From the NCBI GenBank assembly GCA_965204375.1, contig OZ241986.1:5472001-5536000 (forward strand): a DNA stretch of 64,000 bases, read 5' to 3'. Positions 1 to 64,000 of the stretch are shown here, in pieces. This DNA comes from Candidatus Latescibacterota bacterium (GTDB lineage Bacteria; Latescibacterota; UBA2968). The notes beneath the pieces are model-generated. The model saw nothing but the letters and a program-made list of their open reading frames with translations. It had not been told where the DNA came from and searched no databases. Made by a program: the position numbers and the translations under genes. How positions within the stretch are numbered: position 1 is the first letter of the stretch; each line of letters opens with the position of its first letter.

Positions 1-1
1 A

Positions 2-202
2 GAGGATACGCGTACAGCCTGGACGATTCCCGTGAGTGCGGGTATTGAGGGATCGCTGGGTTCTTCTTATGGGCTTGATTTTCGCGTGCGCTACAATCTC
101 GTCTTTGGCGAGATCAATCCATTGACCGCCTGGGGAATGCACAAGGCGTTTCCGATAGGTACAGTGGATGCTGGCGTGAGTTTTAAATATTATTTTGAGT
201 AA
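2..202 (+). CDS. 3' end of an outer-membrane beta-barrel protein (partial, starts before window)
   Basis: Frame 2 reads EDTRTAWTIPVSAGIEG...LDFRVRYNLVF...VDAGVSFKYYFE-stop: alternating beta-strand pattern with aromatic C-terminus. Confidence 0.6.
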   Translation, partial: EDTRTAWTIPVSAGIEGSLGSSYGLDFRVRYNLVFGEINPLTAWGMHKAFPIGTVDAGVSFKYYFE

Positions 203-280
203 ATAGAGATTCAGTTTTTCACACGGGAGGGCGTGGGAAACTGGACTATCCCACTCACCATTTTTTATGGAGGGTCGTAC

Positions 281-3200
281 ATGAGTAAGCGATTATTGTG
301 TTGTCTGGGTCTGTTGGTCGCGCTGGCGATCAGCACCGGATTGGCAGAAGCGGCCACAACGGGTAAAATCAGTGGACGGGTCACTGAGATTACAGGTGAT
401 CCACTGCCCGGTGCCAATGTGGTGATCGATATCGATGGCGTGAAACGCGCCGGGATCACCGATGGGGAGGGCGAATACTTCATCATCAATATTCCTCCGG
501 GAACCTATGATATTGAAACTGTGATGATGGGGTACACAAAGTCTGTTCGCACAGGTGTGGTGGTCAATGTTGACCATACCACGACGGTGAACTTCGTGAT
601 GCAGGAAGAAACGCTCGAATTGGACGAGATGATTGTCGTTGCCGAGCGTCCGCCAGTGGAGCACGACAAGACGGAGAGCAAAGCGGTCATTACGGCAGAA
701 GAAATCGAGTCTTTGCCAATTGTGCGCGAGATGTCGGACTTTGTGGAGTTGCAGGCGGGCGTGACCCCCGACGAGGCGGAGAGTGTTCGCGGTGGCAACT
801 TCTGGGAGACGGCGTATATGGTCGATGGGGTGCGCGTAGTGAATAACGATGCGCGTGCCGGATTTACGCGTTTTCAGGGTGTGAACACGAGTGCCGTGCA
901 AGAACTGACGGTGTTGACTGGTGGAATGAATGCGGAGTATGGCAATGCGGGTTCTGTCGTTTCGATCGTGACCAAAGAAGGTGGTCAGAGGTACACGGGT
1001 AGGGGCGAATATCGCATTACGCCGCCTGGACAGAAGCACTGGGGAGCAAATGTGTATGAAGCGCCCGTGCATCGCGGCAGAATGCAGTGGGGCAATGCCG
1101 AGTGGGAAAACTTGCAGGCGTGGTACCCCGGTCCCGATGGGATATTGGGGCGCGACAATCAGACGGGCGAGATAACTGATCCCCAGTTTGCCGCCGACGA
1201 TGTTCAGCGCAAGGTTCACGTACGTCAGGATTACACGGGTGTGTGGGGTGGTCGCGGCGAAGCCATGCTGGGCGGTCCGATTATGAGAAGGATTGGCTTC
1301 ACGGTGACATCTTCGACAAATCGCAATCCATCGGCTTTTCCCGCGCCCACGTCGGTATCACTGCCCAACAACCGCACGAACTTCAGGCTGACGTATCGCC
1401 CGGGTAACAACGTCAAATTTAACTATGGGTCTCTGTTCAATCAGCGTTCTCGGTACAATGCGGGCGTTATTCGGCGCATTGAACAGGGTGCGCGCAAGAA
1501 TATGAACTCTTCTGGTCGCAACCTCTTTGTGCCTGACGAATACTCGGGGGCGGGCAAGCGGCGCACGCGCGATTTTCTGAATTACGCGTCTTTGACGCAT
1601 ACGCTGTCGGCGCGCACTTTTTACGAAATTCGATTCTCGTATTCGCGCACATCTGAAATAAATACAGAAGTGCCGTTCAATACAGGCCAGCCTTATGTCG
1701 AGCCGGGTATTGGCAATAACTCTGGCTGGTTTTACGTTGGCCGCCCGGTGGTGAACTGGACAAATTCAAAGCGCGACCGCTATCAGCTCAAGGTCGATTA
1801 TTCGAGCCAGGTGACCAAGGGACACTTCATTAAAGCGGGTATTGACTTTTTGTTCTACGACAACTGGGGTTTCACCCGCAACAAAAACGACTTCAGGGGC
1901 CTGGTTGAGCAGTATTACAGCCAGTTTAACAATCCCGAGGTCGGCGTGGTACCGCGTCAGTATGCCGTGTATTTCCAGGACAAAATGGAGTTTGAGGGGA
2001 TTGTGGTGAATATGGGCTTGCGCGGCTTGCGCTGGAGCCCGAATACCGAGATGCCACAGGCAGAACATTTTATTCCGTTTTACAGATATCACGATCCGAC
2101 AAAGATCGAGAATATTCCGACCTATCGTCCGGGAGCAATCCATGTGCTGTCGCCGCGCGTGGGTGTGTCGCATCCGATTACGGAGAGCAGCGCGATGCAC
2201 TTCACCTTTGGCAAGTTTGAACAAATTGAGCAGTTCAGGTGGATCTTCTCTCACAGTTACCGCACCGAAGAGGAGTTTCTGGATTTGAACCAGAATGGTC
2301 GGATTGACCCGTCTGAGATAAACAACTCACTGGATGTTGTGGATGCGGGGCAGTGGGGTTGGCCGAAGATCAAGCCACTGGTGACCACGAGTTTTGAAGT
2401 GGGTGCAGACTGGAACTTCATCACGGATTACACGGCGGGTTTGACGGCGTATTACAAGCAACAGGTTTTCCGCCGTAGCGGTGGCGCTTACGGGATTCAG
2501 GAGCAGGGTTTGCAGCACAACCGAACCGTGCGGGCATCGGGTCAGACGAATAACCGGGACACGCGCGGCTTTGAGTTGTCGGTCAAAAAGAAATTCAACT
2601 ACATGACGGCGTTCACGATTGCCTACAATGTGCAGTGGGTTGAAAATGGCAACTCGGGCGTTCGCGGCAATCACTACATCTCTCCAGACAGACTGGCGAC
2701 CAAGAATCCGTCGAACTTTGGCAATTATGCCGGCTATATCGACAACGATGGCAACTTTTTGACGCATTACTGGTATGAGTGGACACACGATTCCAATGGC
2801 GATGGCGATTTTGTTGGCGATGGTGTTGCCGGTCTCGGTATCGTCAATGGCAGCGATACGGGCGAAGAGTTCCCGCGACCCATGGATGGTATTACGCGCT
2901 TTGAGCGGGCACGGGCTTTTGGCAACCAGGCGATCAACCGGGTTGAGCTACTCGAAATGGGGACAGGAGTGAATAACTGGTCGCTGGATGAAGAAAACAG
3001 CCTGATCAACTGGGACGGCAAAGGTGCCGCAACCTGGTTACAGCGCAACAACCAGTCTCAGGAGTTTCGGCCCGCCAATTTGAACCGAACCAATTTCGGC
3101 ACGGTGACCTTTATGTTTTCGTCGCCTGGAAAATTTGGTCCGCGGTTTGTGGGCTTCCACCCATTTGAAAATCTGCGTCTGAATGCGGTGTATCGCCTGT

Positions 3201-3556
3201 TCACGGGGCGCAGGTTTTTCTATTCACCGCCGGGAAGAGGCGGCGAAGGGTTCTACAATGGCCCGATTCACACGCGCACAGATATCAATTTTGAGAAGAC
3301 ATTTAGATTTAACAGGCGCGCGAGCGTGACGGCTTTCTTCGAAGCCTTTAATCTGTTCAATCAGAAAGACCCGCACATCAGCTATCGCGTGGATAATCAG
3401 CTGGTGGAAGTGGGGGCTGAATACGTGGAATGGGGTGTGATTTACACGCCACTGCCGGATAACCCCGAATATATCACTTATGGCGATGTGGGTGATTATC
3501 TGCGCCAGCAGGATTCACCTCGCGAGTTCCACTTTGGTTTGAGAGCGAGATTCTAA
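281..3556 (+). CDS. TonB-dependent receptor with N-terminal carboxypeptidase-regulatory-like domain
   Basis: GGAGG RBS then ATG 281; signal peptide; GKISGRVT...PLPGANV domain; plug motif LTGGMNAEYG; C-terminal FHFGLRARF. Confidence 0.85.
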   Translation: MSKRLLCCLGLLVALAISTGLAEAATTGKISGRVTEITGDPLPGANVVIDIDGVKRAGITDGEGEYFIINIPPGTYDIETVMMGYTKSVRTGVVVNVDHTTTVNFVMQEETLELDEMIVVAERPPVEHDKTESKAVITAEEIESLPIVREMSDFVELQAGVTPDEAESVRGGNFWETAYMVDGVRVVNNDARAGFTRFQGVNTSAVQELTVLTGGMNAEYGNAGSVVSIVTKEGGQRYTGRGEYRITPPGQKHWGANVYEAPVHRGRMQWGNAEWENLQAWYPGPDGILGRDNQTGEITDPQFAADDVQRKVHVRQDYTGVWGGRGEAMLGGPIMRRIGFTVTSSTNRNPSAFPAPTSVSLPNNRTNFRLTYRPGNNVKFNYGSLFNQRSRYNAGVIRRIEQGARKNMNSSGRNLFVPDEYSGAGKRRTRDFLNYASLTHTLSARTFYEIRFSYSRTSEINTEVPFNTGQPYVEPGIGNNSGWFYVGRPVVNWTNSKRDRYQLKVDYSSQVTKGHFIKAGIDFLFYDNWGFTRNKNDFRGLVEQYYSQFNNPEVGVVPRQYAVYFQDKMEFEGIVVNMGLRGLRWSPNTEMPQAEHFIPFYRYHDPTKIENIPTYRPGAIHVLSPRVGVSHPITESSAMHFTFGKFEQIEQFRWIFSHSYRTEEEFLDLNQNGRIDPSEINNSLDVVDAGQWGWPKIKPLVTTSFEVGADWNFITDYTAGLTAYYKQQVFRRSGGAYGIQEQGLQHNRTVRASGQTNNRDTRGFELSVKKKFNYMTAFTIAYNVQWVENGNSGVRGNHYISPDRLATKNPSNFGNYAGYIDNDGNFLTHYWYEWTHDSNGDGDFVGDGVAGLGIVNGSDTGEEFPRPMDGITRFERARAFGNQAINRVELLEMGTGVNNWSLDEENSLINWDGKGAATWLQRNNQSQEFRPANLNRTNFGTVTFMFSSPGKFGPRFVGFHPFENLRLNAVYRLFTGRRFFYSPPGRGGEGFYNGPIHTRTDINFEKTFRFNRRASVTAFFEAFNLFNQKDPHISYRVDNQLVEVGAEYVEWGVIYTPLPDNPEYITYGDVGDYLRQQDSPREFHFGLRARF

Positions 3557-3568
3557 AGCTTAGCTTTC

Positions 3569-3608
3569 AGCGGTCAGCAATCAGCGGAAAAGCCGATTGC
3601 TGACCGCT
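3569..3608 (+). repeat. Intercistronic hairpin built from AGCNNTC heptamers
   Basis: AGCGGTCAGCAATC ... GATTGCTGACCGCT perfect 14-bp inverted repeat just after the receptor stop. Confidence 0.75.
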
Positions 3609-3628
3609 ATTTAATAAGGAGTTAGCTT

Positions 3629-6370
3629 ATGCAACGGATATTCAAAAGTGTTACGCGGGTGTTGCTCGCCTTTGTGGTGTTTTGGGGTGCATCGGAATTG
3701 TATATGATTATCGATGCCGACGCGCAGCAACGCACGCGCCGCCGCACGACCAACCGCGGAAAACTCTGGTTGTCGATGCGCAATAATGGTACCCTGGGGC
3801 ACTCGCTGGATGGTGGCAGCACCTTTGGCGTCGAAGTGGGCATGTCTTATCCTGGGCGGTGGATATCGACCTATCGGGCGGGCCTTGTGAACCGCGTGAA
3901 TCGGCCGGACAATTCGCGGGGCAATGGCATGTGGGTGATGGCGCGCACAGACGATGGTCGCAAATTTGTATCTCAAGGAGGTCCCCGCCAGCCGTCCGCA
4001 GATATTTTCCCGATTCAGCACAATCCGCGCAATAATATCGAAAGCATTGCGTCGGTCTGGCGGTCTGTATGGCGCGGGGGACCATTTAATCTGTTCAATT
4101 ACGGACAGAGTGCCGCACGTTATTGGCCCCGCATGAGAAATATGAAGATCAAGTCCCACTTTGTGAATGGCGAGGCTGTGGAATTCCAGTATGGTCCCGC
4201 TACGGGGTTTGGTGGTCTGGGACAATACCGTTTTCCACCGGGACCAGACAAAGTGGAGCCAATGGATTATTACAACTGGGGCTATGGGTTTTATCCACTG
4301 AACAAAGAGGCGTTTAAGGAGATGCTGGTGTCGTCCTACAAAAGGGTGCGCGCCGGGTTGAATCAGATGCGGTCGAATGGGGTGAAGACCAATGATCCGC
4401 GTTTATCTCCCGAGTTGTTCAGTGAGAATACGATGGTGACGGGCTGGGCGCAGGCTTCGGGCATTACGGTGAAGCGGATGATCCATGCGTATTCCGCGCC
4501 GGGCACGGATAATGACGTGATGATCCCCGTGCCAACTCCCAAAGGCAAGCAGTCTTCGATTATGACCACGGGTGATTACGATGACTTTTTGCTCACGGAG
4601 ATCGAGTTCTGGAATAATGGCGATACAGATGGCGATGGCAAGGCCAATGCCGGATATCCCAAACAACTCGACGAAGTTTATATCGTGGTCAAGAACGGAT
4701 TTGTTCCCAACCAGACCGGTTCTGAGTGGGTGCCGGCTGGCGGTTCAAACTCGGCGGCGTGGAGGCTCATTCAGCCCTCGACGCAAGATGACTACTGGCG
4801 CTATACACAGGCGGATAATTACGATCATCCGGAATACGCTTTCAACTACAAGGGCGCGCCCATGCATCTGACTTATGTATATGATGGCGATGCCGTTGCC
4901 CGCCTGTGGAATGACTACGGGGAGCCTTATACCCGATCCCGCGCACAGCATCAGTATGTGTCATCGTCCAATATTAAAGATGGCACGTTGCTTTCTCCGC
5001 AGTATATCGGGATGATGCCGATTGCAACGGGCACATCTGACCATCCCTACAATGCACTGGATCGAAAAGGCGGTTATGTGAAGCCGCAGGGGCCACAGCC
5101 CCACACTGTGTTCAGGTGGCGCATGTATTCTTCGGCTCTGGGCGATGATCCGCATGGCGGTACGCACGGCGAGAATCAGTTGTTTGACATCTACAGCGAT
5201 GCTGCCGGTGTGCTCGGAGAGCATGAGACCGATCGCATGGTGCAGCACCACGACAATGACGAATTGGGTGCGTGGATCGATGCACAGGTTTACGGTCCCT
5301 ATACCCTGGGTCCCGGCGACAAGGCCAAAGTCGTGATCGCCTATGTGGCGGGGATGGGGTCCAATTCGGCGAAGTATCGCATGGATACCGCGACTTACGC
5401 GCGTCCCTACGAGTGGAACTGGCAGCAGCAGGGCCAGGTCAACGAATTGGAACTGGGTCTGGAAGCGATCTATGCACACGGCAATGAAGCGCAAAAGCTG
5501 TATGATCTGGGCTTTGACGGGCTTAACCAGCCGCCCGATGTGAAGGTCAACGCGCTGACGAATCTGGATGGAAATATCGAAGTGGACTGGTCGGGCGTTG
5601 CCGATACGGCGATCGATCCGGATCTGGGTCGTCCCGATGTGCTGGGTTATCGGGTCTATCGCTCTGATTTTATGCGGGTTGGACCGTGGAAATTGCTGGC
5701 GACGATTCCCAAGGCTGTGGGACCCGAAGGCGAACGACAGTTGCCCTCAGATGCACCCCCGGGTGCTTCTTTTGACAATCAACCCTGGGCAGAAGGTCTG
5801 GAGGAACCTCACAGTATTGAGATCGATGGTCCTTTCCGCTGGGGCACCTACAGGTTTACTGATTCAGAACCCGATCTCGGTTTTATTTACCACTATTCTG
5901 TACGCGCGTTTGATGAGCAGGGTTTGGAAACCGGACACTCGGATGAGCGCAATCAGTATCGGTGGCACCCCAATGGCATTGTGCCGCGTTTGACCTCTGC
6001 ATTGCTCAACCATGAAAATGAGTCTATGTCGCTGCCGATCAGGGTGGTGCCCAATCCCTGGGTACAGGGCAGGGATGAGCACAGCTATGGCGCGCCTCGC
6101 ATCCGGTGGATCAATGTGCCGAGCAGGTGTACGCTGTACATTTACACGCTGACGGGCGATCTGGCCTGGCGTGATACATTTGATACACTCGATCCGCAGC
6201 GGGGGCGCCCTGTGGCGCGCGGCGAGATTGAATGGGATACGCATACGGTGGGCTTGAATGCCAATACGCGCGGTCGTCTCAATGCCGGTACGTACATCTG
6301 GGCGATTGAGTCGCACCATCCCGAGAGTTTGGGGCAGATCCAGAAGGGTCTGTTTGTGATTGTCAATTGA
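3629..6370 (+). CDS. Large secreted protein with FN3-like domain and T9SS-CTD/FlgD-like C-terminal domain
   Basis: Signal peptide; IEVDW...GYRVYRS...YHYSVRAFD (FN3-like); IRVVPNP...IRWINVP..CTLYIYTLTGDL...WD...GTYI...KGLFVIVN. Confidence 0.65.
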   Translation: MQRIFKSVTRVLLAFVVFWGASELYMIIDADAQQRTRRRTTNRGKLWLSMRNNGTLGHSLDGGSTFGVEVGMSYPGRWISTYRAGLVNRVNRPDNSRGNGMWVMARTDDGRKFVSQGGPRQPSADIFPIQHNPRNNIESIASVWRSVWRGGPFNLFNYGQSAARYWPRMRNMKIKSHFVNGEAVEFQYGPATGFGGLGQYRFPPGPDKVEPMDYYNWGYGFYPLNKEAFKEMLVSSYKRVRAGLNQMRSNGVKTNDPRLSPELFSENTMVTGWAQASGITVKRMIHAYSAPGTDNDVMIPVPTPKGKQSSIMTTGDYDDFLLTEIEFWNNGDTDGDGKANAGYPKQLDEVYIVVKNGFVPNQTGSEWVPAGGSNSAAWRLIQPSTQDDYWRYTQADNYDHPEYAFNYKGAPMHLTYVYDGDAVARLWNDYGEPYTRSRAQHQYVSSSNIKDGTLLSPQYIGMMPIATGTSDHPYNALDRKGGYVKPQGPQPHTVFRWRMYSSALGDDPHGGTHGENQLFDIYSDAAGVLGEHETDRMVQHHDNDELGAWIDAQVYGPYTLGPGDKAKVVIAYVAGMGSNSAKYRMDTATYARPYEWNWQQQGQVNELELGLEAIYAHGNEAQKLYDLGFDGLNQPPDVKVNALTNLDGNIEVDWSGVADTAIDPDLGRPDVLGYRVYRSDFMRVGPWKLLATIPKAVGPEGERQLPSDAPPGASFDNQPWAEGLEEPHSIEIDGPFRWGTYRFTDSEPDLGFIYHYSVRAFDEQGLETGHSDERNQYRWHPNGIVPRLTSALLNHENESMSLPIRVVPNPWVQGRDEHSYGAPRIRWINVPSRCTLYIYTLTGDLAWRDTFDTLDPQRGRPVARGEIEWDTHTVGLNANTRGRLNAGTYIWAIESHHPESLGQIQKGLFVIVN

Positions 6371-6397
6371 TCATTGGTCATTATTGAGGAGCAAATT

Positions 6398-7405
6398 ATG
6401 AAACGTATGATCTGGATAGCAGCTATCGCGCTTTTTCTCAGCCCTCAAAGTGCCATGGCTCAACAAGAGACAAGCCTTCAGAATCTGCCGCCCGTATTGA
6501 CAGAACCGCATTATCGCTCGGAAGGCGATAAGGGCAACCGCATTGCGCGCAGTGGCTTCGCGCTTTTGAAGATTTCGGCGTCTGCGCGCCTGGCGGGTAT
6601 GGCCGACGCCAATGTGGGCACGTCGCGAGATATTCACTCGATATTCCAGAATGCAGCCGGGCTGGTGCATATCGACAATATGGCATATCTGGCCTCTTAT
6701 AACGAGTGGCTGGTGGGCACCAAGATGGGGGCTGCGGGTTTTGCCTATCGCATTCCCGTGGGCGTTGTGGGTGTTGCTTTTCGCTCGTTTACCTATCCCG
6801 ATGTGGAAGAGACCACGCCCTTGCAACCCAATGGCACGGGGCGGAACATCAAGCTCGGCGATTTTTCCGTTGCGGCGTCTTTTGCCAAGCAACTGACCGA
6901 TAAGTTTTCGATGGGTTTCCGCCTGCGCTATGTGCGGTCTCAGATTCACATCGTCAATGTGAGTTCCACGACATTTGATGTTGGTACGCTCTTTTACACG
7001 GGTTTCAGGAGTCTGCGCGTGGGCATGACCATGAGCAACCTGGGTGGGAATAAGGAAGTGCTAACCGAGGATTATCGCCTGCCGTTTTACTACAATCTGG
7101 CTGTTGCGATGGAATTGCTGGGCAAGCAGGGCGATCCGCTTTATCTGACGACTGCTTATGAGCACGTGTTTTTCCGCGACTATGGTGAGCGCGATCACAT
7201 TGGCGGTGAGTTGTGGATACAAAATATGCTGGCACTCCGCGCTGGTTATAAGTTCAGGTACGATGTGGAGACCTGGAGCGTGGGGGCGGGTATAAATCTC
7301 AATGTGAGCGAAGAGCGCAAGATAAATGTGGATGTTTCGTATAGCGATATCGGCGGTGCAATTAAAGAGCGACCGCTGCGTTTGACGCTTTCGGGAACGT
7401 TCTAA
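6398..7405 (+). CDS. PorV/PorQ-like (UPF0164) outer-membrane beta-barrel
   Basis: GFALLKISASARLAGMA, SIFQNAAGL, LALRAGY motifs; C-terminal LTLSGTF. Confidence 0.8.
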   Translation: MKRMIWIAAIALFLSPQSAMAQQETSLQNLPPVLTEPHYRSEGDKGNRIARSGFALLKISASARLAGMADANVGTSRDIHSIFQNAAGLVHIDNMAYLASYNEWLVGTKMGAAGFAYRIPVGVVGVAFRSFTYPDVEETTPLQPNGTGRNIKLGDFSVAASFAKQLTDKFSMGFRLRYVRSQIHIVNVSSTTFDVGTLFYTGFRSLRVGMTMSNLGGNKEVLTEDYRLPFYYNLAVAMELLGKQGDPLYLTTAYEHVFFRDYGERDHIGGELWIQNMLALRAGYKFRYDVETWSVGAGINLNVSEERKINVDVSYSDIGGAIKERPLRLTLSGTF

Positions 7406-7408
7406 GGT

Positions 7409-7466
7409 GTAGGGGACGGCCCCTGTGCCGTCCCGACGCTTGTAGGGGCGACCCTTGTGGTCGCCC
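7409..7466 (+). repeat. Two tandem GTAG-type REP elements
   Basis: GTAG-GGGACGGC-CCCTGT-GCCGTCCC (7409-7434) and GTAG-GGGCGACC-CTTGT-GGTCGCCC (7442-7466). Confidence 0.75.
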
Positions 7467-7487
7467 GCCGACAGGAGGAATCACAAA

Positions 7488-8825
7488 ATGCGTAAATTTT
7501 TATTACTTTGTCTCATTGGCGTGTTGGGTACAGCGGGATGTACTCGCGATATCCCGACTGAGCCTGCCGAGGAGTGGCGCGGCAGCTATCGACTGATTTC
7601 CGGGACGAGTGGCGGCAGTGCCATTGATGTCGGCGATCCGCCTCAGGGTACGCCCCGGCATATCATTTTTACGGCAGCGGCATCGGATTATGGCACGGTG
7701 GTATTTGTTTACAATCCACCGCTTGCAGCACCGCCAATGGCTTCTGTGACGTATGAAAAAACCGTGCGGCATTATTGGCGTACAGCACGGGCCACGCGCG
7801 ATCAACTTCGCGTTGAATTTGCTCGTAATCATCGAGAGCGTTCCAGGCTGTCATTCGGTTCGTTTTATATTTGGCAGAGCGGTCCCAGGTTGCCGCTGGC
7901 CGGTGAATTCCCCAATGATATACGCAACAACTACACGAGCCCGTTTCCCCTGAATGAGGCGACTGATGCATTGAACGAGCCTAACAGGCTGCTGCGTCTG
8001 TTGCCCGGGGCCGATGAGGATAGCCGTGTGAGGGTGCTGGGTAATGGGCGCGTTCGCATTAACATTCCAAACTCGGCAAGGCCAGACAACCGCTCGTTTC
8101 AAAACCGCAATAACCGATCAGCCATCTGTTTCCAGAGTCCATGGCCCTGGGAAGATCCTCGCCCCCATCGCATGATGATGTTCGTGGAGGACGGTAATGG
8201 CATACGCTATAGCATTTATGAACCTCCTGCCGATGTGGTTGCAGAACTGGCTCCCCATGATCCGCCGTATTCTGGTATATGGTCATTGCAAGATGCTCAC
8301 CTCAATGGCACGTGGATGGATGCCGAAGCACCATTCCCGAGTATTCCGGCTACACTGGACATCCAGTGGTTCCCTGTTCTGGAGCGTAGCAGCCCTCGCC
8401 ACCGCGCGCCATCTGGCCATGAGCATGCCGATGGCGTGGTGGATCCTCTGATTGAAAATGGCGTGATCATCGAACAGGGTCTGGTGGAGATCACGTTTGC
8501 CAGGCCGCTTGGGTTTTCCACGCACGCCGATGAATCCCGGTTTTTCAACAGACGTGCGGGATATGTGGTTCAAAATGGCGTGCCCGTGCTCAATGGCCAG
8601 TTGCGGGGTGGTGCACCGGATGGCGTGAATCTGACTTATGTGACGGCGTCCGATGTGGATTTCAGCAAAGAGGGCGATATTTTGACTGTGAATCTGATAC
8701 AGGGCGGCGCGTCTTATATCCTGCAGTACAGGCAAGCCCCACTGAATCCCCAGCAACTGGAAGGCTTTGGGGTTGACTCGACTGTTGTTAAGCCCGTTCC
8801 GGCAGATTTGTTCGATCAGGGGTAA
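7488..8825 (+). CDS. Hypothetical lipoprotein
   Basis: AGGAGG RBS, MRKFLLLCLIGVLGTAG-C lipobox; no family recognised. Confidence 0.7.
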   Translation: MRKFLLLCLIGVLGTAGCTRDIPTEPAEEWRGSYRLISGTSGGSAIDVGDPPQGTPRHIIFTAAASDYGTVVFVYNPPLAAPPMASVTYEKTVRHYWRTARATRDQLRVEFARNHRERSRLSFGSFYIWQSGPRLPLAGEFPNDIRNNYTSPFPLNEATDALNEPNRLLRLLPGADEDSRVRVLGNGRVRINIPNSARPDNRSFQNRNNRSAICFQSPWPWEDPRPHRMMMFVEDGNGIRYSIYEPPADVVAELAPHDPPYSGIWSLQDAHLNGTWMDAEAPFPSIPATLDIQWFPVLERSSPRHRAPSGHEHADGVVDPLIENGVIIEQGLVEITFARPLGFSTHADESRFFNRRAGYVVQNGVPVLNGQLRGGAPDGVNLTYVTASDVDFSKEGDILTVNLIQGGASYILQYRQAPLNPQQLEGFGVDSTVVKPVPADLFDQG

Positions 8826-8859
8826 TTGTTGAAGCCCGTTTTGTTCTGAGAAGAGAGAA

Positions 8860-8898
8860 TTGTATAAAATTGTATAATTGTTGTATAAAATTGTATAA
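8860..8898. promoter_or_regulatory. Four TTGTATAA boxes at 10-11 bp spacing, putative regulator-binding array
   Basis: Boxes start at 8860, 8870, 8881, 8891 in the AT-rich region upstream of DUF1800. Confidence 0.5.
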
Positions 8899-8988
8899 TT
8901 TTATTGATCCATTAGGTATTGTGATATATTTTATATGTAAATATTCACAGATGCCATTCCCGTTGGGAATTTTTCAAGGAGGTTTGCG

Positions 8989-10779
8989 ATGATATTGCGC
9001 TTTGCACTCGCTGTTTTGTGTTGCGGTGCGCTGCTTGCCGGAGCTACGGCGGAGGCCGGGTTGAAATTGCCCTATAAGAAAGAAGGGCTGAGCAAGGAGC
9101 AGGCGGCAGCGTATCTCTTAGAGCGTTTTGCCTTTGGTCCGCGTCCAGGTGAAGTGGAAAAAGTGGCAAAGATGGGTCCAGAGAAGTGGCTGGCTCTGCA
9201 ATTGAAGGGCAATTTGCCAGATGCCGAGTTGGACAAACGATTGGAAGCGTTCCCCGCACTGAAAATGACGCAGGAAAAGATGGCCGCAGTCTATGTGCAG
9301 AATGGGCGGATTCGCAGAATACTGCAGAGGCAGGGCGTGATTGATGCCGCGAAGATGGAACGCAAAGAGATGAATGAAAAGATAAGCGCGTATCGCAAAG
9401 AGCACGGGTTGCGTTCCTATGGCCTACTTTCCAATCAGGAACTGAAGGGTCAGAAGCTGATGCGGGCGGTGTATAGTGAGAATCAGCTCGCCGAGGTGAT
9501 GACGGATTTCTGGTTTAACCACTTTAACGTGACCACGCGCGATGGTGGGGCGCGCAGTCGTACGCTTTCTTATGAGCGGGATGCGATTCGTCCCAATGTG
9601 TTGGGCAAGTTCCGCGTGATTTTGGGTGCGACGGCGAAGCATCCTGCGATGTTGTATTATCTGGATAATGCGCAGTCGCGTATGGCACCGCCAGAGCAGC
9701 GGCAGCAGGCAAAGCCTGAGCCAAAGAAGGAGGTAGCATCGGGTGAGATGGGGATGGATGGTGGTATGGATGGCGATATGGGTGGTGAGATGGCGAAGGC
9801 TCCTGCAAAGGCTCCCGCTAAGGCGCAGACCCCTCCACAACGCAGGCGCAAGTACGGTTTGAATGAGAATTATGCCCGCGAGTTGATGGAGTTGCATACC
9901 CTGGGTGTAGATGGTGGATACACGCAGCAGGATGTTACGGAAGTCGCGCGTGTGTTGACGGGTTGGGCTGCGGCGCCTTATGGCAATGGGCGAAAAAATA
10001 TCGAAAAGGCAATGGCAAATGGGAATAATAACAACATTCTTCAGGGCGATTTTGTGTTCCGCAAATCCTGGCACGACGACAAGGCCAAGGTGGTGTTGGG
10101 CGAGAAGTTCCCGGCAGGGGGTGGCATAGAAGAGGGCGAGCGCGTTCTGGATATGCTGACCAGTCATCCTTCAACCGCGCGGTTTATTTCGACCAAGTTG
10201 GCGCGTCGGTTTGTAAACGACGCACCGTCAGATGATTTGATTGATGAGATGGCGGAAACCTTTACCAAAACCAATGGGGATATCGCCGCTGTGATGGCTA
10301 CGTTGGCACAATCCCGCGTGTTTTGGGCAGAGGCGAAGAAGCGCAGCAAGATGAAGTCGCCGTTTGAACTGGCGGTGAGTTCTCTTCGCGCATTGGAAGC
10401 CGATGTGAAGAATCCACAGCCGATGATGCGCTGGTTTGATCGCATGGGCGAGCCGCTGTATGGTTATTTGCCGCCTACGGGTTTTCCGGATTATGCCGAG
10501 TCCTGGGCAAATTCGGGTACTTTGATTGCGCGAATGAATTTTGGTATCCATCTGGCCACTGGCCGTATTAACGGGGTGACGTTGAAGCAATTGCCCGAAA
10601 ATAGCGGTTCTCTGACAACGGAAGAGGCATTGGCGATGTATAGCAAGTTGCTGTTGCCCGCGCAGGATACCAGTGCTATTGTGTCAGAGGTCAAAGAGAC
10701 GGTTCCCGCTGATGCCGAACGCAAAGACGTTCAGGTGATCAGTATGTTGCTGGGGTCGCCGGAATTTCAATACCGATAA
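8989..10779 (+). CDS. DUF1800 family protein
   Basis: DFWFNHFNV, HPAMLYYLDN, NENYARELMELHTLG, C-terminal SPEFQYR. Confidence 0.9.
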   Translation: MILRFALAVLCCGALLAGATAEAGLKLPYKKEGLSKEQAAAYLLERFAFGPRPGEVEKVAKMGPEKWLALQLKGNLPDAELDKRLEAFPALKMTQEKMAAVYVQNGRIRRILQRQGVIDAAKMERKEMNEKISAYRKEHGLRSYGLLSNQELKGQKLMRAVYSENQLAEVMTDFWFNHFNVTTRDGGARSRTLSYERDAIRPNVLGKFRVILGATAKHPAMLYYLDNAQSRMAPPEQRQQAKPEPKKEVASGEMGMDGGMDGDMGGEMAKAPAKAPAKAQTPPQRRRKYGLNENYARELMELHTLGVDGGYTQQDVTEVARVLTGWAAAPYGNGRKNIEKAMANGNNNNILQGDFVFRKSWHDDKAKVVLGEKFPAGGGIEEGERVLDMLTSHPSTARFISTKLARRFVNDAPSDDLIDEMAETFTKTNGDIAAVMATLAQSRVFWAEAKKRSKMKSPFELAVSSLRALEADVKNPQPMMRWFDRMGEPLYGYLPPTGFPDYAESWANSGTLIARMNFGIHLATGRINGVTLKQLPENSGSLTTEEALAMYSKLLLPAQDTSAIVSEVKETVPADAERKDVQVISMLLGSPEFQYR

Positions 10780-10799
10780 ATCGGAAAGGAGATAGAGTT

Positions 10800-12065
10800 A
10801 TGGAATGGACGCGAAGAGCATTTATGAAGGGCAGCGGATTGGCATTGTTTTCTGCCTCGTTTGGGGGCACGCCGCTGTTCTTGAGCCGCGCGGCTGATGC
10901 TGCGAATAATCCGCTGGCACACAGTCGTCGCAAAGTGCTGGTGACGATTTTCCAGCGCGGGGCTATGGATGGTTTGATGGCGGTGACGCCATTTAACGAT
11001 TCCGCGCTTTCCGAGGCGCGCCCCAATTTGTTTATGCACCTGACCGATCCGAAAAACGAGCTGACGGATCTGGATGGTCGCTTTGCATTGCATCCTTCTT
11101 TTGCGGAGCTGGCACCGCTATACAAGGAAGGTCGTTTGGCTATCGTACACGGCGTAGGCTCGCCGAATAAGACGCGGTCGCACTTTGACGCCCAGGATTA
11201 CATGGAAAATGGGACGCCTGGTGTGAAAGGTACGCGGACGGGTTGGCTCAATCGGGCTGTGGGTTTGCTCGGTCACGAGGGCACGCCCTTCCGGTCTGTG
11301 GCATTGACCAGAGCGTTGCCGCGCGCATTTTACGGGAAGGAGCCTTCGATTGCAGTGGATGATCTGCGTTCCTTTGGCATTCAGGTGCCGAATAATCCGC
11401 AGGCCGAACAGATGGAGGAAGGGTTTGAGTCGATGTATGCGCGGAGTGCCAAACGCCTGATGCAGAGGGTGAGCCAAGAGAGTTTTGATGCGATTGAGTT
11501 GTTGGAAAAGATCGGTGTGAGGGATTACAAGCCCGTTGAAGGCGCGAACTATCCCAATACGGCATTGGGCCGCAGGATGCAACAGATCGCGTTGTTGATC
11601 AAGTCGGATGTGGGTCTTGAGGTTGCCTTTACCGAGACTGGCGGTTGGGATACGCATGTGCAACAGGGCACAACGACGGGTTCTTTCCAGCGCAGAGCAG
11701 ATGAGATGTCCAAGTCTATCGCGGCATTCTGGACGGATCTGGGTACGTATCAGGACGATGTGGTGCTGATGACGATGACCGAATTTGGTCGCACAGTGCA
11801 TCAGAATGGTTCTCTGGGTACGGACCACGGTCGCGGATCGTGCTTGTTTGTGCTGGGGAATAACGTGGCTGGCGGAAAGGTCCACGGAAATGTGCCAGAG
11901 TTGCTGGTGAAAGATGCGCTCGAAGATCGGCGCGATTTGCCCGTGACGACGGATTTCCGTTCTGTGTTTGCCGATGTGGCGGGTAAGCATCTGAATATCG
12001 AGCGTGCCCACGATATCGCGATGTTCCCGGGTTGGGAAGGTGAGCGGTTTAAGGTGATGACGTAA
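10800..12065 (+). CDS. DUF1501 family protein, Tat-exported
   Basis: TRRAFMK twin-arginine signal; FQRGAMDGL, RSHFDAQ, GGWDTH, TEFGRT, GTDHG. Confidence 0.9.
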   Translation: MEWTRRAFMKGSGLALFSASFGGTPLFLSRAADAANNPLAHSRRKVLVTIFQRGAMDGLMAVTPFNDSALSEARPNLFMHLTDPKNELTDLDGRFALHPSFAELAPLYKEGRLAIVHGVGSPNKTRSHFDAQDYMENGTPGVKGTRTGWLNRAVGLLGHEGTPFRSVALTRALPRAFYGKEPSIAVDDLRSFGIQVPNNPQAEQMEEGFESMYARSAKRLMQRVSQESFDAIELLEKIGVRDYKPVEGANYPNTALGRRMQQIALLIKSDVGLEVAFTETGGWDTHVQQGTTTGSFQRRADEMSKSIAAFWTDLGTYQDDVVLMTMTEFGRTVHQNGSLGTDHGRGSCLFVLGNNVAGGKVHGNVPELLVKDALEDRRDLPVTTDFRSVFADVAGKHLNIERAHDIAMFPGWEGERFKVMT

Positions 12066-12145
12066 AGTCATTATTGACCACTCATTTGAACTGCTGTACT
12101 GACACGTTGTGTTGCGCGTGTGCAGTTTACACCGCTTTACAAAAG

Positions 12146-12183
12146 AAAACTCGAGTGTCGAAGTATGGCACTCGAGTTTTTTT
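12146..12183 (+). terminator. Rho-independent terminator
   Basis: AAAACTCGAGTGTC-GAAGTAT-GGCACTCGAGTTTT plus T tract. Confidence 0.75.
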
Positions 12184-12232
12184 AGGATTGTTTTTCAATA
12201 TTTAGGACACTTTTTTAGCTACAAACGGCACA

Positions 12233-12260
12233 ATCTGTGTCCATCTGCGTTCATCTGTGG
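12233..12260 (-). repeat. Reverse copy of the GCAGATGAAC decamer repeat
   Basis: ATCTGTGTCC ATCTGCGTTC ATCTGTG is the reverse complement of the unit at 16500-16627. Confidence 0.65.
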
Positions 12261-12283
12261 ATGCTTTTTCAAGGAGGTTTTCA

Positions 12284-14086
12284 ATGGTATTGCGTTTTTC
12301 ACTGATTGTTTTGTGCTGTGGTGCCCTGCTTGCAGGGGCTACGGCGGAGGCCGGGTTGAAATTGCCCTATAAAAAAGAAGGGCTGAGTAAGGAGCAGGCT
12401 GCAGCGTATCTCTTAGAGCGTTTTGCCTTTGGTGCGCGGCCAGGTGAGGTGGAAAGAGTGGCAAAGATGGGGCCAGAGAAGTGGCTGGCTCAGCAGTTGA
12501 AGGGCAATTTGCCGGATGCTGAGTTGGAAAAACGCCTGAAGACTTTTCCCGCGTTGTCGATGACGTTGCCCGAGATGTACGACGTTTATGTTCAAAATGG
12601 GCGGCTTCGCAATAGGATGGAAAAGGAAGGGGTGATCGATGACGAAAAGATGCCTCTGAAAGAGATAAATGAAAAAATGAAAGTGTATCGCGAGAAGCAC
12701 GGGTTGCGTGCTTATGGCCTACTTTCCAATCAGGAACTGAAGGGGCAGAAGGTGATGCGGGCTGTGTATAGCGAGAATCAGCTCGCCGAGGTGCTGACGG
12801 ATTTCTGGTTCAATCACTTTAATGTGACCACGCGCGATGGTGGGGCGCGCAGTCGCGTGCTCGCTTATGAGCGGGATGCGATTCGCCCCAATGTGCTGGG
12901 CAATTTCCGCACGATTTTGGGTGCGACGGCAAAGCATCCTGCGATGTTGTATTATCTGGATAATGCACAGTCGCGTATGCCGCCGCCACAGCAGCAGAAT
13001 CAACCCAAGCCTGAGCCTAAAAAGGAGATGGCATCGGGTGAGATGGGGATGGATGGTGGTATGGATGGTGGTATGGATGGCGGTATGATGGGTGGCGAGA
13101 TGGCAAAGGCCCCTCCGAAACCTGTTGCGAAGCCGAAGACGCCTCCAAGACGCAAGTATGGTTTGAATGAGAATTATGCCCGCGAGTTGATGGAGTTGCA
13201 CACCCTCGGTGTGGATGGTGGATACACGCAGCAGGATGTTACGGAGGTTGCGCGCGTGCTGACCGGATGGGGCGCGATGCCTTATGGGAATGGGCGCAAG
13301 AATGTCAATAAGGCAATTGCCAATGGCAATAAAAATCTCGTTCGCGAGGGCGAATTTCTGTTCCGCAATGCCTGGCACGACAAAAAAGCCAAAGTAGTGT
13401 TGGGTGAGAAGTTCCCTGCAGGTGGTGGTCTGGAAGAGGGTGAGCGCGTTCTGGATATGCTGACCAGGCATCCTTCAACCGCGCGGTTTATTTCGACCAA
13501 GCTGGCGCGTCGGTTTGTCAACGATGCACCGTCAGATGATGTGATTGATGAGATGGCCGCGACCTTTACCAAAACCAATGGGGATATCGCTGCTGTGATG
13601 GCTACGCTGGCGCAATCGCGCGTGTTTTGGGCAGAGGCGAAGAAGCGCAGTAAGATGAAGTCGCCGTTTGAACTGGCGGCGAGTTCTCTGCGCGCGCTGG
13701 AAGCGGATATAAGGAATCCACAGCCGATGATGTACTGGTTTGATCGCATGGGCGAGCCGCTGTATGGTTATTTGCCGCCTACGGGTTTTCCGGATTATGC
13801 CGAGTCCTGGGCAAATTCTGGTACGCTGATTGCGCGAATGAATTTCGGTGTGCGTCTGGCTACGAGCAGAATTAGAGGGATTGTGCTGAAGCGTTTGCCC
13901 AGAGAGAGCGAGCACTCGCCCACAACGGAGCAAGCATTGGCGATGTATGGCAAGTTGCTGTTGCCAGCGCAAGATACCAGTGCTATTGCGTCAGAGGTGA
14001 AAGAGACGATCCCAGCAGATGCTAAGCGCAAAGATATACAGGTGGTCAGTATGTTGATCGGATCGCCGGAGTTTCAATACCGGTAG
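12284..14086 (+). CDS. DUF1800 family protein, close paralog of 8989-10779
   Basis: AAGGAGG RBS then ATG 12284; long identical stretches with the first copy. Confidence 0.9.
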   Translation: MVLRFSLIVLCCGALLAGATAEAGLKLPYKKEGLSKEQAAAYLLERFAFGARPGEVERVAKMGPEKWLAQQLKGNLPDAELEKRLKTFPALSMTLPEMYDVYVQNGRLRNRMEKEGVIDDEKMPLKEINEKMKVYREKHGLRAYGLLSNQELKGQKVMRAVYSENQLAEVLTDFWFNHFNVTTRDGGARSRVLAYERDAIRPNVLGNFRTILGATAKHPAMLYYLDNAQSRMPPPQQQNQPKPEPKKEMASGEMGMDGGMDGGMDGGMMGGEMAKAPPKPVAKPKTPPRRKYGLNENYARELMELHTLGVDGGYTQQDVTEVARVLTGWGAMPYGNGRKNVNKAIANGNKNLVREGEFLFRNAWHDKKAKVVLGEKFPAGGGLEEGERVLDMLTRHPSTARFISTKLARRFVNDAPSDDVIDEMAATFTKTNGDIAAVMATLAQSRVFWAEAKKRSKMKSPFELAASSLRALEADIRNPQPMMYWFDRMGEPLYGYLPPTGFPDYAESWANSGTLIARMNFGVRLATSRIRGIVLKRLPRESEHSPTTEQALAMYGKLLLPAQDTSAIASEVKETIPADAKRKDIQVVSMLIGSPEFQYR

Positions 14087-14108
14087 ATATATGCGCTGGT
14101 TTTTAGTG

Positions 14109-14144
14109 AAAAGACTCGAGTGCCCTTCGGCACCCGAGTCTTTT
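14109..14144 (+). terminator. Rho-independent terminator homologous to 12146-12183
   Basis: AAAAGACTCGAGTGCC-CTTC-GGCACCCGAGTCTTTT. Confidence 0.75.
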
Positions 14145-14194
14145 GCGTTTGCAGGATTCTAAATCGGTTGCGCTATTTGTGCTGTAGTATTTGA

Positions 14195-14368
14195 TTATTC
14201 GTAGCGGAGAATATAATGTAGAGGCGTGTGTCCCTGTGTGAACATGACGCCTTCGGCTGCGAGGCGATCTGCATGAGGTGAATGTGCAAAGGAACTGCCC
14301 ATGCAGTTGAGTGTGTCCCATCGCTGGGTGTCTGTTGTGATAAGCAGGAGGTTGGGTTGTTTTGCCAT
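14195..14368 (-). pseudogene. Truncated sulfatase N-terminus (57 aa)
   Basis: Manual translation MAKQPNLLLITTDTQRWDTLNCMG...SPHADRLAAEGVMFTQGHTP, then unrelated residues and a stop just before the expected CxPxR. Confidence 0.8.
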
Positions 14369-14383
14369 GTGTGTTCCTTTTCT

Positions 14384-14408
14384 GTAGGGGCGGGTTTAAA
14401 ACCCGCCC
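14384..14408 (+). repeat. GTAG-type REP element
   Basis: GTAG-GGGCGGGTT-TAA-AACCCGCCC abutting the sulfatase stop codon. Confidence 0.75.
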
Positions 14409-15731
14409 TCAGTACTGGCCCGACAGGTCTGGGACGGTGAATTCGAAGCGTTCCTGGGCGTCTGAAAGCCGTTTTTGCATGTCGGTCACGCGATGGGCAT
14501 AAGAGGGGTCGGCGATGGCGTTGGTGTATTCGTCGGGGTCGTTGACGAGGTCGTAATATTCGTCGCCTTCGCCTTCGCGGATGTAGTGGATGAGTTTTTC
14601 GGTTTGGGTTCTCAAGCAGACCATTGTTGGGAAATAGGGATAGGGCGGGTCTTCGAAGTATTCGAAGAAGAGGTCGTCTCGGGGTAATTCGCCTTCGTCG
14701 GTCAGGAGTGTCCGCAGGGAGTGTCCGTGGTAGTGATCGGGTACGCCTTGGCCCGATACGTCCATGATGGTTGCCGGGATGTCGAGGCTGATTACGTCGG
14801 TGTGTGCTACGCGCCCGGGGTTGGCGATGAGGTCGGGATAGCGCATGAGATAGGGTACGCGGATGGATGGGTCATACATCCAGCGTTTGTCGCCCAGGCC
14901 AAATTCGCCGTGGAAGTAGCCGTGGTCGCTGGTGTGTACGACGAGTGTATTATTGGTTTGTCCAATGGCGTCGATTTTGTCGAGTACCCGGCCCAGGGCA
15001 TCATCTACGCCGCGCACGGTGCGTACGTAGTTGCGCATAAAGGTGTCGTAGCGTTCGTTGTCTTCGAAGTTGTAAGGACGTTCGTGGAGAGTTCTGGCTT
15101 TGCCATCGCGAGACGCGCCCAGGGCATTGGGTTTGGGTAGTTCGTCATCGGAATAGGCATGGGCATGACGCGGTGGCGGGGTGAAGGGTCCGTGAGGGGC
15201 TTTGTACCACAGGCAGATTGCCCAGGGGCGGTCGTCGTCCTGGTCGAGAAATTGCTCGACATAGTCGGCGAGGAGGTCGGTGTTGTATCCCTGGTGTTTG
15301 ACTTCTTCACCGTCGATGATAAAGGTCGGGTCTTCGTAGTCTCCCTGGCCGCGAAAACTGACCCAGCGTTCAAAACCGGGTTTGGGGTCGCCGCCGGGCA
15401 GGTCAATGCCTTCGGTTCCGTAGTGTATTTTTCCACAGAAGCCCGTGCGATATCCCGCTTTTTGCAATTGTTCGGGCCAGGTTATGAGATCGGGGCGAAT
15501 CGGCGCGCGATTGTGTGCTGCCCGGTGGGTGTGAGCATAAACACCGGAAAGATGGCTGGCTCGGCTGGGCGCGCAAAGGGGTATGGCGGTGAAGCCATTG
15601 GCAAAGCGGATGCCTTCACGGGCGAGGCGGTCCATAGCAGGTGTGTCGATGAAGGGATGTCCCGCACATCCCATGCAGTCGTGTCGCTGGTCGTCGCACA
15701 TGGAAAAGAGGATGTTGGGTTGTCTGGTCAT
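14409..15731 (-). CDS. Sulfatase (Cys-type, formylglycine-dependent)
   Basis: PNILFSMCDDQR, CAPSRA (CxPxR), GKIH, KAPH, TSDHG, DKR. Confidence 0.9.
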   Translation of the reverse strand: MTRQPNILFSMCDDQRHDCMGCAGHPFIDTPAMDRLAREGIRFANGFTAIPLCAPSRASHLSGVYAHTHRAAHNRAPIRPDLITWPEQLQKAGYRTGFCGKIHYGTEGIDLPGGDPKPGFERWVSFRGQGDYEDPTFIIDGEEVKHQGYNTDLLADYVEQFLDQDDDRPWAICLWYKAPHGPFTPPPRHAHAYSDDELPKPNALGASRDGKARTLHERPYNFEDNERYDTFMRNYVRTVRGVDDALGRVLDKIDAIGQTNNTLVVHTSDHGYFHGEFGLGDKRWMYDPSIRVPYLMRYPDLIANPGRVAHTDVISLDIPATIMDVSGQGVPDHYHGHSLRTLLTDEGELPRDDLFFEYFEDPPYPYFPTMVCLRTQTEKLIHYIREGEGDEYYDLVNDPDEYTNAIADPSYAHRVTDMQKRLSDAQERFEFTVPDLSGQY

Positions 15732-15755
15732 TATGAGTCTCCGGAAAGGGTTGGT

Positions 15756-16496
15756 ATGTCACTTTTGACTACTGAAGATAAAGCTTTTTTTATGGAAAAT
15801 GGCTATCTCATTCGACACGATATGTTGAGTGAGGGTCAAATTCAAGGGGCGGTCGATACACTTTGGCGTTATATTGAAGCTGATCGTTATGATCCACAGA
15901 CCTGGGTGGATGCCGGGCCGCGGAGTCCAGAGTGTTGGGATCATCCCGCGATTCGCGCGACGCTTTACGAAACGGATTTGTTTGCGATGTGCAGAGAATT
16001 GGCTGGCGATTTGAGCGATGATGCAGATCCTTCGACGATTCTGGTGTATCCGAGTGGCAGCGATGAGTGGGCGATCAAGTTGCCACATCTGGATGGATAT
16101 AACAAGAGCGAGCAAGCAACCGTGGGTTTCGCGATTGGTGTGACGGTTTATCTGAGTGATGTGGCTCCGCGTGGCGGGGGTTTTACACTGTGGCCCGGTA
16201 GTCATAAGACTGTGGCAGAGTTTTTCAAGTCGCATTCCCTGCTGGGTTTCAATATGCATCATCCCGGCGGTATTGTCGAGCGGGATATGACCCGCATTTT
16301 TGATCTGAATGAACCTGTTGAGTTGATCGGGCGAGCCGGGACTGCCTGTATCTGGCACGGGTATATGGTTCACAGCGGTACGTCGAATTGCAGCGATCAG
16401 ATACGGATGGCTCTGGTGAGTCGCATGAGTACAAAAAATTGGGATCTGTTGCAGTTTGAGACGCCGGATGATATGTGGGAGTATTGGGAAGTGTGA
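15756..16496 (+). CDS. PhyH-family Fe(II)/2-oxoglutarate dioxygenase
   Basis: FFMENGYL start, HLD, GGGFTLWPGSH, distal His in MVHSG, R in QIRMA; real start is ATG 15756 within the 445-aa ORF. Confidence 0.85.
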   Translation: MSLLTTEDKAFFMENGYLIRHDMLSEGQIQGAVDTLWRYIEADRYDPQTWVDAGPRSPECWDHPAIRATLYETDLFAMCRELAGDLSDDADPSTILVYPSGSDEWAIKLPHLDGYNKSEQATVGFAIGVTVYLSDVAPRGGGFTLWPGSHKTVAEFFKSHSLLGFNMHHPGGIVERDMTRIFDLNEPVELIGRAGTACIWHGYMVHSGTSNCSDQIRMALVSRMSTKNWDLLQFETPDDMWEYWEV

Positions 16497-16499
16497 TCC

Positions 16500-16627
16500 G
16501 CAGATGAACGCAGATGAACGCAGATGAACGCAGATGAATGCAGATGAGGCAGATGAATGCAGATGAACGCAGATGAACGCAGATGAATGCAGATGAGGCA
16601 GATGAATGCAGATGAACGCAGATGAAA
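16500..16627 (+). repeat. Tandem repeat of GCAGATGAA(C/T), 13 units with 49-bp higher-order period
   Basis: Unit endings C,C,C,T,short,T,C,C,T,short,T,C,A; no spacers. Confidence 0.95.
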
Positions 16628-16686
16628 GGCGATAGGCAAGGGGCTGGGAGATGTAGAGGATCGCGTATCCGTTGAGGAGGAACGTC

Positions 16687-17523
16687 ATGGATTTTGTAAA
16701 ATTGAGCGATGAGCAGCGGGATTTTTTTGATGCGGAAGGGTATCTGGTGGTAGAGGATGTTCTGGGGGCTGAGGAAATTGTGCGGTTGACAGGGATGTGT
16801 GATGCGATGATGGCGTCTTATGATGATAGGGGTAGGGCGTATAAGCAGTTTCGAGACGGGATTGTGGAGGAGCCTGTATTTCGCTCTTTGATTGCACATT
16901 CGGGGACGGTGCCTCTGGTGATTCAGCTTTTGAGTCCAGATATTCATTTGCAGAATACGGCGATTATTTACAAGGATCCAGAGGATGCCGAGACGACGGA
17001 TCCGATGCGTTCCTGGCATCGGGATATTGGGATTACGCAGGAGATCGGGCATGCGTATCAGCCGCGTGTTGGGATTAAGGTGTGTTATTGTTTGACGGAT
17101 TTTCCTGAACCGGATTCGGGGATTACGCGGTTTGCGAGGAGGAGTCATGTGTTGAATGAACCGCTGGGTATTCCGAGAGGCGAGGTCGATCCGCTTGAGG
17201 TGGTGCAGCCCGTGTGTAAGGCGGGTGATGCGCTGTTTTTTGAGAATCGCATTTTTCATACCAAGTCGCCGAATTTGAGCCATCGCACGTCCAGGGTGGT
17301 TATTTTTGGGTATAGTTATAACTGGATTCGGAATGGTTTTTATTTGGGGAATTTAGATGATGACGTGATCGCAGATTTGAGCGATATTGAGAAGCAGCTT
17401 CTGGATGTGCCGTTGAGCGATAATCCCAACTTGAGCGCGAGGGCAAATACGTATCCGCTCACTGATTGGGCAGAGGAACACGGGGTGACGCCGGAGCAGG
17501 TTCCATGGACGGTTGAGGTTTAG
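16687..17523 (+). CDS. PhyH-family dioxygenase
   Basis: FFDAEGYLVV, WHRD, KAGDALFFENRIFH. Confidence 0.85.
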   Translation: MDFVKLSDEQRDFFDAEGYLVVEDVLGAEEIVRLTGMCDAMMASYDDRGRAYKQFRDGIVEEPVFRSLIAHSGTVPLVIQLLSPDIHLQNTAIIYKDPEDAETTDPMRSWHRDIGITQEIGHAYQPRVGIKVCYCLTDFPEPDSGITRFARRSHVLNEPLGIPRGEVDPLEVVQPVCKAGDALFFENRIFHTKSPNLSHRTSRVVIFGYSYNWIRNGFYLGNLDDDVIADLSDIEKQLLDVPLSDNPNLSARANTYPLTDWAEEHGVTPEQVPWTVEV

Positions 17524-17538
17524 AAAGAGGAGGAAGCA

Positions 17539-18459
17539 ATGCGTGTTGGGAAATGGATTTTATGCTTTATTTTGATCGGGACAACAGGTGTATATGCCCA
17601 GGATGCTGAGAGAAAAGGGACGCCGCCTACACTGGAGAATGTGGCGTATGGACCTTATGAGCGCAATGTGCTGGATTTTTGGAGGGCAGAGTCGGATGTA
17701 CCAGCACCTGTTTTGATTTTTATTCACGGGGGTGGGTTTGTCGGTGGCAATAAGAGGAGTGTTCGCGGCAATGTGATTGTTGAGACTTGTTTGGAAAAGG
17801 GCGTTTCATTTGCGGCGATTAACTACAGGTTTAAAAATACCGCGCCCATACAGGATATTTTGCGCGATGCAGCGCGTGCGGTGCAGTTTATCAGGTACAA
17901 TGCCGAGGCGTGGCACGTCGATCCCAAACGCATCGCTTCTTATGGTGGCTCTGCCGGTGCGGGGACTTCGATGTGGCTGGCTTTTCACGATGATCTGGCC
18001 GATCCCGATAGTGAAGATCCCGTGCTTCGCCAGTCTTCGCGCATTGTGGCGGCGGGGTCTCGCAATGGTCAGTTTTCTTATGATATATTTCAATGGGAAT
18101 CTGTGCTCGGTTTGCCTGCTGAGAATTTTTATTCCAGGGATGTCTCGTTTTACGGTCTGGCTACGTTTGATGAGGCTGAGACCGAAAAGGGCAAACAGAT
18201 TCGGGCGGATGTGGATATGCGCGGGTTGATTACAAAAGACGACCCTCCTGTGTTTTTGTTTTGTAGTCAAAGGGGTGGCGTGCCCCAAAATCGCGGTCAT
18301 TATGTTCATCATCCCAAACATTCAATTGCGATCAAAGAGCGGTGCGAGGAGGCTGGTGTTGAGGTGGAGATGTATTTACCGAAGATGGGATCGCCACCGC
18401 CGGGGAATGCGAATCGGGCGATGTTGGCGTTCTTTTTTAAGCATCTGAAGGTTGAGTAG
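17539..18459 (+). CDS. Secreted alpha/beta hydrolase (HGGG-type esterase)
   Basis: Signal peptide; IHGGGF, NYR, GGSAGA nucleophile elbow. Confidence 0.85.
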   Translation: MRVGKWILCFILIGTTGVYAQDAERKGTPPTLENVAYGPYERNVLDFWRAESDVPAPVLIFIHGGGFVGGNKRSVRGNVIVETCLEKGVSFAAINYRFKNTAPIQDILRDAARAVQFIRYNAEAWHVDPKRIASYGGSAGAGTSMWLAFHDDLADPDSEDPVLRQSSRIVAAGSRNGQFSYDIFQWESVLGLPAENFYSRDVSFYGLATFDEAETEKGKQIRADVDMRGLITKDDPPVFLFCSQRGGVPQNRGHYVHHPKHSIAIKERCEEAGVEVEMYLPKMGSPPPGNANRAMLAFFFKHLKVE

Positions 18460-18507
18460 GGGCGGGTTGAACTGCTATCGCAGTTGTACATCGCGCCCAA
18501 CCCGCCC
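18456..18507 (+). repeat. GTAG REP-like element with an internal second hairpin
   Basis: GTAG (its TAG is the hydrolase stop)-GGGCGGGTTG...CAACCCGCCC enclosing AACTGC-TATC-GCAGTT. Confidence 0.7.
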
Positions 18508-18526
18508 ATTTGCACAGGAGGTTGAT

Positions 18527-19417
18527 GTGGCGTTCAAGGTATTGACAGACGCGCAGGCAGCGCATTTTGTCGAGAAGGGTTATGTGAAGATAGAGGGGTG
18601 TTTTGAGAAGGCGGAGATTCAGGATTGGCTCGATCTGGCATATCTGCGGTTGGGGTATGATAAAGATGATCCCACGACCTGGGAAGAAGATCGCATTCAC
18701 ATGCCGTCGATGAATCGGCGGGCTGTTGCCGATCTCGCGCCAAAGGCATGGGATGGGATATGCGATGTGATGGGTGGGGCAGAGCGCATCGAGGGTGAGC
18801 CTTCGTGGGGGGATGGGTTTATTATTAATTTTCATAAAGATGCCGATGATCCATGGGTTCCGTCGGCAAAGCGCGGGGGATGGCACAAGGATGGGAATTT
18901 TTTTCGGCATTTTTTGGATAGTCCAGAGCAGGGTCTGTTGACGGTGGTTGTTTGGGATGATGTGTTGCCCAATAGCGGCGGTACGTATCTCGCGCCGGAT
19001 TCGGTTCCAAGAGTTGCGAGGTTTTTGTACGATCATCCCGAGGGTCTGGAACCGGGTTCGTTTGGAAAGGTGATTGAGGGTTGTGAGGCGTTTGTCGAGG
19101 CGACGGGTAATGCGGGCGATGTGTATCTGATTCATCCGTATATGTTGCATTCTGCTGCGCCAAATCCTTCGGGGCGTCCGCGGTTTATTACGAATCCTCC
19201 GGTTGCATTTAAAGAGCCTATGAATTTCAATCGAGAGAATCCCGATGATTTTTCACTGGTGGAGAGGGTGGTGTTGCGGGCGCTGGGTGTCGAGCGATTG
19301 GATTATCGTATTACGGGAAAACGAGAGCGGTATTACACGGAGTTCCGCCGCGAGCGAGAGCGCATGCTGGTGGAGCAGAAGGCGCGTTTGGCAGAGCTTG
19401 AAGAGGAGGTTGTATGA
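18527..19417 (+). CDS. PhyH-family dioxygenase
   Basis: AGGAGG RBS then GTG; WHKD, GNAGDVYLIHPYMLH, PRFITN. Confidence 0.85.
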   Translation: MAFKVLTDAQAAHFVEKGYVKIEGCFEKAEIQDWLDLAYLRLGYDKDDPTTWEEDRIHMPSMNRRAVADLAPKAWDGICDVMGGAERIEGEPSWGDGFIINFHKDADDPWVPSAKRGGWHKDGNFFRHFLDSPEQGLLTVVVWDDVLPNSGGTYLAPDSVPRVARFLYDHPEGLEPGSFGKVIEGCEAFVEATGNAGDVYLIHPYMLHSAAPNPSGRPRFITNPPVAFKEPMNFNRENPDDFSLVERVVLRALGVERLDYRITGKRERYYTEFRRERERMLVEQKARLAELEEEVV

Positions 19418-19493
19418 GTTGATGCGCAGGTTTGGGAGAATCGGGAGAGGGTTTTCCACTCACACGGAGTTTTGAAAAGAGGAGCGTGTTGTT

Positions 19494-20348
19494 ATGGACG
19501 CGAGATGTTTGGATTATTGCGTGACCGAAGAGGAGCGGTTGAAGTTTGAACGCGATGGGTTTTTTATTCTCGAGAGCGTGTTGCCAGAGGATCTGGTGGA
19601 TGAGCTGGTTCCCGTTGTAGATCGTGTGGATGGCGCGTATCGAGAGCGAGAGGGCATGGGGCCGAATCAGCGGTCCAATATGCTGGATTTTATCGGTCAA
19701 GACGATTTGTTTTTGGAGTTGCTCGATTGGTATAAGACTTTTCCGAAGGTATGGGGGTTGCTGAATTGGAATATTCAGCTTTATCATTCTCACATGATTG
19801 TGACGCCGCCTGTTGGTCCTGGAAAGTCGCTTGAGAAGGATGGGCCAGGGCTTGGGTTTCACCAGGATAGCGGTCGCCTCAATCTCGATATTGAGACGAA
19901 TCCACGGCCGAGGATTTCGCTGAAGGTGGCGTTCTTTTTGACGGATGCATCAGAACCCGGTCGCGGGAATTTTGTTGTGGTTCCCGGTTCGCATCTGGGC
20001 AATGTGTTTCCAGGCGAAAGTCGCTCGGAAATGCCCGAGGGCGGTATGCAGGTGTGTGTGCCGAAAGGTAGTGCGGTTATTTTTGATCGGCGTATCTGGC
20101 ATTCGAGCAGTACCAATTATTGGAATTCGCCCAGGCGTACGCTGTTTTATGGCTATAGCTATCGCTGGTTGCGGCCCCGGGATAATATGACGGTGGATCA
20201 TTTTTTGGAGCGTAGCGATCCCATTCGCAGGCAGTTGTTGGGGGCGAGTCCTTCGGGTGGTTTTGGATATACGTCACCCAAACCCGAAGATGTGCCTTTG
20301 AAGGCGTGGATTGAGGAGCATTTGGGTGAGAAAGCCGTTGCGGCTTAA
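19494..20348 (+). CDS. PhyH-family dioxygenase
   Basis: FERDGFF, FHQD, VPGSH, FDRRIWH. Confidence 0.85.
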   Translation: MDARCLDYCVTEEERLKFERDGFFILESVLPEDLVDELVPVVDRVDGAYREREGMGPNQRSNMLDFIGQDDLFLELLDWYKTFPKVWGLLNWNIQLYHSHMIVTPPVGPGKSLEKDGPGLGFHQDSGRLNLDIETNPRPRISLKVAFFLTDASEPGRGNFVVVPGSHLGNVFPGESRSEMPEGGMQVCVPKGSAVIFDRRIWHSSSTNYWNSPRRTLFYGYSYRWLRPRDNMTVDHFLERSDPIRRQLLGASPSGGFGYTSPKPEDVPLKAWIEEHLGEKAVAA

Positions 20349-20686
20349 GATAATTGTGTCTGCAGGATATCGGCGAGTGTATCGGTTGTCCATTGATTGA
20401 TGCTTTTGCCACTGACTTCAGCAGCTGTAGCAATTGCTGCGTGAACTTCTGGGGGAAGGCGCAACATTAGATTGCCAGAATAAGGCTTTTGTGGAGGGCG
20501 ATTTAATTTTTCACAGGTTTCGAGATAATCCTCTACGGCTTCTTCAAATGCGGTACGCAGTTGTGCAACCGAATCGCCGTGAAAACCTATGATATCGTTG
20601 ATGCCCGCAATATGACCAATAAAGCAATGGTCTTCATCGCTGTATTCAATGCGAGCGGCATATCCTTTATGTGTCATAGTATTCAT
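20345..20686 (-). CDS. hicB: HicB antitoxin
   Basis: MTHKGYAARIEYS, AFEEAVEDYL, KPYSGNLMLRLPPEVH, SINQW (RHH C-terminus). Confidence 0.9.
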   Translation of the reverse strand: MNTMTHKGYAARIEYSDEDHCFIGHIAGINDIIGFHGDSVAQLRTAFEEAVEDYLETCEKLNRPPQKPYSGNLMLRLPPEVHAAIATAAEVSGKSINQWTTDTLADILQTQLS

Positions 20687-20937
20687 GGTGTTATTCCCGC
20701 CTGTTGTAGAAAATGTTTGGCATCACGCACTTGATATGGCTTTGCTTCTTTTTGAGGATGAGGGCGATGAAAAGTAGCGACAACACGATTCAGTTCAAAT
20801 CTCACGCGCGAACCTCTGCCTTCAATAGTTCTGGCTCCAAGTGCTTTGAAAAGGGATTCGATACGGCGCCATTCCAATGTGGAGGGGACGGGCGTTCTGA
20901 AGATGTCGTTTAAGGTGTTCTGGTGTCGTCTGTTCAT
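20683..20937 (-). CDS. hicA: HicA toxin
   Basis: EGRGSRVRF, FHRPHP, KPYQV; 4-nt overlap with hicB. Confidence 0.9.
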   Translation of the reverse strand: MNRRHQNTLNDIFRTPVPSTLEWRRIESLFKALGARTIEGRGSRVRFELNRVVATFHRPHPQKEAKPYQVRDAKHFLQQAGITP

Positions 20938-20973
20938 TGTTTATATGATAGCATAATATGATATCATTGACAA
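20938..20973 (-). promoter_or_regulatory. hicAB promoter with two palindromic operators
   Basis: Minus strand TTGTCA-17 nt-TATCAT-7 nt-ATG; ATGATAGCAT (20945-54) and ATGATATCAT (20958-67). Confidence 0.65.
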
Positions 20974-20998
20974 GTGTTTTGTATAGAAGGATTAGATT

Positions 20999-21757
20999 AT
21001 GGGATTGCTCACTCAGGACGAGAAACAATTTTTCAAAGATAATGGGTATCTCATTAAGCGGGATGTTTTGCCCCAGACATTATTAGAACGCGCTGTGGAT
21101 GGCCTCTGGCACGGTGTTTGGGCAGATCGTAGCGATCCACAGACGTGGGTGAACGCGGAGCCGAAGAAGCCCGAGAGTAGTGATCCGAGTTTGCACCGAT
21201 CGATTGTGTACGATTATGGTGTGTTTGATATGGTCGAGGAGATGACGGGCAAAGGGCGGTTGACCGAGTGGGCTGAGCCGGCACCGTTGTTTCGCTATCC
21301 CACGGGTAAGGATCAGTGGTCAAAGCCTTCAGGCGGGCATGTAGATGGCTACGGGCAAAAGGATTTGACGGTGGCTGGTTTTACGATTGCCGCGACTGTG
21401 TATCTTTGTGATATCAAGCCCCGTTCGGGAGGATTTTGCGTGTGGCCCGGCACGCATGCAAAGATGGCGGATTATTTTAAGTCGCATTCTTTGCTGAGTG
21501 TGAATCGCCAGTTTTTAGATCCCCATGAACCAGCCACTCAGATTCATATGGGAACGATTATTGATTTGCCTGATCCAGTGGAGATCACAGGTCCCGCGGG
21601 GACGGTGATTTTCTGGCACGGTTTGATGGTTCACAGCGCGAGTAAGAATTGCAGTCGCAATATTCGTATGGGGCTGTTTACGCGATTTAAGTGGAAGAAT
21701 TGGAATGAGTTACAGTTCGAGACACCGGACGATATGTGGGAGTATTGGGAAGTGTGA
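20999..21757 (+). CDS. PhyH-family dioxygenase, paralog of 15756-16496
   Basis: HVD, WPGTH, MVHSA; same C-terminus QFETPDDMWEYWEV. Confidence 0.85.
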   Translation: MGLLTQDEKQFFKDNGYLIKRDVLPQTLLERAVDGLWHGVWADRSDPQTWVNAEPKKPESSDPSLHRSIVYDYGVFDMVEEMTGKGRLTEWAEPAPLFRYPTGKDQWSKPSGGHVDGYGQKDLTVAGFTIAATVYLCDIKPRSGGFCVWPGTHAKMADYFKSHSLLSVNRQFLDPHEPATQIHMGTIIDLPDPVEITGPAGTVIFWHGLMVHSASKNCSRNIRMGLFTRFKWKNWNELQFETPDDMWEYWEV

Positions 21758-21889
21758 AGTGTGAAGTAGGAAGTGTGAAAATTAAACCGTAGGAGCGGCA
21801 TCCCTGCCGCGAATGCCATGATGAAATGTGAAATGCAGATCGAAACGCGCAACAATTTTGGGTTGGGTGGGCTGATAGCTGACTGCTAA
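21749..21889. repeat. Mosaic of AAGTGTG heptamers, a GTAG REP and AGCNNTC heptamers
   Basis: AAGTGTG-like x4 at about 21750-21777; GTAGGAGCGGCA-TCCC-TGCCGC 21789-21810; GCTGATAGCTGACTGCTAA 21871-21889. Confidence 0.7.
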
Positions 21890-22171
21890 TTAAATGAATT
21901 TTTCGGGAGATACGCCGAAGATGGCGGCTAATTTGCGGGCGTTTTTCAAACTGATTGTTCGGATGCCCCGTTCCATGTTGGAAATATGCTGACGGGGTAT
22001 ATTGCCCAATTTTCGGCCCAATTCCGCCTGGGTCATATTGTGATTTTGGCGATAGATTCTGAGGTTGTCACCGGGGATGATTTTGGATTTGATGTTGCGA
22101 TACCAGTCGGTTTCAAAAATATCGACGGTCTCATGGTTTCCTTTTTCTGTGTAATTTTTCATATTAAACAA
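21890..22171 (-). CDS. XRE-family HTH protein (orphan HigA-like antitoxin)
   Basis: LRIYRQNHNMTQAELGRKLG..RQHISNMERG; no toxin upstream. Confidence 0.7.
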   Translation of the reverse strand: MFNMKNYTEKGNHETVDIFETDWYRNIKSKIIPGDNLRIYRQNHNMTQAELGRKLGNIPRQHISNMERGIRTISLKNARKLAAIFGVSPEKFI

Positions 22172-22209
22172 TAACCATTCAATGATTACAGGTCAAGTGG
22201 AGCGAGTGT

Positions 22210-23676
22210 ATGACAGATTCTCCTAATATTATTTTTATTCTGACTGATCAACATCGCCTGTCGGGTGTGGGGGCTTATGGCGAGACGCCGTGTCGTACGC
22301 CAAATATTGATCGCCTCGCGGCAGAGGGCGTGTTGTTTGAGAATGCCTATACGGTTTATCCGGTGTGTAGTCCGACGCGGGGTACGTTGCAGACCGGCGT
22401 GTATCCGCATACCCATGGCATTACGTCAAATATCCACGAGGTGGGGTGTAGTGTTCACGAGTTGGAGGATCGCCCCGAGCTTTTGTCGCGGCGCTTGCAA
22501 GCGGCGGGGTACGGGACGGGATATACGGGGAAATGGCATCTCGGTTCTGAGAAGGCGCAGACATTTCAGGGGTCGAATAGGCCATCTTCACCTTCGCGTA
22601 TCGGGTATGAAGGGCAAGATTTTGCCGGGCACGGCGGGGCGGGTTCGAGTTATTCGGATTATCAAGCCTGGGTGCGGGCAAAGGGTTATGAGCCGGGCGT
22701 GAAGCCCTGGGCTGAGGCGACTACGAGGGTCCGCAACGGGGTGGGTGAGTTGACTGTGCCAACGGAGGCGACGGTGCCAGCTTATCTGGTGGATAATGTG
22801 ATTGAGATGAGCAGGTCGTTTCGGGAGCGCGATTTGCCGTATTTTATCAGTTTGAATTTTTGGGGACCGCATGGGCCGTATCACGCGACGGGTGAGTTTT
22901 TGGACTGGTATCGGGATGTGGAGATTCCGCCGTGGGGAAATTACGAGTGGCCCTCGCGGGAGATTCCCGGTCCGCATCATTTGAAGATTCACTGGGATAA
23001 GGAAAATTTGACGTGGGAAGATTGGGCGATGGCGGTGCGCTATTATTATGCGCGGGTGTCGATGATCGATAGTCAGATTGGTCGGTTGTACGATTATTTG
23101 AAGGCGAGTGGGGAGTTGGACAATACGGTGCTGATTTTTACGGCGGATCACGGCGAGACGCTGGGCAGTCACGGGGGGTTGCTGGATAAGGGTTGGCATC
23201 ATTTTGAAGAGACACATCATGTTCCGATGATTATTCGGTTGCCGGATGGTTCGCATGCGGGAGCGCGCGTTTCAGAGTTTGTTTCGCTGGCGGATATGTA
23301 TCCCACGATTTTGGATCTGGCGGGCGGATCTTATGATGGGGATGCGATTCACGGTGAGTCGCTGTTGCCGCTTATTCGCGGTGAGGCGACGGACTGGCGG
23401 GATGCTGTGGTAACCGAGTTTTTGGGTTTGGGCAATGTGGCTACGTCGATGAAAATGCTGCGTATGGGGGATTTGAAATACGGGTGCAATTTGACGGGGC
23501 AGGACGAGTTGTACGATCTAAAAAATGATCCTTATGAGATGCACAATGTGATTGATGATCCCGGTTATGCCGATGATTTGGTGCAATTAAAGGCGCGGTT
23601 GCAGCAGTGGATGGTGGAGACCAATGATCCCGCGTTGCGGATGTACCGCTGGCGCGAGCGAGAGGCGATTGGATAG
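22210..23676 (+). CDS. Sulfatase
   Basis: PNIIFILTDQHR, CSPTRG (CxPxR), GKWHL, GPHGPY, TADHG. Confidence 0.9.
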   Translation: MTDSPNIIFILTDQHRLSGVGAYGETPCRTPNIDRLAAEGVLFENAYTVYPVCSPTRGTLQTGVYPHTHGITSNIHEVGCSVHELEDRPELLSRRLQAAGYGTGYTGKWHLGSEKAQTFQGSNRPSSPSRIGYEGQDFAGHGGAGSSYSDYQAWVRAKGYEPGVKPWAEATTRVRNGVGELTVPTEATVPAYLVDNVIEMSRSFRERDLPYFISLNFWGPHGPYHATGEFLDWYRDVEIPPWGNYEWPSREIPGPHHLKIHWDKENLTWEDWAMAVRYYYARVSMIDSQIGRLYDYLKASGELDNTVLIFTADHGETLGSHGGLLDKGWHHFEETHHVPMIIRLPDGSHAGARVSEFVSLADMYPTILDLAGGSYDGDAIHGESLLPLIRGEATDWRDAVVTEFLGLGNVATSMKMLRMGDLKYGCNLTGQDELYDLKNDPYEMHNVIDDPGYADDLVQLKARLQQWMVETNDPALRMYRWREREAIG

Positions 23677-23737
23677 GGCTTTTGATTCTCATCCGCTATC
23701 TGTCTATATTGTGGTATTAGACAAAGGAGAGATTCCC

Positions 23738-23968
23738 ATGCGAAAACAAATTATTCAATATACTTCGCCCATTGATGCACTGGTTGCAGTGACAAAGCGG
23801 TTGAGTACCTATGAGAGTCGGCAGCAGATGGACTCGGAGGAGTTCTTTGACCAGTACAGCCGGGGACAACTGTCAGATGATATTGTATTTGTAGAGTGGG
23901 CAAACGATTATCGCCACTATTTAGAACTCCGTCAAAAATTAGAGAAAATCCTGCCCGATGTTGCATGA
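23738..23968 (+). CDS. Small antitoxin-like protein (TumA-like)
   Basis: AAGGAG RBS; LSTYESRQQMDSEEFFDQYSRGQL.D...FVEWA..Y pattern recalled from partners of DUF6516 toxins. Confidence 0.55.
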   Translation: MRKQIIQYTSPIDALVAVTKRLSTYESRQQMDSEEFFDQYSRGQLSDDIVFVEWANDYRHYLELRQKLEKILPDVA

Positions 23969-24032
23969 GATTCTATCCGATTACTTAGAGAAGGTGACGC
24001 AGGCTATTCTTCAGTGCAGCGATGCTTATGTT
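23958..24032 (+). pseudogene. 5' remnant of a DUF6516/TumE-like toxin
   Basis: ATG overlapping the antitoxin end; MLHEILSDYLEKVTQAILQCSDAYV, then runs into the cupin RBS. Confidence 0.45.
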
Positions 24033-24052
24033 GATAGCGCGATGGAGGTGTT

Positions 24053-24526
24053 ATGGCAAAAAATAAGGATTGGCGCAATCAGGGGGTGCGGGTGGTGACG
24101 GGTGACCAGTTGGATTTTAATACGCCGCAGACGCCGGGGATGACGCGGGCGGCTGCGATTAATCGCGCGAGTGCGGGGGCTGAGAAGTTGTGGGCGGGTA
24201 CGGTTGAGATTCATCCGAATGCAAAGACTGGCGCGCATCACCACGGGGCGCTGGAGAGTGTGATTTATGTGGTGAGCGGCAAGGCGCGCATGCGTTGGGG
24301 AGATCAGTTGGAGTATGTGGCAGAGGCGGGTCCGGGTGATTTTATTTATGTGCCGCCTTATGTGCCGCATCAGGAGATCAATGCCAGCGCAGATGAGCCT
24401 CTGGAGTGCGTGCTGGTGCGCAGCGATCAAGAGCCTGTGGTTGTGAATCTGGATATTCCGGTTGTTGAAGAGCCTGAGAAGGTGTATTGGGTCGATCCGA
24501 TACACTCGGATCCGAGAGATGATTGA
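24053..24526 (+). CDS. Cupin domain protein (RmlC-like)
   Basis: AHHHGALE and GDFIYVPPYVPHQE cupin motifs. Confidence 0.85.
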   Translation: MAKNKDWRNQGVRVVTGDQLDFNTPQTPGMTRAAAINRASAGAEKLWAGTVEIHPNAKTGAHHHGALESVIYVVSGKARMRWGDQLEYVAEAGPGDFIYVPPYVPHQEINASADEPLECVLVRSDQEPVVVNLDIPVVEEPEKVYWVDPIHSDPRDD

Positions 24527-24536
24527 GAGGTAGTTT

Positions 24537-27500
24537 ATGGAAGATCGATTTTTTGAACATCCCATTCTCAATTCTCCCTACGGCTATCCAATGCGACATT
24601 GGGAACTCGACGATCAGGGTCAGCCAACGCAGCGGATTGTTGAAAGCCGTCGGCGTGTAGATTTTATTACGCCTATTCCAAAGCCGAAGAGACGCGGGGC
24701 ATCGAAGCGGCAGCAGCAGATTGTCTTTAATGAGGGTAAGGGACTATCTACTGAGGATCAGCAGTACGATGTTACGGCGATGGTAAATGAGATTCGACGG
24801 CATGTTGATGGGTGGAGAAGTTTGCCCAATCCCAATGATTGGCGTGTGACGCCTGAAACCGCGCGTTTGCTCGAGCATTGGCGAAACCATCAATTTAGCG
24901 ATATTCGTCCGTTTTTCTGCCAGATTGAGGCGGTTGAGACAGCCATTTATCTGACTGAGGTTGCGCCGAATTTGGGGCAGTTGGGAAGGCGTTTAAGGGA
25001 TCACCTTGCCAATGCCAATAGTGACGCCAACCCGGAACTTATGCGCCTGGCCCTGAAGATGGCTACTGGCGCGGGCAAGACAACTGTTATGGCGATGATC
25101 ATTGCCTGGCAGACTATCAATGCGGTGAGGCATCCCAATAGCAGAAGGTTCTCGCGGGGGTTCTTGGTCATGACGCCCGGCATTACGATTAGAGATCGCC
25201 TGCGCGTGCTTTTGCCCAATGATCCGGATAGCTACTATGCGCATCGGGAATTGGTGCCGCAAGATATGCTCGGCGACCTCGACCGTGCCAAGATTGTCAT
25301 TACCAACTACCACGCGCTGAGAAGGCGCGAAAGAATAGAGATTTCCAGAGGGGGTAGAGGACTCCTGCAAGGGCGGGGACCCGCTCTCAATACGCTGGAG
25401 ACCGAGGGACAGATGATTCAGCGGGTTATGCCTGAGCTTATGGGCATCAGAAATATCAATGTGCTCAACGACGAGGGACACCACTGCTACCGGGAGAAGG
25501 TGGAAAAAGACGATGAAGGACGGTTAACAGGAGACGATCTGCAAGAGGCAAATAAGAATAACGAGGCCGCTCGTGTGTGGATTTCAGGGCTTGAGATGGT
25601 CAAGCGCAAGCTGGGTATCAGACAAGTTATAGATTTGTCAGCGACGCCCTTTTTTCTTCGTGGGTCGGGCTATGCCGAGGGGACGCTGTTCCCGTGGACG
25701 GTGAGCGATTTTTCGCTGATGGACGCGATTGAGTGTGGTATTGTCAAACTACCGCGTGTGCCCGTGGCTGACAATATACCCGGTGGAGATATGCCCAAGT
25801 TCCGCAATTTGTGGGAACACATTGGCACCGATATGCCCAGAGGAGGACGCCGCACAACAAATAATCTCGATCCTTTAAGCCTGCCCGTACCGTTGCAGAC
25901 CGCACTGGAAGCTCTCTATGGTCACTATGAGAAGACTGACGCATTGTGGGAAGAAGGCAAAGTGCCCGTTCCGCCCTGTTTCATTATAGTTTGTAATAAC
26001 ACCTCGTCCTCAAAGCTGGTCTATGATTACATATCGGGTTTTTACCGCGAGAATGAAGATGGTTCGAAGATGCTGGAGAATGGACGCTTGCCGCTGTTTC
26101 GCAACTTCGACGAGGTTGGTGACCGCCTCCCCATTCCCCCTACTTTGCTGATAGATAGCGAACAACTGGAATCTGGCGACGCTCTGGACAAGAATTTCCA
26201 CAAGATGGCTTCCGATGAGATCGAACGCTTTCGCAGAGAGATTGTCGAGCGCACTGGCGATGTTCGCCAGGCCGAGAATATTACGGATCAGGATTTGCTC
26301 AGAGAAGTGATGAATACGGTGGGCAAAGAAGGCCGACTTGGTGAGTCTATTCGCTGTGTTGTATCAGTTTCCATGCTCACCGAGGGTTGGGATGCTAATA
26401 ATGTCACTCACGTCCTTGGCGTGCGGGCGTTTGGCACGCAACTTTTGTGCGAGCAGGTTATTGGCCGTGCGTTGCGCCGCCAGTCTTATGATTTGAACAC
26501 GGATGGTCTGTTTGATGTCGAATATGCCGATGTGCTGGGCATTCCGTTCGACTTCACTGCGAAGCCGGTCGTTGCGCCGCCGCAGCCACCTCGGGAGACT
26601 GTCCAGGTGAAGGCGGTTACGCCAGAGCGCGATGAGTGCGAGATTCGCTTTCCGCGTGTGGCAGGTTATCGGGTTGAGCTTCCGAGGGAGAAACTCAGGG
26701 CGGATTTTACCGATGATTCGACATTGATACTTACGCCCGAACTCGTTGGGCCAACCAATACGAGAAACGAGGGTATCATTGGTGAGGGAATCAATCTGAA
26801 TCTTGAGCGTCTGGAGTCTATGCGTCCGGCTGCGCTGGCGTTTCGCCTCACTAAGCATCTGGTCTATACGAAGTGGCGCGATTCGGGTGAGGAGCCATCG
26901 TTGAATTTGTTCGGTCAGTTCAAACGGATAACGAGCGAATGGCTGGATACTTGTCTCGTTTGCAAGGGCGGAACGTACCCGGCGCAGCTTGTGTACCAAG
27001 AACTGGCAGATATGGCTTGCGAGCGTATCAAAGACGCCATCAACCGCACACACGTTGGCGAGCGTCCTATCAAGGTTCTACTCGATTCTTACAACCCAAT
27101 GGGGTCAAGCAGGCATGTGAATTTCAGCACCTCCAAAACGAGGCGATGGCAGACCGATTCTCGCAAGTGCCACGTCAATTGGGTCGTTCTGGACAGCGAT
27201 TGGGAGGCCGAGTTTTGCCGCGTGGCTGAGTCTCATCCGAAGGTGCGGGCCTATGTGAAGAATCACAATTTGGGACTGGAGGTTCCTTATCGCTACGGTT
27301 CCAATACGCGCACGTACATTCCCGATTTCATCGTTCTGGTGGATGATGGGCAGGATGACCCCCTGCACCTTGTCGTCGAAATCAAGGGCTATCGCGGCGA
27401 GGATGCGAAGATAAAAAAAAGCACGATGGAGACCTATTGGGTCCCCGGTGTGAATGCGCTTAGAGAATATGGACGCTGGGTCTTTGCCGAGTTTACAGAT

Positions 27501-27683
27501 GTATATGAGATTGAAAAGGAGTTTAACACATTCATTGATCGCTTCAGTGTCAGCGCAACAGGCACGCAGCCACGGGACGCTATGACTTCTAATTTCAAAG
27601 ATTTACTGGCATCCTGCCCGATTGACGAGATTGATGTTGATCAGCTTCGTACACGCGAATTGCCACGCGAGATTGAGTTGTGA
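24537..27683 (+). CDS. Type III-like restriction endonuclease/helicase (Res subunit)
   Basis: KMATGAGKT, DEGHH, SAT, MLTEGWD, EQVIGRALRR helicase motifs; C-terminal YIPDF...VEIKG PD-(D/E)xK nuclease. Confidence 0.9.
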   Translation: MEDRFFEHPILNSPYGYPMRHWELDDQGQPTQRIVESRRRVDFITPIPKPKRRGASKRQQQIVFNEGKGLSTEDQQYDVTAMVNEIRRHVDGWRSLPNPNDWRVTPETARLLEHWRNHQFSDIRPFFCQIEAVETAIYLTEVAPNLGQLGRRLRDHLANANSDANPELMRLALKMATGAGKTTVMAMIIAWQTINAVRHPNSRRFSRGFLVMTPGITIRDRLRVLLPNDPDSYYAHRELVPQDMLGDLDRAKIVITNYHALRRRERIEISRGGRGLLQGRGPALNTLETEGQMIQRVMPELMGIRNINVLNDEGHHCYREKVEKDDEGRLTGDDLQEANKNNEAARVWISGLEMVKRKLGIRQVIDLSATPFFLRGSGYAEGTLFPWTVSDFSLMDAIECGIVKLPRVPVADNIPGGDMPKFRNLWEHIGTDMPRGGRRTTNNLDPLSLPVPLQTALEALYGHYEKTDALWEEGKVPVPPCFIIVCNNTSSSKLVYDYISGFYRENEDGSKMLENGRLPLFRNFDEVGDRLPIPPTLLIDSEQLESGDALDKNFHKMASDEIERFRREIVERTGDVRQAENITDQDLLREVMNTVGKEGRLGESIRCVVSVSMLTEGWDANNVTHVLGVRAFGTQLLCEQVIGRALRRQSYDLNTDGLFDVEYADVLGIPFDFTAKPVVAPPQPPRETVQVKAVTPERDECEIRFPRVAGYRVELPREKLRADFTDDSTLILTPELVGPTNTRNEGIIGEGINLNLERLESMRPAALAFRLTKHLVYTKWRDSGEEPSLNLFGQFKRITSEWLDTCLVCKGGTYPAQLVYQELADMACERIKDAINRTHVGERPIKVLLDSYNPMGSSRHVNFSTSKTRRWQTDSRKCHVNWVVLDSDWEAEFCRVAESHPKVRAYVKNHNLGLEVPYRYGSNTRTYIPDFIVLVDDGQDDPLHLVVEIKGYRGEDAKIKKSTMETYWVPGVNALREYGRWVFAEFTDVYEIEKEFNTFIDRFSVSATGTQPRDAMTSNFKDLLASCPIDEIDVDQLRTRELPREIEL

Positions 27684-27706
27684 TGTTCTTACAGCAGGAT
27701 AAATAG

Positions 27707-28819
27707 ATGCCAGCAGTAAAATACCATTATGGACACTTCCCACCCAAGAATCTCGATTGGTCGCGTTTGAGTCCGCTGATTGGCCCGGCCAGCTTAGCGT
27801 TGGGGGAGTTCAAAGGGCTTCTCGACGCGATACCGAATCCTCATGTTCTGCTTGCGCCGCTCACCGAGCAGGAAGCGGTATTGACCAGTCGGATAGAGGG
27901 TACGCAGGCGACGCTCAGTGAAGTTCTGCAGTACAAGGCAGAGGGAGATCGACCTGCTTTCTCAGAGCAGCGGGATGATATTCGGGAAATAGTGAACTAT
28001 CGTCAGGCAGTTCTACACGCTATTAATCGCATGGATACACTGCCTTTATGCGGTCGTTTGCTCAAGGAGGCGCACGCCATCTTGATGCGAAGTGTGCGGG
28101 GTAGAAACAAGGATCCCGGGAATTACAAAAGGACGCTCAATCTGATCGGAGCACCAGGCAGTACTGAGGAGACAGCTACCTTCATTCCGATTACGCCGGA
28201 TAAACTGGCGGATGGCATAACTGCCTGGGAGCAATTCCTTCACAGTAAGCAACCCGACCCCCTTGTTCAACTCGGACTGGTCCACGCGGAATTTGAGGCA
28301 TTGCATCCGTTTCTGGATGGGAATGGTCGTCTGGGCCGAATGCTGGTGCCGCTCTTTCTTTTTGAGCGAAAAATTCTCAACTCTCCGGATTTTTACATCA
28401 GCGAATATCTTGAGGCCCACCGGGAAGTGTATTACGAACGTCTGTTAGCCGTGTCGCGGGATGGCGACTGGACTGGTTGGTGCGTCTTTTTTCTGCAAGC
28501 ACTTGCTGCCCAGGCACTCGAAAACACGCGCAAGGCCCGTGCGATTATGAAGTTATACGAGGCGCGCAAGGTGTGGATTGCCGAAAAGGCCCGTTCCCGA
28601 TATGGCGTTGCTGCTCTCGATTTTATCTTTGGCCAACCTGTCTTCAGGGCATCCGATTTCGGCCAAATACAAGGTATTCCGAGATCGTCGGCTTCGAATA
28701 TATTGCGCAAAATTCGGGATGATCTATTAGTTGAAGTGATTCCCGCCTCGGGCCGGAAAGCCGCTATATACGCATATTCCGAGTTGCTTGATATTGCCGA
28801 AGGAAAGGGCGATTTTTAG
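27707..28819 (+). CDS. Fic family protein (class II, SoFic-like)
   Basis: HPFLDGNGRLGR catalytic motif; N-terminal inhibitory TSRIEG; HTH-like C-terminus. Confidence 0.9.
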   Translation: MPAVKYHYGHFPPKNLDWSRLSPLIGPASLALGEFKGLLDAIPNPHVLLAPLTEQEAVLTSRIEGTQATLSEVLQYKAEGDRPAFSEQRDDIREIVNYRQAVLHAINRMDTLPLCGRLLKEAHAILMRSVRGRNKDPGNYKRTLNLIGAPGSTEETATFIPITPDKLADGITAWEQFLHSKQPDPLVQLGLVHAEFEALHPFLDGNGRLGRMLVPLFLFERKILNSPDFYISEYLEAHREVYYERLLAVSRDGDWTGWCVFFLQALAAQALENTRKARAIMKLYEARKVWIAEKARSRYGVAALDFIFGQPVFRASDFGQIQGIPRSSASNILRKIRDDLLVEVIPASGRKAAIYAYSELLDIAEGKGDF

Positions 28820-28826
28820 TGTGAAT

Positions 28827-28897
28827 ATATTGGCAACAAAAAAGTTTGTTGCCAATATTGTTGGTTTTTTTAGCAACAAACTTTTTTGTTGCTAAAA
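28827..28897. repeat. Two palindromes that are also inverted copies of each other
   Basis: ATATTGGCAACAAA-AAAG-TTTGTTGCCAATAT and TTTTAGCAACAAA-CTTT-TTTGTTGCTAAAA. Confidence 0.85.
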
Positions 28898-28932
28898 TCT
28901 TAACCTCAAATAAGTACATCAGTATGGATTGA

Positions 28933-28995
28933 CCACTTGATGGAATTGATGTTGAGCAACTTCGTATGTGCGCATTACCGCGCGATGACGAATAG
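28933..28995 (+). pseudogene. Second copy of the antitoxin-like tail found at the Res C-terminus
   Basis: Reads PLDGIDVEQLRMCALPRDDE-stop versus Res end PIDEIDVDQLRTRELPREIEL-stop. Confidence 0.65.
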
Positions 28996-29064
28996 ATTTG
29001 ATCCGCAGCCGAGACCTACAGCAGATAGAGGCTTTGTAACTCCGACAATCAACGAGGAGACGGC

Positions 29065-30495
29065 ATGAAACTGAAAGGCGAGATCAATAAAGCGAAAGAA
29101 AGAGTTGCTGAGACGTTGAAAATAGGAAAACGAAAAGAAATAGAATGGGAAGAATTGTTGCAGATCTTGAAAGATATTTGTGAGACGTCTATAATAAGCG
29201 ATAGTAAATGGGATTTAGAATTAGGTCAAGAATTTATGTCAAAACATGAATTTAAAGACCATATTGGGGTTGAGTATAAACGTCCTAGAATACGCGACAA
29301 AAAAATTTTTCCAGGGCTTAACAATATTGTGTTCAAAAATCTGAACATAAAAAAAATAAACGATTCTTTCTTAAAAGAATACTTCGAAAATTGTACTCTT
29401 GTTCATGGAGGTCGTATATATTTTGGCTTGCGATTTGAAAGGTGTCATTTTGATCTACGTTTAAACGGACTTATCCTTCCTTTGGCTGGCAATTACAGTT
29501 TTTATAGAAACAAGTTTAAATATAAAAATAAAGGTATAATAGGTCGTTGGTTATTTTGTTTTGGTGCTGGCAGTAAGATTTTTTTTGAAAAAAATGATTT
29601 TGATGACAATAGTATAGATATCGCTTGCAATTTTAAATATTTTGACAAGCATTTTGTAAAAAGAAAAATGACTTGGCAGCATATAGAAGCACGTTGTTTA
29701 GATGACAGTGCTTATTACGAAGCCATGATTCGTAAAACTCATGATCTACCAGACAGCGTTCCTTTGTTACTTACAAACACAGGCTATTCACGACATTTTG
29801 GGTTTGATGAGATTTGGTTTGTAGGTAATAGAAGAATTGATAAATTGTCGCTCCGCGCCAGTGGGGAATACACTTTTTTTAATGGAATAAATAGGATAAA
29901 AGAGTTGAATCTCGATGATGAATATACTCATTCTATAAATGAAAATGTAAAATTCTATTTTGGTCTTAGAGAAAAAATAAATCCTCGATTTAGCCATCCT
30001 CTTAGGCATCGACAATTATTTTTGACGCTGAAGAATTTTGCCGTCAAGAAACAGGATACTGATTTGCAAAGAGCTATGGATGTGCAACTCAATCAAATTG
30101 AGCACCATTTAGTAAAAGAGCAGTGGCGTTCAATTCATTTTTGGGAAATAGGTAAATGGATTAAACATTTTCAAGATCGTGTGCTTTGGTTTTGGAGAAA
30201 GTGGTCGGCTGACTATTATAGGTCGTGGTTGCGCCCTTTAGTGTGGGGGATAGTGGTATATTTTTCGTTTATTGCTTTTTCACTATTTTTTGTTGGTGAT
30301 TGGTCACTCCGTGATTTTTTAAGGTTGTCTCGACATGGATATAATTTCTTTTTTGTAGCGGACTTGTTAAGCAACGAGAACAAAATATCTTTTTCTTTTG
30401 ATAAATGCTTGCTGTATTTTTTTGATCTATGCCGTTTGGTTTTGGTGGGTATGTTGGGCTTTTCTATCAGGAGAGTTATCAGCAAAAAAGGATAA
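29065..30495 (+). CDS. Low-GC hypothetical protein with C-terminal membrane helices
   Basis: 476-aa ORF with GAGGAG RBS; F-x-N/R-x-x-F repeats; DYYRSWLRPL followed by hydrophobic segments. Confidence 0.7.
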   Translation: MKLKGEINKAKERVAETLKIGKRKEIEWEELLQILKDICETSIISDSKWDLELGQEFMSKHEFKDHIGVEYKRPRIRDKKIFPGLNNIVFKNLNIKKINDSFLKEYFENCTLVHGGRIYFGLRFERCHFDLRLNGLILPLAGNYSFYRNKFKYKNKGIIGRWLFCFGAGSKIFFEKNDFDDNSIDIACNFKYFDKHFVKRKMTWQHIEARCLDDSAYYEAMIRKTHDLPDSVPLLLTNTGYSRHFGFDEIWFVGNRRIDKLSLRASGEYTFFNGINRIKELNLDDEYTHSINENVKFYFGLREKINPRFSHPLRHRQLFLTLKNFAVKKQDTDLQRAMDVQLNQIEHHLVKEQWRSIHFWEIGKWIKHFQDRVLWFWRKWSADYYRSWLRPLVWGIVVYFSFIAFSLFFVGDWSLRDFLRLSRHGYNFFFVADLLSNENKISFSFDKCLLYFFDLCRLVLVGMLGFSIRRVISKKG

Positions 30496-30619
30496 GTCAT
30501 GAGGAATCAAAATCAAATAACGGTGTTCGATATACCTTGGTGCTTATTGATGTTCATACTCGTTTCGCTACGTAGTAGGCTGCGCCTGTACTGTGAATGC
30601 ATGGAGAAAGGATAGATAG

Positions 30620-33394
30620 ATGGCGAAACGAAGGATGCCCAAGCAGGTCGAAACGCTCACACACGACGAAGCAACTCGCCCGAATATCCCCACCGCTGAA
30701 CACCAGCCTCTCATGCGTGCAGAGGATCAGGCCCCTATCCCCTGTACCTATGCGCGACGCAACCGCGACCACGATCCCCAATTGGTGTGGCGCGGCAAGG
30801 ATGAGCAAGATTGGTCAGATTTGGTGGTGCAGGCACCGCCTCTGTACATTCAGGAGAAGGTCCATCCCAAGGTGCTGATTGACGATTTGGTGCGCCGAAG
30901 TGAGGAAGACGCTGCGGGTGAGTCAGGATTCCAGACGGACCTTTTCGCTGATTTCAATGGCTTGCCTTCGGAGGACGCCAGGACAGAGTTCTATCAGCAC
31001 GAGGCCAACTGGTCGAATCGCATGATTCTGGGCGATAGCTTGCAGGTGATGGCGTCGCTGGCTGAACGCGAAGGGTTACGGGGCAAGGTTCAGTGTATCT
31101 ACATCGATCCTCCCTACGGCATCAAGTTTAACTCTAACTTTCAGTGGTCAACCACCAGCCGCGATGTGAGAGATGGCAAGGCCGAGCATATTACCCGAGA
31201 TCCAGAGCAGGTGAAGGCGTTTCGGGATACATGGCGGGATGGGATTCATTCATACTTGACGTATCTGCGAGATAGACTGACAGTGGCCCGCGATCTGCTG
31301 ACGGAGAGCGGATCGGTCTTCGTGCAGATTGGGGATGAGAATGTGCATCGTGTGCGGGCTGTGATGGATGAGATGTTTGGGGAGGAGAATTTAGTTTCCT
31401 TCATTACAATTCAGAAGACCAGTAGCCAGACGGACAAGAACTTGTCTTCTGTGTCTGACTACCTGCTCTGGTTCGCTAAAGAAAAAGATTCGTTGAAGTT
31501 CAGAAGACCATTCCTGAAAAAAGGACCTAGCTTTTCAGCTGGAGGACAATATTCAAAACTGCAAATGCCTGACTTCAGCAGAATGCCAATGACCAAGGAA
31601 GAACGTGAAGATCGATCACAAATTCCTCCGAACGCACGAGTGTACCGACATGATACACTCACGTCGCAAAGTGGTAGCCAGACAACAGGGTTTAGGTTTT
31701 GTGATCAGGGTCGAGTATTCACTTCTGGTAGAGGATTTTGGAAGACCAATCTCTCTGGAATGACGCGGCTATCCCGGTCAATGAGGCTTGGACACGCGAG
31801 GAATAGTCTCAGCTACATTAGATTCATTGACGACTTCTCGGTTACACCAATTGGGAATCTTTGGACAGACACTTTGACTGGGTCATTTACTGAAGAAAAG
31901 GTATACGTTGTACAGACAGCCCAAAAGATTGTTCAACGCTGTATCCTCATGACCACCGATCCCGGCGACCTTGTTCTTGATCCCACATGTGGTTCTGGCA
32001 CTACCGCCTATGTCGCCGAGCAGTGGGGCCGTCGCTGGATTACCATTGATACCTCTCGTGTCGCACTTGCGCTGGCCCGTGCTCGGATTATGGGTGCTCG
32101 CTATCCCTACTACCTGTTGGCTGATAGTGTCGAGGGACAGTTGAAAGAGGCTGAGAGCGAGTGCAGGGCACCTTCGGAATCGCCAGCCTATGGCAATATC
32201 CGCCAGGGTTTCGTGTACGAGCGCGTGCCCCACATCATGCTTAAGGACATTGCCAATAACACTGAGATCGACGTGATTTGGGAAGCATTTCAGGAGAAAT
32301 TAGAGCCTTTGCGTCAGAAACTCAATGAGGTTCTTGAGAAGGAATGGGAGGAGTGGGAGATTCCGCGCGAGGCCGACGAGGATTGGTCAGAGAAGGTCAG
32401 GAAGCTACACGCCGATTGGTGGAAACAGCGCATCGCGCGACAAAAAGAGATTGACGCATCTATTGCGGCGAAGGCGGACTACGAATATCTATACGATAAT
32501 CCCTATGAGGATTCGCGGAAGGTGCGCGTTGCGGGTCCATTTACCGTCGAGAGCATTTCGCCCCATCGCGTGTTGGCAGTGGATGAGAACGACGAGTTTA
32601 TTGAAGACGTTGAGGAAGCGAAAACTGGCTACGATTTCGCCCAAGTGATTCTGGATAATCTGAAGACTGCGGGCGTCCAGCAGGCACACAAGGACGATCG
32701 GATTGCGTTTACCTACACTACTCCATGGCCAGGTGAGATGGTGTGCGCCGAGGGACGTTATGCCGAAGGTGCGACCGAGAAACGTGCGGGTATTTTCGTC
32801 GGGCCGGAGTTCGGTACTGTGTCTCGTCCTGACCTAGTGCAGGCTGCGCGGGAAGCTGCCGATGCGGGTTTTGATGTGTTGGTTGCTTGTGCCTTCAACT
32901 ACGACGCACACACGACGGATTTCGAGCGGTTGGGACGCATCCCGGTGCTCAAGGCGCGTATGAATGCCGACCTGCACATGGCCGATGATTTGAAGAACAC
33001 GGGCAAGGGAAATTTATTCGTTATTTTCGGTGAGCCGGATATCGACATACTGGATGTCGAAGATGGGCAGATACAGGTGAGAGTAAATGGGGTGGATGTG
33101 TTTCACCCAAATACGGGAGAGGTTCGTAGCGATGGCCCGGAGGGTATCGCTTGCTGGTTCATTGACACGGACTACAATGAGGAGAGTTTCTTTGTACGCC
33201 ACGCCTATTTTCTCGGTGCCAGCGATCCGTACAAATCGCTGAAGACCACGCTCAAGGCCGAGATCAACGAGGACGCCTGGGCCACTCTTAAAAGCGATAC
33301 TTCTCGACCCTTTGAGAAGCCCGCATCTGGGCGCATCGCCGTCAAGGTCATCAATCATCTGGGTGATGAGGTGATGAAGGTGTTCCGGGTGTGA
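30620..33394 (+). CDS. Type III-like DNA methyltransferase (Mod subunit, beta class)
   Basis: IYIDPPY (motif IV) before VLDPTCGSGTT (motif I); C-terminal IAVKVIN. Confidence 0.9.
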   Translation: MAKRRMPKQVETLTHDEATRPNIPTAEHQPLMRAEDQAPIPCTYARRNRDHDPQLVWRGKDEQDWSDLVVQAPPLYIQEKVHPKVLIDDLVRRSEEDAAGESGFQTDLFADFNGLPSEDARTEFYQHEANWSNRMILGDSLQVMASLAEREGLRGKVQCIYIDPPYGIKFNSNFQWSTTSRDVRDGKAEHITRDPEQVKAFRDTWRDGIHSYLTYLRDRLTVARDLLTESGSVFVQIGDENVHRVRAVMDEMFGEENLVSFITIQKTSSQTDKNLSSVSDYLLWFAKEKDSLKFRRPFLKKGPSFSAGGQYSKLQMPDFSRMPMTKEEREDRSQIPPNARVYRHDTLTSQSGSQTTGFRFCDQGRVFTSGRGFWKTNLSGMTRLSRSMRLGHARNSLSYIRFIDDFSVTPIGNLWTDTLTGSFTEEKVYVVQTAQKIVQRCILMTTDPGDLVLDPTCGSGTTAYVAEQWGRRWITIDTSRVALALARARIMGARYPYYLLADSVEGQLKEAESECRAPSESPAYGNIRQGFVYERVPHIMLKDIANNTEIDVIWEAFQEKLEPLRQKLNEVLEKEWEEWEIPREADEDWSEKVRKLHADWWKQRIARQKEIDASIAAKADYEYLYDNPYEDSRKVRVAGPFTVESISPHRVLAVDENDEFIEDVEEAKTGYDFAQVILDNLKTAGVQQAHKDDRIAFTYTTPWPGEMVCAEGRYAEGATEKRAGIFVGPEFGTVSRPDLVQAAREAADAGFDVLVACAFNYDAHTTDFERLGRIPVLKARMNADLHMADDLKNTGKGNLFVIFGEPDIDILDVEDGQIQVRVNGVDVFHPNTGEVRSDGPEGIACWFIDTDYNEESFFVRHAYFLGASDPYKSLKTTLKAEINEDAWATLKSDTSRPFEKPASGRIAVKVINHLGDEVMKVFRV

Positions 33395-33423
33395 GAGATT
33401 TTGCGGTAAAAAAGGTGCATGCG

Positions 33424-33480
33424 TTGCGAAAACAAGCGAAATAGGCTATTCTTGTTGACACAGAGAGCTGCGAGTAGGCA
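33424..33480 (+). promoter_or_regulatory. Repeated promoter element, copy 1
   Basis: TTGCGA-17-TATTCT inside AACAAG...CTTGTTGACACAGAGAG. Confidence 0.65.
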
Positions 33481-33565
33481 CGCGAGATTGCTCGTTCACG
33501 CGATATGGGTAGTCTTATTTTAATGTGCAAATTACCAGAAATGGCAAAATATAAAGGAGATTATA

Positions 33566-34414
33566 TTGAAGGAAAATATAACGACAAATAACGACAAATA
33601 TGAAAAAGCGATAAATGTCCTGGTAGAGGAAGAAGTATCACAGCCACTCTCTCCAATACAAAGAGTAGCTGCTAAGTTGTGGTTGAAAAATAATGACATC
33701 ATCGAAACAATTCAGAGTGTTCTTCGTGTATTCAGGTATGATGATAATCGTTTAAAAAAGATGACTGAGTGGGAATTAAAGAAAACTCTTTTAGAGGAAA
33801 TTGCCCAAGAATGTCATTATAAGTTTTTTACTTCACCATTAGGGCTATGGAGCAGGTCTGACCTCAAAAAGCGTATAGGTTGGATTGAAGCTGAAGAACT
33901 GAAAGGGGAAATTGCGCAATTAAACATGCGTAATCCCATTATACACCATGCAGATATGAAATCTACATTTGTGTATAATAAAAAAAGAGGTGTGATCCAC
34001 AAAAAGGAGATATTGGAAACCCTTTCTCGTATGACAAAATTGCACATATTGCTCCAGGCGATATCAAGATATACAAGACAAATAAGTAGTATTGCCAATT
34101 TCTCAATCTCATTGGAAACAACAGTTGATAAAAAAAATCTTATGTTAGTCTTTTTGCCTTTTATATGTGGATTTTTATCATGGAAACATAATGAATCTCG
34201 GGAAAGTTTAAGAGCAGGATGGGAAGCTTCTATCCTAAACCATGTTGTTGGCAAACGTATTGATGACCGTATAGAGGTGTTTGAAAAATACATAAAAGAA
34301 TACGGTGCAAAATATTCTGGTGAACCGATAGATGAGAGAACGGTTGTATTCGATGGAACCTACTCTGAACTCTGCACAAAGCTAAGCGAAGGATGTGAAG
34401 GAGCAGAACAATAG
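33566..34414 (+). CDS. Low-GC hypothetical protein with RxxxxH (HEPN-like) motif
   Basis: AAGGAG RBS then TTG; helical-looking 282 aa containing RNPIIH. Confidence 0.6.
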   Translation: MKENITTNNDKYEKAINVLVEEEVSQPLSPIQRVAAKLWLKNNDIIETIQSVLRVFRYDDNRLKKMTEWELKKTLLEEIAQECHYKFFTSPLGLWSRSDLKKRIGWIEAEELKGEIAQLNMRNPIIHHADMKSTFVYNKKRGVIHKKEILETLSRMTKLHILLQAISRYTRQISSIANFSISLETTVDKKNLMLVFLPFICGFLSWKHNESRESLRAGWEASILNHVVGKRIDDRIEVFEKYIKEYGAKYSGEPIDERTVVFDGTYSELCTKLSEGCEGAEQ

Positions 34415-34496
34415 TCTTATTGTCCACCGTACTGCGATGAAGATATAATCGTCTGTAAAGCATTAAGCACGCGAAGTTAAGGGAGCAGTTTCGGAT

Positions 34497-34706
34497 ATGG
34501 CCAAACACTATGTTGAGCACGAACACCAGATAGTATCTCACGAGGCCCTGTCGGAGGCTCGAGAAACACTGGCGGACTTTCTCCAGGGGCATGTCGGCGT
34601 TCTGCATAGTAGTGAATCTATCCCCGGTGGTGCTCGTATGTCGGAAGACAGCAGAAAAAAATTCGCTAAGGGACTACTTGAACAGCGTCAGCAGAGGAAA
34701 CGATGA
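34497..34706 (+). CDS. Small antitoxin-like protein, probably N-terminally truncated
   Basis: TLADFLQGHVGVLHSSESIPGGARMSED, homologous to 39076-39383; stop overlaps ATG of MILTDT (PIN-toxin-like start). Confidence 0.5.
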   Translation: MAKHYVEHEHQIVSHEALSEARETLADFLQGHVGVLHSSESIPGGARMSEDSRKKFAKGLLEQRQQRKR

Positions 34707-34726
34707 TCTTGACAGATACTGTCCTT

Positions 34727-34766
34727 ACTATTTGGAACTCTGTCAAAATAGGAGGAAATCCTGCCC
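34727..34766 (+). pseudogene. 3' fragment of the TumA-like gene
   Basis: 35 of 41 aligned positions match 23916-23956 (manual alignment). Confidence 0.75.
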
Positions 34767-34804
34767 TTTATAAACAAGCAGAAAAGGGCTATACTTGTTG
34801 ACAC
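34767..34804 (+). promoter_or_regulatory. Repeated promoter element, copy 2
   Basis: TTTATA-17-TATACT inside AACAAG...CTTGTTGACAC. Confidence 0.6.
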
Positions 34805-34853
34805 CTTTTCAAGTTTGCCAAATTTTTTGATCATCGAAGCTATGGAGATGGAC

Positions 34854-36200
34854 ATGAAAATAAAAGAAATAGAGATTCGATCCCTTTTCGGGTATTTTGA
34901 TCACAAGATACCCCTGAAGGAGGATGATCGTATTACTATAATCCACGGGCCGAATGGCGTCGGCAAGACAACGGTTCTCCAGCTTATCTCCGACCTCTTC
35001 AAACGGCAGTTTTTCTCATTGTTTGTTACGCCCTTTGACGACATTGTGGTGCGTTTCAATCCCAAAGGTAGCCTAACGGTTATTCGGTCTAAAGTGGGAA
35101 CGAAGAATTCCGCGAAGCTGAAATTGACCTACCGTGTTGGGAAAGAACGTACCGAGTACACGGTATCTCTAAGTGCACAGGAGAGACTCAGAAAAATCCC
35201 TTCCAGCGTCTTAGAACGAATAATTGACAATATAGAACGTGTTAGCCCATCTGAGTGGTACGATGAAATTACCGGCAGCATAATGTCTTTTGATGAGGTC
35301 ATTTTCCGTTATGGGAAATTCTTGCCTTCTGATATCCGCGAATCTATCATCTCGATTCCAGAAGAAATAGAAAGCCTATTAAAACAAATCAATATTGAGT
35401 TTGTTGAAACTCAGAGACTCTTCACAAGGCATATAGACGAAAGAGACGAAAAAGTGGTGTCTCGATATATAAGAAGAGATGTGTCTGTGGAGCTAATGAC
35501 GGTGGAGAAATACTCAGAAGATATGGCCTCCAGAATAGAGGAATGCCAAAGGGAATCCGGTGAGATGGGCGCATCTTTAGATAGCTCTTTTCCCCAACGA
35601 CTTTTGGAATTGCAACTTCCTGAGATAGCGACGGAAGAGCATATCTGGGAAGAATATAATAGCCAATCAGAATATAGAGACCGATTGATGCGTTCTGGTC
35701 TCATTGCTGCCGAAACGCCCGTTCCTCTCCCCTCGGAAGGTTTGGCAGAGCATGAGCGGAAGGTTTTATGGGCCTACCTCGAGGATGTGAAAAAGAAACT
35801 GCAAGTTTTTGATTGGCTTCTGCGTCGCGTGGAATTGTTCAGAGATATTGTGAACTCACGCTTCTTATATAAGAAGTTCAAAATAGATAGAGAGAAGGGT
35901 TTTATTTTTCAATCGGATCACGATAAGTCTATTGTGCCTCCGAGAGCACTATCTTCTGGAGAGCAGCATGAAATTGTCCTTACTTATGAACTTCTGTTCA
36001 TAGCACGGCCAGGGTCTCTCATTTTTATAGACGAACCTGAGTTGTCTCTTCATGTCATATGGAAGATGAAGTTTCTCGAGGATATTGCCAAGATATCGGA
36101 GCTGGCTGACCTTGATTTTCTTATAGCTACCCATTCTCCATCTATCATCAACGACCGGCGTGACCTCATGGTTAAACTGGCAGATAAAAATGGAAACTAA
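34854..36200 (+). CDS. ABC-type ATPase (AAA_15/AAA_21), PARIS AriA-like
   Basis: GPNGVGKT Walker A, LSSGEQ signature, IDEPELSLH Walker B, ATHS. Confidence 0.85.
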   Translation: MKIKEIEIRSLFGYFDHKIPLKEDDRITIIHGPNGVGKTTVLQLISDLFKRQFFSLFVTPFDDIVVRFNPKGSLTVIRSKVGTKNSAKLKLTYRVGKERTEYTVSLSAQERLRKIPSSVLERIIDNIERVSPSEWYDEITGSIMSFDEVIFRYGKFLPSDIRESIISIPEEIESLLKQINIEFVETQRLFTRHIDERDEKVVSRYIRRDVSVELMTVEKYSEDMASRIEECQRESGEMGASLDSSFPQRLLELQLPEIATEEHIWEEYNSQSEYRDRLMRSGLIAAETPVPLPSEGLAEHERKVLWAYLEDVKKKLQVFDWLLRRVELFRDIVNSRFLYKKFKIDREKGFIFQSDHDKSIVPPRALSSGEQHEIVLTYELLFIARPGSLIFIDEPELSLHVIWKMKFLEDIAKISELADLDFLIATHSPSIINDRRDLMVKLADKNGN

Positions 36201-36205
36201 GTATT

Positions 36206-36324
36206 ATGTATCAGACAGACAATACCATCGTTAATACAGTTCTTCTTGGACGTGACGCGTACAATGGGCCTGTGCTCCTCGTTGAAGGAGCCAATGATGT
36301 GAAATTTTTCCGCAAGTTTGTTAA
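36206..36324 (+). pseudogene. 5' part of DUF4435/TOPRIM gene (AriB-like), interrupted by IS
   Basis: MYQTDNTIVN...VLLVEGANDVKFFRKFV, TOPRIM VEGxxD motif, ends at the TTAA target. Confidence 0.85.
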
Positions 36325-38045
36325 CCTGAAAAATTCATAAAAAAGGTAGTTTCCTTATTCAAGTCATTGTATTATTATAGGTTATCACCATAACCATTAA
36401 ACAATAGACTTGGAGGAAACTACCATGGGGTCACAAGATAAACATCGCAAGGTTCCTTTGGCAAGCATTTTCGGCAAACGGCTTGACCTCGCCTTTGATG
36501 GGGGCATTCTCACCAGCGATAGCGGCGCGTTATTGCTTCGAGAAGTAGAGGCAAAATCTGGCATTTTAACACGCATGAGTGCTGCGATCAGGGATCGTCG
36601 GCATAAGAGTTATGTGAGGCACTCCGTCGCAGAGTTGGTCAAGCAACGGGTGTTCCAGATAGCCTGTGGGTATGAAGATGGCAATGATTGTGATGCCTTA
36701 CGCAGCGATCCGGGTATCAAGGCCGCCTGTGGTGTCTTGCCGCTTTCAGGTAAAGACTTGGGCAGTCAACCCACGATGAGCCGGTTTGAGAACCAGATCA
36801 GGCGAAGCGACTTGTATCGGATTGCCCGTGCCTTCCTCGATTGTTTTATCGCTTCGTATAAAAAGCCGCCCGAGGCGATCATCTTAGATATTGATGATAC
36901 ACAGGATACGGTTTATGGGACCCAGCAGTTGTCCCTATTCAATGGCTATTACAATGCCTACACCTATCAGCCCTTGCATATTTATGAGGGACAAACCGGT
37001 AAGTTGATCACTACGATATTGCGTCCCGGTATCCGTCCGACCGGCCAACAGATAGTCGCCATTATCAAGCGTTTGGTGGCCTATCTGCGTCAGGCTTGGC
37101 CTGATGTGGCGATCATCTTGCGGGGTGATGCCCACTTTTCTTGTCCGCAAGTCCATCACCTTTGTGAGACTGATGACCTGTATTTTATCTTAGGACAGAC
37201 CAGCAATGCCAAGCTTTGTGAGGCGGCACAACCCCTTATCGCGCAGGCCAAAAGGCTTTATGCACATACAAAGGAGGCCGTGCGTCTTTTTACCTCGTTT
37301 TCCTATCAGGCAAAGAGTTGGAACAAGGCACAACGCATCGTATGCAAGGTCGAAATCAGTGACCGAGGCCAAAACACACGCTTTGTCGTGACCAACCTGA
37401 AAAGTTCAATGGCGTCCTTTATCTATCAAAGCGTCTATTGTGCGCGCGGACAGATGGAAAACTTCATTAAAAATCACAAAACCTTTCTCCACTCTGACCG
37501 CACATCCTGTCACAGCTTTACTGCCAATCAGTTCCGCCTCTTTCTCCATTCTGCCGCCTATGTCTTGATACAGACATTGGCGCAAATAGGATTCAATGGC
37601 ACAAGGTGGATAAACGCGCAGGTCAATACCATTCAAAATCGCTTCCTCAAAGTCGCAGGACGCGTCTGTGAGTTGAAAACAAGGATCACCTTCCATCTGC
37701 CTGTGTCCTATCCTTTGCAACATCTGTATCATAAAATCCTACACAATCTGAAAAGGGCAGGACCTTAACCCAAAACGCAGGAGGGCAGAGATGGCAAGCA
37801 GAAGGCAGACAACATCACTGGCGCACACCGCCTTGTGCTGGGCAAAGACTCGGCAGGCAAGGGCAAGGGGGAACCTCTGCCCTTTTTGACTACCACAGGC
37901 ACGCTCTACCAATGACATTGACCTGTCAGAACCCGGTAAAAACACAATCGGGAGCAACAAAAACAGAAAAACACGGACAGAGGGCTTACAACATCGAAAT
38001 GATGACATAAATAGACTATTCAAAAACTTTCATGAATTAGTCGGG
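36325..38045 (+). mobile_element. IS1380-family insertion sequence, 1721 bp, TTAA target duplication
   Basis: Left end CCTGAAAAATTCATAAAA; reverse complement of right end CCCGACTAATTCATGAAA; TTAA at 36321-36324 and 38046-38049. Confidence 0.9.
36425..37768 (+). CDS. IS1380-family DDE transposase
   Basis: FDGGILTSDSG, GYEDGND, SQPTMSRFEN, LDIDDT, LRGDAHF, YCARGQMENFIK. Confidence 0.92.
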   Translation: MGSQDKHRKVPLASIFGKRLDLAFDGGILTSDSGALLLREVEAKSGILTRMSAAIRDRRHKSYVRHSVAELVKQRVFQIACGYEDGNDCDALRSDPGIKAACGVLPLSGKDLGSQPTMSRFENQIRRSDLYRIARAFLDCFIASYKKPPEAIILDIDDTQDTVYGTQQLSLFNGYYNAYTYQPLHIYEGQTGKLITTILRPGIRPTGQQIVAIIKRLVAYLRQAWPDVAIILRGDAHFSCPQVHHLCETDDLYFILGQTSNAKLCEAAQPLIAQAKRLYAHTKEAVRLFTSFSYQAKSWNKAQRIVCKVEISDRGQNTRFVVTNLKSSMASFIYQSVYCARGQMENFIKNHKTFLHSDRTSCHSFTANQFRLFLHSAAYVLIQTLAQIGFNGTRWINAQVNTIQNRFLKVAGRVCELKTRITFHLPVSYPLQHLYHKILHNLKRAGP

Positions 38046-38785
38046 TTAAAGACTCAGAGATGATAATTATTTCTGCTGAGAATAAGAAGAATGTCCTTGA
38101 CGCCGTTGAGATTCTTGAGTCAGATGGTATCGTACAGGGCTTCTTGGGAATCGTTGATGCAGACTTTGGGCATGTTGATGATTCGTTGCCGACTTCGCAG
38201 AATGTCGTTGTCACTGACGACCACGACGTAGAAATGATGATCATTAGAACTAAGGCATTTGATGAGGTCTTGAGTGAACTGGGGTCGAAATGTAAAATTC
38301 GCAAATTTCCAGATCGAGAGCGTGGAATACACGATACCTTGATGAAGAAAGCACTGGTAGTAGGACACCTCCGCCACTTATCTGTGACAGATGACCTTCG
38401 CTTGCGTTTTGAAGGATTGCGTTTTGAAGGCTTCATTAATCGTGATACGTTGAAAATGGATAAGAACAAAATGATAAATAACGTTTTTCAGTTAACAAAA
38501 AACCCACAATTAGAGATGGAAGATATTCGGAACAGATTTTTGAAGCTTATAGAAGATGAAAATGGCGATCCTTATCAAATCTGTTGTGGGCACGACTTTG
38601 TTGCGATCTTTGGCATCGCGTTGAGAAAGGTTATAGGAAGCAGGTCAAAGGAAGCTGCGAGTCCTGAAGCACTGGGTCGTACGCTACGCCTTGCGTACGA
38701 CAGCGAAGATTTTCGTAAAACCAAGCTCTACTCAGATGCGAAGAGTTGGTCTAAAAGGAATCAAGGCTACGATATTTTCAGGTAA
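38046..38785 (+). pseudogene. 3' part of DUF4435 gene (AriB-like)
   Basis: GIVDADF, TDDHDVEMM, GHDF; removing the IS and one TTAA gives in-frame ...KFVKDSEMIII..., 284 aa. Confidence 0.85.
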
Positions 38786-38800
38786 AAAGCTGTTCTAAAA

Positions 38801-38840
38801 AAAACAAATTATTCAATATAATTCGTCCATTGATGCGCTG
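38801..38840 (+). pseudogene. 5' fragment of the TumA-like gene
   Basis: 37/40 nt identical to 23743-23782 (manual alignment). Confidence 0.8.
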
Positions 38841-38864
38841 AATTCCGCGATGAAAAGGGGTGTG

Positions 38865-38922
38865 TTGCAAAAACAAGCGGAATGGGGCTATACTTGTTGA
38901 CACAGAGAGATGCGATTAGGCA
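38865..38922 (+). promoter_or_regulatory. Repeated promoter element, copy 3
   Basis: TTGCAA-18-TATACT inside AACAAG...CTTGTTGACACAGAGAG. Confidence 0.65.
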
Positions 38923-39075
38923 AGATCGACTCATCGGTTTGTATCTGTATATTTGTGTGCATTACAAGACCCATCTGTGGACGCATGCTCAATGGCTAAG
39001 CAATAACAATCGTCCTGAATTTACAATGTGAATTGGGTATTATGCGAAAACACATCACGATTAAGGAGACGTTCA

Positions 39076-39383
39076 ATAATTATTACGCTTACTCCTGATA
39101 TCGAGCAGGCGTTGGCCGATCAGGCGCATAAACTGGGAACCACGCCCGAAAACTCGCTCTCGACAGTCTGCGGGAGCGTTTCGCGCCGGAGTTGGCTTGT
39201 GACGCACAGTCGGAGGCCGAAAAAAAAAGAATGCTGGCTGAGTTTTTGCGCGATCACGTCGGCGTTCTGAACAGCAGTGAACACGTTCCTGGCGGTGCTC
39301 GCATGTCGGAGGACACTGGCAGGAAGTTCACCGAGATACTGATCAAAAAGCATCGGCGAAGATCGCAATGGCAGGATGGTTGA
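39076..39383 (+). pseudogene. Antitoxin-like pseudogene (lost start codon, frameshift)
   Basis: AAGGAG RBS then ATA instead of ATG; IITLTPDIEQALADQAHKLGTTPE, 1-nt deletion in an A run, then LALDSLRERF...LAEFLRDHVGVLNSSEHVPGGARMSED. Confidence 0.65.
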
Positions 39384-39404
39384 TTATCTACGATAAGAGG
39401 TGAT

Positions 39405-40307
39405 ATGGTGAAACGAAAATTGGGATATGTGGGGCTGGGGATGATGGGTGGCGGGATGGCGAGTCATTTGGTTGCGAGTGGTTATGATGTCGCGGTTCAC
39501 GATTTGCGCGATGAAGCGGTGCAGGTTTTGCAGGAGAAGGGCGCAACGGGTGTGAATACGCCCCGGGCGGTTGCCGAGCAGTCGGAGGTTGTTATTTCTT
39601 CGCTGCCGACGCCGCAGGCTGTTGAGCAAGTCGCTTTGGGATCAGATGGTATTGTTTCAGGATTGTCGGCGGGTCAGGTTTATATCGATATGAGTTCGAT
39701 TGATCCGGATACGACGCGCAGGGTTGGCAGGGTTATAGCGGAAAAGGGCGGTCACATGCTGGATGTGCCTGTGGGCAAGGGTCCGACAGATGCGGCACGA
39801 GGTGGATTGACGCTGATGATTGGCGGCGATGCCGATGTGGTGGCGTCTGTGCAAGATGTGCTGGATACATTGGGCGATGAGCAGTTTTATTGTGGCGAGT
39901 TGGGCATGGGTGTGACGACCAAACTCGTCAATAATCTGGTGTCGTGTTCGGTTGCGACGCTGTTGGGTGAGGCTTTTGCGATGGGTGCTGCCGCAGGATT
40001 GGATGTCAATGTTTTGTGGGATGTGATGTCGAATACGGCTGCAAATTCCTCGCATTTGCAGGGGAGTTTTAAGCGCCGCGCTCTGGTGCGAAATTTTGAA
40101 CCCTATTTTAAGCTGCGACTGTCGCATAAGGATCTCGGGTTGGCCGCACAGATGGCCGCTTCACTGGGTGCGACAAATTTGATGGGCGCGGCAGCGTATC
40201 AGATTCAGACCATAGCGATGGGGATGGGGTTGGGCGATGAAGATCAGACAGCGTCGATTAAGGTGGCGGAGAAGACTGCGGGGACTGAAGTGAGAAGTGT
40301 GAAGTGA
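39405..40307 (+). CDS. NAD(P)-dependent beta-hydroxyacid dehydrogenase (3-hydroxyisobutyrate dehydrogenase family)
   Basis: VGLGMMG, IDMSSI, LDVPV, KLVNN, KDLGLA. Confidence 0.9.
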   Translation: MVKRKLGYVGLGMMGGGMASHLVASGYDVAVHDLRDEAVQVLQEKGATGVNTPRAVAEQSEVVISSLPTPQAVEQVALGSDGIVSGLSAGQVYIDMSSIDPDTTRRVGRVIAEKGGHMLDVPVGKGPTDAARGGLTLMIGGDADVVASVQDVLDTLGDEQFYCGELGMGVTTKLVNNLVSCSVATLLGEAFAMGAAAGLDVNVLWDVMSNTAANSSHLQGSFKRRALVRNFEPYFKLRLSHKDLGLAAQMAASLGATNLMGAAAYQIQTIAMGMGLGDEDQTASIKVAEKTAGTEVRSVK

Positions 40308-40318
40308 GAAGTGTGAAG
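40287..40318 (+). repeat. AAGTG(A/T)G heptamer repeat overlapping the stop codon
   Basis: GAAGTGAGAAGTGTGAAGTGAGAAGTGTGAAG. Confidence 0.75.
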
Positions 40319-40353
40319 GTGCGGGGAGTACTTCAAAGAAAAGGAGAACGAAG

Positions 40354-41214
40354 ATGCCAGTTTTGAGCGAGAAGGATTGGGATTTTTGGCGAGAGAATGG
40401 GTATGTGGTAGTACACAATGCGGTGCCGCAGGAAAATTTGGATGCGATGGTGGATACGATCTGGACATTTTTGGATATGGATCGCGATGATCCAGAGGAT
40501 TGGTATAAGTACAAACCCTATACGCGAGGGAATCCGTGTTCGATGATTGCGGCGTCGGGGATGGTGGAGATTTATCAGCATCAGGCACTGTGGGATAACC
40601 GGCAGTATCCCCGCTTGCATCAGGCGTTTTCCGAAATTTGGGGTACGGAGAAGTTGTGGGTATCGCTGGATCGCGCGAATATGAAGCCGCCTTCGCGGGC
40701 GGATAAACCCGATTGGCAAAATGAAGGCATGATTCACTGGGATACGGATACGTCTGTGCCCAAAGTGCCTTTTGGCGTGCAGGGGGTGTTGTATTTGACG
40801 GATACTTCAGAGGATCAGGGCGGGTTTCAATGTGTGCCGGGGTTTAATAATATTTTTGAGGAGTGGGTCAAGACGCAGCCAGAGGATCGCGATCCCCGGC
40901 GGCCCAATCTGGATGATCTGGAGGTGAAGTCGATTCCGGGCAAGGCAGGTGATCTTTTGATCTGGCATCGGTTGCTGGCACACGGTAATGGACATAACCG
41001 TTCGAATAGGCCCCGTCTGGCGCAGTATATTACGATGTCGCCAGCAGAGGGTCGCGGAGAGGCAGAGCGGGATGAGCGCATTCAGGCATGGCGAGATTGC
41101 AGGCCCACGCCCCGCTGGCCGGGTGATCCGAGGGATTGGGAACACAAAACGCAGAAGCCAGCGAAGTTGACGGAATTGGGTGAGAAGTTGTTGGGCGTGA
41201 CATCGTGGAATTGA
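40354..41214 (+). CDS. PhyH-family dioxygenase
   Basis: FWRENGYVV, IHWD, GGFQCVPG, KAGDLLIWHRLLAHG, RLAQY. Confidence 0.85.
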   Translation: MPVLSEKDWDFWRENGYVVVHNAVPQENLDAMVDTIWTFLDMDRDDPEDWYKYKPYTRGNPCSMIAASGMVEIYQHQALWDNRQYPRLHQAFSEIWGTEKLWVSLDRANMKPPSRADKPDWQNEGMIHWDTDTSVPKVPFGVQGVLYLTDTSEDQGGFQCVPGFNNIFEEWVKTQPEDRDPRRPNLDDLEVKSIPGKAGDLLIWHRLLAHGNGHNRSNRPRLAQYITMSPAEGRGEAERDERIQAWRDCRPTPRWPGDPRDWEHKTQKPAKLTELGEKLLGVTSWN

Positions 41215-41230
41215 AAGACTGAGGAGTCCC

Positions 41231-41992
41231 ATGGGTGTTTTAACGGAAGCGCAACGCGCGCAATACGAAAGAGATGGGTATCTTCTGGCGTCGGATTTGA
41301 TTCCAGAGGATGTGGCAGAACGAGCAGAAGCGGCGATGTGGCGGATTATGGGTATGACGCCAGATGAGCCAGAGACATGGCATCGAAAACCCGAAGGTGT
41401 TGCTGGTTTTCAGGCTGCGCGGGGATTGTCTGTGTTTAACGGTCTTCGCGATCGGGATTTGATGGCCTGTGTAACGCCGCAGTATTTGAAGGCGACTGCT
41501 GAGTTGATCGGCGAAGATGATGTGCATCCGCCGGAAGCGGTCCACACGCAGAATAAAGTTCCCGTCAATGGGGAGTGGTCTTTGCCGAAGGCGCATGTAG
41601 ATGGCATTCCCAAAGAACACATGCACGAGACGTTTCCCGGTCCCTATCGCATTGCGAGTCTGGTATTTTTGAGCGATGTGAAACACAAAGGGGGTGGGAC
41701 GGCGGTTTTTCCCGGGTCGCATCGCAAGATTCTCGCGCTTGCAGAGTCGGATCGAGAAAAGTACAAGTACCTGTTTCACCTGAACCGGGATATTCCCGGA
41801 CTGGATTTGGGCGATCCGATTGAGTTGACGCCAAAACGCGGGGATGTGTTGTTTTTTACTTATTTGTTCGGACATAATGGTACGGCAAATGTGGGTGGGC
41901 GTCCGCGCTGGATGATGCGGTATTTTTGCTCTTGCAAAGGATGTCAGACCCGCTGGAAGAAGACGGAAGATTGGGGTCTGTGGTCACCGTGA
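41231..41992 (+). CDS. PhyH-family dioxygenase
   Basis: YERDGYL, AHVD, GGGTAVFPGSH, FGHNG. Confidence 0.85.
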   Translation: MGVLTEAQRAQYERDGYLLASDLIPEDVAERAEAAMWRIMGMTPDEPETWHRKPEGVAGFQAARGLSVFNGLRDRDLMACVTPQYLKATAELIGEDDVHPPEAVHTQNKVPVNGEWSLPKAHVDGIPKEHMHETFPGPYRIASLVFLSDVKHKGGGTAVFPGSHRKILALAESDREKYKYLFHLNRDIPGLDLGDPIELTPKRGDVLFFTYLFGHNGTANVGGRPRWMMRYFCSCKGCQTRWKKTEDWGLWSP

Positions 41993-41999
41993 GGAGTGT

Positions 42000-42779
42000 G
42001 TGATGGAACTGACAAAGTCTCAGAAGTTGGAATTTTACAGCGAAGGGTTTTTGAAGATTGAAGGTGCTGTGCCGGGCGTGATGGTGGAGGCGGCGCGGCA
42101 GGCGATTAATGCGGAGATTGGGAAGGGTATGAGGCATGGTTTTGCGGATATTCGCGCGATGCCGGTGATTACCGATATGTTTAACGAGACGCCGGTGTTT
42201 TCATTGCTCGAATCGGCATTGGGCAAGGGGAATTTGCAATGCCAGAGCAATGGTGCTGTGAAACTGAATTATCCCGCGGGAGTTGGGACGCCGCAACGGG
42301 ATCCTCAACTCGCGACTGCGGGACCTCCGTTGCGAACGGGTGGTCATTTGGATGGGATTGCAAAGGCGCGTGATTTTTTGAGGGGGACGGCTGAAGAGAG
42401 TGGATACAGTCGGGATTTTACGGCTTTTGCTGTGGTGTATCTGGACGATGTGCCCGCGTCGTATTGCGGCAATTTTACGGTTTGGCCAAAGTCACATCAT
42501 GTGATGGAGGATGTGTTTCGAGAAAGAGGGCACGAGATTTTGTTGAATTATATGCCCGATGTGACGGTGCCCGATGGTCCAGTGCAGTTGACCGGCGAGC
42601 CTGGCGATCTCATTCTGGCGCATCATCAGATTATTCACACGGCGGCGATTAATGCGTGTCCAGATATCCGATATGCCGTGATTTTCAGGGCGAGGCATGT
42701 CGATATCGGGAAGAATGGCATGGATGTGTTTACGGATATCTGGCGGGAGTGGGATGGGATCAGAGCGGAGATTGAGTAG
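42000..42779 (+). CDS. PhyH-family dioxygenase
   Basis: FYSEGFL, GHLD, GNFTVWPKSH, GDLILAHHQIIH, IRYA. Confidence 0.85.
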   Translation: MMELTKSQKLEFYSEGFLKIEGAVPGVMVEAARQAINAEIGKGMRHGFADIRAMPVITDMFNETPVFSLLESALGKGNLQCQSNGAVKLNYPAGVGTPQRDPQLATAGPPLRTGGHLDGIAKARDFLRGTAEESGYSRDFTAFAVVYLDDVPASYCGNFTVWPKSHHVMEDVFRERGHEILLNYMPDVTVPDGPVQLTGEPGDLILAHHQIIHTAAINACPDIRYAVIFRARHVDIGKNGMDVFTDIWREWDGIRAEIE

Positions 42780-42791
42780 CCGGAGTGTGAG

Positions 42792-43580
42792 ATGGATTTG
42801 GGATTGAAGGGAAAAAGAGCGGTTGTTACGGGGGGTAGTCAGGGGATTGGGCGTTGCTGCGCGCTGGCTTTGGCGCGGGAGGGCGCGCGTGTGTGTATTG
42901 CGGCGCGTACGCGGGAGACGTTGGATGCGGTGGTTGCCGAGATCAATGCAGCGGGTGGGGAAGGGCATGCGGTTGCGGTTGATTTGACGCGGGAAGAGAA
43001 TTGCGAGGTGGTGGTGAATGAGGCTATAGGCGCGTTTGGGGGGGTGGATGTGCTGGTCAATAATGTGGGGGCTGCGCGCAATGCCGATATTTTGGATTTG
43101 GATGTGGCGCAGATTAGCGAGGCGTTGGAGCTGAAGAGTTATAGCTATTTGCGGATGGCGCAGTTGGTGATTCCGCTGATGCGAGAAAATGGATGGGGGC
43201 GCATTGTCAATGTCGCGGGTGGTGCGGGTACGAGTCCTACGCGGGGCAATATTCCGACGGGGTCGGCAAATGCGATTATTTTGAATATGACGCGCGCGCT
43301 GTCCGATGCGGTGTCTGGCGATGGTATTCTGGTGAATGCGGTTTGCCCGGGGTTGACCAATACCCCACGCGCGCGTTCGCAGCAAAGGGCGCGGGCAGAC
43401 CGCGAGGGGCGAGATGTCGAGGCGGTGCTCAAAGACATGGGCGCAGAGTTGCCCGCCGGACGCATGGCCGAGCCTGAGGAGATCGCCAATGTCGTTGCTT
43501 TTCTGGCGTCTGAGGCGTGTTCTTATGTGTTTGGGAGTTCGATTTATATGGATGGCGGTGGGCGGAGAGGAACGCCGTAG
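42792..43580 (+). CDS. Short-chain dehydrogenase/reductase
   Basis: TGGSQGIG, LVNNVG, VCPG, DGG; canonical YxxxK not present (atypical SDR). Confidence 0.85.
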   Translation: MDLGLKGKRAVVTGGSQGIGRCCALALAREGARVCIAARTRETLDAVVAEINAAGGEGHAVAVDLTREENCEVVVNEAIGAFGGVDVLVNNVGAARNADILDLDVAQISEALELKSYSYLRMAQLVIPLMRENGWGRIVNVAGGAGTSPTRGNIPTGSANAIILNMTRALSDAVSGDGILVNAVCPGLTNTPRARSQQRARADREGRDVEAVLKDMGAELPAGRMAEPEEIANVVAFLASEACSYVFGSSIYMDGGGRRGTP

Positions 43581-43626
43581 GGAAGTGTGATCCGCAGATA
43601 ACGCAGATGAAAGCAGATGAAAGGCG
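43580..43626 (+). repeat. Short copy of the GGGAAGTGTGATCC-(GCAGATGAA)n-AGGCGA element
   Basis: Same left and right flanks as 16486-16632 but only 3 units. Confidence 0.8.
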
Positions 43627-43746
43627 AGAAGCAAAATATCGCTGGACAATGTAACCTTTATCGGGTAGTTTTTGCGAAGTGGCTTACGAGAACAGGCGGG
43701 TCAAAAGAACGGCGTTTATTTATGTCTCAAACCGTAAGGAAAGCCA

Positions 43747-44031
43747 ATGGCGATTGAAACCGTTGAAAAGGAACAAGCTGAGCTCAAAGGGCAATTTGAT
43801 CAATTCGACAAGCGCGTTGAACGTATGCAAACAGATGTTGACAATACCAAAAGCGAATTGACACAAGCTATAAATCGCTTGTCTGATAAAATGGATGCGG
43901 GTTTTCAAAATGTAAGGGAAGAAATACAATCGGCAAAGCAAGAGTTTGGCAACACGCGCAATTGGCAAATTTCTTGTGTCATTGCTGCCGTTATTGCGGT
44001 CTGTGCGGTTGTCGGGTTGCTGATCAAATAA
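43747..44031 (+). CDS. Small coiled-coil protein with C-terminal TM helix
   Basis: AAGGA RBS; heptad-like segment then ISCVIAAVIAVCAVVGLLIK. Confidence 0.65.
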   Translation: MAIETVEKEQAELKGQFDQFDKRVERMQTDVDNTKSELTQAINRLSDKMDAGFQNVREEIQSAKQEFGNTRNWQISCVIAAVIAVCAVVGLLIK

Positions 44032-44043
44032 CACATTGAAATC

Positions 44044-44403
44044 ATGGGACTCGTATTTCTCGACATTGGTATCGCTAATCCCGCTCGGTCAGAGGACTTT
44101 CAGACCGAGCATTTTCTCATTGACTCAGGTACTGTCTATTCCGTGGTTCAGCGATCTGTTCTTGAGGCACTGGGCATTCAGCCTCATTCTCGTCGAACCT
44201 TTACGCTGGCAAATGGCGATCAAATTGAACGCGAGTTGGACGATGCGCTGTTTCGGTACAAAGAACACCGGGGCGCAGCACCTGTTATTTTTGGTGAACC
44301 CGGTGATAGCAATCTTCTGGGCGTTGTTACCCTTGAAGCCCTGGGTTATGTTCTGGATCCTCTGAAACGAGAACTTCGGTCTTTGCCGATGCTTTTAGCT
44401 TGA
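44044..44403 (+). CDS. Clan AA (retropepsin-like) aspartic protease
   Basis: FLIDSG catalytic motif, TLANG, LLGVVTLE. Confidence 0.85.
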   Translation: MGLVFLDIGIANPARSEDFQTEHFLIDSGTVYSVVQRSVLEALGIQPHSRRTFTLANGDQIERELDDALFRYKEHRGAAPVIFGEPGDSNLLGVVTLEALGYVLDPLKRELRSLPMLLA

Positions 44404-44449
44404 TTATTTTAGGTGAGGTATAGGATATTGAAAATTATTTGTGACGTTT

Positions 44450-44477
44450 AAAAATCCGCATATGCGGATTTTTTTTT
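44450..44477 (+). terminator. Perfect 24-bp palindrome followed by T tract
   Basis: AAAAATCCGCATATGCGGATTTTT. Confidence 0.55.
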
Positions 44478-44558
44478 GCCCGAAAGAAAACCGGATGGTT
44501 CTGGGGTGTGTCTATATAGGTGAGAGGTGAGATTTGGGATACCATTCGGAGGATATAG

Positions 44559-47500
44559 ATGGTTGAGAAGAATGAGAAGAGGACATCGCTTTTGCCCAGG
44601 ATTTCAGTGACGAGGCCGGTGACGGTGACGATGTGTTTGGTGGGGTTGATGGTGATTGGGTTGGTGGCTTATTGGCGCATTCCCATTCAGGCATGGGCGT
44701 CGGGCAATGACTGGAATCGGTTTTGGGTAGATGTGGCGACAGAAAATGCGTCGGTTCAAGAGCGATTTAACACCATTGCTCTGCCGATGGAGCGACATAT
44801 GCGTACGGTGAGAGAACTCAGCGATATTTACGCTTTTGCCGGCGATCCGTGGGCCGGGGTTGAGTTGAAATTTCACCGGGGTACGGATATGCGCGAGGCG
44901 TATGTTCGGGTGGCAGACCGGCTTGAGCACGCCAGGCTCGATTTGCCCGAGGAAGTGCGCGATCGGATCAAGGTGTATTCGTGGAATCAGGAAACCGATT
45001 CCGAGGTGATCTGGACGGGGTTGTCTATTCCGGAGGATATTGTCAATAAGGAGCAATGGGTTCAAACCCATGTTCTCGATCCGATTGAGCGGATTGATGG
45101 GGTGGCAAAGACCAGTGTGTGGGGGTTTGAGAATAAGGAAGTTTTGATTCTGGTGGATCAAGAGCGGTTGCGGACGCACGGCATTGAAACCCACGAGCTT
45201 GTGGCGTCGTTGCAGGAGGACAATTTTTCCCTGTCTGGCGGTCATGTGCAGGAGGGCGGTAAGCGGTTTTACGTGCGATCTCTGGCGCATTATCAAAGCC
45301 TGAAGGAGATCGAGGATATTGTTGTTCAGGGTCGTTATAGCAGCGCGCAGGTGCGTCTGAAGGATGTGGCAGATGTGGTGTATGCTGCGCCGCCTCGAGA
45401 CCGGGTGTGGCGCGTGGATGGGCAGCGCAATTTGGGCCTGGATGTATATAAGGAGTCGGGTGAGAATATCGTCGATTTGTGCAAGCGCATTGTGGTCAAA
45501 ATGGAGGAGATTGAGGCCAATACGCCTGCGGTGTTTCGCCTGTTTTACAGCGAGGGCAAGCTGATAGAAGATTCGATGGATAATTTGAAAGTCACGGGTC
45601 TTTGGGGTGGGTTGTTTGCGGCGCTGGTGTTGTTGTTTTTTCTGCGCGCTTTGCGTATGACGGCGCTGATTACGCTGTCCATTCCGCTGTGTGTGATGAT
45701 GACGATTACCGTGCTCTATTTTATGGGTTGGTCGCTCAACTTGTTGACGATGATGGGATTGATGGTGGGGGTGGGCATGGTGGTGGATAATGCGATTGTG
45801 ATTGTGGAGAATATTTATCGCTTGCGAGCAGAGGGAGAAGATCCGCGCGGTGCATCTATCTACGGAGCGAGCGAGGTGGGGTTGGCGATTACGATGGCGA
45901 CTCTGACCACTGTGGTGGTGTTTTTGCCGATGATGCTGATGAATGACAGCTTTGATATGAAGTTTTTGCTGTCGAAAATTGGAATGCCCGTGGTGTTTGC
46001 ACTGGTGGCGTCTCTGTTTGTGGCGCTGTTGTTTATTCCCTTAGCTGCACAGCGCTTTGGCGATGCAGTTGTGCGGTCAGATCCAAAGTCTATTGCTTTT
46101 GTCCGCCGCATTTATCGGCGCGGTTTGAACTGGGTTATTCACCATCGGCGGGATGCGTTTCTCGTGGTGCTGGTTTTGTTTGCCACCATTTATTTTCCAT
46201 ATCAGAATGTGAAGAAGACCGATAAGATGCGTTTTTCTTCGAATCGCGTGACCATTCGCATGTACGGGCCCAATAATTTTTCCCTAAAAGAGATGGATAA
46301 AATTGCGAGCGATCTGGAAGTGTATGTGAATGAGCGGCGGGATAGGTACAAGATCAAAAATGTTATGACGTATTTTCGGCGCGGATATATCAATTTGCGA
46401 ATGAATCTCGAGGAGGATCCCCATCAAGAGTGGTGGTATGCTGTGTATCGCTGGGCAGGCAATTTGACAGGCTTTCCCATTGAGCGGTGGATGACGCGGC
46501 AAGAGATTATTGACGAGTTGAACAAGGAGGTGCCGCGCTATGTTGGATTTCGGGTGTCGGTGGAATCTCGCAATTCGGGTGGTCGAGATCCCTATGTGAG
46601 TGTGTATTTGTACGGTCCTGATTTTGAAGAATTGGAAGATATGCTGGGGGAAGTGGAGCGGCGGTTGCAGCAGATTCCATCGGTGACGAGTTTGCAAAGC
46701 GATCTGGAGTTTGGCAAAGACGAGATTCGCATTCGCGTGAACCGCGCACAGGCAAAAAAGCACGGTATTCCGGCAGAGCGGATCAGCCGCACGCTGGCAT
46801 ATCAACTGCGCGGTGCGACATTGCCCCGGTTTCAGACGGATGATCACGAGGTGGATGTGCAATTGATTTTGGATGAATCCGACCGGCAGTCGCTGGTGCA
46901 GTTGAAGAATTTTATGTTTGTGACCGATGCGGGTGAAAAGCTGCCGTTGTCGAGTTTTGCAACTTTTGAAATAACCAAAGGTCCAGGCCATATTTTCAGG
47001 CATAATGGTCGCAACCGGTTGCGCGTGCGCGTTTATACGACCAAGGATGATGTGGAGGGGTTGTATCAGGAGGTCGATCGGGTGATGGATGGGTTCACGC
47101 TGCCGAGGGGTTATGAGTGGAACAAGGGCGAGCGGTATTCGCAGTACAGCCGGGAAAGTCAGGCGATGACATTTGCCGTGATTATGGCGATCGTGTTTGT
47201 GTTTTTGCTGATGGGCGTGTTGTTTGAGTCGGTTATTTTGCCTTTTGCCGTGATTTTTTCGATTCCGTTTTCGTTTTTGGGGGTGTACTGGGGGTTGTGG
47301 CTAACGGGTACGACGATGGATTTTATGTCGAGTGTGGGGGCGATTGTGCTGATTGGGGTGGTGGTCAACAATGCGATTGTGCTGGTCGATATGATCAATC
47401 GGTTGCGCCAGGCGGGTATGGATCGCGCGGAGGCAATTATGGCGGCGGGTCACAATCGCTTTCGCCCCATTTTGATGACGACCTGCACGACGGTGTTCGG

Positions 47501-47729
47501 GTTGTTTCCCATGGCGATTGGCAGCAGTACGATGATGGGGATGCCCTATGCGCCGCTGGGGATTACGATGATGGGCGGGCTGATTGTGTCAACGGCGCTG
47601 ACGCTGTTTGTGATTCCGCTGTTTTACGTTTTGTTGGATGATTTGCGCGGGTTATTGAAGCGGATTGCCGCGGTGAGTTTCCAGAGGTCTGAGCGATGGG
47701 GGGGTGACCCGGCGCAGGCGGCGGATTAA
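44559..47729 (+). CDS. RND efflux transporter permease (AcrB/D/F family)
   Basis: GMVVDNAIVIVEN, GVVVNNAIVLVD, RFRPILMTT; two-repeat TM layout. Confidence 0.92.
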   Translation: MVEKNEKRTSLLPRISVTRPVTVTMCLVGLMVIGLVAYWRIPIQAWASGNDWNRFWVDVATENASVQERFNTIALPMERHMRTVRELSDIYAFAGDPWAGVELKFHRGTDMREAYVRVADRLEHARLDLPEEVRDRIKVYSWNQETDSEVIWTGLSIPEDIVNKEQWVQTHVLDPIERIDGVAKTSVWGFENKEVLILVDQERLRTHGIETHELVASLQEDNFSLSGGHVQEGGKRFYVRSLAHYQSLKEIEDIVVQGRYSSAQVRLKDVADVVYAAPPRDRVWRVDGQRNLGLDVYKESGENIVDLCKRIVVKMEEIEANTPAVFRLFYSEGKLIEDSMDNLKVTGLWGGLFAALVLLFFLRALRMTALITLSIPLCVMMTITVLYFMGWSLNLLTMMGLMVGVGMVVDNAIVIVENIYRLRAEGEDPRGASIYGASEVGLAITMATLTTVVVFLPMMLMNDSFDMKFLLSKIGMPVVFALVASLFVALLFIPLAAQRFGDAVVRSDPKSIAFVRRIYRRGLNWVIHHRRDAFLVVLVLFATIYFPYQNVKKTDKMRFSSNRVTIRMYGPNNFSLKEMDKIASDLEVYVNERRDRYKIKNVMTYFRRGYINLRMNLEEDPHQEWWYAVYRWAGNLTGFPIERWMTRQEIIDELNKEVPRYVGFRVSVESRNSGGRDPYVSVYLYGPDFEELEDMLGEVERRLQQIPSVTSLQSDLEFGKDEIRIRVNRAQAKKHGIPAERISRTLAYQLRGATLPRFQTDDHEVDVQLILDESDRQSLVQLKNFMFVTDAGEKLPLSSFATFEITKGPGHIFRHNGRNRLRVRVYTTKDDVEGLYQEVDRVMDGFTLPRGYEWNKGERYSQYSRESQAMTFAVIMAIVFVFLLMGVLFESVILPFAVIFSIPFSFLGVYWGLWLTGTTMDFMSSVGAIVLIGVVVNNAIVLVDMINRLRQAGMDRAEAIMAAGHNRFRPILMTTCTTVFGLFPMAIGSSTMMGMPYAPLGITMMGGLIVSTALTLFVIPLFYVLLDDLRGLLKRIAAVSFQRSERWGGDPAQAAD

Positions 47730-47756
47730 AACGGGTCATAGAACCACTTCTCTCCC

Positions 47757-47800
47757 AAACAGAGGGCTGTGCTTATTTTGCACGGCTCTCTGTTTTTGTT
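47757..47800. terminator. Likely bidirectional terminator between convergent genes
   Basis: AAACAGAGGGCTGTGC-TTATTTT-GCACGGCTCTCTGTTT. Confidence 0.7.
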
Positions 47801-47812
47801 TTTGATGGGGAT

Positions 47813-49117
47813 CTAATTTGCAGGATCGGAAGGCGTATTGGGGTTGTTTAATCGCTCCTGGTCGGCATAGGGATAGAAATTTCGATTTCGCTCAAAGGGG
47901 TCGGATGAGGGGCCGGGTTGACCGAGGCGCCTGCTGTCTTCCAATCCAGTACCGTTCAGGAATAATTCCGCTCTGCGTTGCCGAAAGATTTCTTCTGTGA
48001 TGGCCTCGACGGTTTGTGGACCGCTGTAGGGTGGTAGCGATGCCCCAATGCCAAAGGGATCACGATCGGGTGTTTTTGTGCGGATGGCGTCTATTTCGGC
48101 GATCGCTCCTGTGATATTTCCCATCATTGCGTTTGCCTCTGCCCGTATCAGGGCCATTTCGCCGGGCAAATATGCCGGGATGGACGATGTGGCGGTGTTC
48201 CAAAAGCCGGATAGCGTTTCAATCGGCAAGGCGTTGGGATTGCTCAGGCGGTCATTTGGCATGAGATAAAATGCAAGTCTCGCATCGTTGCCGTCTGTGA
48301 CCAGCGTTCCGAAATTATCTCTTGGAGCATAATCATCCGCAACAAAAACCTGGTTGTAAATGGGGTTCTGATTGTCGGCGTCATAAGTATAGACAGATGT
48401 TGCCGAGGGATCGATGGTATTGGCGGCTTCAAGTGCGGCTGGATAATTTCCCGCGAACAGGTTATAGCGCGCCCGATAAGCGTGAATAGTATTTAAGAGA
48501 TCGAATCCCTGCCCCAGAATATCTGAGTTGAACTGAGCAGATGGTGGCGTGGCCGAGATGGTTTGGAGCGCGTTGTCCAGCAACCGAATCGCTTCAGCAA
48601 ATACCTCAGACCGCGGCACGAAAGTGGCTTGTCCATCGGCCTGTACATCTGTTGGTGCCTGTTCAAAAGCCTGTGCGACGAATCCCAGACACATCGCTTT
48701 GTAAAGTTGAGAGAGTGCAATAATGCCGCTGCGCGTACCTTCTGATAGTTGTACATTGGGCGCGCTGTCGATCAAATCGTTGGCTATTCCGATGACGCGG
48801 TATGATTCGAACCAGATCGCGCTGACACCGCTGTTTGCGCCAGACAAAGCGTTGAGGCCATCCTCTAATTGTATGAGGTTGGCAAAGGTCGTGTTTGCCG
48901 CAAATTCGCGACTTGTAATTGCCGGATGACGAATGTATGAATCGACATTCTGACTCGCGTAATCTCGTTGCATGCCAATGGCGAGTGCGATAATGCCGTC
49001 ACTGGTGGTTAAAACGCGCTCTTCCACTGCCTGGTTTGGATTTGTTATGTTTAAATCGCAACCTTGTGTGAAAAAGAGCAGCAATATCGGGAGAATATAC
49101 AGGTGACTTGATTTCAT
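47813..49117 (-). CDS. SusD/RagB-family lipoprotein
   Basis: Lipobox TQG-C, ARYNL, LIRAEA, RRAELFLNG, DSRR, ERLNNPN. Confidence 0.85.
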   Translation of the reverse strand: MKSSHLYILPILLLFFTQGCDLNITNPNQAVEERVLTTSDGIIALAIGMQRDYASQNVDSYIRHPAITSREFAANTTFANLIQLEDGLNALSGANSGVSAIWFESYRVIGIANDLIDSAPNVQLSEGTRSGIIALSQLYKAMCLGFVAQAFEQAPTDVQADGQATFVPRSEVFAEAIRLLDNALQTISATPPSAQFNSDILGQGFDLLNTIHAYRARYNLFAGNYPAALEAANTIDPSATSVYTYDADNQNPIYNQVFVADDYAPRDNFGTLVTDGNDARLAFYLMPNDRLSNPNALPIETLSGFWNTATSSIPAYLPGEMALIRAEANAMMGNITGAIAEIDAIRTKTPDRDPFGIGASLPPYSGPQTVEAITEEIFRQRRAELFLNGTGLEDSRRLGQPGPSSDPFERNRNFYPYADQERLNNPNTPSDPAN

Positions 49118-49127
49118 ATTTTTTCCC

Positions 49128-52040
49128 TTAGTAATTCAAACTTATACGGAATGCAATACTGCGCGGGATGGGCACTTCTACGAAGTCAAATCCGCGTACT
49201 GCGGTGCGCTGTCCGGCGATGTTGGTTTCCGGATCGTAACCGCTGTAGTCGTCTATGGAAAGCAAATTGCGTCCAATCAGGCTCAATTGAATGCCGCTCA
49301 ATCCCAAAAATTGGGGCTGCCAGCGATAAGATGCGGACAGTTCGCGCAATTTCACAAAGGATCCATCTTCGATCCATTGTTCAAAAATTCGGAAGACCCG
49401 CGCATTATAGCCAGCGGGGAGTTCGCCGTTTAATTCGCGTTCGTAGTCTGTTAAAACGCCGAATGCGCTCAATGCGGCCAGGCGTCTGGTAAAGTTGAAT
49501 ACATCGCCACCTATGATGGCGTCCCATTGCATGCGAAATGACCAGTTTTGCCCCACGGCGATTTGATTGATCCATGAAGCGGTAAAGTCCGGGTTGGGAT
49601 CGCCAATAATTTTGCGATCAGCCGCTTGTATCGGGAGATTGTTTTCGTCGTTTGCGATATTGCCCTGGGCATCGCGTTCAAAAGCCGTGCTGAAGAAAAC
49701 TCCGAGGGGTTCGCCGTTGATGGCCGAGACCTGGGAAAACGAATTTGGGATGATCAATCGCCCGCCCTCAATGCCATCGACTTTGTTTTTGTTGGTCGAA
49801 TACGTGAAGGTCGATTCCCAGCGGAGATTGGGGCGTGCAAGCGGAATCGCGCGCACGAGGAGTTCCAACCCGGTATTGTCCATGGTGCCGACATTTTGCA
49901 GGGCACGCGAATGACCTGTGGAGGGGGATAATGTGCGGAATAGCAATAAGTCGTCGATGCGCTGATCGTAATAGGTCAGTTCTATGCCCAGGCGATTGGA
50001 CAGGAGACTAAAATCCGTCCCTATTTCAATTTCTCGCTGTCTTTCGGGTTTGATCGTCCCGCCGAGTTGTGTGCTGGGCACCAGACCGGGGTTGCCGTCA
50101 TAGGAGGATGCATTGTAATTGGTCAGGCGGTCATACGGCCCAATAGCTGTTTGACCCCCTGAAGCGCCTATGGAGGCTCGCAATTTGAAGTCTGGAAGGA
50201 TGTTTTGAAGTGCGCTATTTTGCCAGAAGCCCGTATCTGAAATGAGATAGGAGGCACTCGCTTTTGGATAAAATTGCCAGCGATTATCCGCGTCATAGAC
50301 CGAGGAGGCGTCGATGCGGGCGGCAGCCGTGACAAAAAGACGGTTGGCGATCCCAAAGGTTTGCTGGACAAATCCGCCATAAATGACCCTTTTGCTTCTA
50401 AATTCGCCTGCGACGACGTTTGCACCGCTTGATACGACTTCTGCAACGGGACTCAGATTTCTGCCTTCTGCGCTGAAGTTTTCTCCTTTTTCGTATTGCA
50501 GGGTTCCGCCGATGCGCGTGGTTGATTGCACGTTGGGAAATATGTCCCGCTGGTATCTGATGTTGAGGTCATTGTTGAGTTGCAGAAAATCGAATACGGC
50601 TCTTCGAGAAAAGCCATTTGCCAGGCCCGGCGCAGAGGTACCGGTAGGGATAAATGCGATGGCCGTTTGATCGTAGGTATCAATGCCCAGAGTATAGTCG
50701 ATACTCAATCCAGATAGCGGGGTTGCATCTATCTGTGCACTTCCAATATAGCGCGTGATTTCTTGTGTGAAATCGTATCGATCGATGACTTCGAGGGGAT
50801 TGGCGAGAATGCCGTCGTCCGGATAAGTACCGGTTTCGGGGTCGGGCGTGAGATTATAGGTATTGGGACCAAAAATAAAACCCGTCATCGAGCCGTAGTT
50901 TGAATTTAGTCCGCCGTTGGGGATGTCATTGCTTTTGCTGAATACGAAATTTCCCCCCACAGATAAGGTCAACCAGTTTGACAAATTCTGGTCGATGCGC
51001 GTTCGGGCACTGATCCGCCGGAACAATGTGTTTTCAACCACGCCTTGATCGGCGAGATAGGACCCGGAGGCAAAATAACGGGTATTGCCAGATCCTCCCG
51101 AAATCGACGCATAGTGCTCCATTCCCGCGGCGCGTCTGAAGATGGCGTCCTGATGGTCAAAGCGCTGCACATCGGAGCCATCGGAATTTTTATTTCCCCT
51201 GTTGTCAACGGTTGCCCGATTTACAGGCAGTGTTTTGCGTATTTTTGACGTTGAGAGACCATAGGTATAGTTTATGCGAGGCTTGCCCTGGGCACCGCGT
51301 TTTGTAAATATTTGCACGACACCGTTGTTTGCACGCGATCCGTACAGGGCTGCTGCTGCTGCGCCTTTTACGATTTCAATGCGTTCTACGTCGTTTGGGT
51401 TGAGATCGATGAGTCGATTTTGCGACCCACCGCCCAGGCGGATGAGTTCTGGGGAGTCGTTGTTCACTATGACGCCATCTACCACATAGAGGGGGTCGGC
51501 ATCGCCCAGGACGGTACCGGTTCCGCGCAGACGGATGGTTACGCCGCCGCCGGGGTTGCCCGAGTTTTGCTGGATGAGGGCACCAGCTAATTTACCGGTC
51601 AGTGCTTTGTCGAGGGATGTGGCGCCCGTGGATTCCAATTGGCGAATGGTCAGGGTGGAGATGGCATTTCCCAGTTGTTTTTTGCTGGCTGCAACGGAAA
51701 GGCCGGTGACGACGATTTCGTCAAATTGCAAGACATCTACGGCGAGTTGAAAAGAGACTTCCACAAGGCCGCTGTTTTGGTGAATGGTTTGTCTGGCGGA
51801 TTTGTAGCCCACAAAGCGCGCTTCGATGGTGGTTTCCGCTGCTGGCTCTGATAAATATAGCGCGAAATTGCCCTGGGCATCGGTGTTCGTGCCAGTTGTT
51901 GTGCCGATGACAATGATATTGGCACCCGGCAGACTCTCGCCTCGCTCGTCGGTGACTGCGCCTTTAATGGTGAGTTGGGCAAAGGCCGAAATAGGGATGC
52001 TGAGAGAGAGACAAAGAACGAAAAATAGTCGAGGTAACAT
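49128..52040 (-). CDS. SusC/RagA-family TonB-dependent transporter
   Basis: PLYVVDG, DLNPNDVERIEIVKGAAAAALYGSRANNGVVQIFTK, YSGYDPE. Confidence 0.92.
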   Translation of the reverse strand: MLPRLFFVLCLSLSIPISAFAQLTIKGAVTDERGESLPGANIIVIGTTTGTNTDAQGNFALYLSEPAAETTIEARFVGYKSARQTIHQNSGLVEVSFQLAVDVLQFDEIVVTGLSVAASKKQLGNAISTLTIRQLESTGATSLDKALTGKLAGALIQQNSGNPGGGVTIRLRGTGTVLGDADPLYVVDGVIVNNDSPELIRLGGGSQNRLIDLNPNDVERIEIVKGAAAAALYGSRANNGVVQIFTKRGAQGKPRINYTYGLSTSKIRKTLPVNRATVDNRGNKNSDGSDVQRFDHQDAIFRRAAGMEHYASISGGSGNTRYFASGSYLADQGVVENTLFRRISARTRIDQNLSNWLTLSVGGNFVFSKSNDIPNGGLNSNYGSMTGFIFGPNTYNLTPDPETGTYPDDGILANPLEVIDRYDFTQEITRYIGSAQIDATPLSGLSIDYTLGIDTYDQTAIAFIPTGTSAPGLANGFSRRAVFDFLQLNNDLNIRYQRDIFPNVQSTTRIGGTLQYEKGENFSAEGRNLSPVAEVVSSGANVVAGEFRSKRVIYGGFVQQTFGIANRLFVTAAARIDASSVYDADNRWQFYPKASASYLISDTGFWQNSALQNILPDFKLRASIGASGGQTAIGPYDRLTNYNASSYDGNPGLVPSTQLGGTIKPERQREIEIGTDFSLLSNRLGIELTYYDQRIDDLLLFRTLSPSTGHSRALQNVGTMDNTGLELLVRAIPLARPNLRWESTFTYSTNKNKVDGIEGGRLIIPNSFSQVSAINGEPLGVFFSTAFERDAQGNIANDENNLPIQAADRKIIGDPNPDFTASWINQIAVGQNWSFRMQWDAIIGGDVFNFTRRLAALSAFGVLTDYERELNGELPAGYNARVFRIFEQWIEDGSFVKLRELSASYRWQPQFLGLSGIQLSLIGRNLLSIDDYSGYDPETNIAGQRTAVRGFDFVEVPIPRSIAFRISLNY

Positions 52041-52179
52041 GTGTAATTCTCCTTATATTTAAATGAAATGTAACTAATTGTTGGGTGACTGTCACGGTGT
52101 TTTTTATTTGCTCAAAGTTGTTATTTTTTTGAAATTCAGAGGATGTCACAAAGAAAATATCACAACAGGAGGAAGTACC

Positions 52180-53016
52180 ATGAGCGAGTCGAATAGCGAT
52201 CCGAGATATACGATGGGGCGCAGTGAGGGAGAGACGGAGCGTTTGATTCAGCAGTCGCAACTTTACGAGGCTGTGACGTTGCGTTTTTTTCAGGAGGCGG
52301 GTCTTGTTAGCGGGATGCGAGTTCTCGATGTGGGTAGCGGTGCCGGAGATGTGGCGATGGCGGCCGCTAAACTGGTCGGTGCAGAGGGGGAAGTCGTGGG
52401 TGTGGATGTCAATGCGGGGATTCTCGATACGGCCAGAGCGCGGGTGAGAGAACTGGGTTTTGAAAATATTCAGTTCACGGCGGGGGATGCTCGAACGCTG
52501 GATGTAGGAGGGGACTTTGATGCTGTGGTCGGGCGCCTTGTTCTCATGTATATGTCTGATCCTGCAGATGCTTTGAAAGAGTTCATAAGGCACTTGCGCC
52601 CGGGGGGTATTGTCGCTTTTCAGGAGGCTGATTTTACGCCTTATATGTCGATTTATCGTTCAGATACGCCCCTTATGAACAAGCTGGTTGAATGGGGGGT
52701 TGCAGTTTTTCAGCGTTCAGGGGCGCATACTGAAATGGGCATGGATCTCCATCGCACGTTTTTGGATGCCGGTTTACCTGCGCCTGTTTTGCATTTTGTA
52801 GCGCCATTGGGGGGCGCAGAATCGTGGGCTGGGTACGATTTTATGGCCGGCGCCTTTCGCAGTCTGGTCCCGCTTATGGAAGAGTTTGGAATTGCGACTG
52901 CTGAAGAGGTCGATGTGGATACACTCGCAGATCGGATTTGGGAAGAGATCAGGGTGTCAAAACGCCCGCTTCTCTTGCCACCGCATGTGACCGCGTGGAC
53001 GCGGCTTGAGACATAG
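52180..53016 (+). CDS. Class I SAM-dependent methyltransferase
   Basis: AGGAGG RBS; RVLDVGSGAG, GVD, FDAVVGR, LRPGG. Confidence 0.88.
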   Translation: MSESNSDPRYTMGRSEGETERLIQQSQLYEAVTLRFFQEAGLVSGMRVLDVGSGAGDVAMAAAKLVGAEGEVVGVDVNAGILDTARARVRELGFENIQFTAGDARTLDVGGDFDAVVGRLVLMYMSDPADALKEFIRHLRPGGIVAFQEADFTPYMSIYRSDTPLMNKLVEWGVAVFQRSGAHTEMGMDLHRTFLDAGLPAPVLHFVAPLGGAESWAGYDFMAGAFRSLVPLMEEFGIATAEEVDVDTLADRIWEEIRVSKRPLLLPPHVTAWTRLET

Positions 53017-53074
53017 GGGTGTTAGGACGGCGAATCAAATGTTTTAATTTTGAATGAATACTGGAGGGACCACG

Positions 53075-53590
53075 ATGACCCGATCTGAACTCGCTCATCG
53101 CATTTATCAGACTTCTCATTTGACCGGGCAATTTACGCTTCGCTCAGGTGCGGTTGCGACAGAGTATTTCGACAAGTATCAGTTTGAAACCCGTCCCGAA
53201 CTGCTCTGCGAACTCGCCGCGCATCTCCAGCCCCTGATTCCCGAGGATACAGATGTTCTCGCAGGTCTCGAACTCGGTGGCGTGCCCCTGGCGACGATGC
53301 TTTCTCAGTTGTCCGGGCTGCCCACGTGTTTTGTGCGAAAAGAGGCCAAGACTTATGGGACTTGCAAACTCGCCGAAGGGGTTGATATATCTGGTAAGAA
53401 TTTGCTGGTCGTTGAAGATGTGGTCACTTCTGGTGGGCAGGTTGTTCTTTCCACTCGGGACCTTCGCAATCTCGGCGCGCGCGTTTCACAGGCGATATGT
53501 GTGATTGACCGCGAGTCCGGTGGCACAGAGAATCTCGCCGAAGAGGGTATTGAACTCCGCGCGCTGTTTCGGATGAGCGAGTTGACGTGA
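53075..53590 (+). CDS. pyrE: Orotate phosphoribosyltransferase
   Basis: FTLRSG..YFDK, VRKEAKTYG, VVEDVVTSG PRPP-binding loop. Confidence 0.88.
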   Translation: MTRSELAHRIYQTSHLTGQFTLRSGAVATEYFDKYQFETRPELLCELAAHLQPLIPEDTDVLAGLELGGVPLATMLSQLSGLPTCFVRKEAKTYGTCKLAEGVDISGKNLLVVEDVVTSGGQVVLSTRDLRNLGARVSQAICVIDRESGGTENLAEEGIELRALFRMSELT

Positions 53591-54189
53591 CGGTGGGCGC
53601 GGAACTTATGAATACTTTTCAAAGGATTGCGACATCCCTATCGGCGTATCAGGCCAGTATTTGTTCGGAAACGGATAAAACGCAGGCGGCTGTTGCTGCG
53701 GTTTTTCATCCGCGACGGGATGATCTCTATCTTCTCTTTATCGAGCGTGCCGCACACCCCAAAGATCCCTGGTCGGGGCATATCGCCTTTCCCGGTGGTA
53801 CAGCCGAACCCGATGATCCGGATCTCAAATACACGGCTGAGCGCGAGACCCGCGAGGAACTCGGTCTCGATCTGAGCACCGCGCAGTATCTCGGTCGTCT
53901 GGACGATGTCACGGGTGCGACGTTGCCCATCCAGGTGGCCTGTTTTGTTTATGCGATTTTTGAAGGCGTTGAGGTTGCGCCCAATGACGAGGTGCGCGAT
54001 GTTTTCTGGACGCCTTTTGCACATTTCGCCGATTCCTCGCGGTGGCAGAGGCTCGATCTCGAAGGTTGGCGCAATATGCCGGCTATTGATTTGCTCGGTG
54101 CCAATCGCCCCGTGCTGTGGGGGCTGACCTATCGCATGGTTGCGCAACTGGCGGGGTTTGCGGGTGTTGATTTGCCCGAAAGGCCATAG
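53587..54189 (+). CDS. Nudix CoA pyrophosphatase (NudL-like)
   Basis: WSGHIAFPGG...TAERETREELG Nudix box; LWGLT. Confidence 0.85.
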   Translation: MTVGAELMNTFQRIATSLSAYQASICSETDKTQAAVAAVFHPRRDDLYLLFIERAAHPKDPWSGHIAFPGGTAEPDDPDLKYTAERETREELGLDLSTAQYLGRLDDVTGATLPIQVACFVYAIFEGVEVAPNDEVRDVFWTPFAHFADSSRWQRLDLEGWRNMPAIDLLGANRPVLWGLTYRMVAQLAGFAGVDLPERP

Positions 54190-54238
54190 AAGTTCGCGTT
54201 TCCCAGCACCTGAATTATTCATTAAACTTAGGAGAACA

Positions 54239-55075
54239 ATGACTGAACTCAAACAAAAGGCAATACCAGATCGCGTTGAAATATTCCGTAGCGGACAAAA
54301 AGATCCCATTCTCATTCAGCAGGCCAGAGCTGATACCCGTGCCTATATTCACCCCATTGTGGCGCCCGACGGCAATGGCATCCTTACCGAAGATACCCCC
54401 TCGCACCATCCCTGGCAGCACGGCCTTTATGTGGGTCTCAATGAGGTCAACGGGGTTGGGTTCTGGACAGAGGGACTGCAGGAGAGGCGCAAAGATCAGG
54501 ACGGGACTTTTCATCCCGAACCGGTCAGCAATACAGATGTGTACAATAATACTGCTACCTGGACCGTTACCAGCGAATGGCGAGATCCCGACGGTGCGCC
54601 TATGCTCACCGAAATACAGGCATGGACTTTCAACGATCAAGGCGATACGTACGATATCGATATCACATGGTCCCTCACCGCATTCTGTGATCTTACCTTT
54701 GGAGAATACGCCTACGGTGGTCTCTTTCTTCGAATGCCCTACAAAAGAGACCTCGGCGGCGAGGCCATCAACAGTGAGGGGCAGACCAATCGCGACGCTG
54801 AAGGACAACGCGCACAATGGGTTTCTGTCTCTATTCCCATCGAAGGACGCACTGACTGGGCTGGCATTGCGATGATGGATCACCCCACCAATCCCGAATA
54901 CCCCAATCCCTGGCGCGTTGACGGCCAACTCGGCATTGTGCCCAGCCGCTGTATTGCTGGTCCCTGGACGCTAACACAAGGAGAGACGACCGCGAGTAAG
55001 TATCGGTTGTTTGTTTTCTGTGGTAGAACGGATATTTCGCGTGTTGAAGAGAATTGGGCCAGTTTTTCCGCGTAG
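54239..55075 (+). CDS. DUF6807 / 'PmoA-family' hypothetical protein
   Basis: YIHP, HHPWQHGL, YGGLFLR, DHPTNP..P..W motifs. Confidence 0.7.
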   Translation: MTELKQKAIPDRVEIFRSGQKDPILIQQARADTRAYIHPIVAPDGNGILTEDTPSHHPWQHGLYVGLNEVNGVGFWTEGLQERRKDQDGTFHPEPVSNTDVYNNTATWTVTSEWRDPDGAPMLTEIQAWTFNDQGDTYDIDITWSLTAFCDLTFGEYAYGGLFLRMPYKRDLGGEAINSEGQTNRDAEGQRAQWVSVSIPIEGRTDWAGIAMMDHPTNPEYPNPWRVDGQLGIVPSRCIAGPWTLTQGETTASKYRLFVFCGRTDISRVEENWASFSA

Positions 55076-55091
55076 TAGAGGGCGTGCGTTC

Positions 55092-57083
55092 TCATTCCAC
55101 AATCTTGAGTCTGTTTTCTGCGTCGTACAGGCTATAGACTTTCTGTACCTGATCCAATTCCCTTTCTTCGATTTTTATGGTGAGTGGTCGAGGGGCAAGC
55201 AGTGAGAGGAGTCCTGGTCGCCCGATATGTCGGGCGATGTAGGGTACTACTCCTTCCTGTCGATAGCGCTGCTGGTGGTGCGGCTCAATTCCCCCTTTGG
55301 ATCCGAGGATGATTTTGGTTATTCGGTCATCCAGGATCGCCGCGTACAGGGCGATGTCATCGACGTGTCCATGGCAGGTTGCTTGCTGAATCCCTCGCTG
55401 TTTCAGGAGGTCCAATGCTTCGATTACGTGTTGTACATTGGCCGTTGTCGAAGGTTCTCCCAGCAGCATCCCACTGTCGTCCATGCCGACACAATCCAGA
55501 GCGAGGACGGTTGTGCCAGAAGCTATCAGGTGCCGCACTTCGTCCGTTTGCAGGGCGCCCTGTTTGGTGCGGCTCTGGTGGAGATAGAGGGCTGTATTTC
55601 CCGATGCATTTTTTGGGGTTAGTAGAAAGGATGAGAGGCCGAGGGCGCCGTAGCGAATTTCTTCTCCAGTAAATTCATCTTCTTCGAATGTTCGGATGGT
55701 TTCGGGTGAGATGCGCGGTCTGTTTTCGGGTACTGCGAGGACTTTTGCCACTGTTTCCCGCAGGGCTATCCGCTCGCGTTTCCAGTCTTTCAGTTTTTGG
55801 GGTATGTCCAGTTTGGGCGGTAATTCTTTCAAGATGGATGCCACCCATCCCCGCATCGCAAATTCCGGTGCTTCATAGCCTTTCGGCGGCAAGCAGGCGA
55901 GTTCGTCGGTCGGTACTGGTGCCACATTTAGATCGATGACCGCGGTTCCGGCGTAGTGCTTGTGGCTCTTATAGCCCGATTCGATGTCGATTCCGTGTGT
56001 ATCTGTCCAATCTCCCAGATAGACTTCTGGCAGTTGTTGTACTGCTTCTGCGTCGAATTTCGGCATGCCCAGGTGTTTTTCTACCCAGGCGAAGGCGGGT
56101 TTGTTGAGGAAGTAGGGCCGGTGGCCGCCTTTTGGGGTGATGTGGATGTCGAACTGGTCCGGAATCCCGCAAATGTCATAGACCCGTCGCACTTGTCGGC
56201 AGGTTTCGAGTAGTCCACGATACGCATGGGGAGGATAGTCCCATTCCCCGGCGAGGATGAGCGTGGCGCACCGGGGGGCGCCCATCGCGATTTGTTCCGG
56301 CATATCGACATAGTGCTTGAGGCGATAGGGACGCCATTCGCAGCTCAGGTCGCCTACGATGTAGTCGAAATGGGTTACCCAGGAGGCGGGCAGGCTGAGG
56401 GCCAGGCGGTCGTCTGTGCAGAGGACGTTCATGGTGATGGTGCAGCCGAGTGAGTGGCCCACACAGCCGATTCGATCGGTATCTACTTCGGGACGGGTGC
56501 AGAGGTAGTCGATGCCGCGGATGATGTCGTAGGTCATTTTGCCGATGACTGAGCGGCCCACTTCAAAGCATCGGTCGATCCTGAAGTCCAGACGGTGGCC
56601 GCGTATTCCCGGGCGGTTTTCTTCGTCCCGTTCTTCTTCGCCCACCGGGTCGGGGATCAGGCAGATGATCCCCGCTTTGGCGTATATCTGGCCCGCGTAG
56701 TGGTTGTAGAACGCGCTTTTGCTCCCGCCGTGTCCGCTGGGGAAGATGAGGGCCGGGACCGGAAAGGTTACGCCTTTTGGCAGGAAGAGGTGGGCGGGTA
56801 CAGAGGATCCCGGTTCGGCGTCGTAGATGACTTTTTCAATGGTGAAGTCGTCTCTTTCGATTTTCCCGACTGTGCGAGGATAGAGGGGGCCGCCGGTTTC
56901 GGGGAAGTCGAAGATTGCGCGGAGGATGGGGCGCAGTTTGGCGGTGTGAGTTTCCCATTCTTCCCGGGTGCGGGGGAAGGCGTCGCCGATCCGCTGTTCG
57001 GGGAGTGCTGCGAGTTTTTCCCGCAGGTAGGCCACGTATTGAGCCTGTACTTTTGCGTGGTCGGGATGTCTTTGTATGTTCAT
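55092..57083 (-). CDS. Alpha/beta hydrolase (acetyl xylan esterase/dienelactone hydrolase-like, tandem domains)
   Basis: IEKVIY, GHGGSK, GEEER, IDYLCTRPEVD, GHSLG nucleophile motif. Confidence 0.8.
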   Translation of the reverse strand: MNIQRHPDHAKVQAQYVAYLREKLAALPEQRIGDAFPRTREEWETHTAKLRPILRAIFDFPETGGPLYPRTVGKIERDDFTIEKVIYDAEPGSSVPAHLFLPKGVTFPVPALIFPSGHGGSKSAFYNHYAGQIYAKAGIICLIPDPVGEEERDEENRPGIRGHRLDFRIDRCFEVGRSVIGKMTYDIIRGIDYLCTRPEVDTDRIGCVGHSLGCTITMNVLCTDDRLALSLPASWVTHFDYIVGDLSCEWRPYRLKHYVDMPEQIAMGAPRCATLILAGEWDYPPHAYRGLLETCRQVRRVYDICGIPDQFDIHITPKGGHRPYFLNKPAFAWVEKHLGMPKFDAEAVQQLPEVYLGDWTDTHGIDIESGYKSHKHYAGTAVIDLNVAPVPTDELACLPPKGYEAPEFAMRGWVASILKELPPKLDIPQKLKDWKRERIALRETVAKVLAVPENRPRISPETIRTFEEDEFTGEEIRYGALGLSSFLLTPKNASGNTALYLHQSRTKQGALQTDEVRHLIASGTTVLALDCVGMDDSGMLLGEPSTTANVQHVIEALDLLKQRGIQQATCHGHVDDIALYAAILDDRITKIILGSKGGIEPHHQQRYRQEGVVPYIARHIGRPGLLSLLAPRPLTIKIEERELDQVQKVYSLYDAENRLKIVE

Positions 57084-57263
57084 GGTGATCACCTTTCGAG
57101 GAAGAAGTTCCGGGAACAAGAAAATCGGATGTAAACCCGATGGCAATAAAAAAATGTCGCTTTCGATTTGATTTCTGCTTGATTTGTTTTTCTGGGATTA
57201 CGATTTTAGGAGATGAGGTCGATACGGGTTCTTTTAACACTGATCAGAGAAGGATTATCCGAT

Positions 57264-58025
57264 ATGGCAGAACGCAAGAAGTTGTTGATTACGGGGGCAG
57301 CGGGCAAGATTGGGACGGCACTGCGCAAGCATTTGCGGCATCGGTACGATTTTCGGTTGATGTTTCATTCTCAGATTCCGGACGATCTGGACGAGAAGGA
57401 CGAGGTGGTGGTTTCGGATATTTCCAATTTTGAGGCTATGGTGGAGGCCGCTGCCGGGGTGGATGCAATTGCCCATCTGGCTCTTTTTAGAACCTGGCAG
57501 GGGATGCCAAATGCACAGAGGGCGCAGGTGACGTTTGATGTGGATATGAAGGGAACGTATAATATCTACGAGGCAGCGCGGATTAATCGGGTGCCGACGG
57601 TGGTCTATGCGAGTACGAATCATGTGACCGGTATGAATGAGAAGGAGGGCATTCGTTCGGAGCCGGACAAACCGGTGCGTCCGGATGGGATTTACGGGGC
57701 TGGCAAGGCGTTTGGAGAGGCTCTGGGACGGTTTTACGCCGATCAGTACGGGATCCGGGTGTTCTGTTTGCGGATTGCCAATTTCAATGGGCTGGATGAA
57801 CCGGGACGGGATTATGAACCGGGGCAGTCCCGGTGGTTCAGTCCCCGGGATATCGCTCAGATGACCTGGCGGTGTATCGAGGCAGAGGATTTGAAGTTTG
57901 AGATTTTTTATGGGGTGTCTCGGGGTGGCGAGGAGAAGTGGGATTTGTCCAATGCGCGGGAACTGATAGGGTTCGATCCGGAAGACGACGGTTCTTTGCC
58001 GGAGCATCGGGCGAAGTATAAATGA
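57264..58025 (+). CDS. NAD-dependent epimerase/dehydrogenase (uronate dehydrogenase-like)
   Basis: ITGAAGKIG, YASTNHVTG, PDGIYGAGK (YxxxK), W.SPRD. Confidence 0.85.
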   Translation: MAERKKLLITGAAGKIGTALRKHLRHRYDFRLMFHSQIPDDLDEKDEVVVSDISNFEAMVEAAAGVDAIAHLALFRTWQGMPNAQRAQVTFDVDMKGTYNIYEAARINRVPTVVYASTNHVTGMNEKEGIRSEPDKPVRPDGIYGAGKAFGEALGRFYADQYGIRVFCLRIANFNGLDEPGRDYEPGQSRWFSPRDIAQMTWRCIEAEDLKFEIFYGVSRGGEEKWDLSNARELIGFDPEDDGSLPEHRAKYK

Positions 58026-58035
58026 GGAAAATTTT

Positions 58036-58803
58036 ATGACTGACGAAGAGAGATACTTGTTCGACCTCCAGGGCTATCTGGTGCTCCGCGGCGTGCTGAC
58101 GCAGCAGGAGGTGGATGAACTGAATGAGATCTCGGATCGGGTATATCCCAGGGATTACTCGGATGGCAATGATTCCAAAGGGCGTCGCGGTATTCGCAAT
58201 GTCCGCTATGTCTCCCGGTGGGATCCAGCTTGCCAGCGGTTGATAGATCATCCGAGGATTGTGCCGATTCTGGCGGAGTTTCTCGGTCCCAAGTTCCGCA
58301 TTGATCACGATTACGCCATGTTTATGAATGCCGGCAGCGATAGCGGAAATCTGCACGGTTTGCCGGAACTGGGGACGCATCGATACTTCCACTATCTGGA
58401 TGGGCAGGTGCGGACGGGTCTAACTGTCGTGACCTTTATGCTGGCTCCAGCCGGGGCGGGAGATGGTGGGTTTGTATGTATTCCGGGTAGCCACAAGGGC
58501 AATTTTCCTCAGAATCTGCCAGAGGATGTGCGCACGCTGAAGAGGGTGCCGCCCTATGTGGTACAGCCCGAGGTGGATGCAGGCGATGTGGTTATTTTTA
58601 CCGAGGCGTTGACCCACGGGACGAAGGGTTGGCGCGGCACCCACGAACGGCGTGCCTTTCTCTACAAATTCAATCCGGGACACATGGCCAACCATCAGTC
58701 GTCCTACGATCCGGCGAACTATTTCGAGCCTACGCCACAGCAACGACGGATTATGGGTGCCCCGTCGGTTGGCAGTCGGCCCAATGTGATTGCTCCGTTA
58801 TAG
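58036..58803 (+). CDS. PhyH-family dioxygenase-like protein lacking the HxD acid
   Basis: FDLQGYL, LHGL, GGFVCIPGSHK, AGDVVIFTEALTHGT, RR. Confidence 0.8.
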   Translation: MTDEERYLFDLQGYLVLRGVLTQQEVDELNEISDRVYPRDYSDGNDSKGRRGIRNVRYVSRWDPACQRLIDHPRIVPILAEFLGPKFRIDHDYAMFMNAGSDSGNLHGLPELGTHRYFHYLDGQVRTGLTVVTFMLAPAGAGDGGFVCIPGSHKGNFPQNLPEDVRTLKRVPPYVVQPEVDAGDVVIFTEALTHGTKGWRGTHERRAFLYKFNPGHMANHQSSYDPANYFEPTPQQRRIMGAPSVGSRPNVIAPL

Positions 58804-60022
58804 GTGCTGCGTTGAAGTAATCCTCATTTCCAAAATGGGGAAACATTCCGAATCCCGTTTCCCTGTCTCGCTGTTCCCACACCAGGCCGGTTTCGCAATA
58901 GCTCAGCGATCCGTGCGCTGGGGGTGAAAACTCGGGATGTCCCAGTAAGTCGCTTCGGAACCAGACGCTCCGGTGCTGAAAACAAACTCCCTTTTCCAGA
59001 TTTTCTCGCATAAATTCAACGATGTGAGGAAAGGTGCGCTGGAATTCCGTGCCCCGCCCGTATTCGATGTGTGCTTTTAGCTCCTTCCCCGCGGTCTGTA
59101 TCTCTCCCATTGACATCGGTATCCCATTTTCTATAAATAGCGCGTCCGTATTCGGATCTACCACTACCCACTTGTCCAGGTGATCGAACCAGACTTCCGC
59201 TACAAAATGTCCGTTGAAGCTGTTCACCGCTTCTGTCAATACTGCGCATCGGGCTGGAATGCCGATAGCTTGTGCGCAACTCACAAATGCCGCTGCATAG
59301 TGTACACACATTGCCACTGGCCGTTTTCCATTGTGTCCAATCTGTCCCGGAGCCCAGGCCAACAGGGTTTCGGCATCCCACGGCGCGTATTGTTCTGCTC
59401 TTGCCGAACCGGTGTGTTCCCAACTGGATGCCAGATAGGACGATAATGCGCGTACCCGTTTGATTAACGGTCCTTCATCGCGTGCAGCAGGCGGTAGCAT
59501 TTGTCTCAGGGATTCAAATCTGGGTGAGTCCGCATTTTCCCATACCATCGGGGGCGGTGGGGGATCTTCTCCTTCGGCCAATCTGACCCGAATGACGTAT
59601 TCACCCAGAACTGCGTTCAGATATCCCATTCGCTCACTGCGCCAGGTCTGCCCGCTATCATCGCTTACCGCGCTATCTGGCGCGGGATGTCCCGCTTCCA
59701 TTGCAAGTGACCAGCCGGCCATTGCCGTGTGGTCGGTCCACAGTTCAAAGGTGTTCTCGCCTTCTTTCAGTTTTTCCACTGAGAATTCATACCATGAATA
59801 TGCGCCGCGCTGCATCGGTTTTAGTGCGACAACTTTCGCACCATTTACTGACACCCGCAAGGGTGCGTCGTTTTCCGGATAGGGTCGGGCGAGAATATAA
59901 ACTGTTCCCGGCGCGTTCGTCGCGGGCAATGTGAGCGTTTTGCGCGCCCGCCGAAAGATCGTTAATTCTTCGCAAAGAGATGGCATCACCCGCCCTTCTT
60001 CGCTGTAGTATAATCGGCTCAT
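58751..60022 (-). CDS. Transglutaminase-like (Cys-His-Asp) domain protein
   Basis: AMCVHYA, GIPAR, GHFVAEVW, WVVVDP. Confidence 0.75.
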   Translation of the reverse strand: MSRLYYSEEGRVMPSLCEELTIFRRARKTLTLPATNAPGTVYILARPYPENDAPLRVSVNGAKVVALKPMQRGAYSWYEFSVEKLKEGENTFELWTDHTAMAGWSLAMEAGHPAPDSAVSDDSGQTWRSERMGYLNAVLGEYVIRVRLAEGEDPPPPPMVWENADSPRFESLRQMLPPAARDEGPLIKRVRALSSYLASSWEHTGSARAEQYAPWDAETLLAWAPGQIGHNGKRPVAMCVHYAAAFVSCAQAIGIPARCAVLTEAVNSFNGHFVAEVWFDHLDKWVVVDPNTDALFIENGIPMSMGEIQTAGKELKAHIEYGRGTEFQRTFPHIVEFMRENLEKGVCFQHRSVWFRSDLLGHPEFSPPAHGSLSYCETGLVWEQRDRETGFGMFPHFGNEDYFNAAPITEQSHWADCQPTGHP

Positions 60023-60159
60023 GTAAATATCTCAAATCGCGTGTCGTTGGGATAGTAAAATAAAGATACCATATTTTTTTTCAAACGCTAAATTACACTC
60101 TGTTTGGTCAAGCTGTTTGACCAGTATGCGCGTTACACTTCTATTTGCGGGAGGATTGA

Positions 60160-61260
60160 ATGAGCAATGATCACGAAGACAGAGCATCGCGTATTCGCGT
60201 TACGGGATTGACTGCGATACCGATTGGGGTGAAGGGATATGTCAAGGTCGAGACGAATGCCGGGATTACGGGTTGGGGTGAGATCAACAATATGGAGACA
60301 AGGGTGACTTGCGCGCTTGCAGAGTCGCTTTCCGAGTTGATCATTGGAGAGAATCCCACCCGCACGGAGCACCTCTGGCAGCGGATGTTCCGCGCACATC
60401 GCAATATCCGCAACGGCGGTTTGATGGTTCACACGATTTCCGCGATTGATATGGCGCTGTGGGATATCTGTGGCAAGCTGCACGGGGTTCCGGTGTATCG
60501 CCTGTTGGGCGGTCCGTGTCGGGACAAGATATGGATGTATCCAAGTCCAAAGGCGATCAAGACCGGGCCGGGCGGCGCCCAGTATTTTGCGGGTACGCCT
60601 GCCGAGATTGAGGCAATTGTTCAGAAGATTAAAGATGCGAGAGAGAAGGTGGGGCACGACGGTGCCGTGATGTTCGATGCACATAGCTGCTTGCCACCGC
60701 CTCTGGTCAGGCAGTTTGCGGGCTATTTGAAGTCCGATGATTTGCTGTTTTTGGAAGAGGCGTGGGTGCCGGGGAATATAGAGAATATGAAGAAGGTTCG
60801 CGAGATGGTGCCGGTGCCCCTTGCGACGGGTGAGCGGGATCGCACGATCTGGGAGGTGCGGGAGATTTTGGAGGCGCAGGTGATCGATGTGCTTCAGCCA
60901 GATTGCGGTCACGGTGGGGGGATTACACAGATGAAGAAGGTGGCTGCACTCGCCGAGGCGCATTTTGTTCCCATTGCACCGCATTGTACGATGTCTCATC
61001 TGGGTTTGACGGCGAGCCTGCATGTGGCGTCGTCGGTGCCGATGTTTTTGATTCACGAGGGTTACGCGGGCGTGCTTCCCGAAGATGTGGCGATTAAGAC
61101 CTGGGAAATGGATGACGAAGGTTATGTGTCGTTGCCCGAGGGACCCGGGCTGGGCGTCGAGGTCAACGAAGCGCGCGCTATCGAAGTGGGTCAGAATCCA
61201 GCGCGTCCATTCGAGTGGCCGAATGCGAGGCTTCGGGATGGGGCGGTGTCGGATTATTGA
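60160..61260 (+). CDS. Mandelate racemase/muconate lactonizing family enzyme (galactonate dehydratase-like)
   Basis: SAIDMALWDI.GK, FDAH, FLEE, ATGER, QPD, APH, PGLGVE. Confidence 0.9.
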   Translation: MSNDHEDRASRIRVTGLTAIPIGVKGYVKVETNAGITGWGEINNMETRVTCALAESLSELIIGENPTRTEHLWQRMFRAHRNIRNGGLMVHTISAIDMALWDICGKLHGVPVYRLLGGPCRDKIWMYPSPKAIKTGPGGAQYFAGTPAEIEAIVQKIKDAREKVGHDGAVMFDAHSCLPPPLVRQFAGYLKSDDLLFLEEAWVPGNIENMKKVREMVPVPLATGERDRTIWEVREILEAQVIDVLQPDCGHGGGITQMKKVAALAEAHFVPIAPHCTMSHLGLTASLHVASSVPMFLIHEGYAGVLPEDVAIKTWEMDDEGYVSLPEGPGLGVEVNEARAIEVGQNPARPFEWPNARLRDGAVSDY

Positions 61261-61275
61261 TAGGGGAACAGGCTG

Positions 61276-62283
61276 ATGAGTACGGAAGCGAGGAAGATCT
61301 ACGACGAGGCGATTGTGATAGATGGTCTGAGCATTAGCAACTGGGAGAGCGACGCGGTGTTCAGGCGTTTGCGGGCCGGCAATATCACTGCTATCAATGC
61401 CACGGTGGCTACGTGGGAAAATTTTGTGCAGACGATGGCGCATCTATCGGCGTGGATGCGGCGCTTTCGCGAGCGCGATGACATCTTGCAGGTGAAAGAG
61501 ACAGCCGATATTTATGCTGCCAAAGAGCAGGGGAAGACCGGGATTATTCTCAGTTTTCAGAATGCTTCGCCCATAGAAAACGAGCTGGATCGTCTGGGGC
61601 TGTTTCTCGCCCTCGGCGTGCGCGTGATTCAATTGACCTATCACGAGACCAATTTGCTGGGTAGCGGTTGCTGGGAGCGGACCGATGGCGGTCTGAGCAA
61701 TTTTGGCGTGGATGCGGTGCGCGAAATGAACCGGCTCGGTATTGTTATCGATTTGTCGCATGTCGGTCCGAAAACGACGATGGACGCCATTGAGATGTCC
61801 GAGCAGCCGGTCGCCATCACCCATGCCAATGCGCGCAGTTTTTGCGGTCATCCGCGCAATAAGGAAGAAGATGCGCTCAAGCTGCTCGCGGAGAAGGGGG
61901 GCGTTGTGGGTGCCACGTCCTTTGCGAATTTTCTTCCCAGGGGATTCGATTCGACTGTCGAGGATTTTGTCGATGCTATCGACGATATGGTGGAGCGGGT
62001 CGGTATTGATCACGTGGCTATTGGGACCGATTCCACACACGATCAGCCGCTCGAGTTCTGGCATTATATCGGTTCGCAGCAGGGCACGAAGTTTCCCTCG
62101 ACTTTTGCCGATGGCTCGGTGCCATACACCGAACTGAGCTTTCAGCCGAAGGGGATTGACAGCCCGGCAGAGTTTCCCAATCTGGCAGAGGCTCTCGTCA
62201 ATCGCGGGTACAGCGCCGAGGATATCACTAAGCTGTTGGGCGGAAATTGGATGAATTTGTTCGAGCGGGTGTGGAATGTTTGA
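61276..62283 (+). CDS. Membrane dipeptidase family (M19) protein
   Basis: GVRVIQLTY, MNRLGIVIDLSH, THAN, HPRNK, HVAIGTD, LLGGNW. Confidence 0.9.
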   Translation: MSTEARKIYDEAIVIDGLSISNWESDAVFRRLRAGNITAINATVATWENFVQTMAHLSAWMRRFRERDDILQVKETADIYAAKEQGKTGIILSFQNASPIENELDRLGLFLALGVRVIQLTYHETNLLGSGCWERTDGGLSNFGVDAVREMNRLGIVIDLSHVGPKTTMDAIEMSEQPVAITHANARSFCGHPRNKEEDALKLLAEKGGVVGATSFANFLPRGFDSTVEDFVDAIDDMVERVGIDHVAIGTDSTHDQPLEFWHYIGSQQGTKFPSTFADGSVPYTELSFQPKGIDSPAEFPNLAEALVNRGYSAEDITKLLGGNWMNLFERVWNV

Positions 62284-62299
62284 TGTAGGGGGTCACGAT

Positions 62300-63103
62300 A
62301 TGAAAGTAGGTGTGTACGCTTCAATGTTCGGGAAGGATGATCCTCCACGTCTGGAGAGCGTGGAAAGCTATATCCAACTGGCGTATCAATTGAAGCTGGA
62401 TGTGATAGATTTCCACAGCGGACGGGGATTCCGGTCGAAGCAACCGGCGTACTTGCTCGAGGTGAAGATGCGGTGTCTCCAGTACGGGCTGTCAATCGGG
62501 TACCTGGCTTCGGGTGGGCATTTTGTGGGGTCCGATGCAGAACTGGCAGAGAAACTGGCCCAGGCGAGAGCAGATGTGGATACGGCGGCGTTTATAGGTG
62601 CGCCTATGATCCGGCTGTTTTGTGGGCCGCCGCTGAAGGATGCCGAAGCGCAGAAAAGGGAGATCCGGTGTTTTCAGGATGCAGCCGATTATGCCGCAGA
62701 GAGGGGGATTGTTGTGGGGCTACAGAACCATCCTTCTACGGGGGAAGATGTGCTGCGGATTCTGGAACAGACAGATCGGGACAATTTTACGCTTATTATG
62801 GACACCGGACAGTGGGTCGGGTCGCCCGCGCGGAATCAGGGGGTGCCGGATCCAGAGGTGGATATCTATGCGTTTATGGAACAGACAGCGCCATATACGG
62901 CCCATGTCCGGGCCAAGTTTTATAAGATTGATACGGGCGAGGAGATGTGGCTGGATTATCCGCGGATTATTCAGATCCTGAAGGATGTGGATTTCAATGG
63001 CACGGTTTCGGTGGTCTTTGAAGGCAAGGATTTGAATGCGTGCGACGATACAGAGGTGATCCGGCTGGCGGTTGCCCACCTGCGGGCGGTGATTGCAGGT
63101 TGA
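62300..63103 (+). CDS. Sugar phosphate isomerase/epimerase (xylose isomerase-like TIM barrel)
   Basis: IRLFCG, GLQNH, MDTG, HVRAK, VSVVFEG. Confidence 0.8.
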   Translation: MKVGVYASMFGKDDPPRLESVESYIQLAYQLKLDVIDFHSGRGFRSKQPAYLLEVKMRCLQYGLSIGYLASGGHFVGSDAELAEKLAQARADVDTAAFIGAPMIRLFCGPPLKDAEAQKREIRCFQDAADYAAERGIVVGLQNHPSTGEDVLRILEQTDRDNFTLIMDTGQWVGSPARNQGVPDPEVDIYAFMEQTAPYTAHVRAKFYKIDTGEEMWLDYPRIIQILKDVDFNGTVSVVFEGKDLNACDDTEVIRLAVAHLRAVIAG

Positions 63104-63164
63104 ACATCTTTTAATACTTTTCTCCATACTTTTTGACGATGAATAGCCAAGGAGGTCAGGGTTT

Positions 63165-64000
63165 ATGAAAAAGAGACCTGTTACAGCAACCCCATCCGAA
63201 ATTATTGTCGAGCAACTCGCCGCGCTGGGCGTGCAGTATGTGTTTAACAACTCTGGCTCTCGAGAGGCTCTTTTTTTTGACGCGCTCCACATAAATTCCA
63301 ATGTTCACGGTATTTTGGGGCTTCACGAGGGTAGTGTGGCCGCGATGGCGGGGGGATATACGCAGGGGAATCTCGATCCGGCTGTGATGGTTGTCCATCT
63401 GGGCGCCGGTCTGGCGCAGTGTTTGGGGCAGTTGATCAATGTCTGGAGTGGAAGTCTGCCCGTTGTGGTGCTCACGTTTGCGGGGGATACGGGGAGTTAT
63501 GGAGACCGGGTGGGTCTGGATTTGACGCACAATGTGGGGCCGACTTCGATTGCGGAGCCTTTTACCAAGGCGAGCTGGACGGTGATTGAATCGGATGGCT
63601 TGCCACAGGCGATTGAGCGCGCGCTGCGCGTTGCCAAAACACCGCCGGTCGGTCCGGTTCACCTCGCTGTTTACGATCGGTTGCTCGGAAATGATATGGT
63701 GAGTGCAGAGATTATTGAGGGAGAGATTCAGTCCGTGCGGGCGGGTTATCCGGCAGATGATGATGTCGAAGCCGTTATTCGCGCGCTGTCCGATGCCCAG
63801 CGTCCGTTGTTTTATGTGGGGGACGGTATTTGGAAGAGTGGGGCAGAGGCGCGAGTTATGGCGTTGGCAGAGCAGTATGGATGCCCGATTGCGGGTACAT
63901 GGACCGAGATGCGCAGGACTCCGCAAAGCCACAGTCTGCACTGTGGGCGGATCGCAGAGGCTATTGCGGAGGTGTCACCCGATCTGATTGTGTGCATTGG
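63165..64000 (+). CDS. Thiamine pyrophosphate-dependent enzyme (partial, runs off window)
   Basis: Manual translation MKKRPVTATPSEIIVEQLAALGVQYVFNNSGSRE...LGLHEGSVAAMAGGY...GPVHL; AGGAGG RBS. Confidence 0.85.
   Translation, partial: MKKRPVTATPSEIIVEQLAALGVQYVFNNSGSREALFFDALHINSNVHGILGLHEGSVAAMAGGYTQGNLDPAVMVVHLGAGLAQCLGQLINVWSGSLPVVVLTFAGDTGSYGDRVGLDLTHNVGPTSIAEPFTKASWTVIESDGLPQAIERALRVAKTPPVGPVHLAVYDRLLGNDMVSAEIIEGEIQSVRAGYPADDDVEAVIRALSDAQRPLFYVGDGIWKSGAEARVMALAEQYGCPIAGTWTEMRRTPQSHSLHCGRIAEAIAEVSPDLIVCI

Follow-up and report, generated by a model that had tools for sequence, protein, structure and literature searches.

The 64,000-nucleotide stretch of DNA analysed here (the window) belongs to a Latescibacterota MAG, an uncultured marine bacterium, and contains an anti-phage island of about 15 kb (24,537–39,394) placed between a cupin gene on the left and a dehydrogenase gene on the right, which raises the question of how its genes came to be lined up between short sequences that recur within the same island. 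The initial annotation had proposed that cargo is gained and swapped by recombination between these repeated parts in an integron-like manner. All genes and repeated parts that it listed were recovered by family searches, PADLOC and self-BLAST of positions 22000–42000 (Table 1), while a PIN-gene fragment (28990–29040), the first codons of a lost toxin X (34703–34726) and the partial nature of the promoter-like copy P2 had been overlooked. The island is best read as an anti-phage hotspot of the chromosome, bounded by two core genes, and, with a probability of roughly 0.7, its content is a Res/Mod operon that offers cargo two variable positions and was remodelled by homologous and illegitimate recombination between alleles, followed by deletions and the insertion of an IS1380 element.

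Table 1. Coordinates of the island features and flanking genes (window numbering).
Feature	Position	Strand	Basis or remark
Intact TumA antitoxin gene	23738..23968	+	outside island; reference copy for both tumA fragments
Cupin gene	24053..24526	+	core left flank of hotspot; Pfam Cupin_2
Res, BPTD_3080-family restriction endonuclease	24537..27683	+	NF046055; Pfam ResIII, RE_endonuc
Variable Res C-terminal tail	27515..27683	+	includes tail B (27615-27670)
Fic, SoFic-like, cargo of Res-Mod slot	27707..28819	+	PADLOC SoFic; Fic_N and Fic domains
Two strong tandem hairpins 3' of Fic, terminator-like	28821..28904	.	folding z -7.2
Tail B' (28930-28985) and PIN-gene fragment (28990-29040)	28930..29040	+	similarity to G020
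ORF476, low-GC orphan cargo	29065..30495	+	hydrophobic helices at C-terminus
Mod	30620..33394	+	N6_N4_Mtase; PADLOC MTase_III PDLC03632
P1: final 27 nt of Mod and promoter-like element	33368..33480	+	alignment of 9 P copies
ORF282, low-GC orphan cargo	33566..34414	+	stands where antitoxin gene A would be expected to begin
A, C-terminal 69 codons of VapB-like antitoxin	34497..34706	+	N-terminal DNA-binding part missing
First 8 codons (MILTDTVL) of lost PIN-like toxin X	34703..34726	+	comparison with X of G012 and G004
tumA 3' fragment (approximately codons 61-74)	34727..34766	+	self-BLAST
P2: partial P, palindrome and -10 only, -35 part replaced	34772..34804	+	precedes ATPase
AriA-like ABC-type ATPase	34815..36200	+	AAA_21/AAA_15; PADLOC AriA E 6.6e-24
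DUF4435/AriB-like gene, 5' piece, about 39 codons	36206..36324	+	uninterrupted in G020
IS1380-family insertion sequence	36325..38044	+	transposase 36410-37768; NF033539 E 3e-116; DDE_Tnp_1_4
DUF4435/AriB-like gene, 3' piece	38045..38785	+	DUF4435 E 2.9e-11; PADLOC AriB E 9.6e-19
tumA 5' fragment (approximately codons 2-16)	38801..38844	+	self-BLAST
P3: complete P, A' operon promoter region	38845..38922	+	promoter-like
A', second antitoxin allele, frameshifted, toxin deleted	39028..39383	+	two overlapping frames
3-hydroxyisobutyrate-type dehydrogenase gene	39405..40307	+	core right flank of hotspot

Comparison with 20 same-genus genomes revealed that the site is empty in 8, with the cupin gene standing 15 nt from the dehydrogenase gene, and that another 8 hold six contents other than that of the window: GmrSD (2/20), part of P with GmrSD (1/20), P-A'-GmrSD (1/20), P-A'-X (1/20), a Res 5' stub, two DndB-like genes, a Mod 3' stub and P-A-X in this order (1/20), and the island without Fic and ORF476 (2/20). 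The site state was readable in 16 of the 20 genomes and unresolved in the remaining 4, so that eight states, the window's included, were counted among 16 resolved genomes and the window, all of which are relatives and not independent samples. Defence and toxin-antitoxin genes predominate among the contents, namely restriction-modification, SoFic, AriA/AriB-like, GmrSD, DndB-like, PIN and TumA genes. In trees of the flanks the window's genome (G000) groups with empty or differently filled genomes, apart from the clade of G020 and G006 (support 100/99), and the island content is therefore not tracking its flanks. The difference in base composition described in the initial annotation was likewise found, with GC values of 0.31–0.37 for ORF476, 0.35–0.37 for ORF282 and 0.40–0.45 for the ATPase gene against 0.50–0.57 for Res, Mod and the flanks. 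Between a sulfatase gene and the cupin gene lies another variable site, a small one, which holds the intact tumA (139.3 bits against NF045776, cut-off 100), 3' of which only about 31 codons of tumE are left in the window; TumE is whole in G012 (204 bits).

Res and Mod form a predicted BPTD_3080-type (Type III-like) restriction-modification operon. Res passes the equivalog threshold of NF046055 with 1348.8 bits (cut-off 800) and its DNA is 93% identical in G020 and G006, and Mod matched PF01555 (E 3.9e-34) and the PADLOC model (1453 bits), with a central region (31395–31932) that differs between alleles and appears as homology gaps. For eight same-genus Res genes from other loci, homology to the window's Res ends at 27508–27515, and within the tail that follows, tail B is 75% identical to tail B' in the self-BLAST. 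The tail motif occurs in 19 of 71 loci, with a FitB-like PIN gene beginning at the Res stop in 16 of these 19, and it also forms the end of a free-standing RHH-like ORF in G019. Judged from its sequence, the Res tail is a putative antitoxin-like peptide fused to Res, the PIN partner of which is gone in the window.

The slot between Res and Mod holds a Fic gene that matched the PADLOC SoFic model PDLC03963 (E 2.4e-101, model positions 9–358 of 361) and encodes the Fic motif HPFLDGNGRLGR at aa 200–211. As its score against NF046030 (173.1 bits) is below the cut-off of 550, it was classed as a SoFic relative and not as an equivalog; the gene is missing in G020 and G006. Behind it stand two hairpins that none of 200 shuffles folded equally well and that occur only once in the genome. 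Tail B' is 77% identical to the G020 Res tail (E 4e-9), and the adjacent PIN fragment is 82% identical to PIN codons of about 47–63 in G020 (E 2e-10); the reading frames of both are interrupted by stops, and together they constitute a decayed second copy of the Res-tail and PIN module. ORF476 matched no Pfam, PADLOC or NCBIfam family and has 5 homologues among 5.8 billion proteins; its likeness to pentapeptide/ion-channel-like proteins (Atlas score 0.93) is taken as a lead only. Different cargo was found in this slot at all eight same-genus Res-Mod loci situated at other sites (PIN, MNT-HepT, Schlafen-like, SDH protease, DUF1640 and IS), and in run X2, a metagenome data set whose contigs represent relatives at at least 85% likeness, another Res tail precedes the window's Fic-B'-ORF476. 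Among 64 loci with Res followed by Mod from many phyla, 21 are without cargo and 43 hold at least 472 nt. As a separate observation on this gene family, a set of 78 loci across phyla shows that an antitoxin tail is frequently fused to Res, with a PIN toxin gene directly 3' of it.

Genes 3' of Mod are, at other loci, as varied as the cargo of the Res-Mod slot. In the window this second position opens with the promoter-like element P, which in P1 comprises a -35 box TTGCGA, a -10 box TATTCT and, in between, an imperfect palindrome of 29 nt (AACAAG..ATAGGCTAT..CTTGTT). P1 is identical to the copy in G014:C24 at 87 of 90 positions, compared with about 75% for the adjoining coding DNA, and this stronger conservation could reflect a special role beyond that of a promoter. 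Self-BLAST aligned 33410–33480 with 38853–38922 at 85% and showed P2, which starts with AAACAAG in the nine-copy alignment, to be 91% and 88% identical to the other two copies. All three occurrences of the 18-nt P core in the 6.34-Mb genome lie inside the island, and the 33-nt version had no match in 100 shuffles; promoter-like matches as such are not in excess in the island (29 versus 22.4 ± 5.5 in shuffles). P is confined to one genus with 6 true loci, the remaining matches of two collection scans being due to chance, and within this genus it precedes five different contents (A-X, A'-GmrSD, GmrSD, ORF282 and ATPase-DUF4435). We infer that P is a promoter/operator that would still drive whatever stands downstream.

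ORF282, which likewise matched no Pfam, PADLOC or NCBIfam family (7 matches among 1.84 billion representatives), stands where a whole A gene directly follows P in G012. An antitoxin-toxin pair with overlapping stop and start is present in G004 and G012, where X begins with MTLTDTGPL, but not in the window, which has lost X and retains A only in two broken copies. No Pfam family matched X itself, and relatives with 61–62% identity in L117, L071 and L084 matched PF01850 (E 1e-8 to 8e-8). Together with the comparison of the A' frames to the whole A' of G015 and G004 (107–110 aa), these data suggest that A and A' represent broken versions of two alleles of a VapB-like antitoxin which lost its PIN-like toxin, and that P1 and P3 are native putative promoters, each belonging to one allele of a single operon, and not cargo-borne, contrary to the earlier proposal that each cargo arrives behind a ready promoter. 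The tumA 3' fragment is 85% identical to 23916–23956 of the intact gene and also present in G020; the 5' fragment (38801–38861 in the alignment) is 80% identical to 23743–23801 and homologous to the leader preceding GmrSD in G014, G013, G008, G020 and G006. In PARIS (AriA-AriB) systems a DUF4435 gene stands behind the gene of an ABC-type ATPase, and the same gene pair is found between the tumA fragments, with a similarity known at the domain level (PADLOC models). Unlike in PARIS, however, the window's DUF4435 gene is interrupted after about codon 39, and the pair is not intact because of the IS1380 element, which is flanked by the target duplication GTTAA, occurs at six further places in the genome at 100% identity and has ends that were found 12 and 17 times.

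How the repeats arose can be judged from their relatives. In-place tandem duplication with subsequent decay, raised in the initial annotation as the alternative, would account for A/A', P1/P2/P3 and B/B' as direct repeats of shared orientation, and an old local B/B' duplicate is possible given that the closest relative of B' in the data examined is the G020/G006 allele. However, A' and P3 are 92–93% identical to the P-A' block 3' of the cupin gene in G004 and G015, both of which lack the island, and A is 79% identical to the whole A of G012 (108 aa) but only 66% identical to A' (34542–34692 versus 39201–39357 over 158 nt, E 2e-13), so that the copies were separate alleles in different genomes and not in-place duplicates. 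Moreover, A/A' and P copies so far group by allele across genomes, and unrelated genes of different GC stand between the repeats. The order tumA 3', cargo, tumA 5' is compatible with two tandem copies; a simple insertion would have produced the opposite order, and additional steps are required, either two tumA copies or a circular intermediate. Overall, we regard tandem duplication as an unlikely origin.

Integrons combine an IntI-type tyrosine recombinase beside the array, attC sites that fold as single strands and a fixed crossover point. Like an integron, the island lines up unrelated cargo genes one by one in a common orientation, with an upstream resident promoter-like P and short recurring boundary sequences, and an exchange in which P and the antitoxin parts act as dedicated sites for a recombinase encoded elsewhere would fit the five contents behind P, its high conservation and palindrome, and the loss from G014:C24 of precisely the segment between the P1 and P2 cores, with one hybrid P in its place. 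The distinguishing features of integrons are missing, though. As stated in the initial annotation, neither an integrase nor an attC-like site is visible: a scan of 52 ORFs from the whole 64-kb window gave no integrase or recombinase family apart from the IS1380 transposase, and the whole genome contains no integron integrase, its best TIGR02249 match reaching 88.6 bits against a cut-off of 265, with sub-cut-off matches likewise in all 14 control genomes. Single-strand folding gave no fold for P1 (z 0.21) and P3 (z −0.31), and in the truncated P2 (z −2.3) the pairing is that of the tumA remnant with P and not a hairpin site.

The breakpoints were also expected to coincide with the repeats, and many of them touch these parts, but at differing positions. 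Within P they fall after GGCTAT (G012, G008), after GACAC (two downstream variants) or before AAACAAG, and the nine aligned copies do not share one crossover position; G012 has a further breakpoint at the A/tumA 3' border, the content of G004 and G015 begins at the tumA 5'/P3 border, and Mod-end remnants measure 28, about 52 and about 50–63 nt. Replacements that left a remnant behind were also observed independently at other loci. G014:C24 reads Mod-P-ATPase-DUF4435, then approximately 50–63 nt of a second Mod end and a downstream gene in common with G004:1.95M. Where Fic and ORF476 in the window are exchanged for PIN in G020, the breakpoints lie at the stop of Res and the start of Mod, and not at tail B/B'. 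In run X1 the tumA end is joined to Mod position 33367 via 7 filler letters and the Mod stop to the tumA start via 27, which argues for illegitimate joining; window-bearing contigs of runs X7 and X9, which drop rare variants, contained no alternative joints at the parts. Four junctions retain a piece of the upstream gene's 3' end, which might indicate site preference rather than ascertainment. With P limited to 6 loci in one genus and P1/P3 as alleles of one operon, we consider integron-like exchange very improbable; of the proposal, the variable cargo stands, while the recurring parts look like the outcome of earlier events, i.e. pseudogene remnants and a resident promoter, and not like a dedicated exchange site. 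Slightly less probable still is that the entire 15 kb represents a single integrative mobile element with a lost integrase, as suggested by the core genes being adjacent in 8 relatives and by the mixed composition, since no integrase, tRNA target or direct repeat at both ends was found, relatives carry sub-sets or remnants and not one unit that is present or absent, the Res/Mod backbone stands at other loci without the same ends, and none of 40 relatives has a 15-kb unit with defined ends at another site or beside an integrase.

The preferred reading, a Res/Mod operon remodelled between alleles, would start from a widely transferred BPTD_3080-type backbone with a turnover of accessory genes at two places, one between Res and Mod and the other immediately 3' of Mod. 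The earliest occupants of both positions were probably toxin-antitoxin modules. One of these would have paired a FitB-like PIN toxin with the VapB-like peptide that is fused to Res, and further modules would have been a VapB-like antitoxin A with a PIN-like toxin X read from P as well as TumA-TumE. SoFic, ORF476, ORF282 and the PARIS-like ATPase-DUF4435 pair, and GmrSD in relatives, would have arrived later in or over these modules, leaving the recurring parts as leftovers of the modules and of P. We infer homologous crossovers in anchors (Res, the conserved Mod 3' end, P and the flanking core genes) together with illegitimate joins between alleles, events by which cargo would accumulate in series while a short, diverged copy of the anchor end stays behind. 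The window's version may have formed when a G020-like island (cupin-Res...DUF4435-tumA 5') was joined to a G004-like occupant (P-A'-X-dehydrogenase), with toxin deletion, the A' frameshift and IS1380 insertion into the DUF4435 gene thereafter.

Hotspots of gene transfer and defence flanked by core genes have been described (in the parts concerned of Hochhauser et al. 2023, PMC10121019, and Johnson et al. 2023, PMC10250203), many of them without mobile elements and with recombination at the flanking core genes (in the part concerned of Oliveira et al. 2017, PMC5635113). As in the hotspots described there, the island varies in its defence genes while the two core genes around it stay the same, is often empty in relatives and lacks mobility genes of its own, its turnover being ascribed to recombination in conserved flanks; unlike them, its conserved 'flank' consists in part of defence genes, the Res/Mod operon, which has variable positions inside it, and its history is readable from short remnants of former occupants. 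Chromosomal toxin-antitoxin systems erode via deletion and toxin pseudogenisation and rarely cluster with defence systems, according to the relevant sections of Belot et al. 2026 (PMC13617665). The island shares toxin loss, pseudogenisation, orphan antitoxins and a high-turnover location with these systems, but its modules are interleaved with defence genes and appear to be landing places for new cargo.

Finally, toxin genes within restriction operons that lack a typical antitoxin, as in PrrC-EcoprrI, have been linked to immunity-suicide coupling, with the immunity protein itself proposed to restrain the toxin (in the portion of Makarova et al. 2012, PMC3506569, that deals with such operons). 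The Res and PIN loci likewise embed toxin genes in restriction operons; they differ from that description in that Res has an in-frame fused antitoxin-derived tail with a putative toxin-holding role, and in that the toxin is a PIN nuclease and not an anticodon nuclease, with a Fic gene replacing the PIN gene in the window. The arrangement of Res tail and PIN gene thus bears on the immunity-suicide coupling hypothesis.

The window forms part of a complete chromosome of the Candidatus Latescibacterota MAG. The ORFs of the island were listed, its repeats located and its base composition profiled, and the ORFs were compared against Pfam, PADLOC and NCBIfam. The listing and these scans bore out the gene order of the initial annotation (Table), and sensitive self-BLAST located each repeated part where it had been placed: the broken VapB-like antitoxin ORFs A and A' share 66% identity over 158 nt, the three copies of the promoter-like repeat P agree at 85–91%, the tumA 5' and 3' fragments match the intact tumA at 80% and 85%, respectively, and the Res tail repeats B and B' are 75% identical. 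The composition profile likewise upheld the low GC content of ORF476, ORF282 and the ATPase pair as deviating cargo, and integrase families were indeed absent from the 52 scanned ORFs of the 64-kb window. An Rfam search of 22000-41000 gave zero matches. Relatives of ORF476 were absent from the genome-contig collection; the orphan, low-GC genes ORF476 and ORF282 are candidate defence genes.

Features of the island and its surroundings (window coordinates; genes on the + strand unless marked)
Feature	Coordinates	Assignment or remark
HicB-family antitoxin-like gene	20345-20686 (-)	low-GC patch (0.43)
Sulfatase-cupin variable site	23677-24041	TumA intact
tumA	23738-23968	TumA equivalog (NCBIfam)
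Cupin gene	24053-24526	core gene
Res	24537-27683	BPTD_3080 family (1348.8 bits; cut-off 800)
Res tail	27515-27683	putative antitoxin module
Fic gene	27707-28819	SoFic-like
Paired hairpins	28821-28904	z -7.2
PIN fragment	28990-29040	82% to the G020 PIN, E 2e-10
ORF476	29065-30495	
Mod	30620-33394	Type III-like
Mod centre	31395-31932	presumed target-recognition region
P1	33368-33480	
ORF282	33566-34414	
A		small ORF between ORF282 and ATPase
Remnant of X	34703-34726	8 codons
P2	34772-34804	partial
ATPase	34815-36200	AAA_21/AAA_15
DUF4435 gene		downstream of ATPase; cut by IS1380-family element
IS1380-family element	36325-38044	
P3	38845-38922	
A'		second small ORF, last in array
Dehydrogenase gene	39405-40307	core gene

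Several further observations concern the window itself. Two adjacent strong hairpins lie 3' of Fic and nowhere else in the genome, and may mark where the Fic insert ends or act as a terminator in both directions. The IS1380-family element, listed alongside 10695-12145 of the compared locus L015, is recent, with 100% identity matches at six other places in the genome and its ends present 12 and 17 times; in the relative G006, a related IS (81%) sits in ORF282, not in DUF4435. The centre of Mod, presumably the target-recognition region, is exchanged in every other allele, with 536 different letters in metagenome run X2. GC skew of the + strand, which carries nearly all genes, is strongly positive throughout the window, and the HicB-like gene within the PhyH dioxygenase gene cluster resembles a further small TA insertion among metabolic genes.

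Forty relatives were searched at the DNA level, and the loci were then fetched and compared by BLAST; this identified the flanking cupin and dehydrogenase genes as core genes, separated by 15 nt in 8 of the 20 same-genus genomes (16 sites resolved, 4 not). Elsewhere the site holds GmrSD alone (G013, G014), a partial P with GmrSD (G008), P-A'-GmrSD (G015) or P-A'-X (G004), X being the PIN-like toxin gene that follows A. G020 and G006 carry the island without Fic, ORF476 and the IS in DUF4435. In G012 (L024, 2901-5717) the interior from Res to Mod is swapped for two DGQHR/DndB-like genes (a HEPN_Swt1 domain in one of them) between retained stubs of Res (75 nt) and of the Mod 3' end (52 nt), followed by P-A-X. 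Trees of both flanks group the window's genome with genomes that have an empty site or other contents there, away from the G020+G006 clade (support 100/99), and site content thus does not simply track descent. The island belongs to the chromosomal defence hotspots without mobility genes, a kind known from PMC5635113.

Whole versions of A/A' in G004, G015 and G012 encode a protein of 107-110 aa, followed by the 136-aa gene X, whose start overlaps the antitoxin stop; relatives of X are 51-62% identical, and the closest three (L117, L071, L084) match a PIN domain. The window's A lacks its N-terminal part, whose place is taken by ORF282, A' is frameshifted, and X is missing after both copies save for a few codons, an erosion of the sort described for chromosomal TA systems in PMC13617665. 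Tandem duplication followed by decay is contradicted for A and A': the A'-P3 block is 92-93% identical to the same-site block in G004 and G015, whereas A is 79% identical to A of G012 and only 66% to A'. A and A' are two alleles brought together.

The toxin-antitoxin pair TumA-TumE has left comparable traces. Truncation leaves about 31 codons of tumE in the window's genome, G005, G020 and G006; the gene is whole in G012 (NCBIfam TumE). Since the tumA 5' fragment is homologous to the GmrSD leader in five relatives, with an 18-nt version 3' of X in G004 and G012, a TumA-TumE pair formerly stood here too. Another small site of variable content separates the sulfatase gene from the cupin gene; here G018 has the same 308 extra bp, G008 retains the first 66 of 76 TumA codons, and the pair is absent from G014, G013, G004, G015 and others. 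A likeness between the dehydrogenase leader and the 5' end of tumE was set aside as too short.

The core of P occurs three times in the 6.34-Mb genome, every copy inside the island. An alignment of nine copies revealed the invariant core TGCGTTGCRAAAACAAGCGRAAT.GGCTAT, a -35 element TTGCRA and a -10 element TATWCT, with an imperfect palindrome in the spacer; a consensus promoter scan picked up two copies, and from its sequence P reads as a sigma-70-like promoter. The copies diverge immediately 3' of the -10 region, and P1 is identical at 87/90 positions to the copy in G014:C24, a further Res-Mod locus, with adjoining coding DNA at about 75%. Pattern scans yielded seven stretches in genome contigs, six from this genus and one a chance match in a Bathyarchaeia MAG, and one match in metagenome contigs, also by chance; as the matches outside the genus are due to chance, P is confined to the genus, without further contexts.

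The initial annotation had proposed a modular array with cargo swapped by recombination between these parts, in an integron-like manner. This is supported in part: the locus is modular, content varies among the relatives' loci, and breakpoints often fall at the parts, but their positions inside P differ from case to case, and integron-like machinery was not found. Integrons have a recombinase, folding sites and a fixed crossover point; the island lacks all three, single-strand folding of P included.

A different origin is suggested by several independent cases in which a replacement left behind a short and divergent copy of the end of the gene upstream. These comprise tail B' 3' of Fic in the window, a second Mod end of about 50-63 nt 3' of DUF4435 in G014:C24 (then the same gene as at G004:1.95M, another Res-Mod locus), the Mod end in G012, and, in contigs of run X1, a junction with 7 filler letters between a tumA end and Mod position 33367. 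A relative in run X2 has a different Res tail ahead of the same Fic-B'-ORF476, and a tumA-like piece plus the A' end directly 3' of Mod, with ORF282 to DUF4435 without cover; uncovered parts in X1 and X2 were scored absent only where one contig joins across. Such remnants are the expected products of recombination between differently loaded alleles of one operon, in which one crossover in a conserved stretch would combine with one illegitimate join. The window may then represent a G020-like island joined at the tumA 5'/P boundary to a G004-like P-A'-X block, with later deletion of X and insertion of IS1380, a history that we infer from sequence. Remnant lengths and P breakpoints vary by case, which argues against a site-specific mechanism; the high conservation of P and the recurrent use of gene ends could reflect a hidden site preference. 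The window's genome, G020 and G006 share a tumA 3' piece upstream and a 5' piece downstream of the ATPase pair, the reverse of a simple insertion, and this order presupposes two copies of tumA or a circularised intermediate. The window is present at 100% in runs X7 and X9; their contigs, which are blind to rare forms, join the parts in no other way.

The BPTD_3080-type Res/Mod operon acts like a scaffold in which gene content varies at two positions. In eight other same-genus loci, the genes between Res and Mod differ in each, encoding PIN, MNT-HepT, a Schlafen/AlbA_2-HATPase_c_4 protein, an SDH-type protease, DUF1640-like proteins and IS elements, and those 3' of Mod differ likewise. Across phyla, at least 595 Res relatives passed a tblastn check, and 78 loci were retained, 64 with the order Res-Mod. 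Cargo of at least 472 nt, most commonly a PIN gene, separates the two in 43 of these; the 21 without cargo have a Res tail of 19-37 residues (24 in 13 of them) and a Mod start at most 46 nt from the Res stop. Downstream of Mod, UvrD-like helicases, DUF5677, AAA_21 ATPases, SIR2, HNH, Schlafen-like and other proteins were found. In L093 (a Terriglobia MAG) the Res frame extends 620 residues further, and 11 other loci have a separate gene of 689-708 aa 3' of Mod (UvrD-like helicases in 4/4 scanned), which may be a third component of this RM family, sometimes fused. An independent Res-tail-PIN-Fic order occurs in a Chloroflexota MAG (L045, 12144-13913), with Fic matches distributed over several frames shortly before the contig end.

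Homology of Res with the eight other same-genus loci ends at 27508-27515, and the last 15-60 residues are variable. Tail B' is a broken tail copy, with its closest allele in G020/G006, and is followed by a PIN fragment that the initial annotation had overlooked. The window-type tail (...FKELL...P...L.R....RD..F) is present in 19 of 71 loci with an intact Res end; a FitB-like PIN gene (PDB 2h1o, E 5e-17) begins exactly at the Res stop in 15 of them and overlaps it by 10 nt in L077, and the remaining three have an NYN-domain gene. None of the 52 other loci has such a PIN, an association that is not a statistical test because the loci are related. A second tail type of 125-137 residues (L071, L084, L117, L106) shows 40-50% identity (E 1e-11 to 1e-18) to ORFs that stand free in six other loci, flanked there by a short-tailed Res and the same X-like PIN, and is a gene fusion. 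The window motif also forms the C-terminus of a free-standing 98-residue RHH-like ORF in G019 (53% over 32 residues, E 1.2e-7), and we take it to be typical of VapB/Phd-type antitoxin C-termini. Res tails of the second type are thus shown by sequence comparison to be fused antitoxins, and the window's type is probably one as well. The link emerged only from the compared Res loci: tblastn with the tail-B peptide matched only itself and B' in its own genome, three shorter proteins were matched among 5.8 billion (two with a Res endonuclease domain, one a 77-residue piece without domain), and PDB sequences gave 0 matches. Modelled as a complex, the G020 PIN and the C-terminal 69 residues of its own Res scored a median of 0.24 against a mark of 0.34, which weighs neither way on binding. 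The literature search returned no papers on BPTD_3080, and among the papers listed none described a Res-antitoxin fusion or a PIN in Type III RM, which is not proof of absence.

In a more far-reaching and less likely reading, the Res tail would be a functional antitoxin module that the restriction enzyme carries as a fusion, so that in this widespread RM family Res itself would keep a PIN or PIN-like toxin inactive, and phage damage to or inhibition of Res would free it. The Res-Mod junction would act as a 'toxin socket' for the exchange of guarded toxins, with the window in a late state, its PIN gene displaced by SoFic and ORF476 and the tail kept; P would be a resident promoter expressing anything landing behind Mod, giving a recombinase-free cassette array. 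Taken jointly, these elements remain tentative, at a probability of roughly 0.3. That toxins are embedded in RM loci, with immunity proteins as their inhibitors, was proposed in 2012 (PMC3506569); with an in-frame antitoxin tail, Res appears to give this idea a concrete form, and a Res-guarded toxin would hard-wire the proposed coupling of immunity and suicide.

What appeared to be a new mobile-cassette system is better regarded as a readable case history of defence-island assembly, in which the TA modules within and downstream of a restriction operon repeatedly received new cargo, each step leaving its record in short remnants. In this operon type Res often has an antitoxin-derived tail directly 5' of a PIN gene, which offers a concrete, testable molecular link for the question, raised in 2012 (PMC3506569), of whether immunity proteins are the antitoxins of toxins embedded in their loci.
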